Part shown: one piece after another, positions 1-64,000 of the stretch
Layout of the letters: every line of letters starts with the position of its first letter
How positions within the stretch are numbered: the first letter of the stretch is position 1
Assembly (NCBI GenBank): GCA_028821475.1
Contig: JAPPGB010000047.1
Coordinates: 1,136 to 65,135 of the forward strand
Origin: Spirochaetaceae bacterium
GTDB taxonomy: Bacteria; Spirochaetota; Spirochaetia; SZUA-6; Bin103
Reading direction: 5' to 3'
DNA length: 64,000 nt
The notes under the pieces: generated by a model
What the model was told of the DNA's origin: nothing
The model's input: only the letters and a program-made list of their open reading frames with translations
The model's database searches: none
Made by a program: the position numbers and the translations under genes

Positions 1-951
1 GTGAAGGCCCTGCCGCGGCGCCCGCGGGCCGCCCGGCGTCCTTCGGGGATCCGCCACGCGCGCGAGGACCGCCTGTTCTACCTGATCAACGGGACGCTGA
101 TGACGCTGCTGTTCATCATCGTCGTCTACCCCCTGATCTACATCGTCAGCTCCTCCTTCTCCGATGCCAACGAGGTGCTGGCGGGGCGCGTCTGGCTGCT
201 GCCGCGCAAGCCCTCGCTGGAGGGCTACCAGGCGGTGTTCGAGTTCAGGCAGCTCTGGGTGGGCTACGGCAACACCGCCTTCTACACCGTGTTCGGGACC
301 GTCTACAACCTGCTGATGACCATGCTGGTCGCCTACCCGCTGTCGCGCCGCGACTTCGTGGGGCGCAGCCTGCTGATGTTCCTGTTCGCCTTCACCATGT
401 TTTTCCAGGGCGGGCTGATTCCCACCTACCTGCTGATCCGCAGCCTCGGCCTGCTGGACACGCGCGCGGTGATGATCGTGCCGTGGGCGATCGTGGTGAT
501 CAACGTGATCATCACCCGTACCTTCCTGGAGGCCAACGTGCCCAACGAGCTGTACGAGGCGGCGTGGGTGGACGGCGCTTCCAACACCCGCATGCTGTGG
601 GCGATCGTGGTGCCGGTGTCGGGGCCGATCATCGCCGTGATCACCCTGTTCTACGCGGTGATGCACTGGAACCAGTTCTTCAACGCGCTGATCTACCTGC
701 GCGACGAGAAGCTGGTGCCGCTGCAGATCGTGCTGCGCGAAATCCTGATCATGAACTCGTCGGCGGCGATCGACGACCTGATGGCCGACATCACCGAGGA
801 GCAGTTGCTGCAGATGACCAAGCGCGAGTACCTGCAGGCGCTGATCCAGTTCGCGCTGATCGTGGTCGCCACGGTGCCGGTGCTGGTCGCCTACCCGTTC
901 GTGCAGAAGTACTTCGTGCGCGGCGTCATGATCGGGGCGATCAAGGGATGA
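1..951 (+). CDS. Carbohydrate ABC transporter permease (CUT1 family, LplC/YtcP-like inner-membrane component)
   Basis: 316-aa multi-TM protein from a GTG at nt 1. It has the typical N-terminal DRxFY..N and the EAAxxDGA permease signature region (YEAAWVDGAS), and is followed 80 nt later by a solute-binding protein gene. It may be 5'-complete (GTG start) or cut by the window edge. Confidence 0.8.
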   Translation: MKALPRRPRAARRPSGIRHAREDRLFYLINGTLMTLLFIIVVYPLIYIVSSSFSDANEVLAGRVWLLPRKPSLEGYQAVFEFRQLWVGYGNTAFYTVFGTVYNLLMTMLVAYPLSRRDFVGRSLLMFLFAFTMFFQGGLIPTYLLIRSLGLLDTRAVMIVPWAIVVINVIITRTFLEANVPNELYEAAWVDGASNTRMLWAIVVPVSGPIIAVITLFYAVMHWNQFFNALIYLRDEKLVPLQIVLREILIMNSSAAIDDLMADITEEQLLQMTKREYLQALIQFALIVVATVPVLVAYPFVQKYFVRGVMIGAIKG

Positions 952-1030
952 TTCTTTGAGGACTCTTTTGAGAACATTGAGGGTCGGGTGTCACCCGACG
1001 TCGTTATTCAACAACGAAAGGAGCGTATCC

Positions 1031-2752
1031 ATGAGGAAGACGCTTTTGGCAGCGCCGCTGTTGGCGCTGGTAACCATGCTGGCCGTGGCCGGCGGAGAGG
1101 GGGAAGGTGTTGCCGCCGCCGGCCTGGAGCTGAGCGCGCCCGGCGAGTATCCCATCGTGCAGGAGAAGCAGACCATCTCGGTGATCGGCACCTACGATCA
1201 GCGGCTGGCCTCGGGCACGCTGGAAGACGCCAAGTTCACCCTGTGGTTCGAGGAGCTCACCAACATCCACATCGACTGGGTGGAGATGATCGAGTGGGAG
1301 GAGGCGGTCGAGAAGTACAACCTGATCCTCGCCTCCGGCGACCTGCCCGACGTGCTGATTCCGCACTCGCGGATCACCGTGCAGCAGGCGTTCGACCAGG
1401 GCGCCGCCGGGGCCTTCGTCGGCCTCAAGGACCTGATCGCCGAGCACATGCCCGGCCTCAGCGCGCGGCTGGCCGAGGTGCCGGAGGTGCACAAGCGCAT
1501 CACCATGCCGGACGGGGAGAACTACTACTTCCCGATCGTTTCCGCGGGCTGCTTCCACTGCCAGTACTCGACCAAGATGTGGGTCTACAAGCCGTGGGTC
1601 GACCAACTCGGCCTGAAGTGGCCGCCGGAGACCCCGGACGAGTTCGCCGACATGCTGCGCGCGTTCCGCGACCAGGATCCCAACGGCAACGGCAAGCAGG
1701 ACGAGATCCCGTTCCTGTCCGCCACCACCGGCTGGAACGTCGATCCGATCTCGTTCCTGATGAACGCCTGGATCTACACCGTGCACCCCTACGACCTGAA
1801 CTACGGGGCGCTCCTGGAGCGCTCGCCGAGCGACGTGCGCTTCGTGGCCAACACCGAGGAGTGGCGCGACGGGTTGAAGTACCTGCGCATGCTGCATGAC
1901 GAGGATCTGCTGGCCGAGGAGTCGTTCGTGTGGACCGAGAAGGAGGCCAAGCAGACCACCGAGAATCCCGACTATCCCATCGTCGGATCGTTCCAGGGCG
2001 GCTGGTTCGGCCGCTTCACCATCCACGGCGGCGGCACCGGGCGCTTCGCCGACTTCAAGCCGATTCCGCCGCTGCGCGGTCCCAGCGGGCTGCAGCAGAC
2101 GCGCTACCATCCGCCTTCCGTGAACGTGCAGTCGGTGATCACCAGCGCCGCCGAGCACCCGGCGATGATCGCCAAGATGGTCGACTGGTTCTACGAGGAC
2201 CCGATCGCGCACGCGCTGCTGGCGCGCAACTTCCTGCAGGAGGGATCGGAGTGGCGCTACCTCACCGAGGAAGAGAAGACGCTGGGCTGGGTGACGCGCG
2301 ACGGCGGACCGGCCAAGACCATCCGCCTGGAGAGCGCGGTCTACTCGCTGGACCTGGATGACGACGGCTGGTCGCGCACCACGCTCGGGAACTGGGAGTG
2401 GAACGCGCACAGCGCCATGCCGCCGGAGTGGGAAGGCGATCCGACCCGCGTCGAGTGGCGGCTGATGGTGGCGACGCGCGACCTGATGCTGCCCTACCGG
2501 GTGGAGAAGCACATCCCGCCGGACGTGATCTTCCAGGGCATGGATCAGGAAGAGCTGGTCGACTTGACCGAGACCATCACCAGCCGCAACGGCCTGGTGA
2601 TGCAGCGCGCCGCGGAGTTCATCACCGGCAGGCGCGACATCCACGACGACGCCACTTGGGACGCCTACGTGGACGAGCTGGAGCGCGCCGGCGTGGGCCG
2701 CTACGTCGAGCTGTGGCAGGCGGCGCTGCAGGGGTCCGGCTACTTCAACTGA
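1031..2752 (+). CDS. ABC transporter extracellular solute-binding protein (family 1, LplA-like)
   Basis: ATG at 1031 is preceded by AAGGAG (1016-1021). The product has a signal peptide (MRKTLLAAPLLALVTMLAVAGG) and length and composition typical of large CUT1-associated SBPs. It lies immediately downstream of the permease. Confidence 0.8.
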   Translation: MRKTLLAAPLLALVTMLAVAGGEGEGVAAAGLELSAPGEYPIVQEKQTISVIGTYDQRLASGTLEDAKFTLWFEELTNIHIDWVEMIEWEEAVEKYNLILASGDLPDVLIPHSRITVQQAFDQGAAGAFVGLKDLIAEHMPGLSARLAEVPEVHKRITMPDGENYYFPIVSAGCFHCQYSTKMWVYKPWVDQLGLKWPPETPDEFADMLRAFRDQDPNGNGKQDEIPFLSATTGWNVDPISFLMNAWIYTVHPYDLNYGALLERSPSDVRFVANTEEWRDGLKYLRMLHDEDLLAEESFVWTEKEAKQTTENPDYPIVGSFQGGWFGRFTIHGGGTGRFADFKPIPPLRGPSGLQQTRYHPPSVNVQSVITSAAEHPAMIAKMVDWFYEDPIAHALLARNFLQEGSEWRYLTEEEKTLGWVTRDGGPAKTIRLESAVYSLDLDDDGWSRTTLGNWEWNAHSAMPPEWEGDPTRVEWRLMVATRDLMLPYRVEKHIPPDVIFQGMDQEELVDLTETITSRNGLVMQRAAEFITGRRDIHDDATWDAYVDELERAGVGRYVELWQAALQGSGYFN

Positions 2753-2931
2753 GCCGGTAAACCGGTTCCGGCCGCACCGCTTCGGGTACAGGCGGGGCAG
2801 GCGGCGGGCCACGGTCCGCCGCCTGGGTGCCGCCGTGCGCCACGCCTGGCTTGCACGGCGGGCAGGAGCAGGCGGGAGCCGCCTTGACGGGCCATTTCGG
2901 ACACAGTGTATGGTATGCCGCGAGCAGACCA

Positions 2932-5100
2932 ATGGCAACGACCAGCATACTGATCGTCGATCGGAGCCTGGACCGTGCACACCACCTGGAGCAGGGCGTT
3001 CGCGGCCTCGGCTACGCGGTGTGCGGCGTCGCAACCTGCGGCACGGAGGCGGTCGCGCTCGCCGGCGCCGGTGGAGCCGACTTGGTGCTGATCGACGCCG
3101 CGCTCCAGGGGGAGGTGTCCGGGGCGGACGCCGCCGCGCAGATCGGCGCCCGCCTTGCGATCCCGGTCGTGTTCGTCGTCGACTCCGCCGCCGGCGACGA
3201 ATCGGCCGCGCCCGACCTGCACCGGCAGGCGGCAAGCCGGCCGTCCGGGTACGTGCTGCGCCCCGTGCAGTGGCGGCAACTGGACCTGATCATCCGCACG
3301 GCGCTCGCCGCACGCGCCCGCGAGCGGGAGCTGACCGCCGAACGGCGCGCACTGCGGCATCGGCTCGACCGACTGCAGGAGCTCAACCGGCAACTCGAGT
3401 CCGGGTTCGACTGCCTCGACGATGCCGTGATCCTCTTCGATCGCGAGCGCAGGCCGCTGTTCCCCAACGCAGCCGCGCGGCTCCTGTGCGGAGACGCGAT
3501 ACTGAATCCCGACGCCGACCGGTGGCTCGACGAGTACGAACTGTTCGAGGTGGACGGGACGACGCCGGTCGATCTCGAGGAGGGTCCGCTCAGAAAGGCG
3601 CTGCGCAGCACGCAGGCGGTAACCGCCGACATGTTCGTTCGCAGAAGGAACCGCCCCGGGGGTGCCTACGTCAACGTCACGGCCAAGCCGCTCGGCGACC
3701 ATCCGGACGGTCCGCGCGGGGGGATGCTCGTCATCCGCGAGGTAACTCGGCACCGGGAGCGCGACGCGCAACTGCACGACACGCTCGCGGAGTTGCGCGA
3801 GCAGAACGAGTTGATCGACGCCGCGTTCAAGAGCATCAGCGATGGCATCGTGGTGGCCAACGCCGAGGGCATGTTTCTGTACGTAAACCCGGCCGCCGAG
3901 CAGATCGTCGGCATGGGACTCACCGACGCTCCACAGGAGCAGTGGTCGCAGCGGTACGGCGCCTACTATCCCGACCGTGTAACCCCCATGCCTTCCGAGG
4001 ACCTGCCGCTGCTGCGTGCCATCCGGCGCCGCGAGTCGGTGGACGAAGAGGACCTGTTCATCCGCAACCCGGGCCGGCCCGACGGCGTATACGTGCGCGT
4101 GAGCGCCCGTCCGCTGCTCAACGACGTCGGCGGCGTCCGAGGCGGCGTGATCGTGTTCCGCGACGTGACGGTACGCAGATTCGCCGAAGAAGCGCTGACC
4201 AACGCGTTCGCCGAGGGCCGGTCGGAGGTACTCGATACGCTTGTGCACAACATCGGTAATGCGATCACCAGCGTCACCACCGGCGTGGAGACGCTGCGCC
4301 GGACGCTCGCGAACGACCCGCTGCAACGCTCCCTGGCCGGGCTGGCCGCGGTGCTCGACGAGCACCGCGACCACTGGCTGGAGTTCCTCCGCGACGACGC
4401 GCGCGGCCGGCAAGTCCTGCCCTCCATTCTCTCACTCGCGGCACACTACGAGACGCGCGGCCGTGCGCTGATGAAGACCATCCAACGGGTGCGCAACCGG
4501 GCGTGGCGGATTGCCGACGTGATCCGCACCCAGCGCGAGGTCGACAGCGCCGGCATGGACCGCTCGAACGTCGACCTGAAGGGAGCGCTGCGGAACGCGG
4601 TGCGGGTGGTGAGCGAGTCGCTCGACCGGGCTCGGGTCCGCACCACCGTCGACTGCCGAGGGGCGCCGCGCGAGATTCGCATTCGCGAGAGCCGGTTTCA
4701 CCAGGCGCTGGTCAACCTGATCAAGAATGCCGTCGAGGCGATCGACGACCGCGGCGCCACGGACGGGCGCGCCCCGGCCCCCCGCATCCGCATCTGCGCC
4801 TGGTCCGGCGACCGGTACCTGAACCTGGAGGTTGCCGACAACGGCATCGGCATCCCAAGCACGGATTCCAGCTTGCTGTTCGCCCCCGGATACACCACCA
4901 AACGGAACGGCAGCGGGCTCGGTCTGCACTCGGTGGCGAACTTCGTTATCGGTTCGGGTGGCCGCATTCAGGCCCTGAGCGACGGCGCCGGCAAGGGAAC
5001 GACCATGCGCGTCATGCTGCCTCTCTCATCGGTGCTCGTCGCCGCGCCGCCGGCCCCCGCGAGCGCCGGACGGAACGGCCCGGCGCGGGAGCGGTCGTGA
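2932..5100 (+). CDS. Hybrid sensor histidine kinase (degenerate N-terminal receiver, PAS domains, HisKA-like H-box, HATPase_c)
   Basis: The N-terminus is receiver-like (ILIVDRS...LVLIDAAL). The middle is PAS-like. The H-box is LVHNIGNAITSV, and the N/G1/G2 boxes are LIKNAVEAI...DNGIGIP...GSGLGL. The start is placed at the ATG at 2932; the ORF-track frame opens at 2827. Confidence 0.75.
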   Translation: MATTSILIVDRSLDRAHHLEQGVRGLGYAVCGVATCGTEAVALAGAGGADLVLIDAALQGEVSGADAAAQIGARLAIPVVFVVDSAAGDESAAPDLHRQAASRPSGYVLRPVQWRQLDLIIRTALAARARERELTAERRALRHRLDRLQELNRQLESGFDCLDDAVILFDRERRPLFPNAAARLLCGDAILNPDADRWLDEYELFEVDGTTPVDLEEGPLRKALRSTQAVTADMFVRRRNRPGGAYVNVTAKPLGDHPDGPRGGMLVIREVTRHRERDAQLHDTLAELREQNELIDAAFKSISDGIVVANAEGMFLYVNPAAEQIVGMGLTDAPQEQWSQRYGAYYPDRVTPMPSEDLPLLRAIRRRESVDEEDLFIRNPGRPDGVYVRVSARPLLNDVGGVRGGVIVFRDVTVRRFAEEALTNAFAEGRSEVLDTLVHNIGNAITSVTTGVETLRRTLANDPLQRSLAGLAAVLDEHRDHWLEFLRDDARGRQVLPSILSLAAHYETRGRALMKTIQRVRNRAWRIADVIRTQREVDSAGMDRSNVDLKGALRNAVRVVSESLDRARVRTTVDCRGAPREIRIRESRFHQALVNLIKNAVEAIDDRGATDGRAPAPRIRICAWSGDRYLNLEVADNGIGIPSTDSSLLFAPGYTTKRNGSGLGLHSVANFVIGSGGRIQALSDGAGKGTTMRVMLPLSSVLVAAPPAPASAGRNGPARERS

Positions 5101-5987
5101 GCGCCGCGCAGTATCCCAACAGACGGGTTCTGATCGTCGACGACGAGCCGGACATCCACGACGACTTCACCGAGATGCTGTCCACCTCGTACCTGCCGCC
5201 GACCGCCGGCGGCACCGCGGAGCACGGCGTGCAACGGGCGCCGTTTCCGCCCACGTTCGAGTTGCTGCACGCCACCAGCGGCGAGCAGGCCTGCGACATC
5301 ATCCTGAACGCCAGGAGGTGGAGTCAGCCCATTGCCGTGGCGTACGTCGACATCAGGATGCCGGCGGGGATCGACGGCCCCGAGACGATCCGGCGGGTAC
5401 GCACGATGGATCGCGACGTCGAAGTCGTGATGATGACCGCGTACACCGACAAGACGCTTGCCGAGATCATCCAGGACATGGAACTGCTGCACAAGCTGCT
5501 GTACATCAGGAAGCCGTTCGTGCACGAGGAGATTCAGCAGATTACCGTGGCCCTGGTCGGCAAGTGGAACCTGGAGCAGGACCTGGCGGAGAAGCAGCGG
5601 CAGCTCGCCGGAAGCCAGCGCCGCCTGGAGGCCGTGCTCAACGCCACCCGTGACGCCATGGCGATGCGGGATCGCACGGGACGGCTGATGTACGCCAACA
5701 AGGCGTACCTGGCACTGATGGATATGACCCTCGACGAGTTGAAGAACCTCACGCCGGACGAGCTGGCGGCGCGAACCAGGGAACGCTTCAGCGAGCCGCG
5801 GCCGGGCGAGGTGGAGGGCGGGTTCGCGCTCCGCGGCCTCCGGCTGACCACCGCCGCCGGCGCCGGCGACCGCCAACCGGACCAGCGGCTGTACTACCGC
5901 ACCGCCACCGAGGTGCGTGACGGTGCCGAAGTGATCGGCGAGCTGGAAGTGTTCCGGGACGCGTCGCAGGAGATCGAGTCCGAGTAG
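5097..5987 (+). CDS. Response regulator: receiver with inserted loop plus C-terminal PAS-like module
   Basis: GTG at 5097 overlaps the kinase stop (GTGA). The receiver reads RVLIVDDEPD...VDIRMPAGIDG...MMTAY...IRKPF and is followed by a coiled coil and a PAS-like region. The N-terminal about 230 aa are paralogous to the N-terminus of the sigma-54 activator at 13144-15063. Confidence 0.7.
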   Translation: MSAAQYPNRRVLIVDDEPDIHDDFTEMLSTSYLPPTAGGTAEHGVQRAPFPPTFELLHATSGEQACDIILNARRWSQPIAVAYVDIRMPAGIDGPETIRRVRTMDRDVEVVMMTAYTDKTLAEIIQDMELLHKLLYIRKPFVHEEIQQITVALVGKWNLEQDLAEKQRQLAGSQRRLEAVLNATRDAMAMRDRTGRLMYANKAYLALMDMTLDELKNLTPDELAARTRERFSEPRPGEVEGGFALRGLRLTTAAGAGDRQPDQRLYYRTATEVRDGAEVIGELEVFRDASQEIESE

Positions 5988-6085
5988 ACCAAGGCGATGC
6001 CGCGGCCCGGCGCTCGCCGGCCAGCCGCGGTTTGGACGCGCTGGCCCCGGATCGGATCGTCGTCAGCCGATCCCGCCCGTCTGCC

Positions 6086-7543
6086 CTACCGGTCCAGGGG
6101 CAGCCCCAGGGCGCGCGCCACGCCGGCCCCGTAGGCGGGATCGGCCTTGCTGAAGTGGCCGACCTGGCGGCGCTGGATCTCCTCCGGCACGCCGGCCATC
6201 GCGCGGCCGAGGTTCGTGAACAGCCGCTCCTGCTGCTGCCGGGTCATCAGGCGGAACAGGTTGCCCGGCTGAGTGTAGTCGTCGTTGCCCGCGCGCTGGA
6301 TGGAACGGTCCGCCCGGCCCTCGAAGACCGGCGGCAGCCCCGGGTCGCCGTGCTCGTCGGCCGTGGCGCCGCGGCTGTCCGGCTCGTCGGTCGCGGTGCC
6401 GGCGGCGCGCGTGGCGCCGTCCCGGTGCGAGGTGTGCATGCGACCAGCGGCCCGATTCACCGGCAGCGTCTCGTAGTCGACGCCGAGCCGGTGGCGGTGT
6501 GCGTCCGCGTACGCGAAGATCCGGAACTGCAGCACCTTGTCGGGGCTGTAGCCGATGCCCGGTACCTGGTTGGCGGGGGAGAAGACGGCCTGCTCCACAT
6601 CGGCGAAGTAGTTGTCGGGGTTGCGGTTGAGCTCGACGATGCCCACCTCGACCAGCGGGAAGTCGCCCTGCGGCCACACCTTGGTCAGGTCGAACGGGTC
6701 GAAGGCCAACGAGGCGGCCTGGTCGTCGGTCATCACCTGCACGCACATGCGCCAGCGCGGACAGTCACCGTTTTCGATCGCGTGGTACAGGTCGCGCTGG
6801 TGGCTGTCGCGGTCGCGGCCGACCAGTCGCGCACCCTCCTCGTCGGTCAGGGATTCGATGCCCTGCATGGTCTTGAGGTGGAACTTGCACCACACCCGCC
6901 GAGCGTCGGCGTTGACCAGGCTGAAGGTGTGCGAGCCGTAGCCGTTCATGTGCCGGTATGACCTGGGTCGGCCGCGGTCCGAGAACAGGATCGTGACCTG
7001 GTGCAGGCTCTCCGGCGACCGCGACCAGAAGTCCCACATTGCGGCCGTGCTGCGCATGTTGGTGCGCGGATCGCGCTTCTGGGTGCGGAGGAAGTCCGGG
7101 AACTTGTAGGGGTCACGCACGAAGTGCACCGGGGTGTTGTTGCCGACCAGGTCCCAGATGCCCGCGTCGGTGTAGTACTTCATGGCGAAGCCGCGCATGT
7201 CGCGCTCGCCATCGGCGGCGCCGCGCTCGCCGGCCACCGTGGAGAATCGCCAGAAGCACGTGGTCTGCTTGCCCACCTCCGCGAAGGCGCCGGCCCGGCT
7301 GTAGCGCGTGATGTCGTTGGTGATGGTCAGGGTGCCGTAGGCGCCCGAACCCTTGGCGTACACGACGCGCTCGGGAATCCGCTCGCGGTTGAAGTGCGCG
7401 TGCTGCTCGAACAGTTGCCAGTCCTGGACCAGCAACGGCCCGCGAGGTCCGGCGGTGATGCCGCTGTGCCGGTCGCCGATCGCCGCTTCGTTCGCGTCCC
7501 GGCCGACCGGGCCGGTGGCCGCACCATCCATGGAGACACTCAC
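6086..7543 (-). CDS. katA: Monofunctional heme catalase
   Basis: 485 aa with the canonical catalase core: [41 protein letters not shown] and NGYGSHTF. Its start overlaps the stop of the upstream S24 ORF (ATGA). Confidence 0.9.
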
Positions 7544-7860
7544 AGTACGCGGGAGGACCAGCGGACTTCGCCGATGAGCCGAAAGAACGGGTGCAGGGGC
7601 AGGGTTGGGTAGCGCGTGTTGTCACTGACCAGGAACCAGGCGCCGCCGCGGAGATCGAGCCGTTTCACGATGACGCGAGTGGCGGTTCTGAACGCGTAAA
7701 TCCGGCAGCACTCAAGGTGCCGGCGGCTGCGGTCGACCAGGATCTCGCTGCCGTCCGGCAGCGTGGGGTGCATCGAGTCTCCGGCGATCTGCAGCATCTC
7801 GCACTGGTCGAGGTCGATGCTGTGCCGGAGTTGCCACTCCCGCGAGGCGAGCAGCCTCAC
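7540..7860 (-). CDS. S24 (LexA/CI-type) peptidase domain, C-terminal half of a split repressor
   Basis: Has the GDSMHP catalytic-Ser motif and the VKRL catalytic-Lys motif. GTG start sits inside a GTGA overlap with the upstream HTH ORF. The S24 domain actually begins (AAGNP cleavage site) in the upstream ORF, which is a different frame. Confidence 0.6.
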
Positions 7861-8186
7861 CGTCCGTCCTCGGGGCGTGCCGGCGGGCGCCGTGCGTCGC
7901 CCTCTATGGTCATCGGATTGCCGGCGGCGGCGAGGCCCCCGACGGCGATGGTGTTGCGGTCGATCTCCGTCAGCATGCGGCTCATGTCCTCGGCCGGGCG
8001 CGGGTCGTCGGTAAGCCCGGCGAGGTAGTCGAGGGAAGTGCGAAGTACGCGCGCGGCCCGGATGGCACGCGTGAATGACGGCGTGTTCTGACCCGTCTCG
8101 ATCATCGAGATCATCGACTGGTTGACGCCCATCGCCACGGCAAGGTCAGCCTGCTTGATCCCAAGCTGCCTGCGCCGCTCCGACAT
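7857..8186 (-). CDS. HTH XRE-family DNA-binding domain with LexA-type AAG cleavage-site region, N-terminal half of a split repressor
   Basis: MSERRRQLGIKQADLAVAMGVNQSMISMIETGQNTPS is an HTH_XRE. ...VGGLAAAGNPMTIEG matches the LexA VAAGEP cleavage region. The ORF stops 18 codons later, with a -1 shift into the S24 ORF. Confidence 0.6.
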   Translation of the reverse strand: MSERRRQLGIKQADLAVAMGVNQSMISMIETGQNTPSFTRAIRAARVLRTSLDYLAGLTDDPRPAEDMSRMLTEIDRNTIAVGGLAAAGNPMTIEGDARRPPARPEDGR

Positions 8187-8359
8187 ACGACCGCCGACCA
8201 TGCAAACCACTGTAATCGATCGCGGGGAAGAATCCAACACGCACCGGCAGGCACCAGGCAGGCACCACGGCACCACGAGCACGCCGACGTGCCCGGCCAA
8301 CGCCGGACGAGCGCACGCCGCTGGTGCCCGGTGCAAAAAGTCGCAGGAGGGGTTGACGT

Positions 8360-8402
8360 ATCACTATGGCTGATATTACCCATCTATATCAGTATGAGTG
8401 AT
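8360..8402. promoter_or_regulatory. Nested AT-rich palindrome (ATCACT..TGATAT..N9..ATATCA..AGTGAT): candidate operator in the divergent intergenic region
   Basis: Outer inverted repeat ATCACT (8360-8365) / AGTGAT (8397-8402); inner TGATAT (8371-8376) / ATATCA (8386-8391). TTGACG lies at 8353-8358. The palindrome overlaps the start codon of the giant gene and is markedly AT-rich in a 70% GC genome. Confidence 0.45.
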
Positions 8403-11400
8403 ATTCATGAGACGCAGTTCCACCCGGCCGCGCGACTGGCACGGCCACAGGCCTCACCCCGCGGGAGCCGGCGGCGGGCGGCGACGAAGCAGGTCCCGCT
8501 CCTGGTCGCGGTGCTGCTTGCCGCCCTGGCACTGGCGCCGGCGGCGGCGCAGGACACGGAGTCCACGGTCGCCCTCCTGAGCAACGTCGGCCAGCCCCGG
8601 CGATCTTCGGTGAACTTCCAGAGCCCTGAACGGGCGCAGGGGTTCACGACCGGGCCTAACCTCAAGGGCTATGCCCTCGCGAACATCGAGGTCGGCTTCA
8701 ACGCGGTAGAGGGCGGCGGTTCCGTCACGGTGTCGTTGTGGTCCGACAGCGGCGGCAAACCGGGAACCAAGCTGTTCGACCTGACCAACCCCTCCGGGTT
8801 CTCCGGGGCCGGGATGCACCGGTTCGCGGCGCCATCGAACACGGTGCTTGCGCCAAGGACCTCCTACCACCTGCACATGGCTCACGCCGGCAGTGAAGCG
8901 GAGCGATTGGCGACGTCGATCAAGCTCGTCAGCTCTTCGTCGGGGGTAGACGCAGGCGGCGCACCGGGGTGGGGCTTCGACAAGTGGCATTCGAAGCGCT
9001 ATTCCCATTTCAGCTACACCGAGGGGTCAGGCAAGGTCATGATCAACGTCAATGGCAGCACGGTACCGCCGGACCCCGCGATTCAGCTTGTCAGCAACCT
9101 CCAACAGACCCCGCCGTCATCGTCGGTCAACCTCCGGGGGACCCCCGAGCAGGCGCAGGGGTTCACCACCGGTACGGCCGGCGACGGCTACGTCCTGGCG
9201 CACGTGGCGATCGACTTCGACGACGTACGGGGCGGCGACTCCGTGGTCGTGTCCCTGTGGTCCGACAGCGGCGGCAAACCCGGACGCAAGCTGTTCGGCC
9301 TGAGTAACCCCGCCGGGTTCTCGGGCAGAGCGGTGCACCGCTTCACCGCGCCACCGAACACGGTGCTCGCACCAGGCACTACCTACTACGTGCACGTCAC
9401 CCATTCCGGTGACGCTACGGCCGTGGACGGGACTGCCATCGACCGCGCCTCGTCCGGCGGGGAGGATGCCGGCGGCATGGCGGACTGGAGCATTGCGGAC
9501 CGACACCACTATCGAGCCCGTCCCAACTTCCAGTTCAGCAACGGGGCCAGCGTGCTGTTGATCAAGGTGAGTGGGTCGACCGCGCCGGCGGGCAGCCTGC
9601 TGACCCCGACGCTGAAGCTCAGTGCCGGGACCATCGGCGAGGACGGCGGCGAGACGACGGTAACGGCGGTGTTGAGCCGCACCTCCAGCGTCGACACCAC
9701 GATCACCGTAAGCGCAACGCCGGTATCACCGGCAACCGACGACGACTTCACGCAAAGCGGCACGACGCTGACGATCCCGGCGGGGAGTACGACCAGCACC
9801 GGCACGGTAACCATCGCCGCGGTAAACAACGACGTCGACGCGGACGACAAGGAGGTGACGGTGTCGGCCACGGCGAGCGGCGTAGGCGTGGCGGCGCCGG
9901 CGGATCGGACGCTGACGATCACCGACGACGACACCCGTGGCGTGACGGTATCGGAGAGCACGCTGGCGTTCGGGGAAGGCGGCAGCGCGACCTACACGGT
10001 GGTGCTGGACTCGCAGCCGACGGCGGACGTGACGATCGGCGTGGCGTTCGCGCCGGGGACGGACGCGGACCTGACCGTGGACGAGGCGACGCTGACCTTC
10101 ACGGCCGGCGACTGGCGCGACGCGCAGACGGTGGAGGTACGGGCAGCGGAGGACGCGGACGACGTGCAGGACGTGGGGACGGTGCAGCACACGGTAAGCG
10201 GCGGGGACTACGGCGCCAACAGCGTGGCCGCGGCGGACGTTTCGGTCGAGGTTACCGACGACGAATCGCCGTCCACCACGGTGGTGCTGGCGGTGCAGCC
10301 GGAGGCGGTGGCCGAGGACGTGGGCGCCGGCGGCCGGGAGGTGACCGTGACCGCGACGCTGAACGCCGCGCCCCGCGCGACCGCCACCGAGGTGACGGTC
10401 TCCGTCGCTCCGGAGACGGCCACGGCCGCGGACTACGCGGCGGTGGCGGACTTCACGCTGACCATCGACGCGCAAGCGACGAGCGCGACCGGGTCGTTCA
10501 CGCTGCAGCCGGTGGACGACAGGTTGTCGGAGGGTGGCGAGACGGTCGCGGTGAGCGGCACGGCGGACTTGGCGGTGACCGGTACGACGGTGGCGATCAC
10601 CGACGATGAGGCCCCCCCGACGGTGACCCTGACGCTTGGTGCGCCGTCGATCAGCGAGCGCGGCGGCGAGACGACGGTGACGGCAACCCTCGACCACGGC
10701 TCCGCTGCCGAGACCACGGTCACGGTGACCGTGACGCCGGTGGCGCCGGCGGCGGGCGGCGACTACACGCTGAACGGCAGCACCCTGACGATCGCCGCGG
10801 GCAGCACGACCAGCACCGGCACGGTGACCATCGCGGCGGTGGACAACGCCGTGAACGCGGCGGACAAGCAGGTGACGGTGTCGGCGACCGCCACCAACAG
10901 CGTCGGCGTGACGGCCCCGGCGGACCGGACGCTGACGATCGCCGACGACGAAGTGAGCGCAGCCAAAGTGAATCCGGCGGGCGGGACCGAGCGCAATGAC
11001 CCGCCGCCTCCGCCACCCCCACCGCCACCGCCACCGCCGCGGGTGAGCATCGCGGATGCGAGCGCGCGTGAGGGCAGCGGCGTCATGGCGTTCACCGTGC
11101 GGCTCGGCGCGGCGACCGAGCAGCCGGTGACGGTGGCGTGGATGACCGCCGACGGCACGGCGGCGGCGGCCGCCGATTACACCGCGGTTACCGCCGGCAC
11201 CGTGACCTTCGCACCCGGACAGACCCGGCAGACGATCCGGGTAGATGTCCTGGACGACCGGCTGGACGAGTCGGACGAGACCTTCCTGGTACGGCTGAGC
11301 GACCCGGTGCACGCGCGGATAGAGTCCCCCGGCGGCGCCGCCACCGGGACGATCGTCGACGACGACGAGACCCCGGCGCTGACGATCGCCGATGCGCGCG

Positions 11401-13127
11401 CGGTCGAGAGCAGCGGCGAGATCGCGTTTCTGGTAACGCTGGAGGCGGCCAGCGGGCGGCCGGTGAGCGTTGCGTGCAGCACCGCGGACCAAACGGCGAC
11501 GGTGGACGAGGACTACCTCGGCGAGCGCGGCGTGCTGACTTTCGCGCCCGGGGAGACGCAGCGGACGATCCGCATCGTGGTGCTGGACGACAACCGGCAG
11601 GAGAAGGACGAGACATTCATGCTCGACCTGAGCGAACCGACCAACGCACGGATGGCGGCGGATGTGCTACGGGCCACCGGGACCATTGCGGATGACGACC
11701 GGCAGGTGACGGCGGCATGGCTGGCGCGCTTCGGGCGCACGGCAGCCAGTGAGGTGCTGGACTCGATAGTGGCGAGGATGGAAGGCGGCGCCGGCGCCGG
11801 CTCGTACATGACCCTTGCCGGCCAGCGTCTGCACGCCGTGCAGCCAGCGGCGGAGGGGGCGGATCAGCCGGCCCCGGTTGCCGTCGCCCACCGCACCATC
11901 AGCGACCGGGAGCTGCTGGCCGGGAGCGGGTTTCAGTTGGAGATTGCCCGGAGCGCGGCGCCGGAGGTCACCGCCGTGCCGCCGGGCGACGCCGCGGGCG
12001 CCCGCTGGACGGCCTGGGGCCGCGGCGCCACGACCTTCTTCGAGGGCCGGGATGCAGGGCTGTCGATGCAGGGCGAGGTGCTGACCGGCTCGTTCGGAAT
12101 CGACCGCGAGCACGGCGGGGTGCTGGCCGGCCTGGCGGTGGCGCACAGTGGCGGTGCCGGCGGCTACGCGGTGCCGGGCGGCGCCGCGGCGCCGGGCGGC
12201 GACGGTCGCCCGGCACGCGAAGGTGATCTGCGGGCAGCGTTGACCAGCGTGCACCCGTACGGACGACTGTCGCTGAACGAGCGCGTGCAGGTGTGGGGCG
12301 TGCTTGGCTACGGGATCGGCACGCTGGAACTGCGCGAAGCGAACCAGGCTGAGCGGGCCGGCATCGGCATGCTGCTGGGGGCATTCGGGGGGCGTGCGGA
12401 GCTGATGAACGGCGAGTGGAGCGGTGTCCGCCTTGCGCTGAAGACGGATGGCTACCTGTTGCGTATGACCTCGGAAGCGACCGCGGAGCTGCCGGCGGTA
12501 GCGGCGCACGTGAGCCGGCTGCGGTTGTCGGCGGAGGGCTCTACCGCCCTGGACGTCGGAGCGCGCCGCGTGCTGATGCCCTCCCTGGAGATAGGCGTAC
12601 GCCACGACGGTGGTGACGCGGAGACCGGGGCGGGTCTGGAGACGGCCGCCGCGCTGCGCTGGTTCGACCCCGCGTGGGGGCTGACGCTGGCGGCCAGCGG
12701 GCGGGTGCTGCTGACGCACCAGGATCGCGGCTACCGGGAATGGGGAGCCGGTGGTTCGCTGCATCTCGACCCGGGCGCCGCGGGGCGCGGCCCGGCGCTG
12801 ACCGTGAACTCCTCCTACGGCGCGCCCGGCGGCGCGGGAGTGCTCTGGTCGCTGCGCGACGCGACCGGCCTGGCTGCTAGCAACAGCGCCGGGGCGCCGG
12901 CGGGCCGCGTGGCCGCGCAACTGGGATACGGCCTGGAGCTGCCCGGAGGCGGCAGCGTGGTACCCTACGCCGGCGCCGAGTTGACCGAACGCGACCGCCG
13001 CACGTGGCGGCTGGGCAGCCGTTTCAGCCCGGGTGCGTTCGACGTGGCCGCCGAGGTTACCCGCCGGGACGCCGCCGGCACCGCTCCGATGCACAGCCTC
13101 ACCCTCAACGCGTCGGTGCGGCTGTAG
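8394..13127 (+). CDS. Giant secreted multi-repeat surface protein: signal peptide, 2 tandem novel ~140-aa domains, Ig-like repeats, poly-Pro linker, 2 Calx-beta domains, autotransporter-like C-terminal barrel
   Basis: Cleavable signal peptide (VPLLVAVLLAALALAPAAAQ). Two tandem repeats (VNFQSPERAQGFTTG...VSLWSDSGGKPGTKLF...NTVLAP vs VNLRGTPEQAQGFTTG...VSLWSDSGGKPGRKLF...). Repeated TLTIxAGSTTSTGTVTIAAV modules. P13 run at about 10990-11040. Two Calx-beta domains (DY..TFAPGQTRQTIRVDVLDD..DETF...ATGTI(V/A)DDD). The C-terminal about 470 aa have an alternating pattern reminiscent of type Va autotransporter barrels. Confidence 0.75.
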   Translation: MSDIHETQFHPAARLARPQASPRGSRRRAATKQVPLLVAVLLAALALAPAAAQDTESTVALLSNVGQPRRSSVNFQSPERAQGFTTGPNLKGYALANIEVGFNAVEGGGSVTVSLWSDSGGKPGTKLFDLTNPSGFSGAGMHRFAAPSNTVLAPRTSYHLHMAHAGSEAERLATSIKLVSSSSGVDAGGAPGWGFDKWHSKRYSHFSYTEGSGKVMINVNGSTVPPDPAIQLVSNLQQTPPSSSVNLRGTPEQAQGFTTGTAGDGYVLAHVAIDFDDVRGGDSVVVSLWSDSGGKPGRKLFGLSNPAGFSGRAVHRFTAPPNTVLAPGTTYYVHVTHSGDATAVDGTAIDRASSGGEDAGGMADWSIADRHHYRARPNFQFSNGASVLLIKVSGSTAPAGSLLTPTLKLSAGTIGEDGGETTVTAVLSRTSSVDTTITVSATPVSPATDDDFTQSGTTLTIPAGSTTSTGTVTIAAVNNDVDADDKEVTVSATASGVGVAAPADRTLTITDDDTRGVTVSESTLAFGEGGSATYTVVLDSQPTADVTIGVAFAPGTDADLTVDEATLTFTAGDWRDAQTVEVRAAEDADDVQDVGTVQHTVSGGDYGANSVAAADVSVEVTDDESPSTTVVLAVQPEAVAEDVGAGGREVTVTATLNAAPRATATEVTVSVAPETATAADYAAVADFTLTIDAQATSATGSFTLQPVDDRLSEGGETVAVSGTADLAVTGTTVAITDDEAPPTVTLTLGAPSISERGGETTVTATLDHGSAAETTVTVTVTPVAPAAGGDYTLNGSTLTIAAGSTTSTGTVTIAAVDNAVNAADKQVTVSATATNSVGVTAPADRTLTIADDEVSAAKVNPAGGTERNDPPPPPPPPPPPPPRVSIADASAREGSGVMAFTVRLGAATEQPVTVAWMTADGTAAAAADYTAVTAGTVTFAPGQTRQTIRVDVLDDRLDESDETFLVRLSDPVHARIESPGGAATGTIVDDDETPALTIADARAVESSGEIAFLVTLEAASGRPVSVACSTADQTATVDEDYLGERGVLTFAPGETQRTIRIVVLDDNRQEKDETFMLDLSEPTNARMAADVLRATGTIADDDRQVTAAWLARFGRTAASEVLDSIVARMEGGAGAGSYMTLAGQRLHAVQPAAEGADQPAPVAVAHRTISDRELLAGSGFQLEIARSAAPEVTAVPPGDAAGARWTAWGRGATTFFEGRDAGLSMQGEVLTGSFGIDREHGGVLAGLAVAHSGGAGGYAVPGGAAAPGGDGRPAREGDLRAALTSVHPYGRLSLNERVQVWGVLGYGIGTLELREANQAERAGIGMLLGAFGGRAELMNGEWSGVRLALKTDGYLLRMTSEATAELPAVAAHVSRLRLSAEGSTALDVGARRVLMPSLEIGVRHDGGDAETGAGLETAAALRWFDPAWGLTLAASGRVLLTHQDRGYREWGAGGSLHLDPGAAGRGPALTVNSSYGAPGGAGVLWSLRDATGLAASNSAGAPAGRVAAQLGYGLELPGGGSVVPYAGAELTERDRRTWRLGSRFSPGAFDVAAEVTRRDAAGTAPMHSLTLNASVRL

Positions 13128-13143
13128 GGCAACGCAAGTGCAC

Positions 13144-15063
13144 TCACTGCATCACGCCGTGCTTCTTCAACTTTCGGTACAGGGTGGCACGGCTTATGCC
13201 CAACGCTTCCGCCGCCTGCTTCACGTTGTGGCCCGCCGCCTGCAGCGCGTGCGACAGCGCCAGCCGCTCCGCCTCCTCGAGCGCCATGGCGGCGCCCGGC
13301 ACGGCGGCGCCCGGCGCCGCACGCACGTGACCGCCGCCGACAGCGGCGATCGGCGACAGCGGCGGCGGCAGGCTGCCGGCCTGCAGCACCTCGGTCTGCT
13401 CCATCCGCACGGCACGCCCCATGGCGTCCTCCAACTCGCGCACGTTGCCCGGCCAGTCGTACTGCAGCAGCAGACGCATCGCCGAGTAGGAGATGCCGGT
13501 GATCGACTTGCCGGCGCGCGCCGCGTGCCGCTCCAGGAGGTGGCGCGCGAGCACCGGCACGTCCTCCTTCCGCTCGCGCAGCGGCGGGATCACGATCGGG
13601 AACGCGGCCAGGCGGTACAGCAGGTCTTCGCGGAACTCGCCCGCCATGACCGCCCGCTCAAGGTCCTTGCTGGTCGCCGTGATCACCCGGACGTCGACAC
13701 GGATCAAGGCGTCGCCGCCGACCCGCCGGATGGTGCGCTCCAGCAATACCCGCAACAGCTCGCGCTGTACGGTGTACGGCACCGCCTCGATCCGGTCGAG
13801 CAGTACCGTGCCGCCGTCGGCACGCTCGAACGCGCCGACGCGCTGCGCGGTCGCTCCCGCCGGGGTGCCGCGCTCACCCCCGAACAGCTCGCTCTCGATG
13901 AACGCCTCCGGGGTGGCACCGCAGTCCACGACCACGAACGGTCCCTCTTTGCGCAGACTGTTGCGATGAAAAGACCGGGACACCAGCTCCGTTCCGGTAC
14001 CGGGCTCGCCACGCACCAGGACCGTGACGTCGGCCTCGGCCGCCTGCTGCATCAGCGCGTACACCTGCCGCATGCGCGGGCTCGCGCCCGCCATGCCGGC
14101 GAACGAGTGGCCGGTCTCCGGGGTGCCGCGCAGGTGCAACACGTCGGCCTTCCTCCGGTCGGCCTCGATCTCCAGGGCTACGTCCCGGTACACCTCGAGC
14201 CGGCCGATCTCCTCGCCGGCGCCATCGTGCACCGGCACCGAGGAGCGATGGAACAGCCGCTGCTTCGGCACCGGTCCGGGGCCGGTGTCGGCAGCATCCG
14301 CCACGTCGCTGCTGTCGATCAGGAAGCGGGCCTCCACGTCGCTCGGGTCCGGCTCCCGGAGGCGCTCGTCGACGAGTGCCGTGAGCACGTCCGGCGCTAT
14401 CTGTTGCATCTCGGCGTCCCCCAGTCCCAGGATCCTCTTGTAGGCGCGATTGGCGAATACCCGGCGTCCGGCGCCGTCGAGCAGGGCGATGGCGTCGCCG
14501 GTGGCGTCGAGCAGCGCTTCCAGGCGGCGATAGCGGCCGACGAGCTCGCGCTGTTCTTCCGCCAGGTCCCGCTCGGCGTTCCACTTGCCGACCAGGGACA
14601 GGGTGGTCTGCTGGATCTCCTCGTGCACGAACGGCTTTCTGATGTAGAGCAGCTTGTGCAGCGCATCCAGGTCGCGGACGATCTCCGGCAGCGACCGGTC
14701 GGAGTAGGCAGTCATCACCACGATTTCGACGTCGCGATCGATCTTGCGCACGCGGCGGATTGTCTCTACCCCGTCGATGCCGGGCGGCATGCGAACGTCG
14801 ATGTAGGCCACGGCGATGGGACGGTTCGCTTCCTTGCTCCCGCTGACGATCGAGCACGCTTGCTCCCCAGTGTTCGCGTGCAGCAGTTCCAGCTTGGGCA
14901 GGAACGGCGCCTCCGCTTCCATGTCCGCGTTCGTGTCTGCCACCACGTCGAAGTCCGGCGTGACCGACGCGGGCTGCAACATCTCCGCGAAGTCCTCGTG
15001 GATCGTGTCCTGATCGTCGACGATCAGGACGCGGGTGTTATAGTGCGGCAACCCCGGCGTCAT
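13144..15063 (-). CDS. Sigma-54-dependent Fis-family transcriptional activator (receiver-PAS-AAA+-HTH)
   Basis: ATG at 15063 is preceded by AAGGAGG. The receiver is RVLIVDDQD...IDVRMPPGIDG. The AAA+ sigma-54 interaction domain has GEPGTGTE and a GAFERADGGTVLLD-type motif. HTH_8 lies at the C-terminus. Confidence 0.8.
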   Translation of the reverse strand: MTPGLPHYNTRVLIVDDQDTIHEDFAEMLQPASVTPDFDVVADTNADMEAEAPFLPKLELLHANTGEQACSIVSGSKEANRPIAVAYIDVRMPPGIDGVETIRRVRKIDRDVEIVVMTAYSDRSLPEIVRDLDALHKLLYIRKPFVHEEIQQTTLSLVGKWNAERDLAEEQRELVGRYRRLEALLDATGDAIALLDGAGRRVFANRAYKRILGLGDAEMQQIAPDVLTALVDERLREPDPSDVEARFLIDSSDVADAADTGPGPVPKQRLFHRSSVPVHDGAGEEIGRLEVYRDVALEIEADRRKADVLHLRGTPETGHSFAGMAGASPRMRQVYALMQQAAEADVTVLVRGEPGTGTELVSRSFHRNSLRKEGPFVVVDCGATPEAFIESELFGGERGTPAGATAQRVGAFERADGGTVLLDRIEAVPYTVQRELLRVLLERTIRRVGGDALIRVDVRVITATSKDLERAVMAGEFREDLLYRLAAFPIVIPPLRERKEDVPVLARHLLERHAARAGKSITGISYSAMRLLLQYDWPGNVRELEDAMGRAVRMEQTEVLQAGSLPPPLSPIAAVGGGHVRAAPGAAVPGAAMALEEAERLALSHALQAAGHNVKQAAEALGISRATLYRKLKKHGVMQ

Positions 15064-15234
15064 GCGAGTCCGCCTCCTTGCCTGCTGCGCCAAAACAGTG
15101 CTCTTCCGGACATATCATCCAAAATGAACGGCACGTCTCGAACGGGAGTTGAGCGCGTGTGCGGCAATCACCGGCGGATCGGAGGGCGCCCACGGCCCGC
15201 CCCGCCATATGGGGCGCCGCCACCCGCCGAGCGG

Positions 15235-16359
15235 TTACTCCTGCGCCAGCCAGGTGGCGTAGGGGTTGTCGCGGTTGGCGAGCGGGAAGGGCACGCGGGT
15301 GCCGAGGCGGTTGGACTCGTGCACGGCCATGATCATCTCCAGCGCGGCGCGCGAGTCGGCGCCGGAGGACACCTCGCGGACGTCGCGGTCCTCGTCGATG
15401 GCGGCCAGGAGCTCGTTCACGATCATCAGGTTGCTCGCCAGGCCGCTGTTCTGCCGCTCCCACTCGGGAATGCGGATGCGTTCCCACGGGCGGGTGTCGG
15501 TGTCCGGGATCCACAGGTCGTGACGGTGCAGGTACAGCTCGCCGCCCGGCGAATTGCGCACCGAGACGATGCCCCTGGTGCCGTACACTTCGAAGCCGAG
15601 GTGGCGGTTGTGGTCGTGGGCGTCGTCCGGGAAGCCCTGGAACGACTCGTAGTGGGCGGTGATGCCGTTCTCGAACACGTAGTAGGCGGCCACCCGGTTG
15701 CCGGCCAGCAGGCCGACGCCCTCGTCGCCTTCCTTGATGTCGTCGGTGGTGACCGGGCGCCCGTCCTGGGTCACGTGGCCGTGCGCCCAGGCGACGTCGC
15801 TGCCGGCCACGTAGCGGATGCCGTCCAGGATGTGGGTGCCGAGGATCATCAGGTCCAGCGATCCGGCGCGGTGGTCGCCCTTGCCGTGGCCGCGCATCAC
15901 CTGGATGTCGCCGATCTCGCCCGAGTCGACGATCTGCTTGAGGCGCTGCTCGTGGGCCGCGGCGCGCCGGTGCGCCACCACCACCCGCACGCCGTTCCGG
16001 TCGCACGCCTCCATCATGGCGTCGGCGTCGGCGAGGGTGGCCGCGAACGGCTTCTCGCAGAAGATGCCCTTGACGCCAGCCTCCGCGGCCGCGACCACCA
16101 TGTCGCGGCGCTGGTCGGTCCAGCGCGGGCTCACCGCCACCACGTCGAGTTGCTCGCGGGCGAACATGTCGCGGTAGTCGCGGTAATGGTTGTCGGTGCC
16201 GAACCGGCTCGCCGCCTCGGCGCCGCCGGCCCGGTCCGCGTCCGCGACCGCCACCACCGGGGTGCGGTCCAGGGCGGCGAAGGCGTCTCCGAGGCCATGG
16301 CCGTAGTTGCCGCGGCCGGTGGCGCCGATCACCCCGGCGCGCAGCGTTGCATCACTCAT
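15235..16359 (-). CDS. Gfo/Idh/MocA family NAD(P)-dependent oxidoreductase
   Basis: Rossmann N-terminus LRAGVIGATGRGNYGHG and the EKP motif (IFCEKPFA). Start placed at the ATG at 16359; the ORF track extends upstream, probably spuriously. Confidence 0.8.
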   Translation of the reverse strand: MSDATLRAGVIGATGRGNYGHGLGDAFAALDRTPVVAVADADRAGGAEAASRFGTDNHYRDYRDMFAREQLDVVAVSPRWTDQRRDMVVAAAEAGVKGIFCEKPFAATLADADAMMEACDRNGVRVVVAHRRAAAHEQRLKQIVDSGEIGDIQVMRGHGKGDHRAGSLDLMILGTHILDGIRYVAGSDVAWAHGHVTQDGRPVTTDDIKEGDEGVGLLAGNRVAAYYVFENGITAHYESFQGFPDDAHDHNRHLGFEVYGTRGIVSVRNSPGGELYLHRHDLWIPDTDTRPWERIRIPEWERQNSGLASNLMIVNELLAAIDEDRDVREVSSGADSRAALEMIMAVHESNRLGTRVPFPLANRDNPYATWLAQE

Positions 16360-16496
16360 GTCGCGGCAGAGGGTAGCCGGCCCGCGTGCGTGTGTACACG
16401 CCTCCACCGATACGGCAGGCCGGTCGCCTTCGGGTTGGGCCAGTGGCTGCCATCCCTGGCGGGCGCCCGAGCCTGATGAGCCTGATGCGGAACCGT

Positions 16497-16526
16497 TGAC
16501 CGGGAGTGGGCGCCGACCTATGCTCG
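16497..16526 (+). promoter_or_regulatory. Candidate sigma-70 promoter (TTGACC-N17-TATGCT) upstream of the PhyH gene
   Basis: Hexamers read directly in the divergent intergenic region between the oxidoreductase and the PhyH gene. Confidence 0.3.
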
Positions 16527-16663
16527 TGGGGCAAGATCCGCGGGCCCGGTACCCCCGGGACGCCCGAGGCGGCGAAACCGATGCGCACGGGGCGCGTCGG
16601 CTGACCACCGTGGCCGTCCGGCGGGATTCGATAGCAGGGCGCCGCGGACGGGAGATTCCGGGT

Positions 16664-17869
16664 ATGAGTGCAGCCTTCACCCCATCCTTGAGCCGGCAGC
16701 AGCTTGCCGACTTTCACGACGACGGCTACCTGATCGTGCGCGACGCCCTGTCCGCCAAGGAGGCCGCCGACCTGCGCGGCGTGGTCCGGGAACAGGTGCA
16801 GCGTGAGGCCTATCCGCCGCGTCGTTCCTACCCGGAACCGGCCAAGTACACCGTCAGCGGCAACCGGATGGCGGAACCGGGATTGGCGGCGATTGCCGAG
16901 CATCCAACGGTGGTCGGGGCCGTGGAGTCGGCGCTCGGCGGCCCGGCGCACCTGACCGCGTCGGTCGCCTACCTGCGCACGCCGGGCGACAAGGGCGGCG
17001 GCGCCCACTCCGACTACAAGCGCTGGCGCCCGGTCGGCTCGTCCATGAACTGGGTGTTTGCCATCGTGCCGCTGAACGACTTCGATCCTTCGTTCGGTCC
17101 GTTCATGGTGTCGCCGGGGTCGCACAAGCTGCCGCGGGTCATCGACCCACGGGCGCACGTCCTGGACCTGACCGCTCCCGACCGGGAGCAACTGCCGCCG
17201 TTCATCGATCCGGAGTTGAAGGCCGGCGACCTGCTGGTGGTCAACGAGCATGTCTGGCACCAGGCTCCCGCCGGCACCACCAGTGAGGACCGCTGCGGCA
17301 TCTTCAACAAGTACTGCGCCGCCGACGCGCCGCCCGCGGCGGGCTACTACCCGTACAACCGGGCCGCCTTGGAGGCCCTGAGCGACGCCGGCAAGCGCCT
17401 GCTGCCGGTCTGTTTCGACCGCCCGCTCACCACCACCCGGCTGCTGATCGAGTGCCCCACCGGTTTCGACTCCAGATTCCTGTTGTGCCGCGAGGCAGAT
17501 TCGGATGCGTGGGAACTGCCCGGCGGCGAAGGCTGGGAAGAGAAATCGTCCGGCTGGGACGTCGGCTCACGGATCGGCTCGCTGCAAGCGCTGGTGCACG
17601 CCCAGCTTGGGTTGGACGTGCCCTGGATGTCCTACATCGAAGACTGGGTCGAGGAGGACGGCGTGTGCCGGGTATACGGTTATGCCGCCGACAAGGTGAA
17701 AGTCGATGCACTGGCGAACGGCACCTGCGACTGGTTTACGCCCGGCGAAATGCGCTACAATTTGGGCGACGCTCACCCGATATGCTGCGCGCTCGATGCC
17801 TGGGAGCGGACCGACATCGTCCGCGGCAAGGGCAAGGCGTGCAGCCAGAGCAAGCATCAATTCGAATAG
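16664..17869 (+). CDS. Phytanoyl-CoA dioxygenase (PhyH) family Fe(II)/2OG oxygenase fused to a C-terminal Nudix-like domain with degenerate Nudix box
   Basis: PhyH-like core: HSDYKRW...NWVFAIVPL...FMVSPGSHKL...HVWHQA. The C-terminal 150 aa (RFLLCREADSDAWELPGGEGWEE...) have Nudix-fold architecture but lack REx2EE. Confidence 0.7.
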   Translation: MSAAFTPSLSRQQLADFHDDGYLIVRDALSAKEAADLRGVVREQVQREAYPPRRSYPEPAKYTVSGNRMAEPGLAAIAEHPTVVGAVESALGGPAHLTASVAYLRTPGDKGGGAHSDYKRWRPVGSSMNWVFAIVPLNDFDPSFGPFMVSPGSHKLPRVIDPRAHVLDLTAPDREQLPPFIDPELKAGDLLVVNEHVWHQAPAGTTSEDRCGIFNKYCAADAPPAAGYYPYNRAALEALSDAGKRLLPVCFDRPLTTTRLLIECPTGFDSRFLLCREADSDAWELPGGEGWEEKSSGWDVGSRIGSLQALVHAQLGLDVPWMSYIEDWVEEDGVCRVYGYAADKVKVDALANGTCDWFTPGEMRYNLGDAHPICCALDAWERTDIVRGKGKACSQSKHQFE

Positions 17870-18052
17870 CGCCTGGTCGAATGATATCCTCATCGGCGTG
17901 GCCGGCCACCTGCGGGACCAGTGTCGCGAACCCCGTGCCCAGCGTCATGCGCTATGAGCGTCCGGACCGCCCGGCAAGGGTCGAGTGGCCGCATCACGGC
18001 TGATGGTGGCAAGTGGCGATGACCGTCATTGGTCGGTATATTGTGGTGGCAC

Positions 18053-18394
18053 ATGGACTCGACGACGCTTTCGAAAGTCAGGGATTTCGTGCAGGAGGCC
18101 CTTGCTGAGGGCCATCCGCGCGGTGGAGTAGCATTCGGTCCGATCGAGGTGCGGCGTACCTATGACGCTGACGATGGCTCTCCGTATCTCCGCATCGTGA
18201 TCGTCTTCGACGGCTCCAAGGATGACCTTGATGTCGCGTGGTTGGGTGGCATGCCAAGGCGACTGCTAGCGAGGCTCTCGGATGTGGGGATAGAAGACTA
18301 TCCCAACCTTTCCTACGTGTCTAGCGAAGAATGGGGCAGTGGTGTGGAGAAATGGCTGAGCACGTATCCCGAAGTCAACATTGAATCCTGCTGA
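18053..18394 (+). CDS. Hypothetical protein (first gene of a low-GC two-gene islet)
   Basis: 113 aa from the ATG at 18053. Local GC is about 52-55% versus about 70% in the flanks. It overlaps the next ORF by 14 nt. It has a GS-KDDLD segment faintly reminiscent of a minimal nucleotidyltransferase motif but is not canonical. Confidence 0.4.
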   Translation: MDSTTLSKVRDFVQEALAEGHPRGGVAFGPIEVRRTYDADDGSPYLRIVIVFDGSKDDLDVAWLGGMPRRLLARLSDVGIEDYPNLSYVSSEEWGSGVEKWLSTYPEVNIESC

Positions 18395-18863
18395 TCTGCT
18401 GACCGCCGCCAGAAACTCGATCTTGGGTCTCGGGGCGGGTCGCCCTTTGCAAGCTACGCTTCGGCGGGCAGTCAGCACGATTTACTATGCAGCATTCACT
18501 TGTCTGGCCAATGTCTGTGCCGACAAGGTGGTCGGTCAGTATCGCAGTCTCGACGACAGCGGGAAACGAGCGTGGGTCCAAGTCTACCGCGCCGTGGATC
18601 ATGGGAAGGCAAAGAACCGTTGCAAGAACAACCAAATCATGGGCCAGTTTCCCTCGGCAATCCGTGACTTTGCTGCGCCGTTCGTAGACCTGCAGTACGA
18701 CCGTACGATTGCGGATTATGTTCCCTACGAGAACTTCTTCAAGGCTGAGGTTGACATACTCGCCGATACCGCTGAAGGAATAATTCACCGCTTCATGGGT
18801 CTTCCATCCGGCGTGCTTCGCGCCTTCGCGGTGTACGTACTGTTCGACTCACGGAAGAACTAA
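18381..18863 (+). CDS. HEPN-like domain protein (second gene of the low-GC islet)
   Basis: 160 aa. The pattern AADLLTAARNS...RRAVSTIYYAAFTCLANV...KRAWVQVY...YDRTIADY resembles PF05168-type HEPN helices with an R-x4-DY motif. The call is made by eye and is uncertain. Confidence 0.45.
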   Translation: MNPADLLTAARNSILGLGAGRPLQATLRRAVSTIYYAAFTCLANVCADKVVGQYRSLDDSGKRAWVQVYRAVDHGKAKNRCKNNQIMGQFPSAIRDFAAPFVDLQYDRTIADYVPYENFFKAEVDILADTAEGIIHRFMGLPSGVLRAFAVYVLFDSRKN

Positions 18864-18969
18864 TCGTGCGTTTCGGTTGTTCGTGGCGGCTGCTCCGTCT
18901 CACGTTGGCGGCGGAATCGCGGCGCGGTGCAGGTGATGGAATTGTTTCCGACTTCCTTGGCGGACGATT

Positions 18970-19743
18970 GTGAAGCTCGGCATTCTGGACACGTTTCGGC
19001 TGGACGGGCGGGTGGCGCTGGTGACCGGGGCCAGCCGCGGCTTCGGCGAGGTGATCGCCAGCGCGCTGGCGGAGGCGGGGGCGTCGCTGGCACTGCTGGC
19101 GCGCGGCGAGCGCGTGCAGGAAGTCGCGCGCGAGCTGAGCGCCGAGCACGGGGTGGCGTGCCGCGCCTACCGGTGCGACGTGAGCGACCCGGCCGCGGTG
19201 GAGCAGGCGGTGGCAGGTGTGATCGCGGACTGCGGCGGGCTTCACATCGTGGTGAACAACGCAGGCATCAACATCCGCGGGCCGATCGAGGAGCTGAGCC
19301 TGGAGCAGTTCCGGCAGGTGCAGGACACCAACCTCACCTCGATGTGGCTGGTGTGCCGTGCCGCCGCCGGCCACCTGAAGGAGCAGGGCTACGGACGGGT
19401 GATCAACATCGGCTCGCTGCTGTCGGTGCTCGGCATGGCCGAGCGCACCCCCTACGCGGTCAGCAAGGGCGGCGTGCTGCAACTCACCCGCGTGCTGGCG
19501 CTGGAGTGGGCGCAGGCCGGCATCACCGTCAACTGCATCATCCCCGGCATGTTCGCCACCGAGCTGAACCTCCCGTTGCTCGGCGTTCCCGAGATCGCCG
19601 CCCGCGTGGTGGCGAAGGTGCCGATGGGGCGCTGGGGCGAGCCGCGCGAGATTGCGGGGCTGGCCCTTTACCTGGCCGGCGATGCCGCGAGCTACGTCAC
19701 CGGCGCCGCGCTGACCATCGACGGCGGCTGGAGCGTGCACTGA
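18970..19743 (+). CDS. SDR family oxidoreductase (classical short-chain dehydrogenase)
   Basis: TGASRGFG cofactor motif, NNAG, and a YAVSK active-site motif. GTG start. Its stop overlaps the next gene's start (TGAGTG). Confidence 0.85.
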   Translation: MKLGILDTFRLDGRVALVTGASRGFGEVIASALAEAGASLALLARGERVQEVARELSAEHGVACRAYRCDVSDPAAVEQAVAGVIADCGGLHIVVNNAGINIRGPIEELSLEQFRQVQDTNLTSMWLVCRAAAGHLKEQGYGRVINIGSLLSVLGMAERTPYAVSKGGVLQLTRVLALEWAQAGITVNCIIPGMFATELNLPLLGVPEIAARVVAKVPMGRWGEPREIAGLALYLAGDAASYVTGAALTIDGGWSVH

Positions 19744-21036
19744 GTGAGCACCCTGGACATCCTGTTCCTGGAGCCGTTCTACGGCGGCTCGCACCGCGAG
19801 TTCGCCGACGGCCTGGTGCAGCACTCCCGCCACCGGATCGATCTGCACACGCTGCCGGCGCGCTTCTGGCGCTGGCGGATGCGCGGCGCCGCGCTCCACT
19901 TTGCCCGCGCGGTGGCGCGCCCGGCGGACTACGACCTGCTGCTGGTCACCGACCTGATGAACGTGGCCGACCTGAAAGCCCTGTGGGGAGCGGAGTGTCC
20001 GCCGATCCTCCTGTACGTGCACGAGAATCAACTCAGCTATCCGAAACCGGAGGGCGAGCAGCGCGACTTTCAGTTCGCCTTTACCGACATCGCCTCGGCA
20101 CTGGCCGCCGACGTGGTGGTGTTCAACTCCCGCTACCATCGCGACGCCTACTTCGCGGTGCTGCCGGAGGTGTTGCGGCGCATGCCGGAATACGAGCCGG
20201 CGTGGATTCCGGACGCGCTGGCGGCCAAGGCGCGCGTGCTGTACCCCGGCTGCCGATTGCCGGCGCCGTCCGTGGAACCGGCGCCGGGCGGCGCGACCGC
20301 GGTGCCGACTGTCGACCGCGGCCGTGCAGCCGAGCCTTGGTCGGCGCCGTCCTCGGAGAGCATGGGTCCGCCGGCGGCGTCCCCGCCGCCCGAGTCCCGC
20401 GCCGGCGGGGACGCCGGAGCAGCGGGACGGCAACCCGGCGCTGCCGACATCGCGTCAACGGTTGCGGGACCGGCACGTTGCGCGGTGAGGCCTGGAACAC
20501 CCCTGATGATATGGAACCATCGCTGGGAGTTCGACAAGCAGCCGGCGGCGTTCTTCGCCGCCCTGCGCAGGGTGCAGCGGGCAGGGGTGGCGTTCGAGGT
20601 GGCGTTGCTCGGCGAGAACGCCCAGTACGTGCCGCAGGAGTTCATCGCCGCGCGCAAATGGCTCGGAGAAAGGGTGGTACAGTACGGCTATCTGCCGAGC
20701 CGGGCGGCATACCTGGAGTGGCTTGGCCGCGGCTCGGTGGTGGTGTCGACCGCCATCCAGGAGAACTTCGGCATCTCGGTGGTGGAGGCGGTGGCGGCGG
20801 GCTGCCATCCGTTGCTGCCCAACCGGCTCGCCTACCCGGAAGTGATCCCGGCGGCCTTCCACGAAGAATGCCTGTACGACGGCGACGAGGCCCTGGCCGA
20901 CCGGTTGATCGCCCTGCTGTCGAGCCCGCCGGTGAAGTCGCCGCCGGGACTGGCCGCGGCCATGCGGCGCTACTCGTGGGCCTGCCTCGCTGAGGAATAC
21001 GACAACCTGTTCGACGCATGGCGGCGAATGGGCTGA
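19744..21036 (+). CDS. DUF3524/GTDC1-like glycosyltransferase (homolog of eukaryotic tRNA-queuosine mannosyltransferase) with internal low-complexity insert
   Basis: The N-terminus ILFLEPFYGGSHREF...LLYVHENQLSYP...QRDFQFAF...ADVVVFNS matches the GTDC1 N-domain. The C-terminus is GT1-like. An Ala/Pro/Gly-rich insert of about 80 aa sits between the two domains. Confidence 0.7.
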   Translation: MSTLDILFLEPFYGGSHREFADGLVQHSRHRIDLHTLPARFWRWRMRGAALHFARAVARPADYDLLLVTDLMNVADLKALWGAECPPILLYVHENQLSYPKPEGEQRDFQFAFTDIASALAADVVVFNSRYHRDAYFAVLPEVLRRMPEYEPAWIPDALAAKARVLYPGCRLPAPSVEPAPGGATAVPTVDRGRAAEPWSAPSSESMGPPAASPPPESRAGGDAGAAGRQPGAADIASTVAGPARCAVRPGTPLMIWNHRWEFDKQPAAFFAALRRVQRAGVAFEVALLGENAQYVPQEFIAARKWLGERVVQYGYLPSRAAYLEWLGRGSVVVSTAIQENFGISVVEAVAAGCHPLLPNRLAYPEVIPAAFHEECLYDGDEALADRLIALLSSPPVKSPPGLAAAMRRYSWACLAEEYDNLFDAWRRMG

Positions 21037-21243
21037 CCGGCAACGCGCGGTCGCCGCTGCCGAGGGGCGCCGCGGACGGGGTGCGGTGGCTGCGAATGTG
21101 TTCGCGGACCCGCTGGCGTGCCCAGCGAGCAGCGCGCGGAGCGGCGCGGCGACTGGCGCTGGTGCAGCCGCGAGCGACGGCGGCGGGATAGCGCGGCGGG
21201 CGCTCGTGAGGGGGCGCTCGAGTGCCGAGGGTGGGGGTTGCGT

Positions 21244-22011
21244 TCAGTCCCGGTAGGATGGGTCTTCGCGGTCCAGAATCGCTTGCAGTTCGCGGAAGTG
21301 GTCGTCGCTCAGATCCGGATAGTCGAGCCACTGCCGGCGTGTCGTCGCGGCCACCTGGTCGCAGGGGATCTTCAGTTCGCGCCCGGTTTGCAGCGCCGTG
21401 ATGTAGGTCTCGCAGGCGCGCTCGAAGTAGTACAGGTCGTCGAACGCCTGCGCAACCGTTGCGCCGATCACCATCACCCCGTGGTTGCGCATCAGCAGAA
21501 TCGGGTTGTCGCCGGCCATCGACGCCACCCGCTCCGCCTCGTCGTCCAGGCCCATGCCCTCGAACTGCTCGTCCACGGTCACGCGGCCCCAGAAGCGCAT
21601 CGCGTTCTGGTCGATCGGCGGCAGCGCCGGGTCGGCGAGGCAGGCGAGCACCGTGGCGTAGCGCGAGTGCACGTGCAGCAGGCAGCGCGCGTGCGGCACC
21701 CGGCGGTGGATGGCACCGTGCAGCCCCCAGGCGGTGGGGTCGGGGGCGTCCGGGCGCTGCATCGTGGAGTCGTCCTCGGCATCGAGCAGGAGCAGCTCGC
21801 CGGCCCGGATCAGCGAGAAATGGCGCCCGCGCGGGTTCATCAGGAAGCGCGTGCCGGCGTCGTTCACGGCCAGACTGAAGTGGTTGGCCACCGATTCGTG
21901 CAGGTCGTAGCGTGCCGCCCACCGAAACGCGCAGGCCAGCGCGATCCGCTCCTCGGCGTATTCCATTTCGGGATGACCGTGAGCTGCAAGTGCGAGTCGG
22001 TCGGCCGCCAT
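21244..22011 (-). CDS. Class II aldolase/adducin family protein
   Basis: The N-terminus is ERIALACAFRWAARYDL...NHFSLAV. His-rich metal site (HVHS, HGAIH). Start uncertain (M at 22011 or 21969; ORF open to 22113). Confidence 0.7.
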   Translation of the reverse strand: MAADRLALAAHGHPEMEYAEERIALACAFRWAARYDLHESVANHFSLAVNDAGTRFLMNPRGRHFSLIRAGELLLLDAEDDSTMQRPDAPDPTAWGLHGAIHRRVPHARCLLHVHSRYATVLACLADPALPPIDQNAMRFWGRVTVDEQFEGMGLDDEAERVASMAGDNPILLMRNHGVMVIGATVAQAFDDLYYFERACETYITALQTGRELKIPCDQVAATTRRQWLDYPDLSDDHFRELQAILDREDPSYRD

Positions 22012-22247
22012 GATCTCGACACGGTAGCCCCGTCGTCGGTGCATGTCCACACCCGAGCTCATGGTGTGGTTTGCTCCGCCGGCAGGCGGAGGGTCGTCGG
22101 CGTGCTCCTCCAACGCGAGTCGCGCCGTACCAACAGCGGACTGGCGCTCTTTCGCCTGGAACCTGTACCGCTTCGTAGGCCACGAGTTGCCCGCTGCCCG
22201 GTCGACGCCCTTCCGATGCTCGGCCCAACGGTGCTACGCTGAGTGCT

Positions 22248-22475
22248 ATGGACTATCGAGAGATCATCACTATTGAGCCGGGGAAGCGTGGGGGCAAGCC
22301 ATGTATTCGGGGGCTCCGCATCACCGTCTACGATGTTCTCGAATACTTGGCGTCAGACATGACTCGGGAAGAGATACTCGCCGATTTACCAGATCTTACA
22401 CCGGATGACATCAAGGCATGTCTATCTTTCGCGGCTGACCGAGAGCGCCGATTCGTCTCGGTACCGGCCGAGTGA
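22248..22475 (+). CDS. DUF433 domain protein (putative antitoxin)
   Basis: 75 aa, ...RGGKPCIRGLRITVYDVL..., with its stop overlapping the DUF5615 start. Local GC is lower than the flanks. Confidence 0.8.
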   Translation: MDYREIITIEPGKRGGKPCIRGLRITVYDVLEYLASDMTREEILADLPDLTPDDIKACLSFAADRERRFVSVPAE

Positions 22476-22804
22476 AGCTGCTCTTCGACCAGAATCTGTC
22501 GCCGCGATTGATCGACCGCCTTGCGAGTATGTATCCCGAATCCGCACATGTTCGGGATCTTGGTCTACACCGAGCCGTGGACCGGCAGGTGTGGAAACAC
22601 GCAGGTGAGAACGGTTACGCCATTGTCTCGAAGGACTCCGACTTCCATCAGCTGAGCTTTCTGTACGGACACCCGCCGAAGGTGGTTTGGATCCGGAGGG
22701 GTAACTGCACCACTAATGAAATCGAGGCGATACTGCGCGAGTTCTCCACACGGTTGGCTGAGTTCGACGCGGACGAGGCCGCATCGTACTTGGCAATCTC
22801 GTAG
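22472..22804 (+). CDS. DUF5615 (PIN-like/Mut7-C) protein, putative toxin partner of DUF433
   Basis: 110 aa, MKLLFDQNLSPRL...VSKDSDF. This is the canonical DUF433-DUF5615 pair arrangement. Confidence 0.75.
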   Translation: MKLLFDQNLSPRLIDRLASMYPESAHVRDLGLHRAVDRQVWKHAGENGYAIVSKDSDFHQLSFLYGHPPKVVWIRRGNCTTNEIEAILREFSTRLAEFDADEAASYLAIS

Positions 22805-22881
22805 TAGCTCGCAATCGAATCTGCGTGCCTTGGCCATCTGCCACGGCCATCGGCCGGAGCCGGGCGATTCGCGACGATGTA

Positions 22882-25098
22882 CTACCGGCTGCCAGCCGGC
22901 GAACCGGTTGCGGTCACGAACAGGGTGGCGACGCGCCAGTCGAGCACGGCGCCGAGGCGGTTTTCGAGTCCGCGGCGCAGGGCCGCGACTGCCGCGGCGG
23001 AGACGCCGGCGGTCAGCAGCACGTGGGCGTAGGAAGTGGCGGGAACCTGCGCGCCGTTCGGGAACCAGCGTTCCAGGAGGGTGCGCGTCACTGCCAGCCG
23101 GCCCGGCTGTTCCACGATCTCGGCGGTCAGGCCGGTGACGTGCGGCGCCAGGGCGGCCTCGACTTCGGCGCCGGTGAGTGCCGGGCGGGCGCCGTAGTGC
23201 GCTTCCTCGGCGGCGGCGACGGCGGCGCGGTCGGTCTCGTCCAGCCCGTCGAGGTCCAGCACCTCGTGCAGCCGCGGAGCCCGTTCCGGCAGCGGCTCGG
23301 CCAGCACCAGGCGTCCGCCCTCGGTCAGGGCGCCGGCGGCGGCCAGCACCAGCGCTTGCCCACCGTCCGCCCGCCACACGCCGCGGCCCACCACGGCGTC
23401 GAAGCACACCGCCGGGTCGATCTGCGCCGGCTCCGCCACCAGGGTGGGCTGCATGGCGGCGGGCAGGGCGGCCAGTTGCTCGCGCACGCCCTTGGCCTCC
23501 GGCGGCGCCAGCGCCCACACGCCGCCCTCCGGGCAGCGGCGCAGCAGTTCGAAGGTGAGCAGGCCGCTGCCGAGCGCCAGGTCCAGTACCACGCCGTGGC
23601 GCTGCAGGCCGGCCGCCGCCACGATGCGGTCGCGCTCATCGGCCAGCCGCCCGGCGGCGTCGGACAGCGCCCGCTCCAGCCAGCGGTCCAGGTCGCGCTG
23701 CACGTCCTTGCCGGCGTTGGTCAGGATCTCGCCGCCTTGCTCGGTGCCCTCCCAGGCGGCCGCCAGGTTGGCTTCGCGGCGGCGCGCCACCTGGTCGCGG
23801 ATGGCGCGCTCGTGGCCGGTGTCGCCGGGCTGGTAGAACACCCGCCCCTGCAACTCCGACGGCAGGTACTGCTGCGCCACCCAGTGGTCGGTGAAGGCGT
23901 GCGGATACTGGTAGCCGGCGCCGTGGCCGAACCCCTCGGCATCGCGGCTCCCGTCGCGCAACGACGACGGCACCTGCGCCTCGCGCTCCGCCTCCACCGC
24001 GCGCAGCGCGTCGAAGAAGCCCAGGGTGCTGTTGCTCTTCGGCGCCGTGGACAGGTACAGCGCCGCCTCGGCCAGGTGGAAGCGCCCCTCCGGCAGGCCC
24101 ACGTAGTCGAACGCGGCGGCGCAGGCGGTCACCACGCCGATCGCCGCCGGGTCCGCCATGCCGATGTCCTCGGACGCCAGGATCAGCATGCGCCGGAACA
24201 GGTAGCGCGGATCCTCGCCCGCGTACACCATGCGCGCCATCCAGTACAGCGCCGCGTCGGGATCGGAGCCGCGCACGCTCTTGATGAACGCGCTGATGGT
24301 GTCGTAGTGGGCGTCGCCCTCCTTGTCGTACAGCACCGCGCGGCGCTGGATCGACTCCTCCGCCACCAGACGGTCGACGCGCACCACGCCGTCCGCGCCG
24401 GCCGGCGTGGTGGTGACCGCCAGTTCCAGGGCGTTGAGCAGGCTGCGCGCGTCGCCGTTGGCCACGTTCAGCAGGTGCTCCATCGCCTCCTCGCTTACCT
24501 CGGAGCGGTAGCCTCCCAAACCGCGCTCGGTGTCGGCCAGCGCCATCCGGGCCACCCGCTCCAGCTCCTCGCGCCCGAGCCCCTGGAGCTGGAAGATGCG
24601 GCTGCGGCTCACCAGCGGCTTGATCACCTCGAAGTAGGGGTTCTCGGTGGTGGCGCCGATCAGCACGATGGTGCCGTTCTCGACACTCGGCAGCAGCGCG
24701 TCCTGCTGCGCCTTGTTCCAGCGGTGCACCTCGTCGATGAACAGGATGGTGTGCTGGCCGTGCAGGTCGCGCGCCTCGCGCGCCGCGGCGATCGCCTCGC
24801 GGAGCTGCTTCACCCCGGCGAGCACCGCGTTCAGCGCCGTGAAGCGGGCGCGGGTGGTGCCGGCGATCACCTGCGCGAGGGTGGTCTTGCCGGTGCCGGG
24901 CGGCCCGTAGAAGATCAGCGACGAGAGCTGGTCTGCCTGGATCGCGCGCCGCAGCAGCCGCCCCGGCCCGACGATGTGGTCCTGGCCGACGAATTCGTCC
25001 AGCGTGCGCGGCCGCATGCGCGCCGCGAGCGGCGCGCCGCTCGCCTGCTCGGCCGCGCCGCGGGCCTGAAACAGGTCGCGATCTTCAGCTCTCGCCAT
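22882..25098 (-). CDS. rarA: Replication-associated recombination protein A (RarA/MgsA AAA+ ATPase) fused to a C-terminal class I SAM-methyltransferase-like domain
   Basis: Walker A GPPGTGKTT, Walker B LFIDEVHR, and the RarA C-terminal GYQYPHAF...QQYLP. A further about 290 aa follow with the VLDLALGSG motif I and motifs II/III of Rossmann methyltransferases. Confidence 0.8.
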   Translation of the reverse strand: MARAEDRDLFQARGAAEQASGAPLAARMRPRTLDEFVGQDHIVGPGRLLRRAIQADQLSSLIFYGPPGTGKTTLAQVIAGTTRARFTALNAVLAGVKQLREAIAAAREARDLHGQHTILFIDEVHRWNKAQQDALLPSVENGTIVLIGATTENPYFEVIKPLVSRSRIFQLQGLGREELERVARMALADTERGLGGYRSEVSEEAMEHLLNVANGDARSLLNALELAVTTTPAGADGVVRVDRLVAEESIQRRAVLYDKEGDAHYDTISAFIKSVRGSDPDAALYWMARMVYAGEDPRYLFRRMLILASEDIGMADPAAIGVVTACAAAFDYVGLPEGRFHLAEAALYLSTAPKSNSTLGFFDALRAVEAEREAQVPSSLRDGSRDAEGFGHGAGYQYPHAFTDHWVAQQYLPSELQGRVFYQPGDTGHERAIRDQVARRREANLAAAWEGTEQGGEILTNAGKDVQRDLDRWLERALSDAAGRLADERDRIVAAAGLQRHGVVLDLALGSGLLTFELLRRCPEGGVWALAPPEAKGVREQLAALPAAMQPTLVAEPAQIDPAVCFDAVVGRGVWRADGGQALVLAAAGALTEGGRLVLAEPLPERAPRLHEVLDLDGLDETDRAAVAAAEEAHYGARPALTGAEVEAALAPHVTGLTAEIVEQPGRLAVTRTLLERWFPNGAQVPATSYAHVLLTAGVSAAAVAALRRGLENRLGAVLDWRVATLFVTATGSPAGSR

Positions 25099-25109
25099 GA
25101 CCGATGTAG

Positions 25110-25412
25110 TCAGTTGTCGCCTGGTTCGGACGGATCAAGAAGACGAGCACTGTGGTGGATCGTCAGGAGCTGGACTTCATCGCCAATCAGCCGATAGACG
25201 ATTCGGTAGTTGCCGTGAAGCATTTCCCGAATGTCGTCCCGATTTGACTCGGGTACAACTCTGCCAACCTGCGGAAACGATTCCAATGCTGATGCCTTAT
25301 CGACTATCTGGGTCGCGAAAACCTGGGGATAATTTCGGGAGTCGCGCGCGATCTAGGCACATATTGCTGCTACGTCTGCAAGCGCTTGCGGAGTCCATCT
25401 CAATCGAGCCAC
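25110..25412 (-). pseudogene. parE: ParE/RelE-family toxin with in-frame amber codon after codon 19
   Basis: GTG at 25412-25410 overlaps the antitoxin stop. The N-terminus ARLRWTPQALADVAAICA is followed by TAG (25353-25355), then IARDS...VFATQIVDKASALESFPQVGRVVPE...YRIVYRLIGDEVQLLTIHHSAR (ParE core). There is no alternative start downstream of the amber. Confidence 0.55.
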
Positions 25413-25597
25413 CTACGTAACCGCTGTCGTGCCTCGTCATGTGACACGGTAAGGCCGGCATCTGCTTGTTCTATGCCCTTTTCGATTTTGTGGAGCAGGA
25501 AGAGCCTCTCTATCGCATCCTCGATACTTGCATTCTCCGGCAGATTGCGAATCAAGCTTTCCATTTTCGATTTCATTGTTTTCATTGTTGATGGCAT
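25400..25597 (-). CDS. parD: ParD-like antitoxin (RK2 ParD-type)
   Basis: ...ESLIRNLPENASIEDAIERLF...ADAGLTVSHDEARQRLRRWLD resembles RK2 ParD (QYALERLF...GLAGKVST...). Start uncertain (candidates 25597, 25585, 25576, 25564). Confidence 0.5.
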   Translation of the reverse strand: MPSTMKTMKSKMESLIRNLPENASIEDAIERLFLLHKIEKGIEQADAGLTVSHDEARQRLRRWLD

Positions 25598-25683
25598 AGG
25601 ATTGAACCGGATCAGGAGTATAGCGGGGTCATCATCCGCCGTCCACTTGCGCCCGGGCGGCCAAGGCCGGTACCATCCGCGGC

Positions 25684-26436
25684 GTGACATCATCGACGAC
25701 CGACAGGATCGCCGTGCAGAGCTACTGCTTCCGCGGCTTTGCCAGCAACGAAGAGGTCGCCGCCAAGGCCGGGGAGATCGGGCTGGCGGCGGTCGAGCCG
25801 TGTGGCGTGCACGTCGACTTCGCCGACGAGGCCGCGCAGGACGCGGCCATCGCCGCGTACCGCGACGCCGGCGTGCGGCTGGTGAGCTGCGGAGTCAACT
25901 CGATCCGCGGCGACGGCAGCGGCGCCGAGTGCTACTTCCAGTTCGCCCGCAAGGCCGGCCTGCCGGTGATCAGCGCCGACGTCACCCCGCCGGCGTCGTG
26001 GGACACGTTCGCCGCCGCCGAGCGCCTGGCCGAGCAGTACGACGTGAACGTGGCGCTGCACAACCACGGCGGCGCGCACTGGCTCGGCAACGCGCAGATG
26101 CTGGAGGAGGTGTTCCGGCGCACCGGCCCGCGCATCGGGCTGATGTTGGACACCGCCTGGGCGATCGACTCGCGCGAGGACCCGGTCAAGATGGTGCGCC
26201 GCTTCGGCAACCGGCTGATGGGCGTGCACCTCAAGGACTTCGTCTACTCCCGCAACCGCGAACCGGTGGACGTGGTGATCGGCACCGGCATCCTCGACCT
26301 GCCCGCCCTGGTCACGGCACTGGGCGACGTCGGCTTCGACGGCGTGCCGATCATCGAGTACGAGGGCGACGTCAACAACCCGGTCCCGGCGCTCACCGAG
26401 TGCGTAAAGGAAATCGCCGCCGCCTGGAACCTGTAG
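25684..26436 (+). CDS. Sugar phosphate isomerase/epimerase (xylose-isomerase-like TIM barrel)
   Basis: 250 aa with conserved H/D/E metal ligands in TIM-barrel spacing (ALHNHGGAHW, MLDTAWA, EYEGD). Confidence 0.75.
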   Translation: MTSSTTDRIAVQSYCFRGFASNEEVAAKAGEIGLAAVEPCGVHVDFADEAAQDAAIAAYRDAGVRLVSCGVNSIRGDGSGAECYFQFARKAGLPVISADVTPPASWDTFAAAERLAEQYDVNVALHNHGGAHWLGNAQMLEEVFRRTGPRIGLMLDTAWAIDSREDPVKMVRRFGNRLMGVHLKDFVYSRNREPVDVVIGTGILDLPALVTALGDVGFDGVPIIEYEGDVNNPVPALTECVKEIAAAWNL

Positions 26437-26482
26437 ACTCGTACACTCTCCGGTTCCGCGCAGCGGCGTCCAAGTACGAGGA

Positions 26483-26914
26483 TCAGCTCGGAGCAGCGAG
26501 GGAGTTCAGAAACGCCGCGGGGGTCAGGATTGGAATCCCGCGAAACGGAGTCATGTCCAGAAGGTGGCGATCCCCAGTGATCAGGCAGTCTGCCTCGCCA
26601 ACCATCGCCGTCTCCAGGAACTGGTCGTCCTTCGGGTCCAGGCATCCGAGCTTGGCCCCGGTGATCGAAACGCGTTCGGAAACGCCCAGGAGCTGGACAA
26701 GGAACGGTGTCCTTATTGTCCGACTCACGTAGCGGTCGAACTTCGGGCGAAAGAGGCGGCTGTGCAGCTCCTTGATGGTCTCGTTGGCGAACAGGAGCAC
26801 GCCGCCCGCTTGCCGTATCGTGTCCACAACGGCGCGCGGCGTTCCCGGAGGTCTCAGTGCTGAGCTGATCAGGACGTTGGTGTCGACAACGACTCGCTCA
26901 ACTGTCATCCGCAA
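26483..26914 (-). CDS. PIN-domain toxin (TIGR00305-like)
   Basis: VVDTNVLISS...CLITGDRHLL. It overlaps the upstream Phd/YefM-type antitoxin gene. Confidence 0.75.
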   Translation of the reverse strand: MRMTVERVVVDTNVLISSALRPPGTPRAVVDTIRQAGGVLLFANETIKELHSRLFRPKFDRYVSRTIRTPFLVQLLGVSERVSITGAKLGCLDPKDDQFLETAMVGEADCLITGDRHLLDMTPFRGIPILTPAAFLNSLAAPS

Positions 26915-27149
26915 GAAGGGCGTCGAGCTTGGCGTCGGTCAGGCCCTTTGCGGTTGCCTCCGCTCCCATCGTGTCCATGGTCGCGGTGAGCCGTTCCCAC
27001 GCCGCGCCGCGGAGCTGGTCATAGAGCTCGGTCGACAGCATCACCGTGACGGCGCGGCCGTTCTTGGTCACGCTGACCGGACTCCGCTGCGCGGCATCGA
27101 GCAACTGGCCGAAGCGGTTCTTGGCCTCTCGCGCGGCTATTGCCTTCAT
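26898..27149 (-). CDS. Phd/YefM-family antitoxin
   Basis: 83 aa, MKAIAAREAKNRFGQLLDAAQRSPVSVTKNGRAVTVMLS. Confidence 0.75.
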   Translation of the reverse strand: MKAIAAREAKNRFGQLLDAAQRSPVSVTKNGRAVTVMLSTELYDQLRGAAWERLTATMDTMGAEATAKGLTDAKLDALLADDS

Positions 27150-27215
27150 AAGAGCTATAGTAGCTACTTCAGCTTGTTTGAGTCAATGGACTTTCAACTG
27201 CGTGCCCGGCGTGGC

Positions 27216-28871
27216 CTACTGTGAGGCGTGGCGCCAGGCGGCGGATTCCACCGTTTCGGCGAGCGCTCGGTAGCGCTGGTAGCCTTCGGTGTACTGCGCG
27301 GCACGCGCCGGGTCCGGTTCGTAAGTGGTCTTGAAGCCGGGCGCCATGGCGGCCTGCGCCTCCTGCACGGTGGCGTAGTGGCCGGCGGCGGTGGCGGCGC
27401 ACATCGTGGCGCCGAGAGCGGGGCCCTCCTCGGTGGCCGACACCTTGATCGGCATGCCGAGCACGTCGGCGGCCACCTGTACGGCGAAGTCGGAGCGCTG
27501 CGAGATGCCGCCGAGGGCGATGATCTCGTCTACCGGGATGCCGGCGGCGGCCAGGTGCTCGTTGATGGCGCGGCTGCCGTAGGCGGTGGCTTCGACCAGG
27601 GAGCGGTACACCGCCGGGGCGTCGGCGCCGAGGGTGAGGCCGGTGATCGCCGCCTTCAGGCCGGCGTCGGCGTTCGGGGTGCGCCGGCCGTTGAACCAGT
27701 CCAGGCTCAGGATGCCGGCCGGGTCGGGCGGCAACGCGGCGGCGGCGTCGGCGAGGTCGTCGAGCAGGCGGTCGGCGATTCCCGCGCGCTGCCCGGCGGC
27801 CAGTGAGCGCAGCGGCCAGCACAACAGGTCGCGGAACCAGGCGTACACGTCGCCGTAGGCCGACTGGCCCGCCTCCAGGCCGGTCAGGCCGGGCACGATG
27901 GAGCCGTCCACCTGGCCGCAGATGCCGGCGATGGTGCGGTCGCCGATGGCGCCGGGGTCGGCGACGATCATGTCGCAGGTGGAGGTGCCCAGGATCTTGG
28001 CCACGGTGCCGGGGCGCACGCCGCCGCCCACGGCTCCGAAGTGCGCGTCGCAGCCGCCGACCGCGACCGTGATGCCGGCCGGCAGCGCGAGCCGCCGCGC
28101 CCACTCGCCGGACAGCGTGCCGGCGCTCTGGTCGGAGGTGGACGAGTCGTCGTACAGCCGCTCGCGCAGGGTGGCCAGCCGTGGATCGAGGCGGCCCAGG
28201 AAGTCGGCGCCCGGCAGGCCGCCCCAGGACGCGTGCCACATCGCCTTGTGGCCGGCGGCGGCGCGCCCGCGGCGCAGCTCGCCGGGCGCGGTGGTGCCGG
28301 TCAGCAGGCCGGGGATCCAGTCGCAGTGCTCGGTCCACGACCAGGCCGCCGCCGCCACCTCGGCGTCGGCGCGCAGCACGTGCAGCGCCTTGGCCCAGAA
28401 CCATTCCGAGGAATAGACGCCGCCCGAGTAGCAGGTGTAGTCGATGCCGCCCCAGGTGTGGGCCAGGGTGTTGATCTCGTCCGCCTCGCGCACCGCGGTG
28501 TGATCCTTCCACAGCACGAACATGGCGTTGGGGTTGTCGGCGAACCGCTCGCCGAGCGCCAGCGGGGTGCCCGCCTCGTCCACGGCGGCCAGCGTGGAGG
28601 CGGTGGTATCGATGCCGATGCAGATGATGCTGTCCCGCTGCGCCCCGTTCAGTTGGGCGGAAGCCGCCCGGCAGGCGCGTTCCAGGCTCTCGATGTAGTC
28701 GAGCGGATGCTGGCGGAACCGGTTGGCCGCGGCGTCGCAGTAGCGGCCTTCGCTCCAGCGCGGGTAGGCCTCCACGACGCGCGTTTCCTGCGCCCCGGTG
28801 TCGGCGCGGATCACCACCACGCGCACCGAGTCGGTGCCGAAGTCAATGCCAATACAACGCGGTTCGCTCAT
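27216..28871 (-). CDS. araB: L-ribulokinase (FGGY family)
   Basis: The product is collinear with E. coli AraB along its full length (CIGIDFGTDSVR...YPRW..G.YCDA..N.FRQHP.DYIES...NPNAMFVLWKDHTAV...). Start at the ATG at 28871. Confidence 0.85.
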   Translation of the reverse strand: MSEPRCIGIDFGTDSVRVVVIRADTGAQETRVVEAYPRWSEGRYCDAAANRFRQHPLDYIESLERACRAASAQLNGAQRDSIICIGIDTTASTLAAVDEAGTPLALGERFADNPNAMFVLWKDHTAVREADEINTLAHTWGGIDYTCYSGGVYSSEWFWAKALHVLRADAEVAAAAWSWTEHCDWIPGLLTGTTAPGELRRGRAAAGHKAMWHASWGGLPGADFLGRLDPRLATLRERLYDDSSTSDQSAGTLSGEWARRLALPAGITVAVGGCDAHFGAVGGGVRPGTVAKILGTSTCDMIVADPGAIGDRTIAGICGQVDGSIVPGLTGLEAGQSAYGDVYAWFRDLLCWPLRSLAAGQRAGIADRLLDDLADAAAALPPDPAGILSLDWFNGRRTPNADAGLKAAITGLTLGADAPAVYRSLVEATAYGSRAINEHLAAAGIPVDEIIALGGISQRSDFAVQVAADVLGMPIKVSATEEGPALGATMCAATAAGHYATVQEAQAAMAPGFKTTYEPDPARAAQYTEGYQRYRALAETVESAAWRHASQ

Positions 28872-29136
28872 CTGCCTCCGTTCCCCGCCGCCAGTGTAGG
28901 CGCCCGCACGCGCTGACGTCCACCATGGCAGGCCCGCACCCCGCCCGTGCCCATGCCGGTGCAAGCGCGGCACGCGCGTGCGGGGAGCCGCCCGGAGTTG
29001 ACCGATGCCGACCGAAAAGGAGACTGCCGGCGCCGCGTGCGAAGCCAGAGAAATACGTCAATGGTCGCTTCTCCGGTGAAGGGGGCATGCTCGTGGACGA
29101 GGCGACATTCCTGGCCCCGGGTTCGGAGATCACCGG

Positions 29137-29637
29137 TTAGACGGTGCGGGCTTCGAGCCAGTCGAGGGTGGCTTCGATGCCGAAGCCGGGGGCGTCGCTG
29201 GGGACCAGGTAGCCGTCGCGGATTGCCGGCGAGCCGGGCACGTAGACCATCTCCTGCAGCGGCACGCCGGGCGGCGACACGCCCTCGGAGCGCTCGCCCC
29301 ACTGCACCGCGGGCATGGCGAAGGAAAGGTGCTGGCCGAACGGGGTGTTCATGCCGCCGTGGGCGATCACGGTAAGGCCGGCGGCGTCGGCCAGGTGGCA
29401 GATGCGCACCGCGTTGCTGAGGCCGCCGCACCACTGCAGGTCGGGTTGCAGGATGTCGACCAGCCGGCGCTGCACGGCGCTCGCGAAACTGCCGATGCCG
29501 TACCAGTGCTCGCCGGAGGCCAGCGTGATGCCCGGCAAGCCGTTGACTATCCACACGAACAACACGGTACCGAGAACGGCTATTCCTCCGGCGGTCCGGC
29601 GGTAGTAAATGCTTCCAGAAAACCATTTACCATCCAC
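29137..29637 (-). pseudogene. C-terminal fragment of an enolase-superfamily (MR/MLE) enzyme gene
   Basis: Only the distal barrel is present (PGITLASGEHWYG...VDILQPDLQWCGGL...). The first codons (LLFVWIVNG) duplicate the DUF4340 C-terminus (LLFVWMVNG), flanked by the 17-bp direct repeat ATCCACACGAACAACA (29551 and 29630). Confidence 0.6.
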
Positions 29638-30506
29638 ACGAACAACAGGAAGGGGTAGTCGGAGCCCGTCGAGGTGGCCGGGTAGCTGTTGCCGGAACGG
29701 GCGTACACGGTCAGCGTGTGGGTGGCGCCCACCTCGGTCCTGAGGGTGACCTCAAGCACCTCGCCGCCGGGCTCCGGCGGCCCCTCGGCGAACCGGAACG
29801 TGCTCAGGTTGGCGAGCCGCTGCAGCGACTCGGCCACCTTCGCGGAGTTCCACTCGCCGCCGCCGGCGGTGACCCACTCCGGGGCGCCGCCCTCCTCCAG
29901 CGGCGGGCGCTTGCGCAGCACCAACTCCTCACCCGGGCTGCGGGCGACGATCTCGCCCACGGTTTCGATGTCCACCTGCAGCACCAGCTTGTCGCGCAGC
30001 ACGTCGCCGACCACCGGGAAGTAGTTGCCCAGGTCGCCCTCCGCCTGGTAGACGCGCCGGTCGCCCTCCACCTTGACGTAGGTGTGCTGGTAGGTGCGCG
30101 CCTCCTTGCCGAGTTCGACGGTGCGCAGCACGGTGTCGCCCCGGAACGCGGTGACCCGCATTGCGGACTCGGGGTCGAGCTCGAAGCGGCTGTAGGCGGC
30201 GTGCTCCGACACCAGGTCGGTGATCTGCAGGGTGGCCAGCGCGCGTACCATGGTGTCCACCTGGGCGGTGGCGGCCGGAAAGTCCCCCGGCTCCAGCAGC
30301 CAGCCGTCGCCCTGCTTGCGTACCGCAACGCGCTTGTCGCCCTTGGCGATCTCGAACCGGTCCACGTCCGCCACTGCCATCTCGGGTAACTGCGGCAGGT
30401 CGTATAACAGGCGGTCGCGGTTGCGCAGCCCCAGGTAGAGCGCCAGCGACACGATGATCAGCGCCGGCAGCGCGTACCGGAGCAGTACTCGGTCCAAGCT
30501 CATCAC
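29580..30506 (-). CDS. DUF4340 domain protein (GldG-associated)
   Basis: N-terminal TM helix then a periplasmic domain. Last gene of a four-gene ABC-2 operon with 4-nt overlaps. Confidence 0.65.
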   Translation of the reverse strand: MMSLDRVLLRYALPALIIVSLALYLGLRNRDRLLYDLPQLPEMAVADVDRFEIAKGDKRVAVRKQGDGWLLEPGDFPAATAQVDTMVRALATLQITDLVSEHAAYSRFELDPESAMRVTAFRGDTVLRTVELGKEARTYQHTYVKVEGDRRVYQAEGDLGNYFPVVGDVLRDKLVLQVDIETVGEIVARSPGEELVLRKRPPLEEGGAPEWVTAGGGEWNSAKVAESLQRLANLSTFRFAEGPPEPGGEVLEVTLRTEVGATHTLTVYARSGNSYPATSTGSDYPFLLFVWMVNGFLEAFTTAGPPEE

Positions 30507-32863
30507 GACGCACCCCCCGATGGGCGCTTCGACTTCGCCGCCCCGGCCTCGCCGGTACCGGCGCCATCACGTGCACCGCGGCCTCGTGTGGCGCGCCTCG
30601 CGGATGCCTGCGGTTCCGCGCCGGCACCGCTGCCACCTCCGCCTCTGCCACCGGCTCGGCCGCCGCCGGTACTTGGCGTACCGCTCGTGGAACCGCCTCC
30701 GGAGGCGGGATTGCCGTATTCCGCGCGGATGCGGTTGCGATGCAGGCCGCCGAGGATCCACACCAGGATGCCCACCACGATCACCAGCGCCGGCAGGCCG
30801 GCCACCGCGAACGTCTTGATGGCGGTGCGCGCCGGCGGCTCGATCTCGCGCAGCGGCCGCACCCGGCGCCCCTTGCTGCGCATCTCGGCGCGTTCGTCGC
30901 GCCCGTTCATGGCGTCGATCAGGTTGAGCAGGAACAGCGAGTTGGGGTTGCGGCCCTGCACGTCGATGAAGCCGCTGCCCAGGATGGCCGAGGTGCCGAC
31001 CACGAACAGCCTGCCCTCGCCCTCGGCCGTGAAGCTTGCCTCGGCTTGCAGTTCCTCGGCGGAGATCAGCGGCGCCGCCTCCTCCTCGTCGTCGTCCTGC
31101 GAGCCCGGCTCGTCGCGCGGGCGCTCGGGAATCTCGCGATCGGCGAAGTAGCTGGTGAAGGTGCCCTCGGCCAGGACCGCGAGCGGGAACGACGTGCGTA
31201 CGTCCTCGCCCGGCGGCTCGGCGCCCATCAGGTCGATCTGCCCGGCCATCTCCCAGGCGGTCGGCGAGGTGCGCAGCGCCACGGTGTAGTCCACGCCCGG
31301 CTGGCCGGCGCCGACCACCGTCAGCGGCGACACGTTGAGCATCACCAGCTCCTCCAGGCCGGACAGGAACGGCACCGAACGGTCGATCTCGTCCTCCTTC
31401 AGCAGCGGCGCGAAGTAGATCTCGCTCTCCACGTAGCCGCCGCGCTGCGACGCCTGGCGCTGCACGAACGACTGCTCGTCCAGGACGTAGGACTGCTCCA
31501 GGCGGACACCGTAGTGCTCCAGCATCGCCTCCAGGCCGGTCTCGCGCGGCAGGTGGAAGGCGCCGCCGCCCCCGAAGCCGCTGCCCTGGCTGATCCAGAT
31601 GTGGTGCGAGTCCAGGAACAGCATCAGCGAGCCGCCGCGCAGCAGGAACTGGTCGATCTGGAACAGCGCCCACTCGTTGAGCGGCTCCTGCGGCCCCACC
31701 ACCAGCATGCTGCGCACCCCCTCCGGTACGAAGCGGTCCTCCAGCAGCAGGCCGCGGAAGGTGTACTCCTGCGACACCAGTTGGAACAGGTTGGACAGCT
31801 CCGCCTCCACCACGTCGGTGGGGGTGGTGGCATTGGCGCGCCCGCGGTAGGGCGGCGTCTCGAAGTCGGCCAGGTAGCCCATCTCCTCCTGGGTGCCGAG
31901 GATGTTCTTGAGGGTGTCGTCCAGGGAGCGGCGGATCGTATCCAGGTCGGCGAGCTGGTAGCCCATGACGCTGCTCTGCAGCAGGTTCATGGTGATGGTG
32001 GTGCCCTCCGAGGTCACCGACAGGCCCGCGTACGCCAACTCGGCGCTGCCGTCCGGCGCCTGCAACTGCAGCGGCGCCAGCCGCAGCCGGCGGCCCTCGT
32101 CGATCGGCACGGTGTCCTCGTTGGCGTCGACAAGCTCGAACTGCAGGCGGTCGAAGTAGCTGGCGTTGAGCTCCTTGACCAGCGCCTCGACCTCGCCGGG
32201 CACCTGGTCCACGCCCGGCGCCAGCGCCGCCAGCGGCGACGAGAAGTAGAGCGTGACCTGGATGTCCTCTTCCAGGGCGATCAGCCGGCTGACCCGCTCG
32301 GTGAGCTTGCTGATCGCCTCCGTGATGGTCAGCTCCAACTGGCTGGTGTCGGTGATCGACGAGATGGTCTCGATCAGATCGCCGTGGATCAGCGCCATGC
32401 CGAGGTAGGCGGTACTCAGGGTCACCTCGTCGCGGTCGAGCTGCTCGATCTGGATCGGGTAAATCAGGTACTGGCGCGCCAGCTCCTCGTTGGCGATCGC
32501 CTCCTCCTGGCCCACCTCCTCTGCGCCCATGGAGACGAACTGGAAGTTGAACAGGTCGCCGCCGTGCACGGCGTACTCGTCGAGCAGGTCGCGCACCGCC
32601 TGCTCCACGGTGTTGTAGGGGGCGGGCAGGTTGGGCGTGAAGAAGGCGCGGATGGTGAGCGGCTCACGCAGCGCGCTGACCGCATCGATGCTCGGCGGGG
32701 ACAGTTTGTACAACCCCGACTCGGTGACGTCGAAGCGCTCGAACAGCCCCGACGCCGACGACACGTTGATCATCACCAGGGCGCCCGCGAACAGCACGAT
32801 CTCGACCACGCGCAGGCCGGTGCGCAGCGGTTTGCGCCCGGTCATCCCGGTCGTCCCGGTCAT
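30503..32863 (-). CDS. GldG-like ABC-type transport system accessory protein
   Basis: About 786 aa from MTGTTGMTGRKP..., with TM helices at both ends and a large periplasmic domain. It overlaps the permease stop (ATGA). The ORF-track extension to 33541 is an out-of-frame read-through of the permease. Coordinates near 32860 may be off by 1 nt relative to the ORF track. Confidence 0.7.
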   Translation of the reverse strand: MTGTTGMTGRKPLRTGLRVVEIVLFAGALVMINVSSASGLFERFDVTESGLYKLSPPSIDAVSALREPLTIRAFFTPNLPAPYNTVEQAVRDLLDEYAVHGGDLFNFQFVSMGAEEVGQEEAIANEELARQYLIYPIQIEQLDRDEVTLSTAYLGMALIHGDLIETISSITDTSQLELTITEAISKLTERVSRLIALEEDIQVTLYFSSPLAALAPGVDQVPGEVEALVKELNASYFDRLQFELVDANEDTVPIDEGRRLRLAPLQLQAPDGSAELAYAGLSVTSEGTTITMNLLQSSVMGYQLADLDTIRRSLDDTLKNILGTQEEMGYLADFETPPYRGRANATTPTDVVEAELSNLFQLVSQEYTFRGLLLEDRFVPEGVRSMLVVGPQEPLNEWALFQIDQFLLRGGSLMLFLDSHHIWISQGSGFGGGGAFHLPRETGLEAMLEHYGVRLEQSYVLDEQSFVQRQASQRGGYVESEIYFAPLLKEDEIDRSVPFLSGLEELVMLNVSPLTVVGAGQPGVDYTVALRTSPTAWEMAGQIDLMGAEPPGEDVRTSFPLAVLAEGTFTSYFADREIPERPRDEPGSQDDDEEEAAPLISAEELQAEASFTAEGEGRLFVVGTSAILGSGFIDVQGRNPNSLFLLNLIDAMNGRDERAEMRSKGRRVRPLREIEPPARTAIKTFAVAGLPALVIVVGILVWILGGLHRNRIRAEYGNPASGGGSTSGTPSTGGGRAGGRGGGGSGAGAEPQASARRATRGRGARDGAGTGEAGAAKSKRPSGGAS

Positions 32864-33563
32864 ATGCGCCGCTCCACCACCAGGTTGGTGGCGTACAGCC
32901 CGACGAAGGTGGCGCTCAGGAAGTACACCACGTCGCGCGAGTCGATCACGCCCTTGGCCACGTTGCCGAAGTGGTAGTCGGCGCCCAGGTACTGCAGCAC
33001 GCCGGTGAGGCCGGCCGGGATGAAGAACAGCACCTTGTCGATCAGCACCAGGAAGGCGCACAGCGTCAGGCCGATGATGAACGCCACGATCTGGTTCTTG
33101 GTCAGCGCCGAGGCGAACAGCCCCACCGAGCAGTACAGCGCCGCCAGCAGGACGGTGCCCAGGTAGCCGCCCGCCACCGGTCCCGGATCCAGGTCGCCGA
33201 GCGTGGCCACGATGATCGGGTAGGCCAGCGTCGGCACCAGCATCAGGAGGATGAACAGCAGGCTGCCGGTGAACTTGCCGAGCAGCACGTCGAAGCGGGT
33301 CATCGGCAGCGTGCTGAGCACCTCGTAGGAGCCGGTGCTGAACTCCTCGGCGAACACGCGCATGGTCACCGCCGGCACCACCAGCCCCAGGGTCATCGGC
33401 AGCAGGCGGAAGAACTCGCGCAGGTCGGCGCGCCCATTGAGGAAGAACGGGGTGAAGAAGAACCAGCCGGTCACGGTGAGGAAGATCACCGTGACGATGT
33501 AGGCCACCGGCGAGCCGAACGCCGCCCGCAGCTCGCGCCACACCACGCGGAAGAAGGCGCCGC

Positions 33564-33567
<4 letters not shown>
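32860..33567 (-). CDS. ABC-2 family permease (GldF-like)
   Basis: 235 aa with six TM segments. GTG start overlaps the ATPase stop. Confidence 0.75.
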
Positions 33568-34562
<995 letters not shown>

Positions 34563-34736
34563 GGGAGTCGCGGGCTGCCGCGGCGGCGGCCGCCGTCTCC
34601 CCATAGATGTACTACAAATCCTCCGCCAAAGTGAAGATCCGTCAGCGGGCCACGGCAGCCACCGGGCCGCGGGTGCACCGGCGGAGTTGTGGGAGATGCC
34701 GGCGGCGGCGAGGCGAGGGGACCGGTGCGTCAGCGG

Positions 34737-34838
34737 ATCCAATCCTCCACGTCGAGCCCGCCGATGTTCGCGAAGTGCTCCCGGTTGCCGGTTACCAGGA
34801 TGCAGCCGCTGGCCACGGCGATCGCCGAGATCTACAGC
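34737..34838 (-). pseudogene. VapC/PIN toxin C-terminal remnant preceded by in-frame TAG
   Basis: ISAIAVASGCILVTGNREHFANIGGLDVEDWIR* matches the VapC C-terminal consensus (IAAtA...LvTrN..dF). An amber lies immediately upstream and there is no intact N-terminus. Confidence 0.4.
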
Positions 34839-35096
34839 AGCGGTCGGCCCGGCGGTTCAGATAGGCCTGCTCGATGCCCTCCTGGATCTCGTGAAAGTCC
34901 GGCCAGGCCCCGCCAGCGCCGCCAGACCGGACGGTGAATCCACGGTTCCCACCTCGCCCATCACGGGAGTGATCACCGCTATCGGTCCCGCGCTGCAGGA
35001 CGTCACCGGCAGTGTCATCCTGTTGTCCGACAGGCTACTCCGGCTGGATCGTGGTATTCAGACCGGCTCTCGATCCCTGGGGTTGAAGTGACCATG

Positions 35097-35113
35097 TGAT
35101 GTCCATATGATAG
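35097..35113. promoter_or_regulatory. Perfect inverted repeat CATATGA-N3-TCATATG overlapping the phd start codon (candidate TA autoregulatory operator)
   Basis: Read directly. The ATG of the Phd gene (35118) lies just 3' of the right half-site. Confidence 0.35.
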
Positions 35114-35117
35114 TCAT

Positions 35118-35360
35118 ATGCGTTCGATCACCATTGCCAAGCTGAAGGCGACACTGAGTGCCGAGTTGCGGCGAGTCCGCGCGGGGGAGCGGGTCACGGT
35201 CCTCGATCGCACCACTCCGGTGGCGCTCCTCGCGCCGGTTCCGGCGGCGATCCGCGTGGTGCGGGCAGCGAAGGCGCCCTACGCCCACCGGACGCTGACG
35301 CCTCTGATGGCGCGCGATCCGTTGCCCTATCTGGACGAGGAGCGCGGCGAAGCTTGGTAG
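35118..35360 (+). CDS. Phd/prevent-host-death family antitoxin
   Basis: MRSITIAKLKATLSAELRRVRAGERVTVLDRTTPVALLAP. It overlaps the vapC start by 7 nt. Confidence 0.75.
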   Translation: MRSITIAKLKATLSAELRRVRAGERVTVLDRTTPVALLAPVPAAIRVVRAAKAPYAHRTLTPLMARDPLPYLDEERGEAW

Positions 35361-35782
35361 CCTATCTGGACTCCTCGGTTGTGCTGCGTCACATCCTGCT
35401 GGGCGAGGCATCCATCAGGCATGCGCTGGCGTTCCCACGCGTGGTGTCGAGTGAGCTGATCGAGATCGAGTGCCGAAGGGTACTGCATCGCTGCCGCCTC
35501 GCCGGCGAACTCGACGACGAGACCCTGGCGGCGGCGCACCAACGTCTGGATGCCGTGCTGGCCGGAATCGACCTCCTGGAGATGTCGACGCAGATCAAAC
35601 GGCGAGCAGCGGAACCGTTCCCGGTGCACGTGCGCACCCTCGACGCGCTGCATGTCGCGACCGCGCTCGCGGTCGGCGAGGATGTCGGTGGGCAGGATGT
35701 CGGTGGGACTGTACTGTTCTCGCACGACAAGGGCATGAACCTCTGCGCCGGATGCCTCGGGCTCACGGCAGCCTTGGTATAG
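35354..35782 (+). CDS. vapC: VapC family PIN-domain toxin
   Basis: MVAYLDSSVVLRHILLGE...DALHVATAL. Confidence 0.8.
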   Translation: MVAYLDSSVVLRHILLGEASIRHALAFPRVVSSELIEIECRRVLHRCRLAGELDDETLAAAHQRLDAVLAGIDLLEMSTQIKRRAAEPFPVHVRTLDALHVATALAVGEDVGGQDVGGTVLFSHDKGMNLCAGCLGLTAALV

Positions 35783-35920
35783 GCCCGGCCGCGACACGAT
35801 CCATGCGTACCCTCGCCAGGAACCGATGCAGTTCGTTGGACTCGGCGGGGTCGAGCGGGCGCGCCAACACCTCGTCTCGAACTTGCTGCGGCACGACGAC
35901 ATCGCCTCCCAGGACGCGGT
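35764..35920 (-). pseudogene. Internal fragment of a DUF3368 PIN-domain gene (paralog of 50259-50750)
   Basis: Encodes RVLGGDVVVPQQVRDEVLARPLDPAESNELHRFLARVRMDRV, about 80% identical to residues 25-66 of the intact copy. It lacks both ends and abuts the dppC 3' end at the junction ...caggacgcggt|cagacgctgccgc. Confidence 0.5.
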
Positions 35921-36792
35921 CAGACGCTGCCGCGCAGGCGGGGGTCGAGCAGGTCGCGCAGCGCGTCGCCGAACATGTTCAGACTGAACACGGTGATCGT
36001 CAGGCAAAGTCCCGGCCAGGCGGCCAGCCACGGCGCCCGCTCCATGTACTCACGTCCTTCCCGGCTGAGCAAGCCTCCCCAGCTCGGAACGGTGGGCGGC
36101 AGTCCAAACCCGAGGAAGCTCAGAGACGCCTCGGATATCATCACCCCGCCGATATTGATGCTGAACACGATGATTGCGACAGGCATGATATTGGGCAGGA
36201 CATGGCGCACGAACGCTCGCCACTTCGAGGCGCCAAGCGCCTCCGCGGCCTGAAAATAGAGATTCTCCTTGATGCCGACGACCGCGCCTCGCACCACCCG
36301 CGAGCCGCCGATGCCGCCGGCTATGCCCAGGACGACTATTATCTGCGTTACGCCGCGCCCGACCAGCGACATTATCGTCAACAGGATCAACAATCCCGGG
36401 AACGCCATCCAGGCATCGACGAATCTCTGCACGGCCAGGTCGAACTTGCCGCCGAGGAATCCGGACGTGCCCCCGATCAGGAGCGCCACCACGACATTGA
36501 TACTGGTGGCCGCCAGACCGACCGCTATCGACAGCCGGGCTCCGTAGATGACCCGGCTCAACAAGTCGCGCCCCAACTGGTCGGTGCCCAGCGGATGCCG
36601 GGCCGATGAGCCCTGCAGTCTGTCCCTGAGGTGCACTTCAAGGAAGCCGTAAGGGGCCAGAACATCGGCGAATACAGCCACGAGAATCAATAGCAATACG
36701 ACAATACCGCAACCGACACCGAGTGGCTGTTCCCTGACCATCCTGGCAACGAAATCAGCCAGCGCGGTACGCCTCCTGGTCGCTTCACGCAT
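35920..36792 (-). CDS. ABC transporter permease (DppC/OppC-like)
   Basis: Binding-protein-dependent permease fold with the EAAxxxGA region and the C-terminal MFGDALRDLLDPRLRGSV. Start overlaps the dppB stop (ATGCGTGA). Confidence 0.85.
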   Translation of the reverse strand: MREATRRRTALADFVARMVREQPLGVGCGIVVLLLILVAVFADVLAPYGFLEVHLRDRLQGSSARHPLGTDQLGRDLLSRVIYGARLSIAVGLAATSINVVVALLIGGTSGFLGGKFDLAVQRFVDAWMAFPGLLILLTIMSLVGRGVTQIIVVLGIAGGIGGSRVVRGAVVGIKENLYFQAAEALGASKWRAFVRHVLPNIMPVAIIVFSINIGGVMISEASLSFLGFGLPPTVPSWGGLLSREGREYMERAPWLAAWPGLCLTITVFSLNMFGDALRDLLDPRLRGSV

Positions 36793-37744
36793 AGCGGACC
36801 CGGGGGTCGAAAAGAGGATAAACCAGGTCTATCATCAAATTGAAGCACACCACCGCGGTTGCGAAAAACAGGTTCACCCCGGAGACCACCGGGTAGTCTC
36901 TTTCTTCGAGCGCCAACACCATGAGGCGACCCAATCCGGGCAGGTTGAAGATGTTCTCCATGATAACGGAGCCACCAACCAGGATAGGCAACTGCAGGCC
37001 GATCAGGGTAACCACCGGGATCAGGGCGTTCTTGATTGCGTGTCTCATGATGACGAATCGCTCCTTGAGGCCCTTGGACCACGCCGTCCTGATATAGTCC
37101 TGCCTCAGCACCTCCAGCATCATGGTACGCGTCAGCCGCATGGTGCCGGCAGCAAGAGCCGTGCCCAGAATCAGGCTCGGAACGATGAACACCGCGAGAT
37201 TGCCCAGCGGGTCTTGGGTGAAAGAGACCAGCCGCATCGGCGGCGACCAGCCCCACCAGAGTGCCGGGTAAATAATCACCATCAGGGCCAGCCAGAAGTT
37301 GGGCGTTGCCAGGCCGATGACGGCGGCGGCGCGCCCCACGTAGTCGGCGGCCGAATTACGGCGCACCGCCGAGTAGATGCCGACCGGCACGGCGATCACC
37401 AACCCGATCAGGATTGCCAGAACACCCAGCTCGATGGTCACCGGAAGTCTAGCCGATATTCTCTGCTCTATCGAAACATCGGTTCCCCACAGTGAATTTC
37501 CAAGCGTGCCGCGCAACAGGATACCTCCGATCCAGCGTCCATACTGCACGTGGAACGGCACGTCCAATCCAAGCTGTTTCTCGAGAGCTTCACGATCCGG
37601 CACAAACCCCATCATTTCCAGTTGAACCGTCATTGCGTCTATTGCATCGCCGGGGATGAAGCGCACCGAGAGAAACGTCACGACGGTGACGATGAACAGG
37701 GTGGGAATCATCAGCAGGAGCCGGCGGATGATGTAGGCTCTCAT
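36785..37744 (-). CDS. ABC transporter permease (DppB/OppB-like)
   Basis: 319 aa. The N-terminal MRAYIIRRLLLMIPTLFIVTVVTF is typical of DppB. Confidence 0.85.
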   Translation of the reverse strand: MRAYIIRRLLLMIPTLFIVTVVTFLSVRFIPGDAIDAMTVQLEMMGFVPDREALEKQLGLDVPFHVQYGRWIGGILLRGTLGNSLWGTDVSIEQRISARLPVTIELGVLAILIGLVIAVPVGIYSAVRRNSAADYVGRAAAVIGLATPNFWLALMVIIYPALWWGWSPPMRLVSFTQDPLGNLAVFIVPSLILGTALAAGTMRLTRTMMLEVLRQDYIRTAWSKGLKERFVIMRHAIKNALIPVVTLIGLQLPILVGGSVIMENIFNLPGLGRLMVLALEERDYPVVSGVNLFFATAVVCFNLMIDLVYPLFDPRVRYA

Positions 37745-37827
37745 GTCACATCACGTCAGTTCCGACGGGTAGAGGAAAACCGGGGGGCCTGAGCCCCCCA
37801 GTCTCAGCGGGCACTAGTTTACCAGTA

Positions 37828-39636
37828 CTAATTTAGCAGTTCTGCCTTCAGCTCCTGGTCAATCCAGACACGGGCGTACAGGTCGCTCATTTGCCAATTC
37901 CCCATGGTCGCTTCGCCGTTATACCCCTTCAACCACGGCTGGCTGACATGATACATCGGGGAAACGGGACCCCAGATATTCCAATGTTGCTCCAGCGCGT
38001 ACATGTCTATCTCGCGGAACCACCCGTGGTACTCGTCGAGACTCGTGCTCGCCTTCAGGGCATCAATCATGGCGTCCATGTGAGGATCGCTGACGACCGC
38101 GGCGTTACCTGAAGTGCCTGAATGCCACCCCGTTGCATGAGCCTCATTGAAGTAGTTGGCGCCCGATATCGAGCCTATGAGATCCTCGAATGTGCCTTCA
38201 CGCAGGACCGCGCCGAACTCGGCCCCTGTAGACAGCACCTGAATCTCCAGATCAATGCCAAGCTCGCTCCAGTATGCAGCCGCCAATTCAAAGTAGCTGA
38301 GAACAGAATTTGCGTGAAGGACAACGGAGGTCTTGAATCTCGTGCCGTCGGCGCCGCGCGGGTAGCCGGCCTCATCGAGGAGCTTCTCGGCACCTTCGGG
38401 ATCGTACCTGTGGCCCCTCTTCACCTCGTCCGGCCACTCCTCGAACGGGACGAAGAGCCCCTTCTGAGCTGTTCCGACCTTCCCATGAGGCGTGATATCT
38501 CCCCTCCCTCCGAGGTAGGTTTCGTTGATCGTCTCCATGTCCAGCGCCATCTGCAGTGCCTTGCGCACCCTGATGTCGTCGTACGGCGGGTTGCTGGTGT
38601 TGAACCCGAAAGCGAACTCGGACCGTACATAGTACGGCCACTGCGTAATTTCGGGGTTGCTCTTGGCGAGACTCTCCGCCAAGTCTATGGTCCGCAATTG
38701 GGCTTCACCTGCATACCCCCTGTAGTCGAGCTTGCCGGAGCGCAGTGCCGCCGTACGGGTAGCCTCTTCTCGCATGATCAGCGCCACCAGCTCGTCAATG
38801 TAGGGCAGGCGGTTGTCCGGGTACTTTTCGTCGAAGCCCCAGTAGTTGGGATTCTTGAGCCAGGTGACGGACGATCCTTCGACATAGTCGGTCAGCATGA
38901 ACGGCCCCGTGCCGACCAGGTTCCTCCAGTCGTTGATGTTGCCGTGTTCCTCGATCACCTCCGGTGGATGGATGTCGAACGTGTACCACTGGAGGAGCGT
39001 AAACAGCGCAACAGGGTTGGGCTGCGCCAGCTCGATAACGACCGTCCATTGGTCGGTGGCCGTTACCGATTCGACTCCCACTGCGCCCAGCGGGCCCGCT
39101 CCCGGGGCAACCTCCGTAAAGCCGCTGCCCAGGCCGAGATAGCGGTGATAGTTGTATGCGATGTCATCGGCAGTCAGCTCGCGACCGTTCATCGGCGGCT
39201 TGTCATGCCAGTGAACGCCCTGGCGGATGTTGAGAACGATGGTCGTGTCGTCGGGTGTTTCCCAGCTCTCCGCCAGCGATCCCGTGAGACTCCAGAGCGG
39301 CGTGTCGGAGCTGACCATGCTCCGGCCCCATTCGTCTGCCGGCAGAGCCCAGTTCGCTATCGATGGTTTCTCAAGCACGCCTTGGACGAGCAAGAGACCG
39401 GAGCGACCGTTCAACGCTTCGTCGGCGGCGCCCGTCTCGGGCATGACGGTGGCATAGGTCAATGTCCCGCCGTATCGTGGCGCCTCCACCATCTCCCCGG
39501 TTCTGGGGTCGAGCACCATTTCCTTCTCGGCCGCCGCGGCCGGCTGGTCGCTCTCGCCGCTGGCCCAGACGCCGGTCGCGGCCAGGACGAACACGAGCAC
39601 AACCACGAAAGGGTGTGCAATTCCTGGAAGATTCAT
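37828..39636 (-). CDS. ABC transporter substrate-binding protein (family 5, peptide/nickel type)
   Basis: Signal peptide MNLPGIAHPFVVVLVFVLAATGVWA and a GGGAG RBS. About 600 aa, typical SBP_bac_5 size. No ATPase genes in the operon. Confidence 0.8.
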   Translation of the reverse strand: MNLPGIAHPFVVVLVFVLAATGVWASGESDQPAAAAEKEMVLDPRTGEMVEAPRYGGTLTYATVMPETGAADEALNGRSGLLLVQGVLEKPSIANWALPADEWGRSMVSSDTPLWSLTGSLAESWETPDDTTIVLNIRQGVHWHDKPPMNGRELTADDIAYNYHRYLGLGSGFTEVAPGAGPLGAVGVESVTATDQWTVVIELAQPNPVALFTLLQWYTFDIHPPEVIEEHGNINDWRNLVGTGPFMLTDYVEGSSVTWLKNPNYWGFDEKYPDNRLPYIDELVALIMREEATRTAALRSGKLDYRGYAGEAQLRTIDLAESLAKSNPEITQWPYYVRSEFAFGFNTSNPPYDDIRVRKALQMALDMETINETYLGGRGDITPHGKVGTAQKGLFVPFEEWPDEVKRGHRYDPEGAEKLLDEAGYPRGADGTRFKTSVVLHANSVLSYFELAAAYWSELGIDLEIQVLSTGAEFGAVLREGTFEDLIGSISGANYFNEAHATGWHSGTSGNAAVVSDPHMDAMIDALKASTSLDEYHGWFREIDMYALEQHWNIWGPVSPMYHVSQPWLKGYNGEATMGNWQMSDLYARVWIDQELKAELLN

Positions 39637-39861
39637 ACTGATCTCTCCCACATGTGAGATTGTGAGAGTGCTTCCGGTGCGAGTTGCCGTTCCCTGCCCA
39701 CTCTCGCGCCCGCAACGCAGGCGGCCAAAGCCGAGACGGCAATCTCAGGTGGTCACGCGCGCGGCATGAGTGTGACTCACTCTAGCAGCTAGGCCGCGCG
39801 CATGCTGCGATTAGTGTTGCAGACGCGCGACTACCCGTCAACTCCGTCAGTTGTGCGGCTA

Positions 39862-39901
39862 TTGACCGAAGACCACATATGACACTATATGCGGTGTCAT
39901 G
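39862..39901 (+). promoter_or_regulatory. hicAB promoter/operator copy 1: TTGACC-N17-CTATAT with inverted repeat ATGACAC-N8-GTGTCAT overlapping -10 and start codon
   Basis: Read directly. An identical arrangement is present at 44974-45013 upstream of the second hicAB copy. Confidence 0.45.
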
Positions 39902-40306
39902 CCGGGGGTTGGACCGGGTGTCAACGCTGCCATCGTCTGGCTCAACGCGTATGCGTACAACATCACGGTGCGGGAGTGCGTCTTCGAAGGCGAACCACTG
40001 TTCGAGGCTCGCGTCAAGGAGCTGCCGGACGTTCGGGAATATGCGGAGTCCGCACAGGAAGCCTACGATCTGGCCATCGACACCATCGAGACGGCAGCCG
40101 GGATGTTTGCCGAGACCGGCCGGCCGTTCCCGCCCCCGACCAGCCCGCAGGATGAATTCAGCGGCCGCGTTACGCTGCGCATTCCCAGAAGCCTGCATCG
40201 TGCGCTGGCGAGCGCGGCCGAAGACGAGGGCGTGAGCCTCAACCAACACCTCGTCACGGCCCTGACCCGCCTACACGCGAGTGCCGGCGCCAAGCGGCAC
40301 GGATAG
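39899..40306 (+). CDS. hicB: HicB-family antitoxin fused in frame to the first 12 codons of hicA (hicA deleted)
   Basis: MPGVGPGVNAAI (hicA N-terminus) is joined to LNAYAYNITV...RIPRSLHRALASAAEDEGVSLNQHLVTAL (HicB C-terminal RHH-like). Apart from the deleted hicA segment and the altered junction (IVW here, M+MKR there), the HicB-coding part is identical to 45303-45680. Confidence 0.7.
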   Translation: MPGVGPGVNAAIVWLNAYAYNITVRECVFEGEPLFEARVKELPDVREYAESAQEAYDLAIDTIETAAGMFAETGRPFPPPTSPQDEFSGRVTLRIPRSLHRALASAAEDEGVSLNQHLVTALTRLHASAGAKRHG

Positions 40307-40406
40307 GGAGCCGGCACGCCGGATTGGCCGCGGCGCCGTCTCCCGTATCGCCCACGCCGGAGACGCCGCTTGACTTTGGCGCTGACCCAAGGCACACCAT
40401 CCACCC

Positions 40407-41525
40407 ATGCCACCTGTCACGGGACCCACGGACGGGCCGGTCGCCGTTACCGGCGCCTCCGGCTACATCGGATCGCACGTCGTCAAGAACCTGGTCGAGG
40501 CGGGCTACGCGGTGCGCGCCAGCGTGCGCGACGCCAGCCGCCGGGACAAGACAGAGTTCCTCCTGGCCATGAACGACCTTGGCGCGGGCAGCGTCGAGAT
40601 CTTCGCGGCCGACCTGCTGCAGGCCACCGGCGGCGCCTACGACGAGGTGTGTGCCGGCTGCTCGGCGGTGTTTCACGTCGCCGCCGACCTGGGCACCGAC
40701 GCCGCGTACGGAGAAGGCAGCGCGCAACGCACCTACAACGCCATCATGGACGGCACCAGGGGCGTGCTGGAGTCGTGTCGCAGGGCCGGCACCGTCAAGC
40801 GGGTGGTGTACACCTCGTCGTGCGCGGCGGTATGGAGTGGCTGGCGGGGTGGAGCCGACCCCAGCGGCTACGAGTTCACCGAGCGGGACTGGGGCGGCCA
40901 CGGCACCGCCGAGCACCTGTGGAACGTCGAGACGGCCTCCTACGCCAAGGGCAAGGTGGATGCCGAGAAGTATGGCTATGCCTGGGGCGAGGAGACCGGC
41001 ATCGACGTGGTCTCCAACATGCCCAGCCACGTGCTCGGTCCGGTGCTCAACAGGACACAGAACAATGTGTGGCAGAAGAAGATCGGCCAGGCGCTGTCCG
41101 GGCAAAGCGGGCTGGACGCCGCCGGGAACTGGATCGGCCTCGGCTTCGGGCCGGCCATCGCGACGCTGGAGGGCGCGTCGCCCGGCTTCCTGTGGAACGT
41201 GATCGACGTGCGCGACATCGGCCAGGCGCAGCGCCTGATGGCAACCAGCAGCGTCGCCACCAACGGATCCCGATACATCCTGGGCGCCACCGACGAGTCC
41301 GGCGAGCTCACCGCGCGGCAGATGCGCGCTGCGCTCAGCGAGCTGTATCCCGATGTCGCGGTGGGCGGCGACTGGCAGACGCCGGACACGCCGGACTTCT
41401 GGCACGCCAAGTGCACCAGGGCCATTCGCGAATTGGGGCTGGAGACCCACCCCGTGCTGGACACGCTCCGGGCCACCGGTGACTCGCTGCTGGAGTGCGG
41501 CGCCATCGAGCTGGCCAGGAAATAG
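40407..41525 (+). CDS. NAD-dependent epimerase/dehydratase family protein (extended SDR, reductase-like)
   Basis: N-terminal VAVTGASGYIGSHVV, and YAKGK (YxxxK) active site. Confidence 0.8.
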   Translation: MPPVTGPTDGPVAVTGASGYIGSHVVKNLVEAGYAVRASVRDASRRDKTEFLLAMNDLGAGSVEIFAADLLQATGGAYDEVCAGCSAVFHVAADLGTDAAYGEGSAQRTYNAIMDGTRGVLESCRRAGTVKRVVYTSSCAAVWSGWRGGADPSGYEFTERDWGGHGTAEHLWNVETASYAKGKVDAEKYGYAWGEETGIDVVSNMPSHVLGPVLNRTQNNVWQKKIGQALSGQSGLDAAGNWIGLGFGPAIATLEGASPGFLWNVIDVRDIGQAQRLMATSSVATNGSRYILGATDESGELTARQMRAALSELYPDVAVGGDWQTPDTPDFWHAKCTRAIRELGLETHPVLDTLRATGDSLLECGAIELARK

Positions 41526-41527
41526 CG

Positions 41528-41622
41528 CGCACTTCCCGGACCTGGAAACCGCGGACATTCGGGCCTGCCTGCAGTTCGCTGCGGATCGTGAGCGCAGGTT
41601 GGTATCGATACCGCTGGAGTGA
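41528..41622 (+). pseudogene. 3' remnant of a DUF433 antitoxin gene
   Basis: AHFPDLETADIRACLQFAADRERRLVSIPLE* versus the intact copy ...LPDLTPDDIKACLSFAADRERRFVSVPAE* at 22248-22475. It begins 1 nt after the epimerase stop and continues 7 nt into the DUF5615 start (GTGAAGCT) before diverging. Confidence 0.55.
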
Positions 41623-41632
41623 AGCTTAGAAG

Positions 41633-42106
41633 CTAATCGGCTGCGCCGGCGGACGGCTCCCGGTCACCGCCGGCCTGCTCCTGCCGTGCGGCAGCCGCCC
41701 GTTCGATATCCGCGGCGATGCGGGCGCACAGGCGCTGGATGCGGCGCGCGTCGGCCGCCGCCCCGCGAGCGCCGGCCGGCTCTTCGTCGTACTCGAAGTA
41801 GAACGCCGGCGCGCGTCGCTCGGCCAATCGCGCGGAGACGGCGTGCACGTCGGCCGCTTCCACCTCGCTCAGGGGCATCTGCCGGGCGGCAAGCGTAGCC
41901 ACGAACAGTTCGGCGGCGTCGTGCACCTTCGGATAGTCGATGCACAGGTAGGTGAGCACCGCCTTCAGTGCCAGCTCCACGACTTCCTGCGCGCGGCGCA
42001 CCGCGATGTTCCACGAACCGCGGCGCAGCGCGCCCTCCATCTCCGCGAGGTGCTCGCGCGACGCCGCCAGCAGTTTGCGGCCGCGCTCGCCGTTGCTCAT
42101 CGCCAA
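41633..42106 (-). CDS. HEPN domain protein (toxin of HEPN/MNT pair)
   Basis: 157 aa, AVRRAQEVVELALKAVL...DYPKVHDAAELF (KTHDL-type HEPN motif). Downstream of the MNT gene. Confidence 0.7.
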   Translation of the reverse strand: MAMSNGERGRKLLAASREHLAEMEGALRRGSWNIAVRRAQEVVELALKAVLTYLCIDYPKVHDAAELFVATLAARQMPLSEVEAADVHAVSARLAERRAPAFYFEYDEEPAGARGAAADARRIQRLCARIAADIERAAAARQEQAGGDREPSAGAAD

Positions 42107-42116
42107 ACCCGCATGA

Positions 42117-42656
42117 TCACAACTCGATCATCTCTCCGGGGCGCAGGTCGGGCTTGAGATCCCAGTACCACGAGCCGTCGGCCAACTCGATGCGCCGCGA
42201 CCCCAACTCGGCGAGCCGCCTCCGGAGCGCCGCCAGCTTGGCGTGCAGCACTTGACGCGGATCGAACAGAACGATGCCGTGGTGAGAGACGTCCAGCAGC
42301 AGCCACGGGGTGTCGACCAGCGCTGCTTCCGACCGGAACACCGGCATCGGGTTGGTGGGCACGCCACGCGCCTGCAACTCCGCCGTGAGCGGCGCAGCAC
42401 GCAGCGCCAACTCCACTTCGACGAAGCTGTCCGCGACGCGCTCGCCGTCGCCCCGATACACCAGGAACAGGTCGATGTCGCTCTCCGCTCGCGCCTCACC
42501 GCGAGCCACCGACCCGTAGAGCGCGACCGCGACCAGTCGCTCATCCAGCTCGGCGCCCAACCTGGCGAGCAAACAGTCGGTGAGCGGCTTGACCTCAGCA
42601 TAGCCGGACCTGCGCCCCGTGCCGCATCTCTCTGAAGATGCTTCCATTGCTGCCAT
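42117..42656 (-). CDS. Minimal nucleotidyltransferase (MNT) domain protein
   Basis: LYGSVARGEARAESDIDLFLV is the canonical GSxxRG...DIDL. Start uncertain (42656 or 42647; ORF open to 42770). Confidence 0.75.
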   Translation of the reverse strand: MAAMEASSERCGTGRRSGYAEVKPLTDCLLARLGAELDERLVAVALYGSVARGEARAESDIDLFLVYRGDGERVADSFVEVELALRAAPLTAELQARGVPTNPMPVFRSEAALVDTPWLLLDVSHHGIVLFDPRQVLHAKLAALRRRLAELGSRRIELADGSWYWDLKPDLRPGEMIEL

Positions 42657-42708
42657 GATAGCACATGCCACTACCCGGGAAGCCGGTCGGATGCGGCCAA
42701 CGTCCTGA

Positions 42709-42891
42709 TCAAACTCCGCGGTGGAGAGGCTTGGGCCGCTCGGCACGGCGGGCCAGGAAGTACTCGGCAACCACTGAGAGCTGCTCGATCACGAGCAGTT
42801 TGTCGCGCAACGGGAGTGCGCGGAACTCCTCCCGTTGGCGGCGGCGGTTGCCGGCAAACGTGACCACCCGCCAATCGTTCTCGTCAGCCAT
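42709..42891 (-). CDS. Small hypothetical protein
   Basis: 60 aa (MADENDWRVVTFAGNRRRQREEF...). Its ATG overlaps the stop of the upstream fragment (ATGGCTGA). No recognizable family. Confidence 0.3.
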   Translation of the reverse strand: MADENDWRVVTFAGNRRRQREEFRALPLRDKLLVIEQLSVVAEYFLARRAERPKPLHRGV

Positions 42892-42906
42892 TTCCTTCCC
42901 TCCGAT

Positions 42907-43120
42907 CAAGCCGAGTCAGCTCCGCGATATCCGCCAGGTCTTGGGGCCTGCCCGCCGCGCGCTTCAGCCGCAGCAGGACTTCCAGCCGCACGATCCGTAT
43001 CGGCACTCCGGGCGACACCTCCTCGACCAGCGCCGCCGCGTACTCGGCAGCGAAGTCGAACGGTTCCGCGGCGAACAGGTCGACCGACGTCTCGCGGTGC
43101 CGGTCGCTGTGGAAGCCCAG
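42907..43120 (-). pseudogene. Start-less 3' gene fragment (...IVRLEVLLRLKRAAGRPQDLADIAELTRL)
   Basis: This reading frame opens immediately after the TAG of the PIN fragment, with no start codon. The C-terminal motif KRAAGRPQDLADIAEL is reminiscent of nucleotidyltransferase-like Abi/TA proteins, but the family is not identified. Confidence 0.3.
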
Positions 43121-43318
43121 CTACGACCGGTCGATTTCGCGAATCACCGCGGCATACAGCTCCACCCCGATGCGGAAGCCATGGGAGCGCACGAGGTCGT
43201 CCACGAGCCGGCGCACCTCGGCCCGGTCGACCAGTCCCCGCCGCAACGCGAGCAGCAATACGCCGAGCGTGCCGAGCGGTCGAATGCCTTCGACTGCGGC
43301 GACCGGTGAGCGGATCCC
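43121..43318 (-). pseudogene. 3' fragment of a DUF3368 PIN-domain gene
   Basis: The last about 65 codons (VEGIRPLGTLGVLLLALRRGLVDRAEVRRLVDDLVRSHGFRIGVELYAAVIREIDRS) are about 92% identical to the C-terminus of 50259-50750. Upstream sequence is unrelated GC-rich filler. Confidence 0.55.
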
Positions 43319-43708
43319 GATAGCGGCAGCGTCCCCCGTCGCGCAGCCAGACGTGACGCCGGACCGCCGCCGGAATGGGGCGCCGCAGCCGCTTGCGGCG
43401 CGCCCGATGCCCCGGCCCGGCGGGCGCCGCCCACCGCCACAGCGGATGCGGTCAGGCGCGCAGCACCGGACGCCGCTGCAGCGGCAGCCGGTGGAGTTGG
43501 CGGCACCCGAGTCCAATCGCACCGGCTGCGCACCCGCCGCTGCCGGGCCGGCAACGACCGCCGCCGACTCGTCAGGATACCCTCCGCGGCGGCTGCTCCC
43601 GGTGCATCGGTCTTCGCGGCCTCCGGCGTCAAAACATCGTGGATACCAGCTATGGGGTTTATCGAGCCCGAGCCGCTTCTTCAGGGCCTCCTCATCAGGT
43701 CAGCCCGG

Positions 43709-44740
43709 TCAGCCAAGCGGCGCCTCGGCCGCCGCCTTCCGCGCGCGTATTCGCGTCTGCGCGCGGGCGCGCATCTTGGCGTGCGCCTCGGCCGTGCCGT
43801 CGTGCATGCTGCCGAACAGCTTGTCCAGGAACATGTCCTCGTCGGAGGCGTAGTTGCACTCGAAGTAGCGGTGGTGCAGGTAGTGAAAGTAGCTGCCGTG
43901 GGCCAGCGCGGCCTTCTCGTGACCGAGCTCCATCTTCGAAAAGCCGGTGTGTCCCAGCGCCGGCGTCAGGCCGGCGTACTGCAGGTGGAAGATCGCATGC
44001 AGCGGATGCGACGGGACGATCAAGTGCACGAACATGTAGCTGAAGTAGATCAGGCTCTCGATGGGGTGCATCGAGATGCCCGACCACGGGCCCACGTTGA
44101 CGTTGCGGTGGTGGACGTAGTGGGCGGCCTTGTACAACGGCTTCCAGTGCATCAGCCGGTGGACTACGTAGAAATGGGCGGCGCGGAAGAACGGGATCGC
44201 AAGGAACAGCAGCACGAATGCGACCGGGCTGGTACGGAACGCCATGAAGGGAAGCAGGCCGTTGGCGTACGCCCACAGGGTAACCACCTCATACGCCGTC
44301 CAGATCCCGCCGCCGCTGACGATGCTGTAGAAGACGTTGTCGGCCGTCTGGCCGCCGAGGAAGAAGGCCCGGCTTTTCTCGGCGAGCCAACGGTTGTTGA
44401 ACTTGTAGCGCAGTCCCTGGGCGCGCTGGACGTGCAGGCGCACGTGAAAGATGCTGTACCACACGGCAATCAGGGCGACATTCCGTAGCAGGATCAGCGC
44501 GATCCAGCCCGGCCGCAGCGTCGCCATCGTCTCCAGGGGCGGCGTCAGGAAGAACCAGGTCACCGCGGTCAGGCCGAAGATCACCGCCTTGTAGGGCCAC
44601 AAGAAGCCGGGAAACCCGAACAGCCACGTGAGGAAGGGGGCGAGCCTGAACGGCCAGCGTGGGAACGCGGGCAACTCGATGCGCGCTACCGGCTTCCAGT
44701 TGCCCCGGGCGTCCCTACCCGGGAGGTCTGCGTACTCCAT
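43709..44740 (-). CDS. Fatty acid hydroxylase superfamily / sterol desaturase-like membrane protein
   Basis: Multi-TM protein with histidine boxes HRLMHW, HYVHH and HYLHH. Confidence 0.75.
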   Translation of the reverse strand: MEYADLPGRDARGNWKPVARIELPAFPRWPFRLAPFLTWLFGFPGFLWPYKAVIFGLTAVTWFFLTPPLETMATLRPGWIALILLRNVALIAVWYSIFHVRLHVQRAQGLRYKFNNRWLAEKSRAFFLGGQTADNVFYSIVSGGGIWTAYEVVTLWAYANGLLPFMAFRTSPVAFVLLFLAIPFFRAAHFYVVHRLMHWKPLYKAAHYVHHRNVNVGPWSGISMHPIESLIYFSYMFVHLIVPSHPLHAIFHLQYAGLTPALGHTGFSKMELGHEKAALAHGSYFHYLHHRYFECNYASDEDMFLDKLFGSMHDGTAEAHAKMRARAQTRIRARKAAAEAPLG

Positions 44741-44769
44741 TCGCCGACCGTACCTCCCCCGTCTCCCAA

Positions 44770-44820
44770 GGTCAACCGGGCCGCCGGTTGACCCCCTGAC
44801 CGGGCCGCGCGGTCAACCGG
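44770..44820. repeat. Three copies of the self-complementary 10-mer unit GGTCAACCGG/CCGGTTGACC (perfect 10-bp stem hairpin plus a third copy)
   Basis: GGTCAACCGG at 44770-44779, its reverse complement at 44784-44793 (4-nt loop), and GGTCAACCGG again at 44811-44820. It lies 30 nt upstream of the desaturase start and upstream of the hicAB promoter. Confidence 0.5.
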
Positions 44821-44973
44821 CACACGGCGCCGTACTCGGCACCTGTAGCCCAGCGCCAGGCGGTGAACGCGGGCCCACCGGGTAGCGGATGTGCGGGCGA
44901 AACAGGCGCCTGAGCGTACCAGGGCTCTGGAGTCGGCAATGCGCGAGATGCGCGAAAATGCCCGATGCGGCCA

Positions 44974-45013
44974 TTGACCGAAGACCACGTATGACACTAT
45001 ATACGGTGTCATG
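44974..45013 (+). promoter_or_regulatory. hicAB promoter/operator copy 2 (TTGACC...ATGACAC-N8-GTGTCAT)
   Basis: ATGACAC at 44991-44997 and GTGTCAT at 45006-45012 overlap the ATG at 45011. About 95% identical to 39862-39901. Confidence 0.45.
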
Positions 45014-45306
45014 CCGGGGGTTGGGCCGGGTGTCAACGCTGCCATCGCCTATCTGTCTACCGGCGCGCGTATTCGATGCGACGCGATGATCCGGTTGCTG
45101 ACCGGTCTCGGCTTTTCCGTCCGCGATGGCCGAAAGCAGGGCCACAAGGTCATCACCCACCGGGGCCTGGATGCCTTTACGTCGGCCGCCTTTCTTGCGG
45201 CCATGGCAAGAACCCGCAGGTCAAGCCGGTGTACGTGGCGAGTATCCGCTCGTTGCTCGCGTCCCATGCGGATGACTTGCAGAAACTGCCGGGAGGTCAG
45301 GAGTGA
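45011..45306 (+). pseudogene. hicA: HicA-family toxin gene requiring a frameshift
   Basis: Frame A reads MIRLLTGLGFSVRDGRKQGHKVITH (the HicA fold through the SHH-type motif). The C-terminal part (...GHGKNPQVKPVYVASIRSLLASH...QE*) is in a second frame ending in TGA, which overlaps the hicB start. Confidence 0.5.
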
Positions 45307-45680
45307 TGAAGAGGCTCAACGCGTATGCGTACAACATCACGGTGCGGGAGTGCGTGTTCGAAGGCGAACCACTGTTCGAGGCTCGCGTCAAGGAGCTGCC
45401 GGACGTTCGGGAATATGCGGAGTCCGCACAGGAAGCCTACGATCTGGCCATCGACACCATCGAGACGGCAGCCGGGATGTTTGCCGAGACCGGCCGGCCG
45501 TTCCCGCCCCCGACCAGCCCGCAGGATGAATTCAGCGGCCGCGTTACGCTGCGCATTCCCAGAAGCCTGCATCGTGCGCTGGCGAGCGCGGCCGAAGACG
45601 AGGGCGTGAGCCTCAACCAACACCTCGTCACGGCCCTGACCCGCCTACACGCGAGTGCGGGCGCCAAGCGGCACGGATAG
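45303..45680 (+). CDS. hicB: HicB-family antitoxin
   Basis: Identical protein to the hicB part of 39899-40306. C-terminal RIPRSLHRALASAAEDEGVSLNQHLVTALTR. Confidence 0.75.
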   Translation: MMKRLNAYAYNITVRECVFEGEPLFEARVKELPDVREYAESAQEAYDLAIDTIETAAGMFAETGRPFPPPTSPQDEFSGRVTLRIPRSLHRALASAAEDEGVSLNQHLVTALTRLHASAGAKRHG

Positions 45681-45735
45681 GGAGCCGGCACGCCGGATTG
45701 GCCGCGATTGGTCATTGTATCAACTCTGCGGGGTA

Positions 45736-46689
45736 TCAACTCTGCGGGGCCGCGGCGTCGGCGCCGTAGCGGCCGAGGCGGCCGCGCAGGCGGGGGTCGA
45801 GCAGGTCGCGCACCGCGTCGCCGAACATGTTGAGGCTGTAGACGACCACGGTCAGGCACAGTCCCGGCCACAGCGCCAGGTGCGGCGCCATCTCCATGTA
45901 CTGCCGACCCTCGCGGCTCAGCATGCCGCCCCAGCTCGGTATGTCCGGCGGCAGTCCGAAGCCCAGGAAGCTCAGCGCCGCCTCCGACATGATCACCCCG
46001 CCGACGTTGATGCTGAAGATGATGATGATCGGCGCCGCGATGTTGGGCAGCACGTGGCGCAGCAGCGAGCGCCGGCGCGAGCTGCCGATCGCCTGCGCCG
46101 CCTGGAAGTAGACGTTCTCCTTGACCCCCAGCACCGCGCCGCGCACCACCCGCGAGGCGGGGATGCCGCCCGACACCCCGAGCACGATGATGATCTGCAG
46201 CATGCCACGGCCGGCAATCGACATGATGGTGAGCAGCAGCAGCAGCCCCGGGAACGCCATCCAGGCGTCGACGAAGCGCTGCGTCACCAGGTCCAGCCGG
46301 CCGCCGATGAAGCCGGTGGTACCGCCGATCAGCACCGCCACCACGACGGTGAGGGCGGTGGCGGCCAGCCCCACCGACAGCGACAGCCGCGCCCCGTGGA
46401 TGAGGCGGCTCAGCAGGTCGCGCCCGACGTGGTCGGTGCCCAGCAGGTACGCGGCCGAGGGGGCCTGCAGGCGGTCGCGCAGGTGGATCTCCTCGAAGCG
46501 GTAGGGCGCCAGCGAATCGGCGAAGATGCTCACCAGCACCAGGAGCAGGATGACGATGCCGCCGGCGGTGCCCAACGGCTGTTCACGGAGCAGCCGGGCG
46601 AAGAAACGCCGCGCTCCCGCGTGCCCGGGCGCAGCCGCCCCGGTGGCCGGCTCGGCGCCGGCCGGAGTGATCTGTGATACGTCACCCAC
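45736..46689 (-). CDS. DppC/OppC-like ABC permease, paralog copy 2
   Basis: 317 aa, about 75% identical to 35920-36792. GTG start with an AGGAGAG RBS. The C-terminus is altered (DPRLRGRLGRYGADAAAPQS), with a 14-nt tandem duplication (TATCAACTCTGCGGGG x2) just 3' of it. Confidence 0.75.
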   Translation of the reverse strand: MGDVSQITPAGAEPATGAAAPGHAGARRFFARLLREQPLGTAGGIVILLLVLVSIFADSLAPYRFEEIHLRDRLQAPSAAYLLGTDHVGRDLLSRLIHGARLSLSVGLAATALTVVVAVLIGGTTGFIGGRLDLVTQRFVDAWMAFPGLLLLLTIMSIAGRGMLQIIIVLGVSGGIPASRVVRGAVLGVKENVYFQAAQAIGSSRRRSLLRHVLPNIAAPIIIIFSINVGGVIMSEAALSFLGFGLPPDIPSWGGMLSREGRQYMEMAPHLALWPGLCLTVVVYSLNMFGDAVRDLLDPRLRGRLGRYGADAAAPQS

Positions 46690-46710
46690 GGGCTCTCCTC
46701 ATTGCACTCG

Positions 46711-46800
46711 CCTGGTCCGAAGAAGCCGGCCGGCAGCCGATGCTTCGGCATCGGTATTCATCGTCTTCGATGTCACGGAGTGACCGTACAGACTCATTCG
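46711..46800 (-). promoter_or_regulatory. Conserved ~90-nt two-hairpin leader element, copy A (5' of the dppC paralog)
   Basis: In transcript sense: GGUCAC-ucc-GUGAC hairpin, then gacgaugaaua, then CCGAUGC-cgaa-GCAUCGG hairpin, then GCCGGCCGGC, then the RBS. About 85% identical to 61432-61520. Confidence 0.4.
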
Positions 46801-46949
46801 TAGCGGATCCGCGGGTCCAGCGACGCGTACAGCAGGTCGGTCAGCAGGTTGACCGCCGCCACCACCGTGGCGAAGAACAGGTTCACCGCCGACACCACCG
46901 GGTAGTCGCGCTCGTTGAGCGCGTCCAGCATCAGCCCTCCGAGCCCCGG
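46794..46949 (-). pseudogene. 3' fragment of a DppB-like permease gene
   Basis: Encodes only ...ENIFNLPGLGGLMLDALNERDYPVVSAVNLFFATVVAAVNLLTDLLYASLDPRIRYE*. Sequence upstream is an out-of-frame dppC 3' end. Confidence 0.6.
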
Positions 46950-46965
46950 CAGGTTGAAGATGTTC

Positions 46966-47688
46966 TCAGACCTGCCTGGCGGCATCGGCATCGAGGCGTC
47001 CGCCGCCGCCGCGCAGCCGCGGGTCGAGCAGGTCGCGCACCGCGTCGCCGAACATGTTCGAACAGTACACGACAATCGTCAGGCACAGGCCCGGCCAGAC
47101 CGCCAGCATGGGCGCCACCTCCATGAACTTGCGCCCTTCCCGGCTGAGCAGACCTCCCCAGCTCGGCACGCCGATCGGCAGCCCGAACCCCAGGAAGCTC
47201 AAGCTGGCCTCACTCATGATCACCCCGCCGATGCTGATGCTGAATATGATGATCATGACCGGCATGATATTGGGCACGACGTGGCGCACCAGTGTCGCGG
47301 CGCCGCCGCTGCCGATCGCGGGGGCGGCCAGAAAGTAGTCATTCTCCTTGATGCCGATGACCGCCGCCCTGACTACTCTCGAGGTGCCGATTCCTCCCGC
47401 TATCCCCAGGACCAGTATTATCTGCAACACACCGCGTCCCGCTATCGACATCACGGTCAACAACATCAGCAGCCCCGGGAAAGCCATCCAGGCATCGACG
47501 AATCTCTGCACAGCCAGGTCCAGTCTCCCACCAAGGAATCCTGAAATGCCGCCGATCAGGGCAGCGACCACGACCGTGAGAGCGCTCGCCGCCAGGCCGA
47601 CAACTATGGAAAGACGAGCCCCTACGATGAGGCGGCTCAAGAAGTCCCGCCCTGCAGCCGGTCTGCCAGGTGCATTTCGGAGAGACAA
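46966..47688 (-). pseudogene. DppC-like permease paralog copy 3, N-terminally truncated with altered C-terminus
   Basis: Lacks the first about 50 codons including TM1. The C-terminus reads DPRLRGGGGRLDADAARQV instead of DPRLRGSV. Confidence 0.6.
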
Positions 47689-47689
47689 C

Positions 47690-47804
47690 GGAGGCGATCG
47701 TTCACGGCTACCACGTCGAGGAGATCGACATACAGGCAGCGCTCCAGTATGCGGCGGACCTGGGCCGCGATCGCGTCGTTGTTGTTCCTGCGCGTGATGC
47801 GTGA
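47690..47804 (+). pseudogene. 3' fragment of a DUF433-family gene (paralog)
   Basis: ...VEEIDIQAALQYAADLGRDRVVVVPARDA* aligns with the DUF433 C-terminus (DIKACLSFAADRERRFVSVPAE). Confidence 0.45.
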
Positions 47805-47807
47805 CGA

Positions 47808-47960
47808 GTGGAGTTCAAGATAGATGAGAACCTGCACTCTGACGCGGCCGCCCTATTGCGGCGCCATGGTCACGACGCCGTAACGGTCTACGAGCAGCGC
47901 CTGCGCGGAGGAAGTGACGAGGAAGTCATTGGCGTCTGCCGACGTGAAGGACGTGCACTT
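47808..47960 (+). pseudogene. 5' fragment of a DUF5615 (PIN-like) gene
   Basis: GTG start. MEFKIDENLHSDAAALLRRHGHDAVTVYEQRLRGGSDEEVIGVCRREGRAL aligns with the DUF5615 N-terminus (MKLLFDQNLSPRL...), after which the frame decays. Confidence 0.45.
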
Positions 47961-48311
47961 CGGCGCCGGTCATCCTCGACGAGGAGCAGTAAGCGCCCGA
48001 CCTGCTGCCCTATATCAAGGAGAAGATCGACGCCAACCGCGCCACGAGGTAAAGCTGTCCGCGACGCGGCGCCCGGCCATGGCCGCCGCCATCAAGACGT
48101 TGCACGGCGATTTGTGCCGCGCGGCACTGCCTGGATACGTGGTTCATCACGGCGCAGCGCCGCCACGGCATCGATTCGCCCGGTTGGCCACAGATCGAGC
48201 TGCGTCGGCTGCGGGACGAGCGCCAGCTCCTCGCCGAAGACGCTGCTGCGGCTGCTGCGACCCGGCGGTTGGCGCTGATGGGTTGGATTGATATACGTTA
48301 CGTTGGTCGAC

Positions 48312-49481
48312 ATGAAGACAACGGAGCAGCGCTTGTTCACTCCCGGCGACGGCGCAACGCCGCCAGCCCTCACCGGACGCGAGCGGGAGGAGGCGGTGCT
48401 GACGCGGTGCCTGGGCGACCTGCTCAGTGGCCGGGCACCACCGCACAACGTTGTCCTGACCGGGCCGCGCGGTACCGGCAAGACGGTGCTGCTCAACTGG
48501 TTCGAGCGCACCTGCCGCGACCACGTATCGGACGTCGACGTGCTGAAACTGACCCCGGACGATATTCCGACCCGGGACGCGCTGATCGAGGTTCTGGCGC
48601 CGACGCCCAAGTTAGCGAAGCTGCTGCCCCGCAAGCTGGGCGTGGCAACGGTGGGCTCGGTCGAGTGGGCGCCGCCCGCCGGGGGCATGCGCAACCTGCG
48701 GGATGAGTTGACCGCCCGGTGCCGCAGGAAGCCGCTGGCGACGCTGGTCGATGAGGCGCACACACTCGACCTGGTGGTGGGAAGAGCGCTGCTCAACGCC
48801 AGTCAAAAGGTGCGTGCCGACGCGCCGTTTCTGCTGGTGCTGGCGGGCACGCCAGGGTTGGCTGCGCATCTCGGCGCCATGAATGCGTCCTTCTGGAGCC
48901 GCTTGGGAGAGGGGCGCCTGGGCATCGGCCTGCTGAGCGACGCGGCCGCCCGCGCCGCCCTGGTCGAGCCGCTGGCCGCCCACGACGAGGGCATCGACGC
49001 CGACGCCCTCGCCACGGTGGTCGACGACAGCCAGTGCTATCCCTACTTTATCCAACTCTGGGGCGAGGCCCTGTGGGAGCGGCATCTGACTACCGGCGCG
49101 ACCCAACTCACCATCGCCCACGCAACTGCCGCGCGGCCCGGCGTGACCGCCAGGATCACCGACTACTACGAGGATCGATACCTGGAGTTGGATCGATCCG
49201 GCTGGCTGGCCGTTGCCGAGCGCGTGGCCGACCGCTTTCACTCCACGCCGACGCTGACCTACGAGCAGTTGAAGTCCGCGGTCGCCGCCGGTCTCGCTGC
49301 GAACGCGGACCCGCAGCAGGTGCATGCAGCCCTGACCGCCCTGCAACGCCTGGGTTTCGTCTGGCGCCCGCCCGGCCAGCTTCCGCCGGTCCGCTACGAG
49401 CCCGGCATTCCCTCGCTCATGGCCTACGTACTCGACCATGCCGCACCGACGCATGGAGAAGCACTTCCCGGAACCAGATAG
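48312..49481 (+). CDS. AAA+ ATPase domain protein (AAA_16/archaeal-ATPase-like)
   Basis: Walker A LTGPRGTGKTVLL, preceded by a (F)TGREREEAVL motif. Start at the ATG at 48312 (ORF track opens at a TTG at 48288). Its 5' end is repeated at 50192 and 52935. Confidence 0.7.
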   Translation: MKTTEQRLFTPGDGATPPALTGREREEAVLTRCLGDLLSGRAPPHNVVLTGPRGTGKTVLLNWFERTCRDHVSDVDVLKLTPDDIPTRDALIEVLAPTPKLAKLLPRKLGVATVGSVEWAPPAGGMRNLRDELTARCRRKPLATLVDEAHTLDLVVGRALLNASQKVRADAPFLLVLAGTPGLAAHLGAMNASFWSRLGEGRLGIGLLSDAAARAALVEPLAAHDEGIDADALATVVDDSQCYPYFIQLWGEALWERHLTTGATQLTIAHATAARPGVTARITDYYEDRYLELDRSGWLAVAERVADRFHSTPTLTYEQLKSAVAAGLAANADPQQVHAALTALQRLGFVWRPPGQLPPVRYEPGIPSLMAYVLDHAAPTHGEALPGTR

Positions 49482-49629
49482 CTCTGCACTTCGGCCGCGT
49501 TCGGATCAGATCGCGAACCAGGGTCTGACGTCGATGCCGTGGCGGCGCTGGTGGCCGGCGCTGATCGGCGCGCCACTCACCCCGGGACGGCGGCGGCGTG
49601 CGCCGTAATCACGGAGCGACGGTGCCGAC

Positions 49630-49878
49630 TCACTCGTAGTGCGTCCACATTCGGAGCACCTTGACGACGCGCTCGCGTTCAAGGACCTGGTACACGAGGC
49701 GGTGCTGGATGTTGATCCGACGCGAACACGCTCCGGTCAGATCGCCAATCAGTTTCTCGAACGGTGGCGGGCTGCGCCAGGGATCCTCACGGAGCACCTG
49801 AAGGAGGCGCTCCACGTTCGTACGGAGCCCGGACGCAGCCACCTTCCGTGCGTCCTTTCGGGCTTGCCTGGTGAACAC
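49630..49878 (-). CDS. yoeB: YoeB/Txe family toxin
   Basis: ...LIGDLTGACSRRINIQHRLVYQVLERERVVKVLRMWTHYE. Confidence 0.8.
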   Translation of the reverse strand: MFTRQARKDARKVAASGLRTNVERLLQVLREDPWRSPPPFEKLIGDLTGACSRRINIQHRLVYQVLERERVVKVLRMWTHYE

Positions 49879-49888
49879 CAGTCGGTAG

Positions 49889-50131
49889 TCACCACCCAGG
49901 CTCTGCGTCGCACTCCTCCACGGGAGTTTCGAGTCCCTTCCGTATCGAATCGGTCATGCCGGGGATGGCGGACAGGTACAGCGTCTCCTGTATTGCATTC
50001 CAGTCTTCTTCGCTCACCAGGACCGCCGACCGCTCTTTTCCCGTTATCGTGACCGGAACATGCGATTCATTCACTTCATCGATGAGCCGGTACAGGTTCT
50101 TCCGTGCATTGGTGACATTCAAGGTCGCCAT
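49889..50131 (-). CDS. yefM: YefM/Phd family antitoxin
   Basis: MATLNVTNARKNLYRLIDEVNESHVPVTITGKERSAVLVSEEDWNAIQETLYL. Confidence 0.8.
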   Translation of the reverse strand: MATLNVTNARKNLYRLIDEVNESHVPVTITGKERSAVLVSEEDWNAIQETLYLSAIPGMTDSIRKGLETPVEECDAEPGW

Positions 50132-50191
50132 GGGCTGCCTCCCGTACGTCATACCGTACGCTACGGACTGCTCAGGGTCAAGTCGTCACAC

Positions 50192-50250
50192 TGTCGATAT
50201 GAAGACGACGGAGCACGCCTGTTCACTCCCGGCGACGGCGCCGCGCCGTG
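50192..50250 (+). pseudogene. 5' fragment of the AAA ATPase gene (copy 2, about 17 codons)
   Basis: GTCGATATGAAGACGACGGAGCACGCCTGTTCACTCCCGGCGACGGCGCC matches the start of 48312-49481 and then runs into the 3' end of the opposite-strand PIN gene. Confidence 0.5.
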
Positions 50251-50258
50251 CGCGCCAG

Positions 50259-50750
50259 CTACGGCCTGTCGATCTCGCGCATCACCGCCGCATACAGTTC
50301 TACCCCGATGCGAAAGCCATGGGAGCGCACGAGGTCGTCGACCAGCCGGCGCACCTCGGCCCGGTCGACCAGTCTCCGCCGCAGCGCCAGCAGCAATACG
50401 CCAACGGTGCCGAGCGGTCGAATTCCTTCCACCGTGGCCAGGCGGCGAACGGTCCGGTCGTCGGCGAGCAGCAGGTCCGCTTCGAGTCGGACGGCCAGCG
50501 TCATGGCCGCATTGTCGGCGCGGCTCATGCCGACGGCAAAGCCGCGCGGGCTGTCGACGCGTTCCATGCGTACCGCCGCCAGAAACCGATGCAGTTCATC
50601 GGACTCGGCCCGGTCGAGCGGACCCGCCAACACCTCGTCTCGAACCTGTTGCGGCACCGCGACATCGTCTCCCAGGACGCGGTGAATCAGGTCAAGGCGC
50701 CGGATCTTGCCCAGAAATATCAGCGGACTTGCATCGGCGACGACGGTCAA
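50259..50750 (-). CDS. DUF3368 PIN-domain protein (toxin)
   Basis: 163 aa, VVADASPLIFLGKIRRLDLI...LLLADDRTVRRLA...GIRPLGTVGVLL. Confidence 0.75.
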   Translation of the reverse strand: MTVVADASPLIFLGKIRRLDLIHRVLGDDVAVPQQVRDEVLAGPLDRAESDELHRFLAAVRMERVDSPRGFAVGMSRADNAAMTLAVRLEADLLLADDRTVRRLATVEGIRPLGTVGVLLLALRRRLVDRAEVRRLVDDLVRSHGFRIGVELYAAVMREIDRP

Positions 50751-51073
50751 AGCGGCTGCAGGTCCGCCGCCAAGTCCTCCGGACCGTAGTTCAACACCAA
50801 GTCCTGATCGCGCAAACGGAGAATCAGGTCACGGAGGCTCAGGCCGGCAATCTCGGCGGCACGCGAGAGGGTTACTTCCCCGCGCCGGTACTCGTGGCAA
50901 GCACGTTCGAGCAGGAGCGCGCTGGTACCTCGTCGAACCGCCCACCGCAACAGGGTGGAGCGGTCGACACCCATAGCCTGCGCGGTGCTCTCCAGGCGAG
51001 ACACCTCGGACTCCGGCAGTCGCAGCGATACGGTTACCGTTTGCACGTATACAACTCCGCACCATGTATACAC
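50747..51073 (-). CDS. UPF0175 family protein (antitoxin partner of DUF3368)
   Basis: ...ACHEYRRGEVTLSRAAEIAGLSLRDLILRLRDQDLVLNYGPEDLAADL matches UPF0175 (YRrGelSlgkAAelAGms..eF). Start uncertain. Confidence 0.7.
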   Translation of the reverse strand: MYTWCGVVYVQTVTVSLRLPESEVSRLESTAQAMGVDRSTLLRWAVRRGTSALLLERACHEYRRGEVTLSRAAEIAGLSLRDLILRLRDQDLVLNYGPEDLAADLQPL

Positions 51074-51134
51074 GGTGCGGTGCCCACCGTCAACTACGAT
51101 GTCGATGTCCGGGTTGGTCAGCTTGAAGCGGCGG

Positions 51135-52076
51135 TCAGACGCTGCCGCGCAGGCGGGGGTCGAGCAGGTCGCGCAGCGCGTCGCCGAACATGTTGATGCT
51201 GTACACGACGATGGTCAGGCACAGGCCCGGCCAGATCGCCAGCCGCGGCGCCATCTCCATGTACTGGCGGCCCTCCCGGCTCAGCATCCCGCCCCAGCTC
51301 GGCACCCCGGGCGGCAGCCCGAACCCCAGGAAGCTCAACGACGCCTCCGCCACGATGATGCCGCCGATGGTGATCGAGAAGATCACGATGATCGGCGCCA
51401 TGATGTTGGGCAGCACGTGCCGCAGCAGGGTCGCGAAGGTGCGCTCGCCAATGGCCTGCGCGGCCTGGAAGTAGTCGTTCTCCTTGATGCCGATCACCGC
51501 GCCGCGCACCACCCGCGAGTTGGTGATGCCGGACGATACCCCCAGAATCACTATGATCTGCAGCAGCCCCTGCCCGGCGATCGACATGATGGTGAGCAAC
51601 AGCAGCAGGCCCGGGAACGACATCCAGGCGTCCACGAACCGCTGCACCAGGAGGTCCAGCTTGCCACCGATGAACCCCGCGGTGCCGCCGATCAGCACCG
51701 CGACCACCACGTGCAACGTGGTCGCCGCCAGGCCGACGAACAGCGAGATGCGCGCCCCGTAGATCAGGCGGCTCAGAAAGTCGCGCCCGAGCTGGTCGGT
51801 GCCGAGCGGATACTCGCCCGACGGGCCTTGCAGCCGGTCGGCCAGCGTCATCTGGTTGGGATCGTGCCCTGCCAGGTACGGTGCGAAGATGCTGACCAGG
51901 ACCAGCGCCAGCAGCACCACGCCCCCGAACGCACCCAGGGGCTGCTCCTTGATGAATCGTCGCGGCAACCCGCCCAGGAACAACCGGCGCTCCACTCGCT
52001 TTGTCGCCGAACCGGCGGCTGCCCGTTCGGCTCCTCGTTCGTCCGGCGCTCGCCCGGACGGCACTCGCCCGGCCAT
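51135..52076 (-). CDS. DppC/OppC-like ABC permease, paralog copy 4
   Basis: Full length from MAGRVPSG... Its ATG overlaps the stop of the truncated dppB upstream. Its 3' 65 bp are 100% identical to the 3' end of copy 1 (35915-35975). Confidence 0.75.
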   Translation of the reverse strand: MAGRVPSGRAPDERGAERAAAGSATKRVERRLFLGGLPRRFIKEQPLGAFGGVVLLALVLVSIFAPYLAGHDPNQMTLADRLQGPSGEYPLGTDQLGRDFLSRLIYGARISLFVGLAATTLHVVVAVLIGGTAGFIGGKLDLLVQRFVDAWMSFPGLLLLLTIMSIAGQGLLQIIVILGVSSGITNSRVVRGAVIGIKENDYFQAAQAIGERTFATLLRHVLPNIMAPIIVIFSITIGGIIVAEASLSFLGFGLPPGVPSWGGMLSREGRQYMEMAPRLAIWPGLCLTIVVYSINMFGDALRDLLDPRLRGSV

Positions 52077-52912
52077 CAGCGGTACCCGACCCGCGGATCC
52101 AGAACGGCGTAGATCAGGTCGACCACCAGGTTGATTGCCATCACCGAGGCCGCGAACGTCAAGTTTACGCCGGAGACCACCGGGTAGTCGCGGTCGTTGA
52201 GCGCGTCCAGCATGAGGCGGCCGAGCCCCGGCAGACTGAAGATGCTCTCCATGATCACCGAGCCGCCGATCAGGATCGGCATCTGCAGGCCGATCAGCGT
52301 CACCACCGGGATCAGGGCGTTCTTGATCGCGTGTCTGACGATCACGACCTGCTCCTGCAGACCCTTGGACCAGGCGGTCCTGACGTAGTCCTGCCGGAGT
52401 ACCTCCAGCATCATGGTGCGCGTCATCCGCATCGTGGCCGCGGCCAGGTAGGTGCCCAGAATCAGGCTCGGCACGATGAACACGCCGATGCTGCCCAGCG
52501 GATCGTCGCGGAACGGCACCAGCGTCAACGGTGGCGACCACGCCCACCAGATGGCAGGGAAGGTCAGAATCAGGGTCGCCAGCCAGAAGTTGGGGGTGGC
52601 CAGGCCGATGATGGCGACCGACCGACCGACGTAGTCGGCGGCCGTATTGCGGCGCATCGCGGAGTAGATGCCGACCGGCAGCCCGATCAGCAACCCGATC
52701 ACGATCGCCATCACTCCCAGTTGGACGGTTGCCGGTAACCTGGCGAGTATCTTCTCCTCGACCCGCCAGTCGCCCAGGAGGGAATTGCCCAGCGTGCCGT
52801 GCAGGAAGATATCCCCCAGCCAGCGTCCATACTGCACGTAGATCGGCCGGTCCAGTCCCAACATCCGCTCCAGCTTTTCACGGTCTATATCGGGATCCAT
52901 GAAACTCGCCAT
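52076..52912 (-). pseudogene. DppB-like permease paralog, N-terminally truncated (lacks first ~43 codons)
   Basis: Begins MASFMDPDIDREKLERMLGLDRPIYVQYGRWLG, corresponding to residue about 43 onward of the intact DppB. TM1 is missing. The 5' end abuts AAA-ATPase fragment copy 3. Confidence 0.6.
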
Positions 52913-52934
52913 TTGCGCCGCCAACGCCTGGTCG

Positions 52935-53152
52935 ACATGAAGACAACAGAGCAGCGCCTGTTCACTCCCGGCGACGGCGCCACGCCGCCAGCCCTCACCG
53001 GACGCGAGCGGGAGGAGGCGGTGCTGACGCGGTGCCTGGGCGAACTGCTCGGCGGCCGGGCGCCACCGCACAACGTCGTCCTGACCGGGCCGCGCGGTAC
53101 CGGCAAGACGGTGCTGCTCAACTGGTCGAGCGCGCCTGCCGCGATTACGTAG
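52935..53152 (+). pseudogene. 5' fragment of the AAA ATPase gene (copy 3, about 70 codons, 1-nt deletion then divergence)
   Basis: About 93% identical to 48309-48520 up to AACTGGT-CGAGCGC (a single T is missing relative to copy 1). A stop follows after ...LLNWSSAPAAIT*. Confidence 0.6.
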
Positions 53153-53182
53153 CGGACTGGTTCGTGGTATTCTGATTGCAAC

Positions 53183-53704
53183 GTGTCGTCTCCCAACCAG
53201 CAGCATCGGGGTCATGGATACCCCGAACTGAAGCCACTTCTGGATCTGTACCTGGGCAGGGTGCGCGACGGACTCGGGGAACGCGTGTCGGCGGTAGCCC
53301 TCTATGGCTCGGTGGCACGCGGACAGGCGCAGGCGGGGAGCGACGTGGATCTGTTCGTGGTCCATCGCGGCCCGCGTGCTGCCGTGTTCGAGGTATTCCT
53401 GCAGGTCGCGCTGCAGTTGCGCGACCATCCGCTCGTTCGTGAGTTGCAGGCGCGCAAGGTTCCGACCGAGCCGTACGCGGTGTTCCGTACCGAGACGGAG
53501 CTGGCCGATACCCCCTGGCTGCTGCTGGACATCACTGACCACGGCATCATTCTGTTCGATCCGCGCCACGTGCTGGCGCGCAAGCTGGCGAGCCTGCGGC
53601 TGCGGCTGCGCGAACTTGGCTCGCGCCGCGTGGAGCTGGCCGATGGCTCGTGGTATTGGGACCTGAAGCCCGATATGCGTCCCGGCGAGGTCATCGCCCT
53701 GTAG
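53183..53704 (+). CDS. Minimal nucleotidyltransferase (MNT) domain protein, paralog of 42117-42656
   Basis: LYGSVARGQAQAGSDVDLFVV, about 70% identical to the other MNT. Start uncertain (GTG at 53183). Confidence 0.7.
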   Translation: MSSPNQQHRGHGYPELKPLLDLYLGRVRDGLGERVSAVALYGSVARGQAQAGSDVDLFVVHRGPRAAVFEVFLQVALQLRDHPLVRELQARKVPTEPYAVFRTETELADTPWLLLDITDHGIILFDPRHVLARKLASLRLRLRELGSRRVELADGSWYWDLKPDMRPGEVIAL

Positions 53705-53720
53705 CGACGCAGCGGTTGCC

Positions 53721-53858
53721 ATGGACAACGGGGAGCGCGGCCGCAGGCTGATGGCGATGGCCGCCGAGTACTTGCAGGATATGGACGCCGCCGCCGGCCG
53801 CGGCTGCTGCGACTACGGCGGTGGCGAAAGAATCACCGAGCCGACACGGCCGATGTAG
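53721..53858 (+). pseudogene. Truncated HEPN gene remnant (45 codons)
   Basis: MDNGERGRRLMAMAAEYLQDMDAAAG... resembles the HEPN N-terminus (MSNGERGRKLLAASREHLAEMEGAL...) and then terminates. It is overlapped by the opposite-strand vapC. Confidence 0.5.
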
Positions 53859-54214
53859 GCGAAGTGGCGGTCGGTGGTGAGCACGGTGGCGCCCTCGCGC
53901 GCCGCGAGGGCGGCAATCCAGATGTCGTTCGTGGGAATCGGCATTCCGTGACGGCGCAACTCGACCACGATGTCGGCGTAGTGCGATGCCGCTTCGTCGT
54001 CCACGGACAGGATGGCAACCACCGATTCCTCGATGAACTGCCGGAGCCGCTCCTCGTTCTCGGCGCGGCGCGTGCCGCGGCGGAACCCCACCCTGAGTTC
54101 GCCCAGGACGATGGCCGGCAGCAACACCGTCCGCGCCCGGGTCACGGTTCGCACCGCCTCCGGCATGCCTCGCCTGAAGTGGCTGTAGCCGGAGGTGTCC
54201 AGACAGATGCGCAT
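53813..54214 (-). CDS. vapC: VapC family PIN-domain toxin
   Basis: MRICLDTSGYSHFRRG...LAAREGATVLTTDRHF. Confidence 0.8.
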   Translation of the reverse strand: MRICLDTSGYSHFRRGMPEAVRTVTRARTVLLPAIVLGELRVGFRRGTRRAENEERLRQFIEESVVAILSVDDEAASHYADIVVELRRHGMPIPTNDIWIAALAAREGATVLTTDRHFAYIGRVGSVILSPPP

Positions 54215-54465
54215 CAGCGCCAGAGTTCCTCGTCGACCTGCTCGAACATCCTGGTGTTGGCCTCGAATTCCTGCAGGTCGGCCTTGCTCCAGTCGCCTGC
54301 ATGGCGGCCGAGCCCGTTGTCATACGATGCATCCGGAGCGACTCCGAGTGCGCGGCGCAGCAGATCGATCACGGTCGCGTTCAGGGAGCCGCCGCGGCGC
54401 GTTTTCTCCGCCATGAGAGCCTCCGCCAGTTCGGCCGGTACATTGCGAACGGTGAGATGTGTCAT
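54214..54465 (-). CDS. vapB: VapB/FitA-like ribbon-helix-helix antitoxin
   Basis: MTHLTVRNVPAELAEALMAEKTRRGGSLNATVIDLLRRALGV. Its stop overlaps the vapC start. Confidence 0.7.
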   Translation of the reverse strand: MTHLTVRNVPAELAEALMAEKTRRGGSLNATVIDLLRRALGVAPDASYDNGLGRHAGDWSKADLQEFEANTRMFEQVDEELWR

Positions 54466-54570
54466 GCGCCCTTCCTTATGTGCATTCACTGAATACACTA
54501 TTTGAACGCATTACTCGCGTCAACCACGGGCGCGCCGCCTCCACGCCGCCTCCTCATCGATTCTGGCCGT

Positions 54571-54954
54571 TCAGGCGCGCGCAGGCAGGACGTTCACCGC
54601 GTATTCGTGGATCATCGCGTCGGTCGTGACCAGCGTCAGCCCAAGCGTCTGCGCCTGCGCAATCAGGAGCCGGTCGAAGGGATCGCGATGCAGCATCGGG
54701 AGTGCTTCGACCAACTCGGCGTGCTGCCAGCGGACCGGCAGTTCCAGGAACCCCTGCTCGGCGATTTCGGTGACGTAGTCGTCGCCGATTTCGAGCTTGC
54801 CGAGCGCCCGCTTGATGGCGATCTCCCAGATGGCGGCAGCGCTCACGTAGACGACGTTGTCGGTGTCCTGAACGGCCGCGCGAGCCTCGTCAGGCAACTC
54901 GGGCGTGTCGCCGAGCCACCACAGCACGATCTGCGTGTCAAGGAGCAGATTCAC
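54571..54954 (-). CDS. vapC: VapC family PIN-domain toxin
   Basis: GTG start inside a GTGA overlap with the antitoxin stop. LLLDTQIVLWWLGD...DPFDRLLIAQAQTLGLTLVTTDAMI. Confidence 0.75.
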   Translation of the reverse strand: MNLLLDTQIVLWWLGDTPELPDEARAAVQDTDNVVYVSAAAIWEIAIKRALGKLEIGDDYVTEIAEQGFLELPVRWQHAELVEALPMLHRDPFDRLLIAQAQTLGLTLVTTDAMIHEYAVNVLPARA

Positions 54955-55184
54955 CGTGCGCCAAACGCCTCCGCCAGGTCCTCCGGTAGATCGTCGAAAT
55001 CGGGTGCGATGCGTATCTTGCCGCGCATGGTTCCCGGCCGTCGTTGCGGCGAGGAACTCTGGTAGGAGCGGAGCACGGCAGCCGGCTTGCCCGCCTTGCC
55101 GATGATCACTTCCTCGCCGGCCTGCACCCGCGCGATGAGTTCGGACAGCCGCGCCTTCGCCTCGGTAACGGTGTTCACGACCAT
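54951..55184 (-). CDS. Phd/prevent-host-death family antitoxin
   Basis: MVVNTVTEAKARLSELIARVQAGEEVIIGKAGKPAAVL. Confidence 0.7.
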   Translation of the reverse strand: MVVNTVTEAKARLSELIARVQAGEEVIIGKAGKPAAVLRSYQSSSPQRRPGTMRGKIRIAPDFDDLPEDLAEAFGAR

Positions 55185-55281
55185 GACGGATCGTACCACA
55201 CTCTCCCGGGGCAGGACCAGACCAGACCAGATCAGACCGCCTTGCCGAAGTCACCGGTGGTTGCGGCCGGCGCCCTTGGGT

Positions 55282-55773
55282 ATGCTCCCGGTGATGGCAG
55301 TGGCGATCGATGCGAGTTGGTATGAGCGGCCGCCCGGCACGCCGGAGCGGCTGACCGCCGGGGGATTGGTGTGCGCGCTGCGCGGAGGTGCGGTGGTCGT
55401 GGCGCTGGTGCGCGAGGGCGACTGGCCGGCCTGGCTCCTTCCCAAGGGCGGCGTGGAGGCCGGCGAGGCGATCGAGGCGGCGGCGCGGCGCGAGATCGCG
55501 GAGGAGGCGGGGTTCACCCGGCTCACCCTGCTCGGCAAGATCGGGGTGCTGGAACGCCTCAACTTCGACCGCGTGCAGTGGACCGTGACCCACCTGTTCG
55601 CCTACGCCACCGGCGAGCGCGACGCGGTGCCGCTCGACCGCGGCGCCCATCCCCAGCCGCCGCGCTGGTTCCGCATCGACGCGCTGCCGGACATGCTGTG
55701 GCCGGACCAGCGGCGGCTGATCGAACGCAGCCACGACCGACTGCGCCGCTGGCTGGCCGGCTCGAACGCCTGA
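55282..55773 (+). CDS. NUDIX hydrolase
   Basis: Canonical Nudix box GGVEAGEAIEAAARREIAEEAG. Start at 55282 or 55294. Confidence 0.8.
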   Translation: MLPVMAVAIDASWYERPPGTPERLTAGGLVCALRGGAVVVALVREGDWPAWLLPKGGVEAGEAIEAAARREIAEEAGFTRLTLLGKIGVLERLNFDRVQWTVTHLFAYATGERDAVPLDRGAHPQPPRWFRIDALPDMLWPDQRRLIERSHDRLRRWLAGSNA

Positions 55774-55856
55774 ACCGACGGCCGCCGCTCCCAGTGAACG
55801 GCACTCCCGGTGTCCGGCGCTCCCGGTGATCGGCGCCGCACCGTGGTGCCGGGCTG

Positions 55857-56807
55857 CTAATACTTCAGCGACTTGTCCACCACGTTCTCCAGCGGCTCGC
55901 CGGCCAGGTAGCGCTGCAGGTTGCGGCGTATCATGGTGCCGACCAGCTCGCCGGTGCGCGCCGAGGTGGGCGACGAGTGCGGGCTGATCAGGATGTTCGG
56001 TGCGTCCCACAGTTCGCTGTCGGCGGGCAGCGGCTCGACCGCGGTCACGTCCAGTCCGGCCCCGGCCAGGGCGCCTTCGCGCAGCATGCGCACCAGCGCC
56101 GCCTCATCGATGATCCCGCCGCGTGACATGCCCAGCAGGTAGGCGGTCGGCTTGAGCAGGGCCAGCCGCTCGGCGCTCAGCATGCCGCGCGTGGCGTCGG
56201 TGATCGGGGTCGCCACCGCCACCACGTCGGCGCGCCGCAGCAGGTCGTCCAGACCGTCGAGCAGGCCCAGCTCCGCCACGTGGTCGGGCCGCGCCACCGG
56301 GTGCGCGTCGACGGCGATAACCGGCATCTCGAACGCGTGCGCCCGCACCGCGATCGCGCGTCCGATGTTGCCCAGTCCGATCACGCCCATGGTCAGGCCG
56401 GCCAGCCCCACGGTGGGTTGCGGCGCCGGCCGCAGCCACACCTTGTCGCGCTGCGCCTGGCGCAGGTCATCGAAGCGCCGCGCCAGCGCGATCAGCATGC
56501 CGAAGGCGTGCTCGGCGATGGTTGCCGCGTGCGCGCCGCGGGTGTTGGTCACCACGATGTCGGTAGCGGCCAGCTCCGGCGGGATCCACTCCACGCCGGC
56601 GCTCCCCGACTGCACCCACTTCAGGCGCGGCGCGGCGGCCAGCAGCTCGGCGGTCACGCTGCCCAGCGCCACCTCGGCATCGGCGGCCGCGGCGAGCTTC
56701 TGCTCCTCGGTGTCCGGAACGATGAACTCCACCGCCGGCAACTCGCGCCGCAGCGCATCGACGAAGCCGACAATCCACTCATTGGTCACCAGAACCTTCA
56801 AACTCAT
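55857..56807 (-). CDS. D-isomer-specific 2-hydroxyacid dehydrogenase family protein
   Basis: 316 aa. NAD-binding GVIGLGNIGRAIA, and the catalytic region ...MSRGG..D..AL...L..G...GA.LDV...EP. Start at the ATG at 56807. Confidence 0.85.
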   Translation of the reverse strand: MSLKVLVTNEWIVGFVDALRRELPAVEFIVPDTEEQKLAAAADAEVALGSVTAELLAAAPRLKWVQSGSAGVEWIPPELAATDIVVTNTRGAHAATIAEHAFGMLIALARRFDDLRQAQRDKVWLRPAPQPTVGLAGLTMGVIGLGNIGRAIAVRAHAFEMPVIAVDAHPVARPDHVAELGLLDGLDDLLRRADVVAVATPITDATRGMLSAERLALLKPTAYLLGMSRGGIIDEAALVRMLREGALAGAGLDVTAVEPLPADSELWDAPNILISPHSSPTSARTGELVGTMIRRNLQRYLAGEPLENVVDKSLKY

Positions 56808-56821
56808 ATCTTGGACTCTCC

Positions 56822-58018
56822 TCAATCGGCGGTCCGCGGGAACACCTCGGACGCTTCGTAAGCATGGCTCGCCGCGACCTGTTCGTTCAACTCGACCCCC
56901 AGGCCGGGGCCGTCCGGCGGGATGATGTAGCCGTCCTGCCACCGGATCGGCCGGCTCAGGAGCTCCGCGTAGAACCCGCCGAAGGTCTCGATGCTCTCCT
57001 GGATGAGGAAGTTGGGACTGCAGGTGGCCAACTGGATGTTGGCGGCCGCCTCGATCGGACCGGCGTACAGGTGCGGCGCCACGTGCACGTAGTGCGCCTC
57101 CGCCATGCCGGCGATCTTCTTCGCCTCCAGGATGCCGCCGACGCGGGCGAGCGCGGGTTGCAGGATCGCGGCCGCCTGCCGGTTCAGCAGCTCGGCGTAC
57201 TCGTACTTGGTCGCCAGCCGCTCGCCGGTGGCCACCGGGATGCTGGTGCCGCGCGCCACCAGCGCCATCTCGGCGCGGTTCTCCGGCGGCACCGGCTCCT
57301 CGAACCACAGCGGATCGAACGGCTCCAGGCGCTTGGCCAAGCGGATCGCCGCGGCGGCGGTCATCTGTCCGTGGGTGCCGATCAGCAGGTCGCAGCGGCG
57401 CCCGACCGCCTCGCGCACGTTGCGTACCACCAGCTCCGTGTTGTCCAGCTCGTGCAGGCTGAGCTGGTGCGGGTCGAGCACCGACATGTGGTGGACCGGG
57501 TCGAGCTTGACCGCCGTGAAGCCCTGGTCCGCGTACGCCGCGGCCCGCGCGGGCGCCGCCACCGGGTCCATCTGGACCGACGTTGCGCGGCCGGACGGCG
57601 GCGCTCCGGCAACCGGGCCCGGGTACAGGTAGGTGTAGGAGCGCAGCCGCTCGTGCACCTTGCCGCCGAGCAGGTTGTAGATCGGCTGCTCCAGCGCCTT
57701 GCCGACGATGTCCCAGCAGGCGATCTCGATGCCGCTGAGCACGCCGATCACGGTGAAGTCGGGGTGCTGGTTGTAGCCGCTGGCGTACACGGTGCGCCAC
57801 AGGCGCTCGATCCGGAACGGGTCCCAGCCGGCGACGTGGCGCTCGAACACGTCCTCGATGAGCCCGGCCACCCGCTGCGGACCGAACGGCACGCCGTACA
57901 CCTCTCCGTAGCCGGCGATACCGGTGTCGGTGGTCAGCTTCAGGAACACCCAGCAGGGGCCGCCCTTGTGGGGCGGCGGGTTGGCCACCACCCAGGTGGC
58001 AAGATCGGTGATTTTCAT
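56822..58018 (-). CDS. Enolase-superfamily enzyme (mandelate racemase/muconate lactonizing enzyme family dehydratase)
   Basis: N-terminal capping domain MKITDLATWVVANPP, then barrel metal-ligand motifs. About 399 aa. Confidence 0.85.
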   Translation of the reverse strand: MKITDLATWVVANPPPHKGGPCWVFLKLTTDTGIAGYGEVYGVPFGPQRVAGLIEDVFERHVAGWDPFRIERLWRTVYASGYNQHPDFTVIGVLSGIEIACWDIVGKALEQPIYNLLGGKVHERLRSYTYLYPGPVAGAPPSGRATSVQMDPVAAPARAAAYADQGFTAVKLDPVHHMSVLDPHQLSLHELDNTELVVRNVREAVGRRCDLLIGTHGQMTAAAAIRLAKRLEPFDPLWFEEPVPPENRAEMALVARGTSIPVATGERLATKYEYAELLNRQAAAILQPALARVGGILEAKKIAGMAEAHYVHVAPHLYAGPIEAAANIQLATCSPNFLIQESIETFGGFYAELLSRPIRWQDGYIIPPDGPGLGVELNEQVAASHAYEASEVFPRTAD

Positions 58019-58171
58019 CGGTGGCACTCCGGGACCCACAGGGTCGTATGCGGCTTATGCGGGGACTGCGCTTTGCACGGTCCGCCCGTGGCATCGTATC
58101 ATGGACGCAGCCACGATTGCCGAACTACTCGACTGCCGAACGACTCGTTGCCCAAACGAAAGGAGATCACG

Positions 58172-58570
58172 ATGCCAATCGAACCGATTCTCTCGAGCGC
58201 CCTGAACACCATCAACCTGGAGGAGATCAAGCGCGAGATGGGGCCGCCGCCGTGGTTCCGCGCCGTGGCGCTGTCCGAGTACGTGATGGGCGCCGTGATC
58301 TGCCAGACCGCGGCCGTCATCACCGACAACCACGTGCACGACTACGACGAGTGGTGGCTGGTGCTCGAAGGCGAGATCCACTGGCAGATCGAGGGCCGCG
58401 CCGAGCCGGTCCGCGCCCGGGCGGGCGACTTCGTCTTCGTGCCCGCGCTCACCTTCCATCACATCTTCCCGCAGGGCGACACCCCCTCGATCCGGCTCGC
58501 GGTGTCGATGCCCGGCCACCCGCACCTGCACACCCGCCCCGAACGCAAGGCCCAGGTCACCATCACCTGA
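58172..58570 (+). CDS. Cupin domain protein
   Basis: AGGAG RBS at 58161-58165. Cupin motifs HVHDYDEWWLVLEGE and GDFVFVPALTFHH. Confidence 0.7.
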   Translation: MPIEPILSSALNTINLEEIKREMGPPPWFRAVALSEYVMGAVICQTAAVITDNHVHDYDEWWLVLEGEIHWQIEGRAEPVRARAGDFVFVPALTFHHIFPQGDTPSIRLAVSMPGHPHLHTRPERKAQVTIT

Positions 58571-58600
58571 CCGGGGCGTCGGCCGGGCGCCGAGGAACGG

Positions 58601-59218
58601 TTACCGGTCGAGAAATGCCACGGTCTGCCGTACGGCCTCGGCGGTGTTTTCCTCCAAGGTGCGACCGGAGCGCTTGCGCGGCCGGAAACCGTGGTCGCCG
58701 TCCGCGATCCAGTGCACGGTGATTGCCGGCGACAGGTCGTAGCCGGCCACCTCGTCGCGGTTGCCCATCGCATCGCGCTCGCCCTGCAGGATCAGGGTGG
58801 GGGTTCGCAGCGTCGCCAGGTGCGCGGTGCGCAGCCTGTCAGGCCGCCCGAGAGGGTGAAACGGGTAGGCGTAGCAGATCAGCGCCTGCGCGGCGCACTC
58901 GTCGGCCACCAGGCTGGCGATGCGCCCGCCCATGGAGCGTCCGCCGATCGCCACGTCACCGCCGACCGCGGTCCGGACGCGTGCGATCACGTCGCGCCAG
59001 GTCTGCTCCAGCACCGGCTGGCGGTCGGGAGCACCGCCCCGGCCGTTTACCCGGCGGCGGTGCATGTACGGGAACTCGAACCGCGCCACCCGCAGCCCGG
59101 CGTCGTTGAGTCCGTCGGCGAGCGCGTTCATCGCCGGATGGTCCATCGCCTGGCCGGCGCCATGGGCCAGGATCACGGTATGCCGGGCATCGATCGGCCC
59201 GGTGATCAGCGCCTGCAT
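58601..59218 (-). CDS. Alpha/beta hydrolase (COG3571/KANL3-Tex30-like)
   Basis: VILAHGAG...GGRSMGG nucleophile elbow ...DGDHG. Its ATG overlaps the GGT stop (ATGA). Confidence 0.7.
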   Translation of the reverse strand: MQALITGPIDARHTVILAHGAGQAMDHPAMNALADGLNDAGLRVARFEFPYMHRRRVNGRGGAPDRQPVLEQTWRDVIARVRTAVGGDVAIGGRSMGGRIASLVADECAAQALICYAYPFHPLGRPDRLRTAHLATLRTPTLILQGERDAMGNRDEVAGYDLSPAITVHWIADGDHGFRPRKRSGRTLEENTAEAVRQTVAFLDR

Positions 59219-60924
59219 CACAGCCCCGCCGCGTGCGCGCTGTGGAAGGTATCGGCGCCGCCGCGCAGGCCGCCGGCGGCGCGCGCGGCGGCGACCGGGC
59301 TGGCGAACGGGCTGAGGCCCTCGGTGACGTAGCGCGAATCGATGGCGCCGACATGGTGGCGGCGCGCGCGCAACTCGTCGATCACCGCGGGGTCGACGCG
59401 GCCGTCGACGGCGGTCAGCGGCGTGCTGCAGTCGAGCCGCGGCGCGTCGATGGCGGCCTGCGGGCCGAGCCCGAAGTCGAGCATCTTCACCACCAGGCTG
59501 GTAACGCAGTTGGTGATCCGGCGCCCGCCGGAAGCCCCCACCGCCAGCCGTGCCCCCCCGCCGTCGAGCACCAACAGCGGCGACATGTTGTTGAGCGGCA
59601 GCCTGCGCGGCGCGACCGAGTTGACGTGGCCGGGCACGGGATCGAACCACATCATGCCGTTGTTGAGCACCACGCCGGTGCCGGGCGCCACCACGCCGGA
59701 GCCGAAGCCGGCCATCAGCGTGTTGGTGAGCGACACCGCGTTGCCGTCGCCGTCGAGCACGCACAGGTGGGTGGTGCCGTCCTGGTAGCCGGGCGCGCTG
59801 CCGGGTGGACGCCGCGGCGCGCGCCTGCCCTCCTCCCGCCACGGGTCGCCGGCCTTGAAGTGGTGCGGCGCCTTGCGTCCGACCGCCGCCCAGCGGCGCG
59901 CGGCGTAGGCGGGCGATGTGAGGCCGCGCCACGGTACGTCGGCGCTTTCCGGGTCAGCCAGAAAGGCGAACCGGTCGGCGTAGGCGAGGCGGGCGGCGCA
60001 GATGTAGCGGTGCAGCGCCTCGGCGCTGTTGTGCCCGCAGGCGGCCAGGTCGGCGTTGGCAAGCATCTGCAGGGTCATGGCGCTGGTGATGCCGCCGCTC
60101 GCGAACGGAGCCACGCGCACGCGCAGGTCGCGGTAACGCACCTCCAGGGGGCCGTCCCCGGACACGCCCGCCTGCCAATGCAACGGGCGGTAGGTCTCCA
60201 GGTCGGCGCGGCTCAGCACGCCGCCGCCGGCGCGCACGGCGTCCACGATGCGGCCCGCCACGCCGCCGCGGTAGAAGCCGGCGGCGCCGCCGCGGGCAAT
60301 TCCCTCGAGCGTATCGGCCAGTTCCGGCTGGCGGATCTTGGCCGGTTCCGCGCGCACCGGATCGCCGCGCCGGTAGCCGGGGCCGGGAATCTGTATGCCG
60401 TGCGGCAGGTCTCCGTTCGGCAGAAACACGCGCCGCAGCTCCGCATGGCGGGTCAGCTTGCCGGCCTGCTGGCCGAACGCCATCAGGTCGTGGAACTCCA
60501 GCGCGAAGCCGCCGCGCGCCAGCTCGATGGCGGGGGCGAGCACGTCCTCCAGCGGCAGGCGGCCAAGTTCCCGCTGCGCCGCGGTCAGGCCGGCCACCGC
60601 GCCGGGGGTGGCCACCGAACGCGGCCCCTCCAGGTTGGCGTCGTCCTCGACCCCCGGCCAGCCGAACGCGCCGACCGCGGGGGTACCCGTGAGTCGGTAC
60701 ATGCCGGGGGTCACCCCCAGCGGCGCGCGCATCGGGAACCCGAACACGCCGCCGCGCCCGCCCACCTGGTACACCAGGTAGCCGCCGCCGCCGATGCCGC
60801 TGCTCCACGGCTCCACCACGCCGACCGCGAACGCCGCCGCCACCGCCGCGTCCACCACGTTGCCGCCGCCGCGCAGCATGTCCAGCGCCGCCTTGGTCGC
60901 CAGCCGGTGCTTGGTGGCCACCAT
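59218..60924 (-). CDS. ggt: Gamma-glutamyltransferase
   Basis: About 568 aa from MVATKHRLATKAALDMLRGGGNVVDAAVAA. Contains the GGT family TTH autoprocessing region (GTTHLCV). The upstream ORF-track extension is spurious. Confidence 0.85.
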   Translation of the reverse strand: MVATKHRLATKAALDMLRGGGNVVDAAVAAAFAVGVVEPWSSGIGGGGYLVYQVGGRGGVFGFPMRAPLGVTPGMYRLTGTPAVGAFGWPGVEDDANLEGPRSVATPGAVAGLTAAQRELGRLPLEDVLAPAIELARGGFALEFHDLMAFGQQAGKLTRHAELRRVFLPNGDLPHGIQIPGPGYRRGDPVRAEPAKIRQPELADTLEGIARGGAAGFYRGGVAGRIVDAVRAGGGVLSRADLETYRPLHWQAGVSGDGPLEVRYRDLRVRVAPFASGGITSAMTLQMLANADLAACGHNSAEALHRYICAARLAYADRFAFLADPESADVPWRGLTSPAYAARRWAAVGRKAPHHFKAGDPWREEGRRAPRRPPGSAPGYQDGTTHLCVLDGDGNAVSLTNTLMAGFGSGVVAPGTGVVLNNGMMWFDPVPGHVNSVAPRRLPLNNMSPLLVLDGGGARLAVGASGGRRITNCVTSLVVKMLDFGLGPQAAIDAPRLDCSTPLTAVDGRVDPAVIDELRARRHHVGAIDSRYVTEGLSPFASPVAAARAAGGLRGGADTFHSAHAAGL

Positions 60925-60989
60925 CGCCCGCTCGCCGCGCGCCGCCTGCTTGCCACTGCTGAACGCGCTCTCGCGCACGGCCGCCTCGC

Positions 60990-61418
60990 TCACGACGCGT
61001 TTCCGCCCGCAGACGTGTCCAGAGGCGCGGGCGCCAGTGCGCTCTCGAATTGGCCTGTTGCCAGCAGCACGAGCGTGCATGCCTCCAGGTACGGAATGCC
61101 GTGCTCGTCGAGCGCCCGCTCCAACTGCTCCGACTCGGTGCCGGGGTTGAGGATGACCCGCCGCGGGCGGGCGGCGACGATGCCGTCGATCAACGGGACG
61201 ACGTGGCGCGGCCCGACGTACACGGTGAGGGTGTGCACCCGGCGCTGCAGCGCGCCCAGGCCGGGCACCACGGGCAATCCCTCTATTTCCTCGTGCGCAG
61301 GGTTGATCGGCACCACGCCGTAGCCGTGCTGCTGCAGGGCACGCACGGCGCGGTTGGCGTAGCGCTGCCGGTTGCGGCTGGCCCCGAGAACGGCGACCTG
61401 GTGATTGCTGGCTGCCAT
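60990..61418 (-). CDS. CoA-binding domain protein (COG1832)
   Basis: 142 aa, VAVLGASRN..RYANRAVRALQQHGYGVVPINP. Confidence 0.7.
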   Translation of the reverse strand: MAASNHQVAVLGASRNRQRYANRAVRALQQHGYGVVPINPAHEEIEGLPVVPGLGALQRRVHTLTVYVGPRHVVPLIDGIVAARPRRVILNPGTESEQLERALDEHGIPYLEACTLVLLATGQFESALAPAPLDTSAGGNAS

Positions 61419-61431
61419 GACTGCTTCCTAT

Positions 61432-61520
61432 GCCTGGTCCGGAAAAGCCGGCCGGCGGGCGATGCCTGAGCATCGGATTTCATCGTCTCCAAGTCACGGA
61501 GTGACCGTTCAGACTCGTTC
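61432..61520 (-). promoter_or_regulatory. Conserved ~90-nt two-hairpin leader element, copy B (5' of the CoA-binding/ggt operon)
   Basis: Same hairpin pair (GUCAC-ucc-GUGAC; CGAUGC-ucag-GCAUCG), GCCGGCCGGC palindrome and spacing as 46711-46800, ending about 15 nt before the AGGAAG RBS and ATG. Confidence 0.4.
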
Positions 61521-61705
61521 TCAATTGTACGCCGCCGGCCCCGCCCTGACCATGCCGACTGCGGTGTGAGCGTAACGAGCGTTTTCGTCCATGCTGCACC
61601 GTTGCACCGGTTCGGTCTCAGTGTACGGAGAGCAGGCTCCCGTGACCCGGGGCACGTCGCAGTGGACGATGGGGTGATCCGCATGGGGAGCCGCCTGCCG
61701 AGCCG

Positions 61706-63001
61706 TCAGCCGAAGTACTCGTTCCCGCGGCGGTCGGCCACCCGAGGATAGCGGATCAGGAAGCGGGTGATCTCGGCGAGCAGCTCTTGCTGCCGGGCGC
61801 GGTAGGCGGGATCGTCGTAACGGTTCGTCGCTTCCTCCGGGTCGTCGGCCAGGTCGTACAGTTCACACCTGTCATCGGCGTAGAAGTTCAGCTTCAGGCG
61901 CTCGGTGCGCGCCATCTGACCCTCCAGCAGCATCGCGTGCACGATCCGCCGATGCACGGAGTCGGCGTGCGCCACCACCGGGACAAGACTGCGCCCGGCC
62001 GGCGCCTGCAGGCCCTCGGGATGCGGCACGCCGAGGAGGTCGCAGATGGTCGGGAACAGGTCCACCATCTCGACAAGCTGCTGCCGGTCGGCGCCGGCGT
62101 GGGCGGCGCCCGGCAGGCGGATCACCAGCGGCACGCGGACCGACGCCTCGTACAGGTTGCCCATCTTGCCCGCCATGCCGTGCTCGCCGAGCTGGTCGCC
62201 ATGATCGGAGACCAGCACCACGAGAGTGTCGTCGAGCGTTGCCGTTGCGCGCAGCGTGGCGAGGATGCGACCGACGCAGTCGTCGAGCAGCGTGATCAGC
62301 GCCAGGTAGGTGGCGATCACCTGGCGGCGCGTCGCGTCGGGATAGGAGTCCCAGCGCCGGCGCGGGACGCCCTGGATCGACGGGCGCGCGGCGTCGTGGC
62401 GCACCGACGGCCGCGGCGGCAGCGTGATCCGGTCCGCGGAGTAGAGGCCGGCGTACTCGAGCGGCGGGTACAACGGAGGGTGGGGCGCGTAGATGCCCAC
62501 GAATGCCGCGAACGGTGCGCCGGCGGCGCGGCCGCGCAGGTAGTCGTCGAACTGCCGGCAGGCCACGAAGTCGCAATACTCCTCCGCCGGCCGGTCGAAC
62601 ACGCCGGTGATCCGCTCGGGATCTTCCAGGTAGCCGTGGTTCTCGAATCCCATGGTGGCCACCTTGTCGTAGGTGACCGACCGGAAGCCGCGGTTGACGC
62701 CGTGCGTCTTGCCGAACGCCACGCAGTCGAAGCCGTGCGCGGATAGGTGGTGGCCCAGATCGCGCTCGCCGGCCGGCAGGCGGTGGGTGTTGTGCAGCAC
62801 GCCGACCTGGTGCGGGTAGCGCCCGGTGATCAACGACGCTCGCGACGGCACGCACACCGGGTAGTTGGCGAAGCAGTTGCCGAACGACACCGCTTCGGCG
62901 CGCAGCGCGTCGATGTTCGGGGTGCGTGCGAACGGATAGTGTTCATGGAACAGCACGTCCTTGCGCGCTTCGTCGGACATGATCAGCACCAGGTTGGGCA
63001 T
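61706..63001 (-). CDS. Sulfatase (formylglycine-dependent arylsulfatase family)
   Basis: CVPSRASLITGRY signature (C-x-P-x-R). Start at M 63001 or 63022. Confidence 0.8.
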   Translation of the reverse strand: MPNLVLIMSDEARKDVLFHEHYPFARTPNIDALRAEAVSFGNCFANYPVCVPSRASLITGRYPHQVGVLHNTHRLPAGERDLGHHLSAHGFDCVAFGKTHGVNRGFRSVTYDKVATMGFENHGYLEDPERITGVFDRPAEEYCDFVACRQFDDYLRGRAAGAPFAAFVGIYAPHPPLYPPLEYAGLYSADRITLPPRPSVRHDAARPSIQGVPRRRWDSYPDATRRQVIATYLALITLLDDCVGRILATLRATATLDDTLVVLVSDHGDQLGEHGMAGKMGNLYEASVRVPLVIRLPGAAHAGADRQQLVEMVDLFPTICDLLGVPHPEGLQAPAGRSLVPVVAHADSVHRRIVHAMLLEGQMARTERLKLNFYADDRCELYDLADDPEEATNRYDDPAYRARQQELLAEITRFLIRYPRVADRRGNEYFG

Positions 63002-63183
63002 CGCCGCCTCCGCGCCCATCATACCCGTGCCGGCGGCGCCCGCACCTGCCCGGTAGCGTGGAGCGGACGATGGTCGTGTTGCGCGGCGTCACCGGCGCAA
63101 AGTCCGGCGGAGCCGGTCGGGGTTGACCGTCGGTCCGGTCCATGAAACGGTGAGGCGGGCAGTCGGCCCGCGAGGAGTACCAC

Positions 63184-64000
63184 ATGAAGTTCGGAATCCA
63201 GGTCAACGTCTACGGTGTCACCTGGGACGAGATTGCGCGTTCGATCAACGCCATGGAGGCGGGGCCATGGCACAGCCTCTGGTTCGCCGACCATTTCTTC
63301 CCGCCGTGGGGCGGGCCCAAGGGCCAGCGCTCGAGCGAGCACCGGCCGGCGTTCGAGGGCTACACGATGGCCGCGGTCGCCGCCGGCATGACCAGCAAGC
63401 TGCGGCTCGGGCACCTGGTGCTGGGCAACACCTACCGCAACCCGGCGCTGCTCGCCAAGATGGCCACCTCGCTCGACCAGGCATCCAAGGGCCGGTTTAC
63501 CCTGTCGCTGGGCGCCGCCTGGTGCGAGCGCGAGCACTACGGCTTCGGGTGGAAGTTCCCGACCATGCGCGAACGCTCGGACCGCTTCGAGGAGGCGTGC
63601 AAGCTGATCCGCACGCTGTTCACCACCGAGGGGCCGATCGACTTCCGCGGCCGCTACTACTGGGCCGACCAGTTGCAGATGTCTCCGGGCTGCTACCAGA
63701 AGCCGCACATTCCGATCCTGGTGGGCGGTACCGGCGAGCGGCGCACCCTGCGCACCCTGGCCAAGTACGGCGACATGCTCAACCTGGACGGCTGGGCCGG
63801 GCAGGGCGTGTCGCTGGATATGTTCCGCCACAAGGTGTCGGTGCTGGAGCGCCATTGCGAGCGCGTCGGGCGCGACCCGGCCGAGATCCGGCGCACCATC
63901 CTGATGCCGATCGTGGTCGGCGACGACGCCGCGGCAGAGAAGGCGGGCGCTGCCCTGACCAAGTCGTTGGGCGAGGGCACGATGGTGGGCAGCCGCCAGC
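63184..64000 (+). CDS. LLM-class (luciferase-like) flavin/F420-dependent oxidoreductase, 3'-partial at window edge
   Basis: MKFGIQVNVYGVTWDE...WFADHFFP...LGHLVLGNTYRNPALLAKMATSLD is typical of the LLM family. It continues past 64000. Confidence 0.75.
   Translation, partial: MKFGIQVNVYGVTWDEIARSINAMEAGPWHSLWFADHFFPPWGGPKGQRSSEHRPAFEGYTMAAVAAGMTSKLRLGHLVLGNTYRNPALLAKMATSLDQASKGRFTLSLGAAWCEREHYGFGWKFPTMRERSDRFEEACKLIRTLFTTEGPIDFRGRYYWADQLQMSPGCYQKPHIPILVGGTGERRTLRTLAKYGDMLNLDGWAGQGVSLDMFRHKVSVLERHCERVGRDPAEIRRTILMPIVVGDDAAAEKAGAALTKSLGEGTMVGSRQ

Follow-up and report, generated by a model that had tools for sequence, protein, structure and literature searches.

Gene content of the toxin-antitoxin-rich stretch

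The window analyzed here is a 64-kb stretch of ROBB21-1 scaffold_951 (ENA ERZ23495471), assembled from a short-read metagenome. Between 34.7 and 55.25 kb it contains six intact toxin-antitoxin (TA) pairs, two HicB copies with a broken upstream toxin ORF, and at least seven TA fragments, interspersed with a single dppABC operon plus three dppB/dppC units that are truncated or orphaned. This amounts to ∼14 TA loci, intact or broken, within 20.5 kb, or about one TA element per 1.5 kb. Public gene calls with Pfam annotations were used, and gene content was also checked by our own profile scans (Pfam, NCBIfam, phmmer) and a PDB search; together, these recovered almost every item listed in an earlier note on this DNA, confirming the 20-kb TA-rich stretch with many broken copies that it had described. 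The 20.5 kb represent 32% of the window and hold 18 of its 21 TA-like ORF matches (binomial P = 5.9e-7). TA density was 0.88 matches/kb, compared to 0.017/kb across 74 other dpp-array loci, a census whose queries were the window's own genes and which is therefore biased toward the window, with unrelated TA families elsewhere undercounted.

All intact pairs named in the earlier note (Phd/VapC twice, VapBC, YefM/YoeB, HEPN/MNT, and UPF0175/DUF3368) were recovered by Pfam or gene calls. On the forward strand, a Phd-type antitoxin (35118..35360; weak Pfam PhdYeFM match, E 0.022; NCBIfam phd_fam, E 0.0033) overlaps the start of PIN1, a VapC-like PIN-domain toxin of 142 aa (35354..35782; PF01850). 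The remaining pairs lie on the reverse strand: MNT (42117-42656; PF01909) with HEPN (41633-42100; PF05168), YefM (49889-50131; PF02604) with YoeB (49630-49878; PF06769), UPF0175 (50747-51046; PF03683) with the PIN-like DUF3368 (50259-50750; PF11848), an RHH (FitA-like) antitoxin (54214-54465; PF22513, weak) with a PIN toxin (53813-54214; PF01850), and a Phd antitoxin (54951-55199; PhdYeFM, E 3.9e-9; phd_fam, E 8.7e-11) with a PIN toxin (54571-54954; PF01850). This last pair (54571..55199) forms the right edge of the TA spot.

The two hicAB copies, both on the forward strand and both matching PF05534 (HicB), are broken differently. In copy 1 (39854..40332; called gene 39899-40306), translations show the first 13 codons of the upstream ORF fused in-frame to HicB, and 262 nt present in copy 2 are missing. 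In copy 2 (44966..45706; HicB 45306-45680), the HicA-like ORF starts at 45011 and is frameshifted near 45185-45192. The copies share a 5' repeat (39854-39938 = 44966-45050; 94% by self-BLASTN) and a hicB repeat of 394 nt (39939-40332 = 45313-45706; 99.5%, two mismatches). Two HicB genes with broken upstream ORFs thus stand as previously described, but the identity of those ORFs as HicA does not: neither Pfam nor PDB recognized the upstream ORF, even with the frameshift repaired, so the name follows solely from position and motif.

Several TA genes persist as fragments. A VapC (PIN) C-terminal remnant of 33 codons with no antitoxin partner (34733..34831, reverse strand) lies directly behind an amber (TAG) codon, as had been noted, and aligns to residues 105-131 of 132 in solved VapC proteins (PDB, E 0.0025-0.0085). 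Three separate DUF3368-PIN pieces had been claimed; we found two fragments, both on the reverse strand: an internal one (35792..35920; 87.6% identity to 50555-50683; phmmer 3e-16), which abuts the dppC_A stop codon, and a 3'-end one (43117..43313; Pfam E 4.6e-10 at 43136-43273; 89% to 50255-50438 by self-BLASTN). Remnants of DUF433 (47631-47801; Pfam E 8.9e-4, below cut-off) and, downstream, of the DUF5615 N-terminus (47814-47960; Pfam E 7.9e-8) were located on the forward strand, in agreement with the earlier description. The same holds for the second MNT locus (53183..53828, forward strand), where an intact MNT (53183-53704; PF01909; an inverted 70-71% repeat with 42018-42530) is accompanied by a 36-codon HEPN N-terminal stub (53721-53828; phmmer 8e-4 with the HEPN1 query on 53667-53855): the toxin is gone and the antitoxin retained. 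The toxin was often eroded first, as seen twice for the HicA-like ORF and for HEPN beside this intact MNT. On the reverse strand, orf60 (42709-42891; called gene or ORF) and a start-less 78-codon 3' ORF piece (42884-43120), which begins right after the DUF3368-fragment stop, had no family match; this region (42709..43120) recurs in the related loci L003, L032, and L056.

Non-TA cargo includes an NAD-dependent epimerase/dehydratase gene (40407..41525, forward; Pfam Epimerase; 95.7% nt identity to L003, dN/dS 0.20) and a fatty-acid hydroxylase family gene (43709..44740, reverse; PF04116), of which the last ∼19 codons are left in L003 (6530-6629, matching 43662-43765). Conversely, a DUF222-like HNH endonuclease is intact in L003 (927 aa; weak Pfam HNH match, E 4e-4, below cut-off), while the window retains a 27-codon remnant (43296..43376, reverse; tblastn 96% to residues 851-877 of the L003 protein). 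An intact AAA_16/AAA_22 P-loop ATPase of 389 aa (48312..49481, forward; Pfam; weak orc1/cdc6-like NCBIfam match), hereafter AAA16, is probably a paralogue of the L003 copy, given a dS of 0.33 between them. Its additional 5'-end copies, correctly recognized before, are two forward-strand stubs, each with a 1-nt deletion: one of 57 nt (50193..50248) starting 6 nt upstream of the ATG, and one of 230 nt (52929..53157; 94% to 48304-48533) starting 8 nt upstream; self-BLASTN identities of the stubs were 94% and 89%.

The dpp array and its relatives

The complete dppABC operon (35920..39636, reverse strand; dppA 37828-39636, dppB 36785-37744, dppC 35920-36792; SBP_bac_5 and BPD_transp_1/OppC_N families) carries no ATPase genes, and its orthologues show 96.7% nt identity in L003 (dN/dS 0.11-0.19) and 91% in L004. 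This operon and the three further full or truncated dppB/dppC units, all on the reverse strand, had been correctly described. An orphan intact dppC, copy B (45736..46689; OppC_N/BPD_transp_1; dN/dS 0.14-0.25), has orthologues (92-95% nt) within full dppABC operons of L027 and L069. A dppB 3'-end remnant of ∼55 codons (46794..46967; BPD_transp_1 positions 129-183 of 184, E 3.8e-7) is 90-92% identical to dppB 3' ends of L027, L069, and L076, and a start-less dppC fragment comprising the 3' 229 codons (46966..47652; 75-77% to other dppC copies by self-BLAST) reaches 88% to L049 and L050. Copy D consists of dppC (51135-52076) and dppB (52076-52912), with 95.4% nt identity to L003 (dN/dS 0.08-0.10); dppB_D, truncated by the AAA16 stub at 52929..53157, lacks its first 41 codons (TM1) and is full length in L003 (319 aa, 3959-4918). 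The four dppC copies share 74-83% identity (self-BLASTN, E 1e-125 to 0). The ABC_tran gene at 33564-34562 is part of an ABC-2 exporter operon, not of dpp.

In related long-read genomes, dppA-B-C operons number in the dozens and ATPase genes are missing from nearly all of them. Lack of an ATPase is thus normal for the lineage and no sign of damage; an ABC ATPase of any kind was found within 10 kb at only 5-11 of 75 related loci. These lineage-wide arrays, composed of many co-oriented, partly identical sequences, contain 142 partial dpp copies, with truncated copies across the 75 loci. The dpp units are therefore not cassettes recombined with TA genes, as had been proposed, but a native tandem array, within which TA modules have accumulated.

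The closest public genomes are "Spirochaetia bacterium" MAGs (7-7.8 Mb in relatives; 66-71% G+C), which were read up to 10 kb to either side of dppA, the range in which orthology statements hold. A syntenic comparison had been suggested in the earlier note. In the long-read sister L003, 56% of the region is matched at 86-97% nt identity by 16 blocks, of which 15 keep their orientation; adjacency is almost never kept, with at least 13 blocks rearranged. MNT/HEPN (41633-42656; 96.5% nt) and YefM/YoeB (94.7% nt) both occur in a different context there, and L003 contributes fragments of its own, derived from HEPN, MNT2 (three), epimerase, DUF3368, and dppA. The more distant L004 has the orthologous dppABC and no TA match up to 10 kb from dppA.

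Between the window and L003, dS was 0.06-0.14 and dN/dS 0.07-0.34 for dpp genes, MNT/HEPN (0.15-0.21), YefM/YoeB (YoeB 0.13), and epimerase, which places the shared intact modules under purifying selection. The term graveyard, by which the stretch had been characterized, thus captures the decay but gives an incomplete picture. Selection on intact pairs is also what would be expected if the modules were kept mainly as anti-phage (abortive-infection) systems in a defence island. UPF0175/DUF3368 matched PADLOC candidate PDC-S70 and both MNT proteins matched candidates PDC-S09 and PDC-M05A; however, PADLOC found no established defence system (restriction-modification, CRISPR, CBASS, etc.) and no match for the AAA16, PIN, or HicB proteins, many modules are broken, and in the best-studied case TA clusters seldom co-locate with antiphage systems (PMC13617665). 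We consider this explanation quite unlikely.

Junctions, assembly, and the origin of the patchwork

An all-against-all self-BLASTN, akin to the dot plot that the earlier note had proposed, revealed real internal repeats across the locus (E 1e-13 to 0). As the scaffold derives from a short-read metagenome, a chimeric path through repeats or strain variants could have produced them from a simpler true locus. The 394-nt hicB repeat at 99.5% identity exceeds a typical short read, a metagenome scan yielded no close relative, and no independent assembly spans the window's own junctions. However, all other repeats are about 72-94% identical, so that no collapse or mis-join is expected, the scaffold has no N gaps, and the hicB copies are distinguished by the 262-nt indel and bordered left and right by unique sequence. 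Moreover, the pattern recurs in long-read MAGs of the lineage (contigs 0.8-7 Mb), which carry pieces of HEPN, MNT, epimerase, DUF3368, and dpp genes, with truncated dpp copies spread over the 75 loci, making an assembly artefact unlikely.

The sequence repeated at two junctions and reported as an identical 65 bp proved to match exactly over 64 nt (35916-35979 = 51131-51194), 42 of which encode the near-invariant NMFGDA[VL]RDLLDPR motif (∼90% nt identity on average across 124 dppC copies), so that taken by itself the match is a weak argument for reuse of a junction. The junction of dppC_A with DUF3368 carries a 4-nt microhomology, GCGG, and a deletion mediated by it is a better explanation. The shared CCAGCTACG junction was verified at 43117 and 50255.

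Other junction features could point to a dedicated recombination or nuclease system, integron-like or based on repair of HNH breaks, moving TA modules with defined ends. Homology blocks often stop 0-14 nt from stop codons, block orientation is kept between genomes, and both AAA16 stubs open at GTCGA(C/T)ATG, within 2 nt of each other and with unrelated left flanks, shared start points that would not readily be explained by random breakage. The HNH endonuclease gene is part of the locus in L003 and L004 and stands beside RHH/PIN pairs in L044 and L053. On the other hand, neither an integrase nor a transposase nor a tRNA gene was detected in the 64-kb window, and searches for plasmid or phage matches were likewise negative. 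Both strands carry genes, and the three distinct attC-like core pairs (1.6 ± 2.1 expected) fall inside coding sequence, not at junctions, consistent with the mixed orientations and lack of attC-like sites previously noted. The HEPN 3' junction falls at different nucleotides in different contexts, no common motif was apparent across breakpoints, and the HNH gene has a Pfam match below cut-off and is reduced to a remnant in the window. Such a system seems very unlikely.

We therefore favor, with good though not full confidence, a permissive, fast-turnover patch within the native tandem array of ATPase-less dppA-B-C paralogues. The patchwork would arise from repeated rounds of segmental duplication, through unequal recombination in the array, and from subsequent microhomology-mediated deletion and differential loss of the copies, with no dedicated recombinase involved. 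We propose that TA modules pile up because they persist as addictive, selfish units, and that disruption costs little because the dpp paralogues are redundant; the orphan antitoxins (HicB twice, MNT2) may stay as anti-addiction remnants. Comparative evidence thus supports what was first suggested, a hotspot on the chromosome in which TA modules build up, are duplicated, and decay with no integron machinery at work; the arrival of modules, the "insert" step, is what we infer.

Comparison with known systems

Fast-changing TA spots are already known, and this locus is a dense one among them, not a new system. TA-rich variable regions were reportedly described in free-living bacteria such as Mycobacterium tuberculosis or Nitrosomonas by Pandey and Gerdes in 2005 and Ramage et al. 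in 2009. There, too, VapBC, Phd/YefM, HicAB, and MNT/HEPN are expanded and clustered in accessory regions, while here modules are shuffled relative to a sister genome at dS ∼0.1 and embedded in an ABC-importer paralogue array.

Importer operons of a binding protein and two permeases without an ATPase resemble those served by a shared "multitask" ATPase of the MsiK/MsmK type, which are mostly sugar (CUT1) importers and few per genome (PMC7658222); those of this lineage are of the Dpp/Opp (SBP_bac_5) type, with dozens of tandem copies per genome. Their lack of ATPase genes implies that an ATPase encoded elsewhere may serve several dpp systems.

The closest parallels are the chromosomal TA spots of Photorhabdus, shaped by acquisition and erosion (Belot et al., Mol Biol Evol 2026, PMC13617665). 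In both cases, TA genes co-localise in small, high-turnover intervals without preserving their neighbourhood, content varies between related genomes, and loss occurs by deletion or toxin pseudogenisation. In contrast, the density here is much higher (∼14 loci in 20.5 kb), neither a transposase nor an integrase lies nearby, the setting is a paralogous transporter-operon array, and the host is an unrelated, uncultured, high-G+C lineage.

Vibrio superintegrons likewise hold many TA cassettes in a long, directly repeated array, and a role in counteracting loss by recombination has been proposed for them (Szekeres et al., 2007; Iqbal et al., 2015; reviewed in PMC5543033). The repeats there are attC sites and here dpp paralogues, with no intI, no attC at junctions, and genes on both strands; TA density is ∼5 times that of the V. 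cholerae superintegron, with 17 TA in 126 kb (PMC5543033). By analogy, we hypothesize that TA modules may have a stabilising role in the dpp array as well.

TA modules and their fragments

The 20.5-kb region at 34.7–55.25 kb of the window held six intact TA pairs and at least seven wrecks in 20 kb, a density of about one TA element every 1.5 kb. The intact pairs were two of the Phd/PIN type (35118-35782, (+), in which the Phd at 35118 was a weak match with E 0.003-0.02, and 54571-55199, (-)), together with MNT/HEPN (41633-42656, (-)), YefM/YoeB (49630-50131, (-)), UPF0175/DUF3368 (50259-51046, (-)), and RHH/PIN (53813-54465, (-)). All six had the type II/VII TA layout of small co-oriented neighbours combining an antitoxin and a toxin domain, with partner genes that overlapped by 1–7 nt or were separated by short spacers. 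We regard them as predicted TA modules, with both toxicity and neutralisation predicted from sequence. Nearly all TA genes listed in the earlier note were recovered here from the public gene calls of the source scaffold with Pfam and from our own ORF scans; gaps between genes were covered by Pfam searches of stop-to-stop segments, and 54940-55900 by separate ORF scans.

TA-like ORFs co-localised above expectation, as in TA spots (PMC13617665): 18 of the 21 matches in the window fell within this region, which accounts for 32% of the window's length (P = 5.9e-7). The same phmmer queries gave a TA density of 0.88/kb here, 0.55/kb at L003, the corresponding locus of a sister genome, and 0.017/kb at 74 other loci, a roughly 50-fold excess over these related dpp-array loci that is inflated because the queries were taken from the window, but is still large. 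The TA pile-up is locus-specific. Elsewhere in the window, a DUF5615 ORF (22589-22804, (+)) and, beside housekeeping genes, a Phd/PIN_3 pair (26483-27149, (-)) were found, and the genome is therefore TA-rich generally, though at about 1/13 of the density of the region.

Nearly all of the broken pieces described earlier were also present, except that the DUF3368 fragments numbered two (35792-35920 and 43117-43313) and not three. A start-less 78-codon ORF began immediately past the stop codon of a DUF3368 fragment, and a VapC tail of 33 codons lay right behind a TAG and aligned with the C-terminal 27 residues of VapC proteins of solved structure (E 0.0025). Further eroded copies were a DUF433 piece with a DUF5615 piece behind it (47631-47960) and a 36-codon HEPN stub located after a second, intact MNT (53183-53828). 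HicB (PF05534) occurred twice, in copies that shared 394 nt at 99.5% identity (two mismatches) and 85 nt of the 5' region at 94%. In copy 2, a frameshift near 45185-45192 split the ORF upstream of HicB, while in copy 1 a 262-nt deletion fused the first 13 codons of this ORF in frame to HicB. Two hicAB loci with a defective hicA had been proposed; the doubled HicB and the twice-broken upstream ORF stand, but this ORF is HicA-like by position and motif only, since its frameshift-repaired version matched neither HicA (PF07927) nor any other Pfam family at E <= 1, nor a HicA structure in the PDB. Toxin-first erosion was seen at three loci, with the HicA-like ORF frameshifted in one copy and deleted in the other, and the HEPN stub beside an intact MNT. 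Given that L003 carries an AAA_14/DUF4143 ATPase gene at the position of hicAB copy 1, and given its 99.5% identity to copy 2, copy 1 represents a recent duplication. The conserved 5' region of both copies also contained an inverted repeat, TGACAC...GTGTCA (39870-39900; 44985-45010), which looks like an operator for autoregulation.

The AAA16 gene, encoding an AAA_16/AAA_22 P-loop ATPase, was present as one intact copy (48312-49481, (+)) and as two 5'-end stubs (52929-53157 and 50193-50248), each with a 1-nt deletion. Its synonymous divergence from L003 (dS 0.33) was an outlier among shared genes. The 230-nt stub was 92–94% identical to the genes of L003 and another related locus, L044, whereas the intact gene of the window was 87% identical to them. 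The stub is thus probably what is left of the orthologue, and the intact copy is probably a retained paralogue.

The dpp array as genomic context

The window covers nearly all of a 66.8-kb metagenome scaffold (ENA ERZ23495471, ROBB21-1_SAMN13943213 scaffold_951), contains 0 Ns, and has a G+C content of 64–73% in 2-kb bins, with a dip to ~60% at 36–40 kb. According to gene calls and ORF scans, ordinary chromosomal genes flank the TA-rich region on both sides: RarA, an FGGY kinase, a sigma-54 activator, a catalase, and an ABC-2 exporter operon (29.6–34.6 kb) to the left, and NUDIX, enolase-superfamily, hydrolase, and sulfatase genes to the right (55.1–64 kb). Farther to the left, a stand-alone Peptidase_S24 (LexA/UmuD-like) ORF (7540-7860, (-)) adjoined a ~1600-aa ORF (8289-13127, (+)) with internal repeats (self-BLAST, 8580-11699).

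Within the region, a complete dppA-B-C operon (35920-39636; SBP_bac_5, BPD_transp_1, OppC_N+BPD_transp_1) encoded the family-5 binding protein and two permeases of a DppABCDF-type importer. It was accompanied by a dppB'-dppC unit whose dppB lacked the first 41 codons (51135-52912), an orphan dppC (dppC_B, 45736-46689), a dppB tail of 55 codons (46794-46967), and a start-less dppC (46966-47652). The complete operon (36000-40000) had 59–63% G+C versus 66–71% around it, and YefM had 56%; these values could reflect foreign origin or membrane-protein bias. A non-coding element of ~90 nt was found upstream of dppC_B (46710-46799) and upstream of a CoA-binding protein gene (61432-61520), in copies 84% identical to each other with three predicted hairpins. 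Pieces of it occurred 300–700 nt upstream of dppA at two related loci (L038 and L046) and also at L025 and L051. The element had no Rfam match and a folding z-score of only -1.3, and the Rfam search for structured RNAs returned nothing at gathering score.

No dppD or dppF ATPase gene adjoined the operon, as had been noted before. These genes were likewise absent at 64–70 of 75 related loci, which were obtained by a DppA scan of species-representative genomes and lie on contigs of up to 7.8 Mb in long-read MAGs that bear the title 'Spirochaetia bacterium' or 'bacterium'. Given that an ABC ATPase was encoded within 10 kb at only 5/75 (Walker A/LSGGQ motif) to 11/75 (tblastn) loci, dpp operons without ATPase genes are the norm in this lineage and not a sign of damage. 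An ABC_tran gene at 33564-34562 was considered as a dpp ATPase split off by an inserted VapBC and rejected; the genes after it are ABC2_membrane, ABC_transp_aux, and DUF4340, which together with it form the ABC-2 exporter operon. ATPases encoded elsewhere presumably serve these importers, which implies that dozens of Dpp-type importers per genome would share ATPases; importers using a multitask ATPase are already known (PMC7658222).

The dpp units had been interpreted as cassettes recombined with the TA loci. Instead, relatives carried tandem dppA-B-C arrays, with 120 full dppA, 117 dppB, and 103 dppC genes (340 full) in 1.55 Mb as well as 142 partial copies, and truncated dpp genes were common genome-wide, indicating that the dpp units form an array native to the lineage. 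The dpp paralogues of the window are old (dS 0.5–1.0, dN/dS ~0.3). Orthologues of dppC_B (92–95% nt identity) sit in complete operons of other genomes, and no relaxed selection was detected on the orphan copy, for which dN/dS was 0.14–0.25, the same as among relatives. A lineage with dozens of ATPase-less Dpp-type operons per genome, in tandem arrays rich in partial copies, raises a separate and testable question on shared ATPases and array stability.

Rearranged modules and their junctions

Comparison with the sister locus L003 (DppA 96% aa identity) showed that 56% of the region was shared at 86–97% nt identity in 16 blocks. The modules of the region were also present in L003, rearranged into at least 13 blocks, and adjacencies were kept only within modules and for epimerase-[spacer]-dppABC, while relative orientation was kept in 15 of the 16 blocks. 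L004, a more distant relative with an orthologous dppABC (91% nt; DppA 91% aa), had no TA match within 10 kb. In this comparison, of the kind proposed in the earlier note, TA content and order varied between related genomes. Genes common to the window and L003, TA and dpp alike, had dS values of 0.06–0.14 and dN/dS values of 0.07–0.34, AAA16 excepted. For the shared TA pairs dN/dS was 0.13–0.34, which is indirect support for their predicted activity as toxins and antitoxins. Intact modules are still under purifying selection, and the term "graveyard" used earlier fits the broken copies but not these modules.

L003 also contained fragments of its own, including a HEPN tail, three pieces of the second MNT and one copy of it with an internal stop, DUF3368 pieces, dppA pieces, a 5' piece of the epimerase gene straight after dppC, and a fatty-acid hydroxylase cut to its last codons. 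Fragments were thus present in two independent genomes. The dppB of the truncated unit was full length in L003 (319 aa), which places its truncation in the window lineage. Given that L003 is a long-read assembly showing the same pattern, fragmentation and shuffling are not a short-read artefact alone, and assembly chimerism is an unlikely source of the pattern. Individual junctions of the window could possibly be chimeric; among the repeats, only that of hicB has an identity high enough to confuse assembly. A DppA scan of metagenomes returned only relatives with <=52% identity and did not confirm the window junctions.

All-vs-all BLAST confirmed the internal repeats (E 1e-13 to 0). Of the junctions thought to be reused, an "identical 65 bp" proved to be an exact 64-nt run at two dppC 3' ends (35916-35979 = 51131-51194). 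It consists mostly of the codons of NMFGDA[VL]RDLLDPR, a motif averaging ~90% nt identity across 124 dppC copies, so that a near-invariant protein motif mostly explains it and the run alone is weak evidence for a recombination scar. The junction that borders this run carried microhomology: the DUF3368 fragment joins the stop of dppC_A, the dppC of the complete operon, at GCGG, and the intact arrangement downstream of dppC_D, the dppC of the truncated unit, has GCGG at both matching points, consistent with microhomology-mediated loss of UPF0175 together with the 5' portion of DUF3368. Exact reuse of a HEPN 3' junction in three contexts was rejected, since L003 and the related locus L056 share ~14 nt more in the alignment than the window does.

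We found no integrase or transposase among the called genes and ORFs of the 64-kb window, and the earlier note had seen no attC-like sites. In a simple core-motif scan, attC-like R''/R' core pairs (3 distinct versus 1.6 ± 2.1 expected) lay only inside AAA16 and dppC coding sequence and not at junctions, and no common motif was seen across breakpoints. Homology blocks often ended 0–14 nt past stop codons, a distance too short to accommodate an attC. An integron was therefore rejected, as was a tRNA-linked island, given that the window has no tRNA. Megablast of the 20.5 kb returned nothing from phages and only trivial matches of 49–175 nt from plasmids, and a prophage or plasmid origin was likewise rejected. 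The reading as a defence island depends on PADLOC candidate families in 4 of 10 proteins, where UPF0175/DUF3368 matched PDC-S70 and MNT matched PDC-S09 and PDC-M05A; PADLOC recognised no established system.

A dedicated cassette mechanism finds little support. It has one candidate actor, a DUF222-like protein of 927 aa with six tandem 24-residue repeats and a C-terminal HNH motif, whose gene is intact in L003 (14025-16808, (-)) and was also found in L004 (4533-6755), L025, L044 (20290-21766), and L053 (7653-7922), adjoining RHH/PIN pairs in L044 and L053. However, the Pfam HNH match was just below the cut-off (E 4e-4), and the window retains only a 27-codon remnant (43296-43376, (-)). Both AAA16 stubs open at GTCGA(C/T)ATG, 6–8 nt before the start codon and with unrelated left flanks, while the intact AAA16 genes of the window, L003, and L044 share sequence further upstream than this point; random breakage does not readily account for this reused boundary. 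Together with block ends a few nt past stop codons, it could hint at an unrecognised, locus-associated shuffling with reused boundaries, for example double-strand breaks by the DUF222-like HNH endonuclease that are repaired by copying array paralogues; TA modules might in turn protect the highly repetitive array from collapse by recombination. We consider this very improbable; if true, it would constitute a recombinase-free route for TA module movement.

Origin of the pile-up and comparison with known systems

The repeats, the local TA excess, the rearranged modules in L003, and the fragments support the reading of this locus as a chromosomal hotspot where TA modules accumulate, duplicate, and decay. 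Unequal recombination within the co-oriented dpp array would duplicate segments, and the patchwork would then arise as deletions occur between short homologies and duplicates are lost differentially. As addictive, selfish units, TA modules may pile up where neighbouring genes are redundant. It is still debated how TA modules on chromosomes spread, survive, and disappear where no mobile element is evident, and this locus and its sister counterpart provide an unusually dense natural example, with modules reshuffled at ~10% synonymous divergence under purifying selection. Additional genomes from this lineage could make it possible to date single duplications, deletions, and erosion events and to establish their order.

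Nothing here needs a new kind of system. In Photorhabdus, TA modules cluster in small, high-turnover spots, their neighbourhoods are not kept long-term, and toxins are often pseudogenised (PMC13617665), the same stepwise picture as in our region, which is a dense example of this known TA-spot kind. A stabilising role has been proposed for the TA cassettes of Vibrio superintegrons (PMC5543033), and by analogy TA modules could possibly stabilise the dpp array. Compared with the V. cholerae superintegron (17 TA in 126 kb), the region described here is about five times denser.

What the first reader, a model, noticed from the sequence alone, without database searches (positions are those of the whole stretch)
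39782..40330. Two copies of a hicAB locus, neither with a working hicA (second copy at 44950-45705), both fronted by the same operator palindrome
Copy 2 has hicA split across two frames, with the SHH-motif half in one frame and the C-terminal half in another. Copy 1 has an about 250-bp in-frame deletion that removes hicA and fuses its first 12 codons to hicB. Both retain an identical promoter with ATGACAC-N8-GTGTCAT overlapping the -10 and the start codon, and the HicB proteins are identical.

Repeated independent inactivation of the toxin, with antitoxin and operator retained, suggests selection against HicA activity, or hicB domestication as a regulator.
Basis: seen in the sequence. Interest (0 to 1): 0.6.

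Follow-up and report, generated by a model that had tools for sequence, protein, structure and literature searches.

The report
Two toxin-less hicAB antitoxin cassettes
Two copies of a small toxin-antitoxin cassette (hicAB) have both lost the toxin gene by different mutations but kept the antitoxin-repressor and its binding site, which is an ordinary example of how such cassettes decay, toxin first.

Summary
The two loci are 39853-40330 and 44965-45704.

Copy 2 is a full hicA-hicB cassette. Its hicA lacks one T of a TTTT run (TTT at 45191-45193). A sister strain's hicA is identical at every other base and reads as an intact 98-aa gene.

Copy 1 lacks 262 bp (equivalent to 45051-45312). This joins hicA codons 1-13 in frame to hicB codon 5, giving a 135-aa ORF.

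Both lesions recur in independent assemblies that differ by about 0.5% from the window. They are therefore neither sequencing errors nor an assembly duplication.

The upstream gene is a divergent HicA: it has no Pfam hit itself, but 50 of 68 relatives hit PF07927. [quoted passage not shown]

The palindrome TGACAC-N8-GTGTCA is conserved in 83 of 88 related loci. It spans a TATATA box and ends 0-3 nt before the hicA ATG, which implies HicB autorepression of a nearly leaderless mRNA.

Across about 100 related loci, hicA is broken or missing in about 16 independent cases. hicB is broken in one, where hicA is also broken.

The best reading is ordinary toxin-first erosion, plus gene conversion between the two hicB copies. 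Nothing supports domestication. This is a new member of a known kind, of low to moderate interest.

The parts
39862..39867 (+). Copy 1 -35-like hexamer, TTGACC.
   Evidence: Read from the sequence. In related loci a TTGACA-like hexamer lies 11-13 nt before GACAC, with at least 5 of 6 matches in 32 of 73 distinct sites. The strict sigma-70 scan did not call it.
39880..39899 (+). Copy 1 operator palindrome, TGACAC-TATATGCG-GTGTCA. It encloses the -10-like TATATG, and its last A is the A of the start codon.
   Evidence: Exact match. The site is conserved in 83 of 88 related loci; the position weights are.
39899..40306 (+). Copy 1 fused ORF of 135 aa: HicA residues 1-13, a junction Trp, then HicB residues 5-125. 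The coordinates include the stop codon.
   Evidence: ORF list. PF05534 HicB, E = 2.6e-11. The same 135-aa gene is called in L002, L102 and L108. In the AF2 model the best fold matches are B. pseudomallei HicB.
39938..39939 (+). Deletion junction in copy 1. The 262 bp equivalent to copy 2 positions 45051-45312 are missing, and there is no microhomology at the junction.
   Evidence: Pairwise alignment and multiple alignments A5 and A6.
39939..40332 (+). hicB repeat block of copy 1, 99.5% identical to 45313-45706. It includes a gene-conversion tract covering at least 40073-40156.
   Evidence: The variant table shows window copy 1 carrying copy 2 states where copy 1 of L102 and L108 does not.
44974..44979 (+). 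Copy 2 -35-like hexamer, TTGACC.
   Evidence: Sequence and family spacing.
44992..45011 (+). Copy 2 operator palindrome, TGACAC-TATATACG-GTGTCA. It overlaps the -10-like TATATA and the hicA ATG.
45011..45306 (+). Copy 2 hicA pseudogene. Residues 1-61 are in one frame (45011-45193) and residues 62-98 in the next (45193-45303), with the stop at 45304-45306.
   Evidence: tblastn and HMM hits split over two frames. The repaired translation matches the family consensus FTSAAFSCGHGKNPQVKPVYV. It is identical to the intact L103 hicA apart from the one missing T.
45191..45193 (+). Frameshift site: TTT where relatives have TTTT, a 1-nt deletion.
   Evidence: Alignment A7. L102 has TTT; L103, L104 and L105 have TTTT.
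45303..45680 (+). Copy 2 hicB, 125 aa from GTG 45303 or 124 aa from ATG 45306. GGGAGG at 45289-45294 serves as the SD.
   Evidence: ORF list. PF05534, E = 2.2e-11, 43.9 bits against a cutoff of 21. It is identical to the NCBI protein named 'toxin-antitoxin system HicB family antitoxin [Spirochaetaceae bacterium]' (P0032).
40333..44964 (.). The 4.6-kb mosaic spacer between the copies. It is not part of the cassette.
- Epimerase, 40407-41525 (+)
- HEPN, 41633-42106 (-)
- Nucleotidyltransferase, 42117-42770 (-)
- DUF3368 remnant, 43118-43294
- Fatty-acid hydroxylase, 43709-44740 (-)
   Evidence: Pfam scan. Comparison with the sister strain L103, which has a different arrangement here.

Best explanation
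These are two paralogous cassettes of a divergent 'class 4' hicAB toxin-antitoxin family: hicA first, then hicB with a C-terminal ribbon-helix-helix domain. They lie in a TA-rich, recombination-prone stretch between paralogous peptide ABC-transporter operons of a high-GC metagenome-assembled Spirochaetaceae genome. Both are caught in toxin-first erosion.

How the intact cassette works (inferred):
- A promoter (TTGACA, then a 16-18-bp spacer, then TATATA) has its -10 box inside the 8-bp spacer of the palindrome TGACAC-N8-GTGTCA.
- The palindrome ends 0-3 nt before the hicA ATG, so the hicA-hicB mRNA is leaderless or nearly so.
- A HicB oligomer binds the palindrome through its RHH domains and shuts the promoter off.
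- The HicB N-terminal domain neutralises the HicA RNase.

Copy 2:
- A very recent 1-nt deletion truncates the native HicA sequence after residue 61. This removes strand beta3 and helix alpha2, so no toxin can be made.
- hicB keeps its own SD and start and is still made.

Copy 1:
- It is an older paralogue in which a 262-bp deletion removed hicA and hicB's own start signals.
- The deletion happened to join hicB in frame to the leaderless hicA start. HicB, carrying a 14-residue foreign N-terminus, is therefore the only product of that promoter.
- Its hicB segment has been partly homogenised by gene conversion from copy 2.

Net effect: the cell makes HicB from two cross-repressing promoters and no HicA from this region.

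Shown: the anatomy, the lesions, their presence in independent assemblies, conservation of the operator, the family-wide asymmetry and the gene conversion.
Inferred: HicB binding to the palindrome, the leaderless mRNA, expression and function of the fusion, and the view that the state reflects erosion rather than selection.

The lesions are real:
- L102, from another sample, is 99.44% identical over 10,351 bp. It has the same fusion and the same TTT.
- L108 has the same fusion.
- The window contains no N.

The frameshift is young:
- The sister strains L103, L104 and L105 are 98.5% identical over hydroxylase-hicAB. They carry an intact 98-aa hicA that differs from the window's only by the extra T.
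- dN/dS of the repaired hicA against L001 and L003 is 0.16-0.21. An intact pair gives 0.22.

Copy 1 is older and has been converted:
- Copy 1-specific bases at 39982 and 40285 are shared by the window, L102 and L108.
- At 40073, 40100 and 40156 the window's copy 1 carries copy 2 states. Copy 1 of L102 and L108 does not, and two of those three L102/L108 states equal the outgroup states.

Family identity:
- HicB hits PF05534 with E = 2e-11.
- 50 of 68 HicA relatives hit PF07927, best E = 1.1e-8.
- The HicA model has pLDDT 86.7 with an alpha-beta3-alpha core. It superposes on S. pneumoniae HicA 5yrz_B with target-normalised TM-score 0.73 and rmsd 2.5 A.
- The best fold hits of the HicB model are B. 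pseudomallei HicB, at probability 0.99-1.0.
- hicA is followed by hicB in all 17 genome loci that contain a hicA gene (L020, a 22-residue hicA fragment, has none).

Operator:
- GACAC-N8-GTGTC is present in 83 of 88 loci. The 5 without it are exactly those lacking the hicA 5' end.
- ATG follows 0-3 nt after GTGTC in 62 of 73 distinct sites, and a -35 hexamer lies 11-13 nt upstream.

Erosion pattern:
- About 16 independent hicA disruptions or absences occur across 81 clusters. hicB is truncated in one cluster, which also has a broken hicA.

Literature:
- HicB proteins bind palindromes overlapping the -10 box (PMC11594946; PMC10865869).
- Toxin-first, two-step decay is the common pattern (PMC13617665; PMC7167474).
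Against: - The in-frame rescue of hicB in copy 1 had about a 1 in 3 chance of occurring by accident. The fused ORF has stayed open in three strains and was repaired by gene conversion. This could mean copy 1 is kept by selection rather than simply decaying.
- hicB dN/dS values (0.18-0.47) suggest constraint, but they rest on only 7-22 substitutions.
- The survey loci found through HicB are biased towards intact hicB. Some frameshifts in long-read assemblies (L013, L018) could be errors.
- The window's own HicA sequence does not reach any Pfam threshold.
- Both Foldseek E-values are non-significant (1.3 and 0.017), and the HicB model has low confidence (pLDDT 62).
- The strict sigma-70 scan finds no promoter at either copy.
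- Nothing here measures expression or binding.
Confidence: 0.62

Rival explanations
1. The orphan antitoxins are kept by selection as immunity (anti-addiction). The HicB-only copies would neutralise HicA toxins made by other near-identical hicAB cassettes, either elsewhere in the genome or on incoming mobile DNA. The in-frame fusion and the gene conversion would then reflect selection to keep HicB supplied.
For: - Near-identical cassettes (93-98% identical) occur in other contexts in related MAGs, while their flanks are only 67-91% identical (L001, L003, L013).
- The fused ORF is intact in three strains.
- Both differences between the two hicB copies in the window are synonymous.
- There is a conversion tract from copy 2 into copy 1.
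- Orphan hicB genes without hicA recur in the family (L055, L056, L074, L087).
- Anti-addiction is an established idea (PMC7167474).
Against: - No intact hicA of this family lies in the 64-kb window.
- Copy 1 in L102 and L108 carries a non-conservative Gly-to-Arg change in HicB.
- hicA-less loci sit at the tips of near-identical clusters, not in old clades. That pattern fits transient decay.
- The substitution counts are too small for any selection test.
Confidence: 0.22
2. HicB has been domesticated as a transcription factor that controls other genes.
For: - Two expressed HicB copies remain with no toxin.
- HicB carries a DNA-binding RHH domain.
Against: - The 20-bp palindrome, even allowing 2 mismatches, occurs only at the two hicA starts in 64 kb.
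- The frameshift is only one mutation old, which is too recent for a new regulatory role to have evolved around it.
- Across the family the operator is always tied to the hicA start.
Confidence: 0.05
3. The finding is an artefact. Either the frameshift is a homopolymer sequencing error, or the two copies come from a metagenome misassembly or chimera.
For: - The source is a metagenome scaffold. L002 (ROBB21-1_SAMN13943213_METAG-scaffold_951) differs from the window at only 4 bases in 20.4 kb.
- The frameshift lies in a T run.
Against: - The same TTT and the same two-copy layout occur in L102, from a different sample, which differs at 51 of 10,351 positions. The same fusion occurs in L108.
- The copies have different flanks, 8 base differences and a 262-bp indel.
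- The deletion junction has no shared k-mer that could mislead an assembler.
Confidence: 0.04
4. A programmed -1 ribosomal frameshift at the TTT-C site restores full-length HicA in copy 2.
For: A -1 slip after the TTT codon would read TCT-TGC and restore the conserved sequence FSCGHG (sequence).
Against: - C-CTT-TCT is not a slippery heptamer.
- Every other close relative encodes HicA in one frame with TTTT.
- Frameshifts in other family members lie at different codons, about 43, 46, 52, 53, 55 and 61.
Confidence: 0.02

Closest known systems
Burkholderia pseudomallei HicAB (PDB 6G26, 6G1N, 6G1C), a class 4 hicAB in the classification of Gerdes 2024 (PMC10865869)
   Same: - The gene order is hicA then hicB.
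- HicB has an N-terminal partial RNase H-like domain and a C-terminal RHH domain.
- BpsHicB binds a single palindrome that overlaps the predicted -10 box (PMC11594946).
- It gives the best fold matches to the HicB model.
   Different: - There is no detectable sequence match to any solved HicA or HicB.
- HicA here is 98 aa, with an extra N-terminal and an extra C-terminal helix and a GHK motif rather than GSHH.
- The operator abuts the start codon, which implies a leaderless mRNA.
- In the window neither copy has a working toxin.
Yersinia pestis HicA3B3 and E. coli K-12 HicAB
   Same: - HicB autorepresses through inverted repeats at the hicA promoter.
- The main Y. pestis operator, BS2, overlaps the -10 box (PMC11594946).
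- The toxin is upstream of the antitoxin.
   Different: - Y. pestis has two 15-bp operators and a 174-bp intergenic region.
- E. coli HicB has a helix-turn-helix domain and two promoters.
- Here there is one 20-bp palindrome, an RHH domain, and hicA and hicB that overlap or abut.
Toxin-first erosion of chromosomal TA systems: ccdO157 decay in E. coli (Mine et al. 2009, cited in PMC7167474) and the Photorhabdus survey (PMC13617665)
   Same: - The toxin gene is truncated or frameshifted while the antitoxin stays intact.
- The loci sit in high-turnover regions next to other TA modules.
- The decay is recurrent and lineage-specific.
   Different: - The family, host and setting differ.
- Two paralogous copies in one locus show different lesions, with gene conversion between them.
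- One lesion places the antitoxin on the toxin's start codon.
Class 11 fused HicA-HicB single-gene modules (Gerdes 2024, PMC10865869)
   Same: Copy 1 is a single ORF that starts with HicA residues and continues into HicB with a C-terminal RHH domain.
   Different: Class 11 proteins keep a complete HicA domain. Copy 1 keeps only 13 HicA residues and no part of the fold, so it is a deletion product and not a fused TA module.

Membership tests
HicA toxin (Pfam PF07927) | The window's own sequence matches the HicA_toxin profile. | tested here: not met
   The repaired 98-aa HicA and the 172-aa frameshifted ORF have no Pfam hit at E <= 1. There is no NCBIfam HicA hit either.
HicA toxin (Pfam PF07927) | The family as a whole is homologous to HicA_toxin. 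| tested here: met
   50 of 68 relatives, which align with the window protein over its full length, hit PF07927 at E <= 0.01 (best 1.1e-8). In the closer set, 6 of 25 hit it.
HicA toxin (Pfam PF07927) | A dsRBD-like alpha-beta-beta-beta-alpha fold. | tested here: inconclusive
HicA toxin (Pfam PF07927) | A conserved catalytic His after Gly at the start of strand beta2. | tested here: inconclusive
   G44 and H45 are invariant in 68 sequences. hhalign places this stretch against the GSNH stretch of E. coli HicA, but only at 14% probability. The window retains H45.
HicA toxin (Pfam PF07927) | An intact ORF able to give a folded toxin. | tested here: not met
   Copy 2 is frameshifted after residue 61. 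Copy 1 keeps only 13 codons.
HicA toxin (Pfam PF07927) | RNase activity and toxicity that HicB neutralises. | not testable with these tools
   This needs a kill-and-rescue assay using the intact L103 allele.
HicB antitoxin, RHH type (Pfam PF05534; class 4 hicAB) | A match to the HicB profile above the curated cutoff. | tested here: met
   43.9 and 43.7 bits against a cutoff of 21, E = 2e-11, covering residues 72-112. All 120 listed relatives carry PF05534.
HicB antitoxin, RHH type (Pfam PF05534; class 4 hicAB) | An N-terminal partial RNase H-like domain (beta-beta-beta-alpha). | tested here: inconclusive
   The AF2 model has low confidence (pLDDT 62) with elements E22-29, E32-39, E42-49 and H52-73. 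Its best Foldseek hits are B. pseudomallei HicB and that protein's N-terminal domain, at probability 0.99-1.0 and rmsd 1.4-4 A, but with E >= 0.017. There is no sequence hit to any PDB chain.
HicB antitoxin, RHH type (Pfam PF05534; class 4 hicAB) | The gene lies immediately downstream of hicA. | tested here: met
   hicB follows hicA within 0-30 nt in all 17 genome loci that contain a hicA gene (L020, a 22-residue hicA fragment, has no hicB), and in the metagenome loci that contain hicA.
HicB antitoxin, RHH type (Pfam PF05534; class 4 hicAB) | HicB binds a palindromic operator in its own promoter. | not testable with these tools
   The evidence is indirect only. The 20-bp palindrome is conserved in 83 of 88 loci at a fixed position over the -10 box and the start codon.
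Class 11 fused HicA-HicB | A complete HicA domain fused to HicB in one polypeptide. | tested here: not met
   Only HicA residues 1-13 are present in the 135-aa ORF. The HMM finds no HicA domain in copy 1.

The most novel reading that the evidence does not exclude
Copy 1 may not be debris. It could be a selected rewiring, in which a deletion moved hicB onto the toxin's leaderless start codon and created a toxin-free, self-repressed HicB immunity gene. Gene conversion with copy 2 would keep it in repair, and its presence would have made the later loss of hicA in copy 2 harmless. On this reading, paralogous antitoxin-only copies actively drive toxin loss, or protect against sibling cassettes, in TA-rich symbiont genomes.
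Probability: 0.15. Interest if true: 0.45.

Novelty: new member of a known kind. Interest (0 to 1): 0.25.

Why it matters
The practical value lies in annotation. The region encodes two HicB antitoxin-repressors and no active HicA, and the 172-aa ORF at 45011-45529 is a frameshift artefact, not a gene.

The work also defines a divergent HicA/HicB subfamily that Pfam's HicA model mostly misses in this lineage. It supplies a clear candidate operator, TGACAC-N8-GTGTCA, and a probable leaderless transcript. Both could be tested directly.

The strain series gives a clean natural time course of toxin-first TA erosion and of gene conversion between paralogous cassettes:
- an intact cassette in L103;
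- a one-base frameshift in the window and L102;
- a deletion fusion in copy 1.

This illustrates a known process. It does not reveal a new one.

Tried and rejected
**Searches that found nothing**
- Profile searches of the HicA and HicB alignments against PDB sequences gave no hits.
- hhalign of the HicA family against E. coli HicA (the 6hpb_A sequence, confirmed) aligned only 18-26 columns, at 2-14% probability. It was used only as a weak pointer to the His position.
- A search for inverted repeats that might mark cassette ends found none at the homology boundaries. The only meaningful one is the operator.
- An exact-sequence look-up of the 125-aa GTG-start HicB found nothing, because gene callers used the ATG one codon later, giving 124 aa.

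It was redone with database proteins, but the model is poor.

**Negative or neutral tests**
- The strict sigma-70 promoter scan called nothing at either copy. TATATA lacks the T at position 6 that the scan requires.
- The two palindrome matches are not above chance within the window alone.

**Idea dropped**
- I considered that the 4.6 kb between the copies entered by Campbell-type integration of a circle carrying hicAB. The layout fits: SBP lies left of copy 1 and OppC right of copy 2, as around the single cassette in L001.
- I did not adopt it, for three reasons. The L001 flanks are only 67-79% identical paralogues. The sister strain L103 shows a different mosaic, with an epimerase remnant. 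The spacer contains no integrase or replication gene.
Full report
**1. What is in the sequence**

A pairwise alignment of the two regions shows two blocks of homology.
- Block A is 39853-39938 against 44965-45050: 86 bp with 6 mismatches.
- Block B is 39939-40330 against 45313-45704: 392 bp with 2 mismatches. BLAST extends it to 394 bp at 99.5%.
- Between the blocks, copy 2 has 262 bp (45051-45312) that copy 1 lacks.

Block A holds a TTGACC hexamer, the palindrome TGACAC-N8-GTGTCA and the first 13 codons of the upstream gene. Block B is hicB from codon 5 to 24-26 bp past its stop.

The two mismatches in block B are synonymous, so HicB is identical over 121 residues. The window contains no N and has 68% G+C.

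**2. The two lesions**

*Copy 2.* Homology to the upstream protein runs in one frame for residues 1-61 (45011-45193) and in the next frame for residues 62-98 (45193-45303).
- Adding back one T gives FTSAAFSCGHGKNPQVKPVYV, which is exactly the consensus of 24 database relatives.
- At the DNA level the window has GCCGCC-TTT-CTTGC, where L001, L003 and L013 have TTTT.
- As it stands, the ORF reads 61 native residues and then 111 out-of-frame residues across hicB, ending at 45529.

*Copy 1.* The 262-bp deletion is not a multiple of three.
- hicA and hicB lie in different frames. The deletion therefore joins hicA codon 13, through a hybrid TGG codon, to hicB codon 5. The result is a 135-aa ORF at 39899-40306.
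- The deletion also removes hicB's own Shine-Dalgarno (SD) ribosome-binding site (GGGAGG, 45289-45294) and its GTG/ATG start. In copy 1, HicB can therefore only be translated from the hicA start codon.
- The junction shows no microhomology.

**3. Are the lesions real?**

The window is almost identical to ENA scaffold ROBB21-1_SAMN13943213_METAG-scaffold_951. The two differ at 4 bases in 20.4 kb, all within 46300-46377. Since this is a metagenome assembly, the concern about artefacts was reasonable.

Three further lines of evidence answer it.
- L102 (ERZ25069580, a 211-kb contig) is 99.44% identical to window 37306-47652, with 51 mismatches. It has the same layout, the same 135-aa fusion and the same TTT.
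- L108 (ERZ25069412) has the same fusion.
- L103, L104 (NCBI GCA_028818735.1) and L105 are 98.5% identical over the hydroxylase-hicAB stretch. They carry TTTT and an intact 98-aa hicA. Over the whole gene, the L103 allele differs from the window's only by that one T.

So the frameshift is a genuine, very recent strain polymorphism. The duplication is not an assembly artefact.

**4. What the genes are**

*HicB.*
- It matches Pfam HicB (PF05534) at 43.9 bits against a cutoff of 21.
- It is identical to an NCBI protein named HicB family antitoxin from a Spirochaetaceae MAG.
- A low-confidence AF2 model of the fusion (pLDDT 62) shows beta-beta-beta-alpha followed by two C-terminal helices.
- The best Foldseek matches of that model are B. 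pseudomallei HicB and its N-terminal domain, then E. coli and Y. pestis HicB.

*The upstream protein.*
- It has no Pfam or NCBIfam hit of its own.
- However, 50 of 68 full-length relatives hit HicA_toxin (PF07927), with best E = 1.1e-8.
- An AF2 model of an 81%-identical relative (pLDDT 86.7) has an alpha-beta3-alpha core flanked by an extra helix at each end.
- That model superposes on S. pneumoniae HicA with target-normalised TM-score 0.73 and rmsd 2.5 A, although the E-value is not significant.
- G44 and H45 are invariant.
- hicB follows hicA in all 17 genome loci that contain a hicA gene; the one remaining locus, L020, holds only a 22-residue hicA fragment and no hicB.

I therefore file the pair as a divergent branch of class 4 hicAB, that is hicA then hicB with an RHH domain (PMC10865869). 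The motif is QGHKV.

**5. The operator and promoter**

I collected 18 loci from genomes using HicA motifs and 80 from metagenomes using HicB motifs.
- GACAC-N8-GTGTC, with at most 2 mismatches and usually none, lies upstream of hicB in 83 of the 88 loci that have enough upstream sequence. The five exceptions are exactly the loci that lack the hicA 5' end.
- In 73 distinct sites the flanking T and A extend the palindrome to 20 bp. The spacer is TATATATG or its reverse complement.
- ATG follows 0-3 nt after GTGTC in 62 of the 73 sites.
- A TTGACA-like hexamer with at least 5 of 6 matches lies 11-13 nt before GACAC in 31 of the 32 sites that have such a match.

The geometry is therefore -35, a spacer of about 17 bp whose last bases form the left arm, TATATA, and then the right arm at the expected transcription start. 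This implies that repressor binding would occlude the promoter and that the mRNA has almost no leader.

This is inference. A strict sigma-70 scan does not call a promoter, and no binding was tested. Known HicB proteins do bind palindromes overlapping the -10 box (PMC11594946).

Within the window the palindrome occurs only at the two hicA starts.

**6. History of the two copies**

Against the outgroups L001, L003 and L013, the two window copies share derived bases, so they are each other's closest relatives. They are nevertheless not a fresh duplication.
- Copy 1 has its own bases at 39982 and 40285 in the window, L102 and L108.
- Block A is only 93% identical between the copies.
- At 40073, 40100 and 40156, copy 1 of L102 and L108 differs from copy 2, and two of those three states match the outgroups. 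The window's copy 1 instead carries the copy 2 states, including a young derived A at 40156.

This is the signature of a gene-conversion tract from copy 2 into copy 1, 84-302 bp long, in the window's lineage. As a result, the window's fusion protein lacks the T58 and R68 residues seen in L102 and L108.

The sister strain L103 has no copy 1. Between the SBP gene and the hydroxylase it has the following:
- 410 bp of unrelated sequence;
- an 85-bp remnant of the epimerase 3' end;
- an intact DUF3368/UPF0175 pair.

The window has only a 177-bp DUF3368 remnant at that position, together with a HEPN/nucleotidyltransferase pair. The region is therefore a fast-changing mosaic of TA modules between paralogous peptide ABC-transporter operons. 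The order of events cannot be fully reconstructed.

**7. Is toxin loss special here?**

There are 100 hicB loci falling into 81 clusters at 97% identity or more. hicA status across them is as follows.

| hicA status | Independent cases | Loci |
|---|---|---|
| Frameshifted | 7 | window copy 2, L014, L018, L019/L082, L050, L058, L071/L075 |
| In-frame stop | 2 | L012, L062 |
| 5'-truncated | 2 | L013, L067 |
| Internally deleted | 1 | window copy 1 |
| Absent | 4 | L055, L056, L074, L087 |

- hicB is truncated only in L019/L082, where hicA is also broken.
- Even among the 18 loci found through HicA motifs, hicA is broken in 5 and hicB in 1.
- Broken and intact alleles sit side by side in near-identical clusters: L003 against L013 and the window, and L050 against L052 and L054. 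The lesions are therefore young and lie at the tips.
- dN/dS of the repaired window hicA (0.16-0.21) equals that of an intact pair (0.22). hicB gives 0.18-0.47 from few substitutions.

This is the known toxin-first, two-step erosion of chromosomal TA systems (PMC13617665; PMC7167474). Solitary hicB genes have also been noted before (PMC10865869).

Two caveats apply. The metagenome set was found through HicB, which biases it towards intact hicB. Two of the broken loci, L013 and L018, come from long-read assemblies, where indels can be errors.

**8. Verdict**

However, independence of the two lesions cannot be shown, and neither selection against HicA nor domestication of HicB is required.

A selected immunity role for the HicB-only copies remains possible. 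The points in its favour are the in-frame rescue, the ORF staying open in three strains, and the gene conversion. I give it about 0.2.

Overall this is a new member of a known kind. Its useful by-products are a defined divergent HicA/HicB subfamily and a candidate operator.

Noticed in passing
window 45717-45750: A 17-bp tandem repeat, GTATCAA(C/T)TCTGCGGGG, lies between the hicB stop and the OppC stop. It has 2 copies in the window and L102 and 4 copies in the sister strain L103, so its copy number varies between strains.
   Followed up: partly
window 35000-54000: This stretch is a mosaic of TA modules and remnants interleaved with paralogous peptide ABC-transporter operons:
- PIN pair at about 35.1-35.8 kb
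- DUF433 remnant at about 41540-41622
- HEPN/nucleotidyltransferase at 41633-42770, with an inverted paralogue at 53291-53803 (71% identical)
- DUF3368 remnant at 43118-43294
- YoeB/YefM at about 49.6-50.1 kb
- Intact DUF3368/UPF0175 at about 50.26-51.05 kb
   Followed up: partly
window 45736-47688 and beyond 47652: A decayed ABC operon:
- intact OppC at 45736-46689
- a 168-bp OppB fragment at 46800-46967
- a truncated OppC at 46966-47688

In L102 the second operon is complete (OppC 310 aa, OppB 333 aa, SBP 600 aa). Synteny with the window ends at 47652, where the window instead has an AAA_16 ATPase gene.
   Followed up: partly
window 46300-46377: The only four differences between the window and ENA scaffold_951 (L002) in 20.4 kb cluster within 78 bp inside OppC. 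This suggests a strain variant or a consensus mix-up between paralogous permease genes.
   Followed up: no
window 45158-45166: HicA has Arg at position 51 (THRGL), where almost all relatives have Pro (THPGL). At the DNA level this looks like a compensated pair of 1-nt indels: CATCCGGGGCTG became CACCGGGGCCTG. The intact L103 allele has it too, so it predates the frameshift.
   Followed up: partly
L003 5646-5828 and 6675-6815; L013 5451-6018: In L003 the hicAB cassette is flanked on both sides by a fragment of about 140 bp from an OppC 3' end. In L013, hicA is cut off at residue 50-55 next to a gene on the opposite strand. Across L001, L003, L013 and both window copies, the cassette homology starts just before the -35 hexamer and ends about 25 bp after the hicB stop, while the flanks are only 67-91% identical. 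The cassette therefore behaves as a discrete unit that moves or recombines.
   Followed up: partly
window 48304-48533 / 52929-53157; 46710-46799 / 61432-61520; 35792-35920 / 50555-50683: Further short dispersed repeats within the window, 84-94% identical, whose nature was not examined.
   Followed up: no
L102 14172-16375: In the related strain, a DDE transposase gene and a phage-integrase-family gene lie about 6 kb downstream of hicAB copy 2. The window has other genes at that position. This may be a source of the rearrangements.
   Followed up: no

Follow-up and report, generated by a model that had tools for sequence, protein, structure and literature searches.

Two apparent operon leaders of an uncultured spirochaete are probably copies of an 81-nt site-specific mobile repeat

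Two sequences that look like leaders of unrelated genes in the window, i.e., the whole 64,000-nt stretch of Spirochaetaceae DNA analysed here, are probably copies of a dispersed, non-coding, non-autonomous and site-specific mobile repeat of 81 nt which is moved in trans (about 84 nt when the conserved target bases are counted). The element family is undescribed and of a general kind that is known. Its members are very small and constitute a new family of mobile elements, whose signature of insertion is unusually clean, i.e., exactly 81 nt, an asymmetric target with a 2-nt core and no inverted repeats, and whose hosts belong to a lineage known only from metagenomes. A false annotation lead is thereby removed: the conserved "leader" of two or three hairpins does not mark a regulon, and elements of this sort are best masked as repeats in the MAGs of the lineage.

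The copies in the window and their host genes

The window contains two complete copies, both on the minus strand, and a fragment. With the boundaries taken from a covariance model, they and the hairpins of copy A are:

46712..46795, minus strand: copy A; cmsearch 104.9 bits, E 1.5e-18; matched span GAG...CCAG
46772..46784, minus strand: hairpin 1 of copy A, GUCAC-UCC-GUGAC; 98% of cells paired over 43 copies
46737..46754, minus strand: hairpin 2 of copy A, CCGAUGC-CGAA-GCAUCGG; 80% of cells paired
46714..46731, minus strand: hairpin 3 of copy A, GGCCGG-CUUCU-UCGG-A-CC; 87.5% of cells paired; present in predicted folds
61434..61516, minus strand: copy B; cmsearch 98.6 bits; 83 nt matched; inserted DNA about 61434-61513
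49608..49631, minus strand: partial third copy; first 24 nt only (GAGTCGGCACCGTCGCTCCGTGAT), 3 mismatches to the subfamily consensus

Copies A and B are identical at 71 of 84 aligned positions (84.5%). The similarity starts with GAGTCTG and stops with GGACCAG, and the flanks are unrelated. In 100 shuffles of the window (68% G+C) neither the 25-nt block of the 3' end nor the 24-nt block of the 5' end found a single match. The first-pass annotation, which had reported an element of about 90 nt shared by these two loci, is thus borne out. Its two hairpins are both present (GUCAC-UCC-GUGAC and CCGAUGC-loop-GCAUCG(G)); it missed a third one, GGCCGG-CUUYU-YCGG-A-CC, which was given as GCCGGCCGGC only. 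Hairpin 3 stops 2 nt short of the 3' end of the element. The partial copy is located directly 3' of the TGA stop of a yoeB-like toxin gene (Pfam YoeB_toxin), and according to shuffles no match is expected there by chance. We rejected the stretch 49548-49631 as a full degenerate copy; beyond the first 24 nt its similarity is no better than that of shuffles.

The adjoining genes and a promoter-like sequence are:

45736..46689, minus strand: dppC-like permease gene, the host gene downstream of copy A; Pfam BPD_transp_1 and OppC_N
46794..46966, minus strand: dppB remnant, last ~55 codons, upstream of copy A; Pfam BPD_transp_1, profile positions 129-183 only
60990..61418, minus strand: CoA-binding protein gene, first in the operon downstream of copy B; Pfam CoA_binding_2; gene calls in L001
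59218-60978, minus strand: ggt, a host gene after the CoA-binding gene; Pfam G_glu_transpept
61524..61552, minus strand: promoter-like TGGTCA-17-TACAAT of the CoA-binding/ggt operon; sole sigma-70-like match in 61300-61750

At the 5' end of copy A the TGA at 46794-46796 is the stop codon of the dppB fragment. Copy A has an ortholog in MAG CBDBOV01, the closest relative of the window organism (L015:133-216; flanks 99% identical), and there the order dppB-element-dppC is intact. The window itself is rearranged at this point. A 5'-truncated dppC-like ORF (46966-47688) precedes the dppB remnant, which follows its stop directly, and at the deletion junction (window 46964-46967) position L015:388 is joined to 4604 of CBDBOV01 (BLAST). 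About 4.2 kb of CBDBOV01 have no counterpart here; they comprise most of dppB, another copy of the element and the genes of a solute-binding protein and an AAA ATPase. The earlier assignment of the element to a dppB/dppC junction holds for L015 with its intact dppB, whereas the window has kept only the last ~55 codons of that gene. At the paralogous dppB/dppC junctions a 4-nt ATGA overlap had been claimed; by reading of the sequence we find 8 nt (36785-36792) and 1 nt (TGATG near 52078) instead. As empty sites these paralogous junctions are too diverged and were set aside.

The surroundings of copy A have further peculiarities. An AAA_16/AAA_22 ATPase gene at 48288-49481 is 87% identical to a differently placed gene of CBDBOV01 (L015:3370-4599), and pieces 88-90% identical to it are found elsewhere in the window (52929-53144 and 50193-50248), which suggests another mobile or duplicated module. 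Between 39899 and 50000, toxin-antitoxin-type genes are densely interleaved with three paralogous sets of dpp permease genes. The toxin-antitoxin-type run comprises:

39899-40306 and 45303-45680: HicB
41633-42106: HEPN, with a nucleotidyltransferase at 42117-42770
47808-48278: DUF5615/PIN-like gene
49630-49878: YoeB

Copy B separates the promoter-like -10 box from the start codon (ATG) of the CoA-binding gene. The motif TGGTCA-17-TACAAT is outside of the copy and is kept in L054, L055 and L057, all of which lack the element; this putative promoter belongs to the locus and not to the element. A search of both window copies for a promoter or terminator consensus inside the element was negative. 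The notion of a mobile promoter cassette finds no support in these observations. With copy B the CoA-binding/ggt operon would have a 5' UTR of about 100 nt with three hairpins, compared with about 10 nt before the insertion, and copy A would widen the dppB/dppC spacer. At both copies the Shine-Dalgarno sequence and the start codon are 3' of the last hairpin. Because they remain outside the hairpins, the insertions look tolerated and not regulatory, i.e., expression of the host genes is probably not under their control.

The repeat family and its target

One genome per species, 185,579 species in all, was scanned with the pattern GGTCACNNNGTGAC-N(1-8)-GACGATGAA. The scan returned 49 loci. Thirty-five of them carry the whole element (36 copies), all in MAGs of the Spirochaetia/Spirochaetales/Spirochaetaceae; the remaining 14 fit nothing but the pattern, by chance. 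From the 36 copies we built a covariance model, which was run over these loci and the window and identified 43 copies from eight Spirochaetia MAG species, at least 25 of them in CBDBOV01. As far as searched, the element is confined to a lineage of high-G+C uncultured Spirochaetia. Copies within one genome form subfamilies which are up to 99% identical, and in every copy similarity ends sharply at the element borders. The consensus reads GAG TCTGTAC GGTCAC TCC GTGAC AnGGAAGACGATGAAnA CCGATGC Cnnn GCATCG CCCGCC GGCCGG CTTTT TCGGACC AG. The first-pass annotation had suggested a genome-wide search for further copies as a check; with more copies found the outcome is the opposite of the one named as refuting. 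It had also suggested Rfam. No family of Rfam 15 matched anywhere in the window at the gathering score, and copy A alone, at E up to 10, returned only noise. A blastn search of PLSDB plasmids gave only short chance matches in Alphaproteobacteria, a text search of the literature for the element sequence no match, and a search of JGI metagenomes for a 3'-end pattern a single unrelated contig. This contig (L061:434-456) has a perfectly matching stretch of 23 nt (GCCGGCCGGCTTCTTCGGACCAG) in common with the element 3' end and nothing else.

Two loci deserve separate mention. In L006 (2814-2996, minus strand) an intact copy (2915-2996) is positioned 2 nt upstream of a degenerate copy (2814-2912), the sole adjacent pair which we have seen; in the degenerate copy hairpin 1 is GUCGU/ACGAC with both pairs compensated. 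In L062 (1-56) a metagenome contig starts inside the element at about position 38, illustrating how the repeat breaks short-read assemblies.

A duplication or gene conversion of one operon leader within a rearranged region, i.e., an event without dedicated mobility, might be considered since the region of copy A is indeed rearranged, with its 4.2-kb deletion relative to CBDBOV01, three sets of dpp paralogs and duplicated ATPase fragments. It can hardly account, however, for about 40 further copies with unrelated flanks in eight species, for a similarity which stops sharply at the element ends in every copy, or for exact 81-nt insertions at unrelated loci. The census and the empty sites already contradict such a local origin, and its probability is next to nil.

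Three comparisons of filled and empty sites with sister genomes demonstrate insertion, two of them exact to the base. In both exact pairs 81 nt are inserted, AG is found on both sides, and the target (T)G-AG-RGCA is already there in the empty site. The first pair is L048 versus L059/L060. The empty site ..AAGCCGGAGG-AG-GGCACCGAC.. (CCGGAGG-AG-GGCACC) becomes ..CCGGAGG-AG-TCTGTACGG...CGGGCA-AG-GGCACCGAC.. in the filled one, i.e., 81 nt extra. Here the element (L048:1205-1288, minus strand) is in frame inside an 851-codon vanadium-haloperoxidase-like gene and adds 27 residues (SVRSLRDLEDDESRHPSITRRPAFSGK), which are missing from the close homologs P0122, P0161 and P0121 as well as from distant ones. 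At least one insertion has, therefore, enlarged an enzyme. In P0123, another homolog, this loop contains about 45 inserted residues of unrelated sequence; thus the site in L048 appears to be a permissive surface loop. The second exact pair is L014 versus L064, in which the element is inserted into a 15-nt spacer between two conserved genes. The contiguous GAGAGCAGCG of L064 is split in L014 as GAG[TCTG...GGACCAG]AGCAGCG. By analogy, the inserted DNA of copy A would be 46712-46792 (81 nt, TCTG...CCAG) and its 5' GAG would be target sequence.

The third comparison concerns copy B. Orthologous CoA-binding/ggt operons lack the element in L054 (93% aa identity), L055/L056 (86%), L057 (80%) and L058 (77%). 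The relatives at 93%, 86% and 80% have kept GGCATGG(T/C)CA-N17-TACAAT, followed by 7-12 nt and the ATG; in L058, the most distant one, the sequence has diverged at the promoter-like site. The difference between filled and empty site amounts to 81 plus about 14 nt, and this pair is not exact because the species have diverged.

The flanks of the 36 copies are in agreement with the exact pairs. On the left we count T in 24, G in 36, A in 34 and G in 35 of 36 copies; on the right G in 21, then G/C, C/A, A in 19 and C in 20 of 36. As these bases pre-exist in empty sites, the left G and the right RGCA are parts of the target and not ends of the element. Clearly the element chooses a specific asymmetric target, whose left side reads (T)G-AG and whose right side reads RGCA(C). 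The 2-nt AG repeat is seen in the two exact pairs, in each of which a 2-nt match has a chance of about 1-in-16, and the flanking AG could be a 2-bp crossover core or could be fortuitous. Equally, an HUH-type element with AG at the end of either cleavage site could leave this pattern, and nothing would have been duplicated. A six-bp AATGAG repeat around copy A was rejected as a target site duplication (TSD); it is present in no other copy, and the exact pairs show only AG.

The target explains why the copies resemble leaders. It contains TGA-G, and many copies accordingly start at the stop codon of the upstream gene, in sense orientation and in short intercistronic spacers. For at least nine copies the 5' end of the element overlaps with, or directly adjoins, the stop codon of the upstream gene, e.g., at copy A, the yoeB fragment, a RES-toxin gene, L033, L023 and L044. 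According to gene calls by a crude method based on GC3, the upstream neighbour has the orientation of the element in 22 cases versus 8, and 11 copies are sense to both neighbours versus 3 which are antisense to both. This bias would follow from an asymmetric target which contains a stop codon; a role at the RNA level could cause it as well. By virtue of the TGA in its target the element repeatedly remodels operon junctions and 5' UTRs.

Pairing of the stems and the question of a regulatory RNA

The hairpins do carry a signal. In divergent copies hairpin 1 shows compensatory changes, twice from AU to GC and once from CG to UA. Hairpin 2 has the variants CGACGC/GCGUCG in L020 and L047 and many A-C mismatches. 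Eight pairs are changed on both sides versus 2.7 in shuffles, and on several measures the paired positions exceed all 500 shuffles, figures which are to be read in view of the fact that the copies are related by descent. Some structural constraint on the element exists; the covariation of the three stems is modest. The mismatches in the stems comprise 18 G-U and 26 A-C. G-U pairs are, therefore, not in excess, and nothing points to folding of the sense RNA in particular. The folding energy of the two window copies is ordinary compared with shuffles (z of -0.46 and -0.44). An alignment of copies had been recommended in the first-pass annotation as a check for covarying stems; what it delivers is modest covariation and no asymmetry between strands.

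Two further observations concern the fold. GCAUCG (element positions 54-59) can pair with either of two CGAUG, at positions 33-37 or 44-48 (46737-46763 in copy A), and RNAalifold favoured its pairing with the linker over hairpin 2. Pairing of the 5' and 3' termini and a GUCU/AGAC pairing were rejected; on inspection they are not conserved across copies.

Could the element be a cis-acting structured RNA, i.e., a leader, a riboswitch-like sensor or a processing/stability element, which was taken up many times and which selection maintains for what it does to the adjoining genes? Three hairpins and an unpaired, conserved linker GACGAUGAA, the eight two-sided changes, the two alternative partners of GCAUCG, the preference for sense orientation and the short spacers to start codons (10-22 nt in at least five copies) are compatible with this view. 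We nevertheless consider it highly improbable. Rfam contains no corresponding family, the folding energy does not surpass that of shuffles and the G-U count does not surpass that of A-C. Three to five copies are antisense to both neighbours and the copy in L048 is inside a coding sequence. The orthologous operons of sister species do without the element, and an identity of up to 99% between copies of one genome indicates recent amplification and not an old conserved motif. The genes next to the copies are functionally unrelated: dipeptide permease, CoA-binding/ggt, acetyl-xylan esterase, branched-chain amino-acid permease, a pterin-binding enzyme, SAICAR synthetase, a Rieske protein, a RES toxin and a DUF222-HNH gene. 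Judged from these neighbourhoods the element is no regulon motif, and nothing in the sequences indicates that it regulates adjoining genes. The suggestion of a cis-regulatory RNA motif, made when only the two copies were in view, is not supported in view of unrelated neighbours, occurrence in both orientations, a copy in a CDS and orthologous leaders without the element.

A leader peptide or small ORF was rejected too. Copy A does have an ORF, which begins with the ATGA at the end of dppB and extends to a TGA in front of dppC, but the linker varies by 1-2 nt among copies and no frame is conserved.

Relation to known mobile systems and the possible mode of movement

What remains is a mobile repeat, and its anatomy allows a proposal about movement. 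Terminal inverted repeats (TIRs) are absent: the 5'-terminal 30 nt and the reverse complement of the 3'-terminal 30 nt reach a score of 4 in their best local alignment, the mean of shuffles being 5.0. From the exact 81-nt unit, AG on both sides, a target read on two sides, the lack of TIRs and a fixed polarity we infer a recombinase which acts in trans at a 2-bp core. Such an enzyme, encoded elsewhere, would exchange strands at the core and would read the sequence on both sides of it. An IS110-type bridge-RNA-guided enzyme or a serine recombinase would be the candidates; serine recombinases use 2-bp cores. The three hairpins would then be recognition or folding features for the mobilising machinery and not a regulatory RNA. 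Which enzyme moves the element is the interesting point. Should it be an RNA-guided or another 2-bp-core recombinase, the copies would constitute a natural catalogue of donor/target pairs.

Within approximately 8 kb of flanking sequence of the copies and among the scanned ORFs of the window we found neither a recombinase or transposase gene nor a longer parent with the same ends. A Pfam scan of the ORFs in low-GC3 gaps beside the copies and in the window detected toxin-antitoxin, ATPase and solute-binding genes and no transposase. A longer parent element was also sought via the 5' end (LE), and all pattern matches turned out to be complete short copies.

Among known systems the insertion anatomy of the element most resembles IS110-type site-specific insertion, a likeness inferred from the insertion site only. 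IS110 elements have no TIRs and insert sequence-specifically around a short core (PMC11208160). The IS110/IS1111 group shares with our element the absence of TIRs, a target read on both sides of a 2-nt core that flanks the insertion, and an orientation fixed by the asymmetry of the core. Unlike these elements, ours has 81 nt, encodes no recombinase and nothing of the size of a bridge RNA, and the flanks and scanned window ORFs contained no IS110-type gene whose ends match. IS110 recombination needs only a minimal donor around the core if the bridge RNA comes in trans, and 22 bp of donor are then enough (PMC11208160). Tentatively, the element might be a naturally occurring minimal donor and nothing else, which hitch-hikes on a recombinase of the RNA-guided (IS110-type bridge) kind or on another one with a 2-bp core. 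Apart from the donor junction (…CGGACC-AG-TCTGTACGG…) its 81 nt would contain little, and its insertion in trans would take place at TG-AG-RGCA. The length is a multiple of three and two of the three sense frames have no stop codon; if the donor-only proposal were true, these properties would let the element colonise coding sequences as well as operon junctions. To our knowledge, no non-autonomous derivative of this IS110-type bridge or 2-bp-core mode of transposition has been described.

Alternatively, the same mobile repeat may move as single-stranded DNA by an HUH (Y1) transposase, either like a PATE of IS200/IS605 or like a REP served by a RAYT. Insertion would occur 3' of TGAG without target duplication, and the subterminal hairpins would be binding sites of the transposase. 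We regard this alternative, in both its enzyme and its mode of insertion, as unlikely. It does agree with a lack of TIRs, with the strongly conserved tetranucleotide (T)GAG as a feature of the 5' flank only, with hairpins 9 nt from the left and 2 nt from the right end, with the conserved 3' terminus CCAG and with the strand-specific arrangement. Compensated stems without a bias of G-U over A-C are as expected of DNA hairpins. Yet IS200/IS605 TnpA binds two similar imperfect palindromes, and the left and right hairpins of the element are unlike in sequence and shape. Further, the right flank RGCA[C] is also conserved and is target-derived in both exact pairs, which HUH transposition does not predict, and the surroundings of the copies showed neither a Y1 transposase gene nor a RAYT gene. 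The same features delimit the element from the known families of this type. With IS200/IS605 PATEs it has in common a fixed 5' flank, (T)GAG, and subterminal hairpins; these are dissimilar and the right flank is conserved as well. Like REP/REPIN-RAYT sequences and PATEs it is a hairpin-containing intergenic repeat without TIRs and apparently without TSDs, with a conserved flanking tetranucleotide and often in operons. It differs in being a single 81-nt unit with three dissimilar hairpins and not a 20-40-nt palindrome or an inverted pair of such; its right flank is conserved, it has no GTAG or CGTC tag, and neither RAYT nor TnpA was seen in the flanks or among the ORFs of the window.

Returning to a mobile repeat moved by a recombinase in trans, other small repeats share individual habits with it. 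The first-pass annotation had thought of a MITE-like mobile cassette. Mobility is upheld by many dispersed copies and their absence at orthologous sites of sister species; the assignment to MITEs is not, given no TIRs and a flanking repeat of 2 nt. In common with MITEs the element is small, non-coding, multi-copy, non-autonomous and mostly intergenic, differs in presence and absence between genomes and can alter UTRs. Unlike them it has a strict asymmetric target and, in the exact pairs, a flanking repeat of only 2 nt where a TSD typical of a family would be longer, and no parent IS was found. MIRUs are units of 40-100 bp in a high-G+C genome; they occupy intercistronic spacers of operons, have the same orientation as the genes and directly adjoin stop and start codons. 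The preference of our element for operon junctions is reminiscent of them. MIRUs, however, form tandem arrays with small ORFs which preserve translational coupling, whereas copies of the element are single save for the adjacent pair in L006, and no frame is conserved. The RPEs of Rickettsia are short repeats in frame inside protein genes, to which they add a peptide segment (PMC10969869). The element resembles them in a length of 3n and in the in-frame copy of L048. Sequence and host are unrelated, RPEs are about 150 bp long, and nearly half of them are intragenic compared with one copy here.

Finally, a 2.23-kb repeat was examined as a parent. It occurs, 97% identical, at three places in CBDBOV01 (L012:2623-4854, L045:4765-6993 and, in reverse, L011:126-2357). 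It has imperfect TIRs of ~17 bp (CAGGRCKATCCCAYGCT), 7-8-bp flanking direct repeats in two of the three copies, and a single ORF with DUF222 and a weak HNH match only, i.e., it is IS-like without a recognised transposase domain. A copy of the 81-nt element is carried in its 5' untranslated part. The three element copies are inside this DUF222-HNH unit but 113 nt from its end; hence they are passengers and not deletion derivatives, and the unit was rejected as parent.
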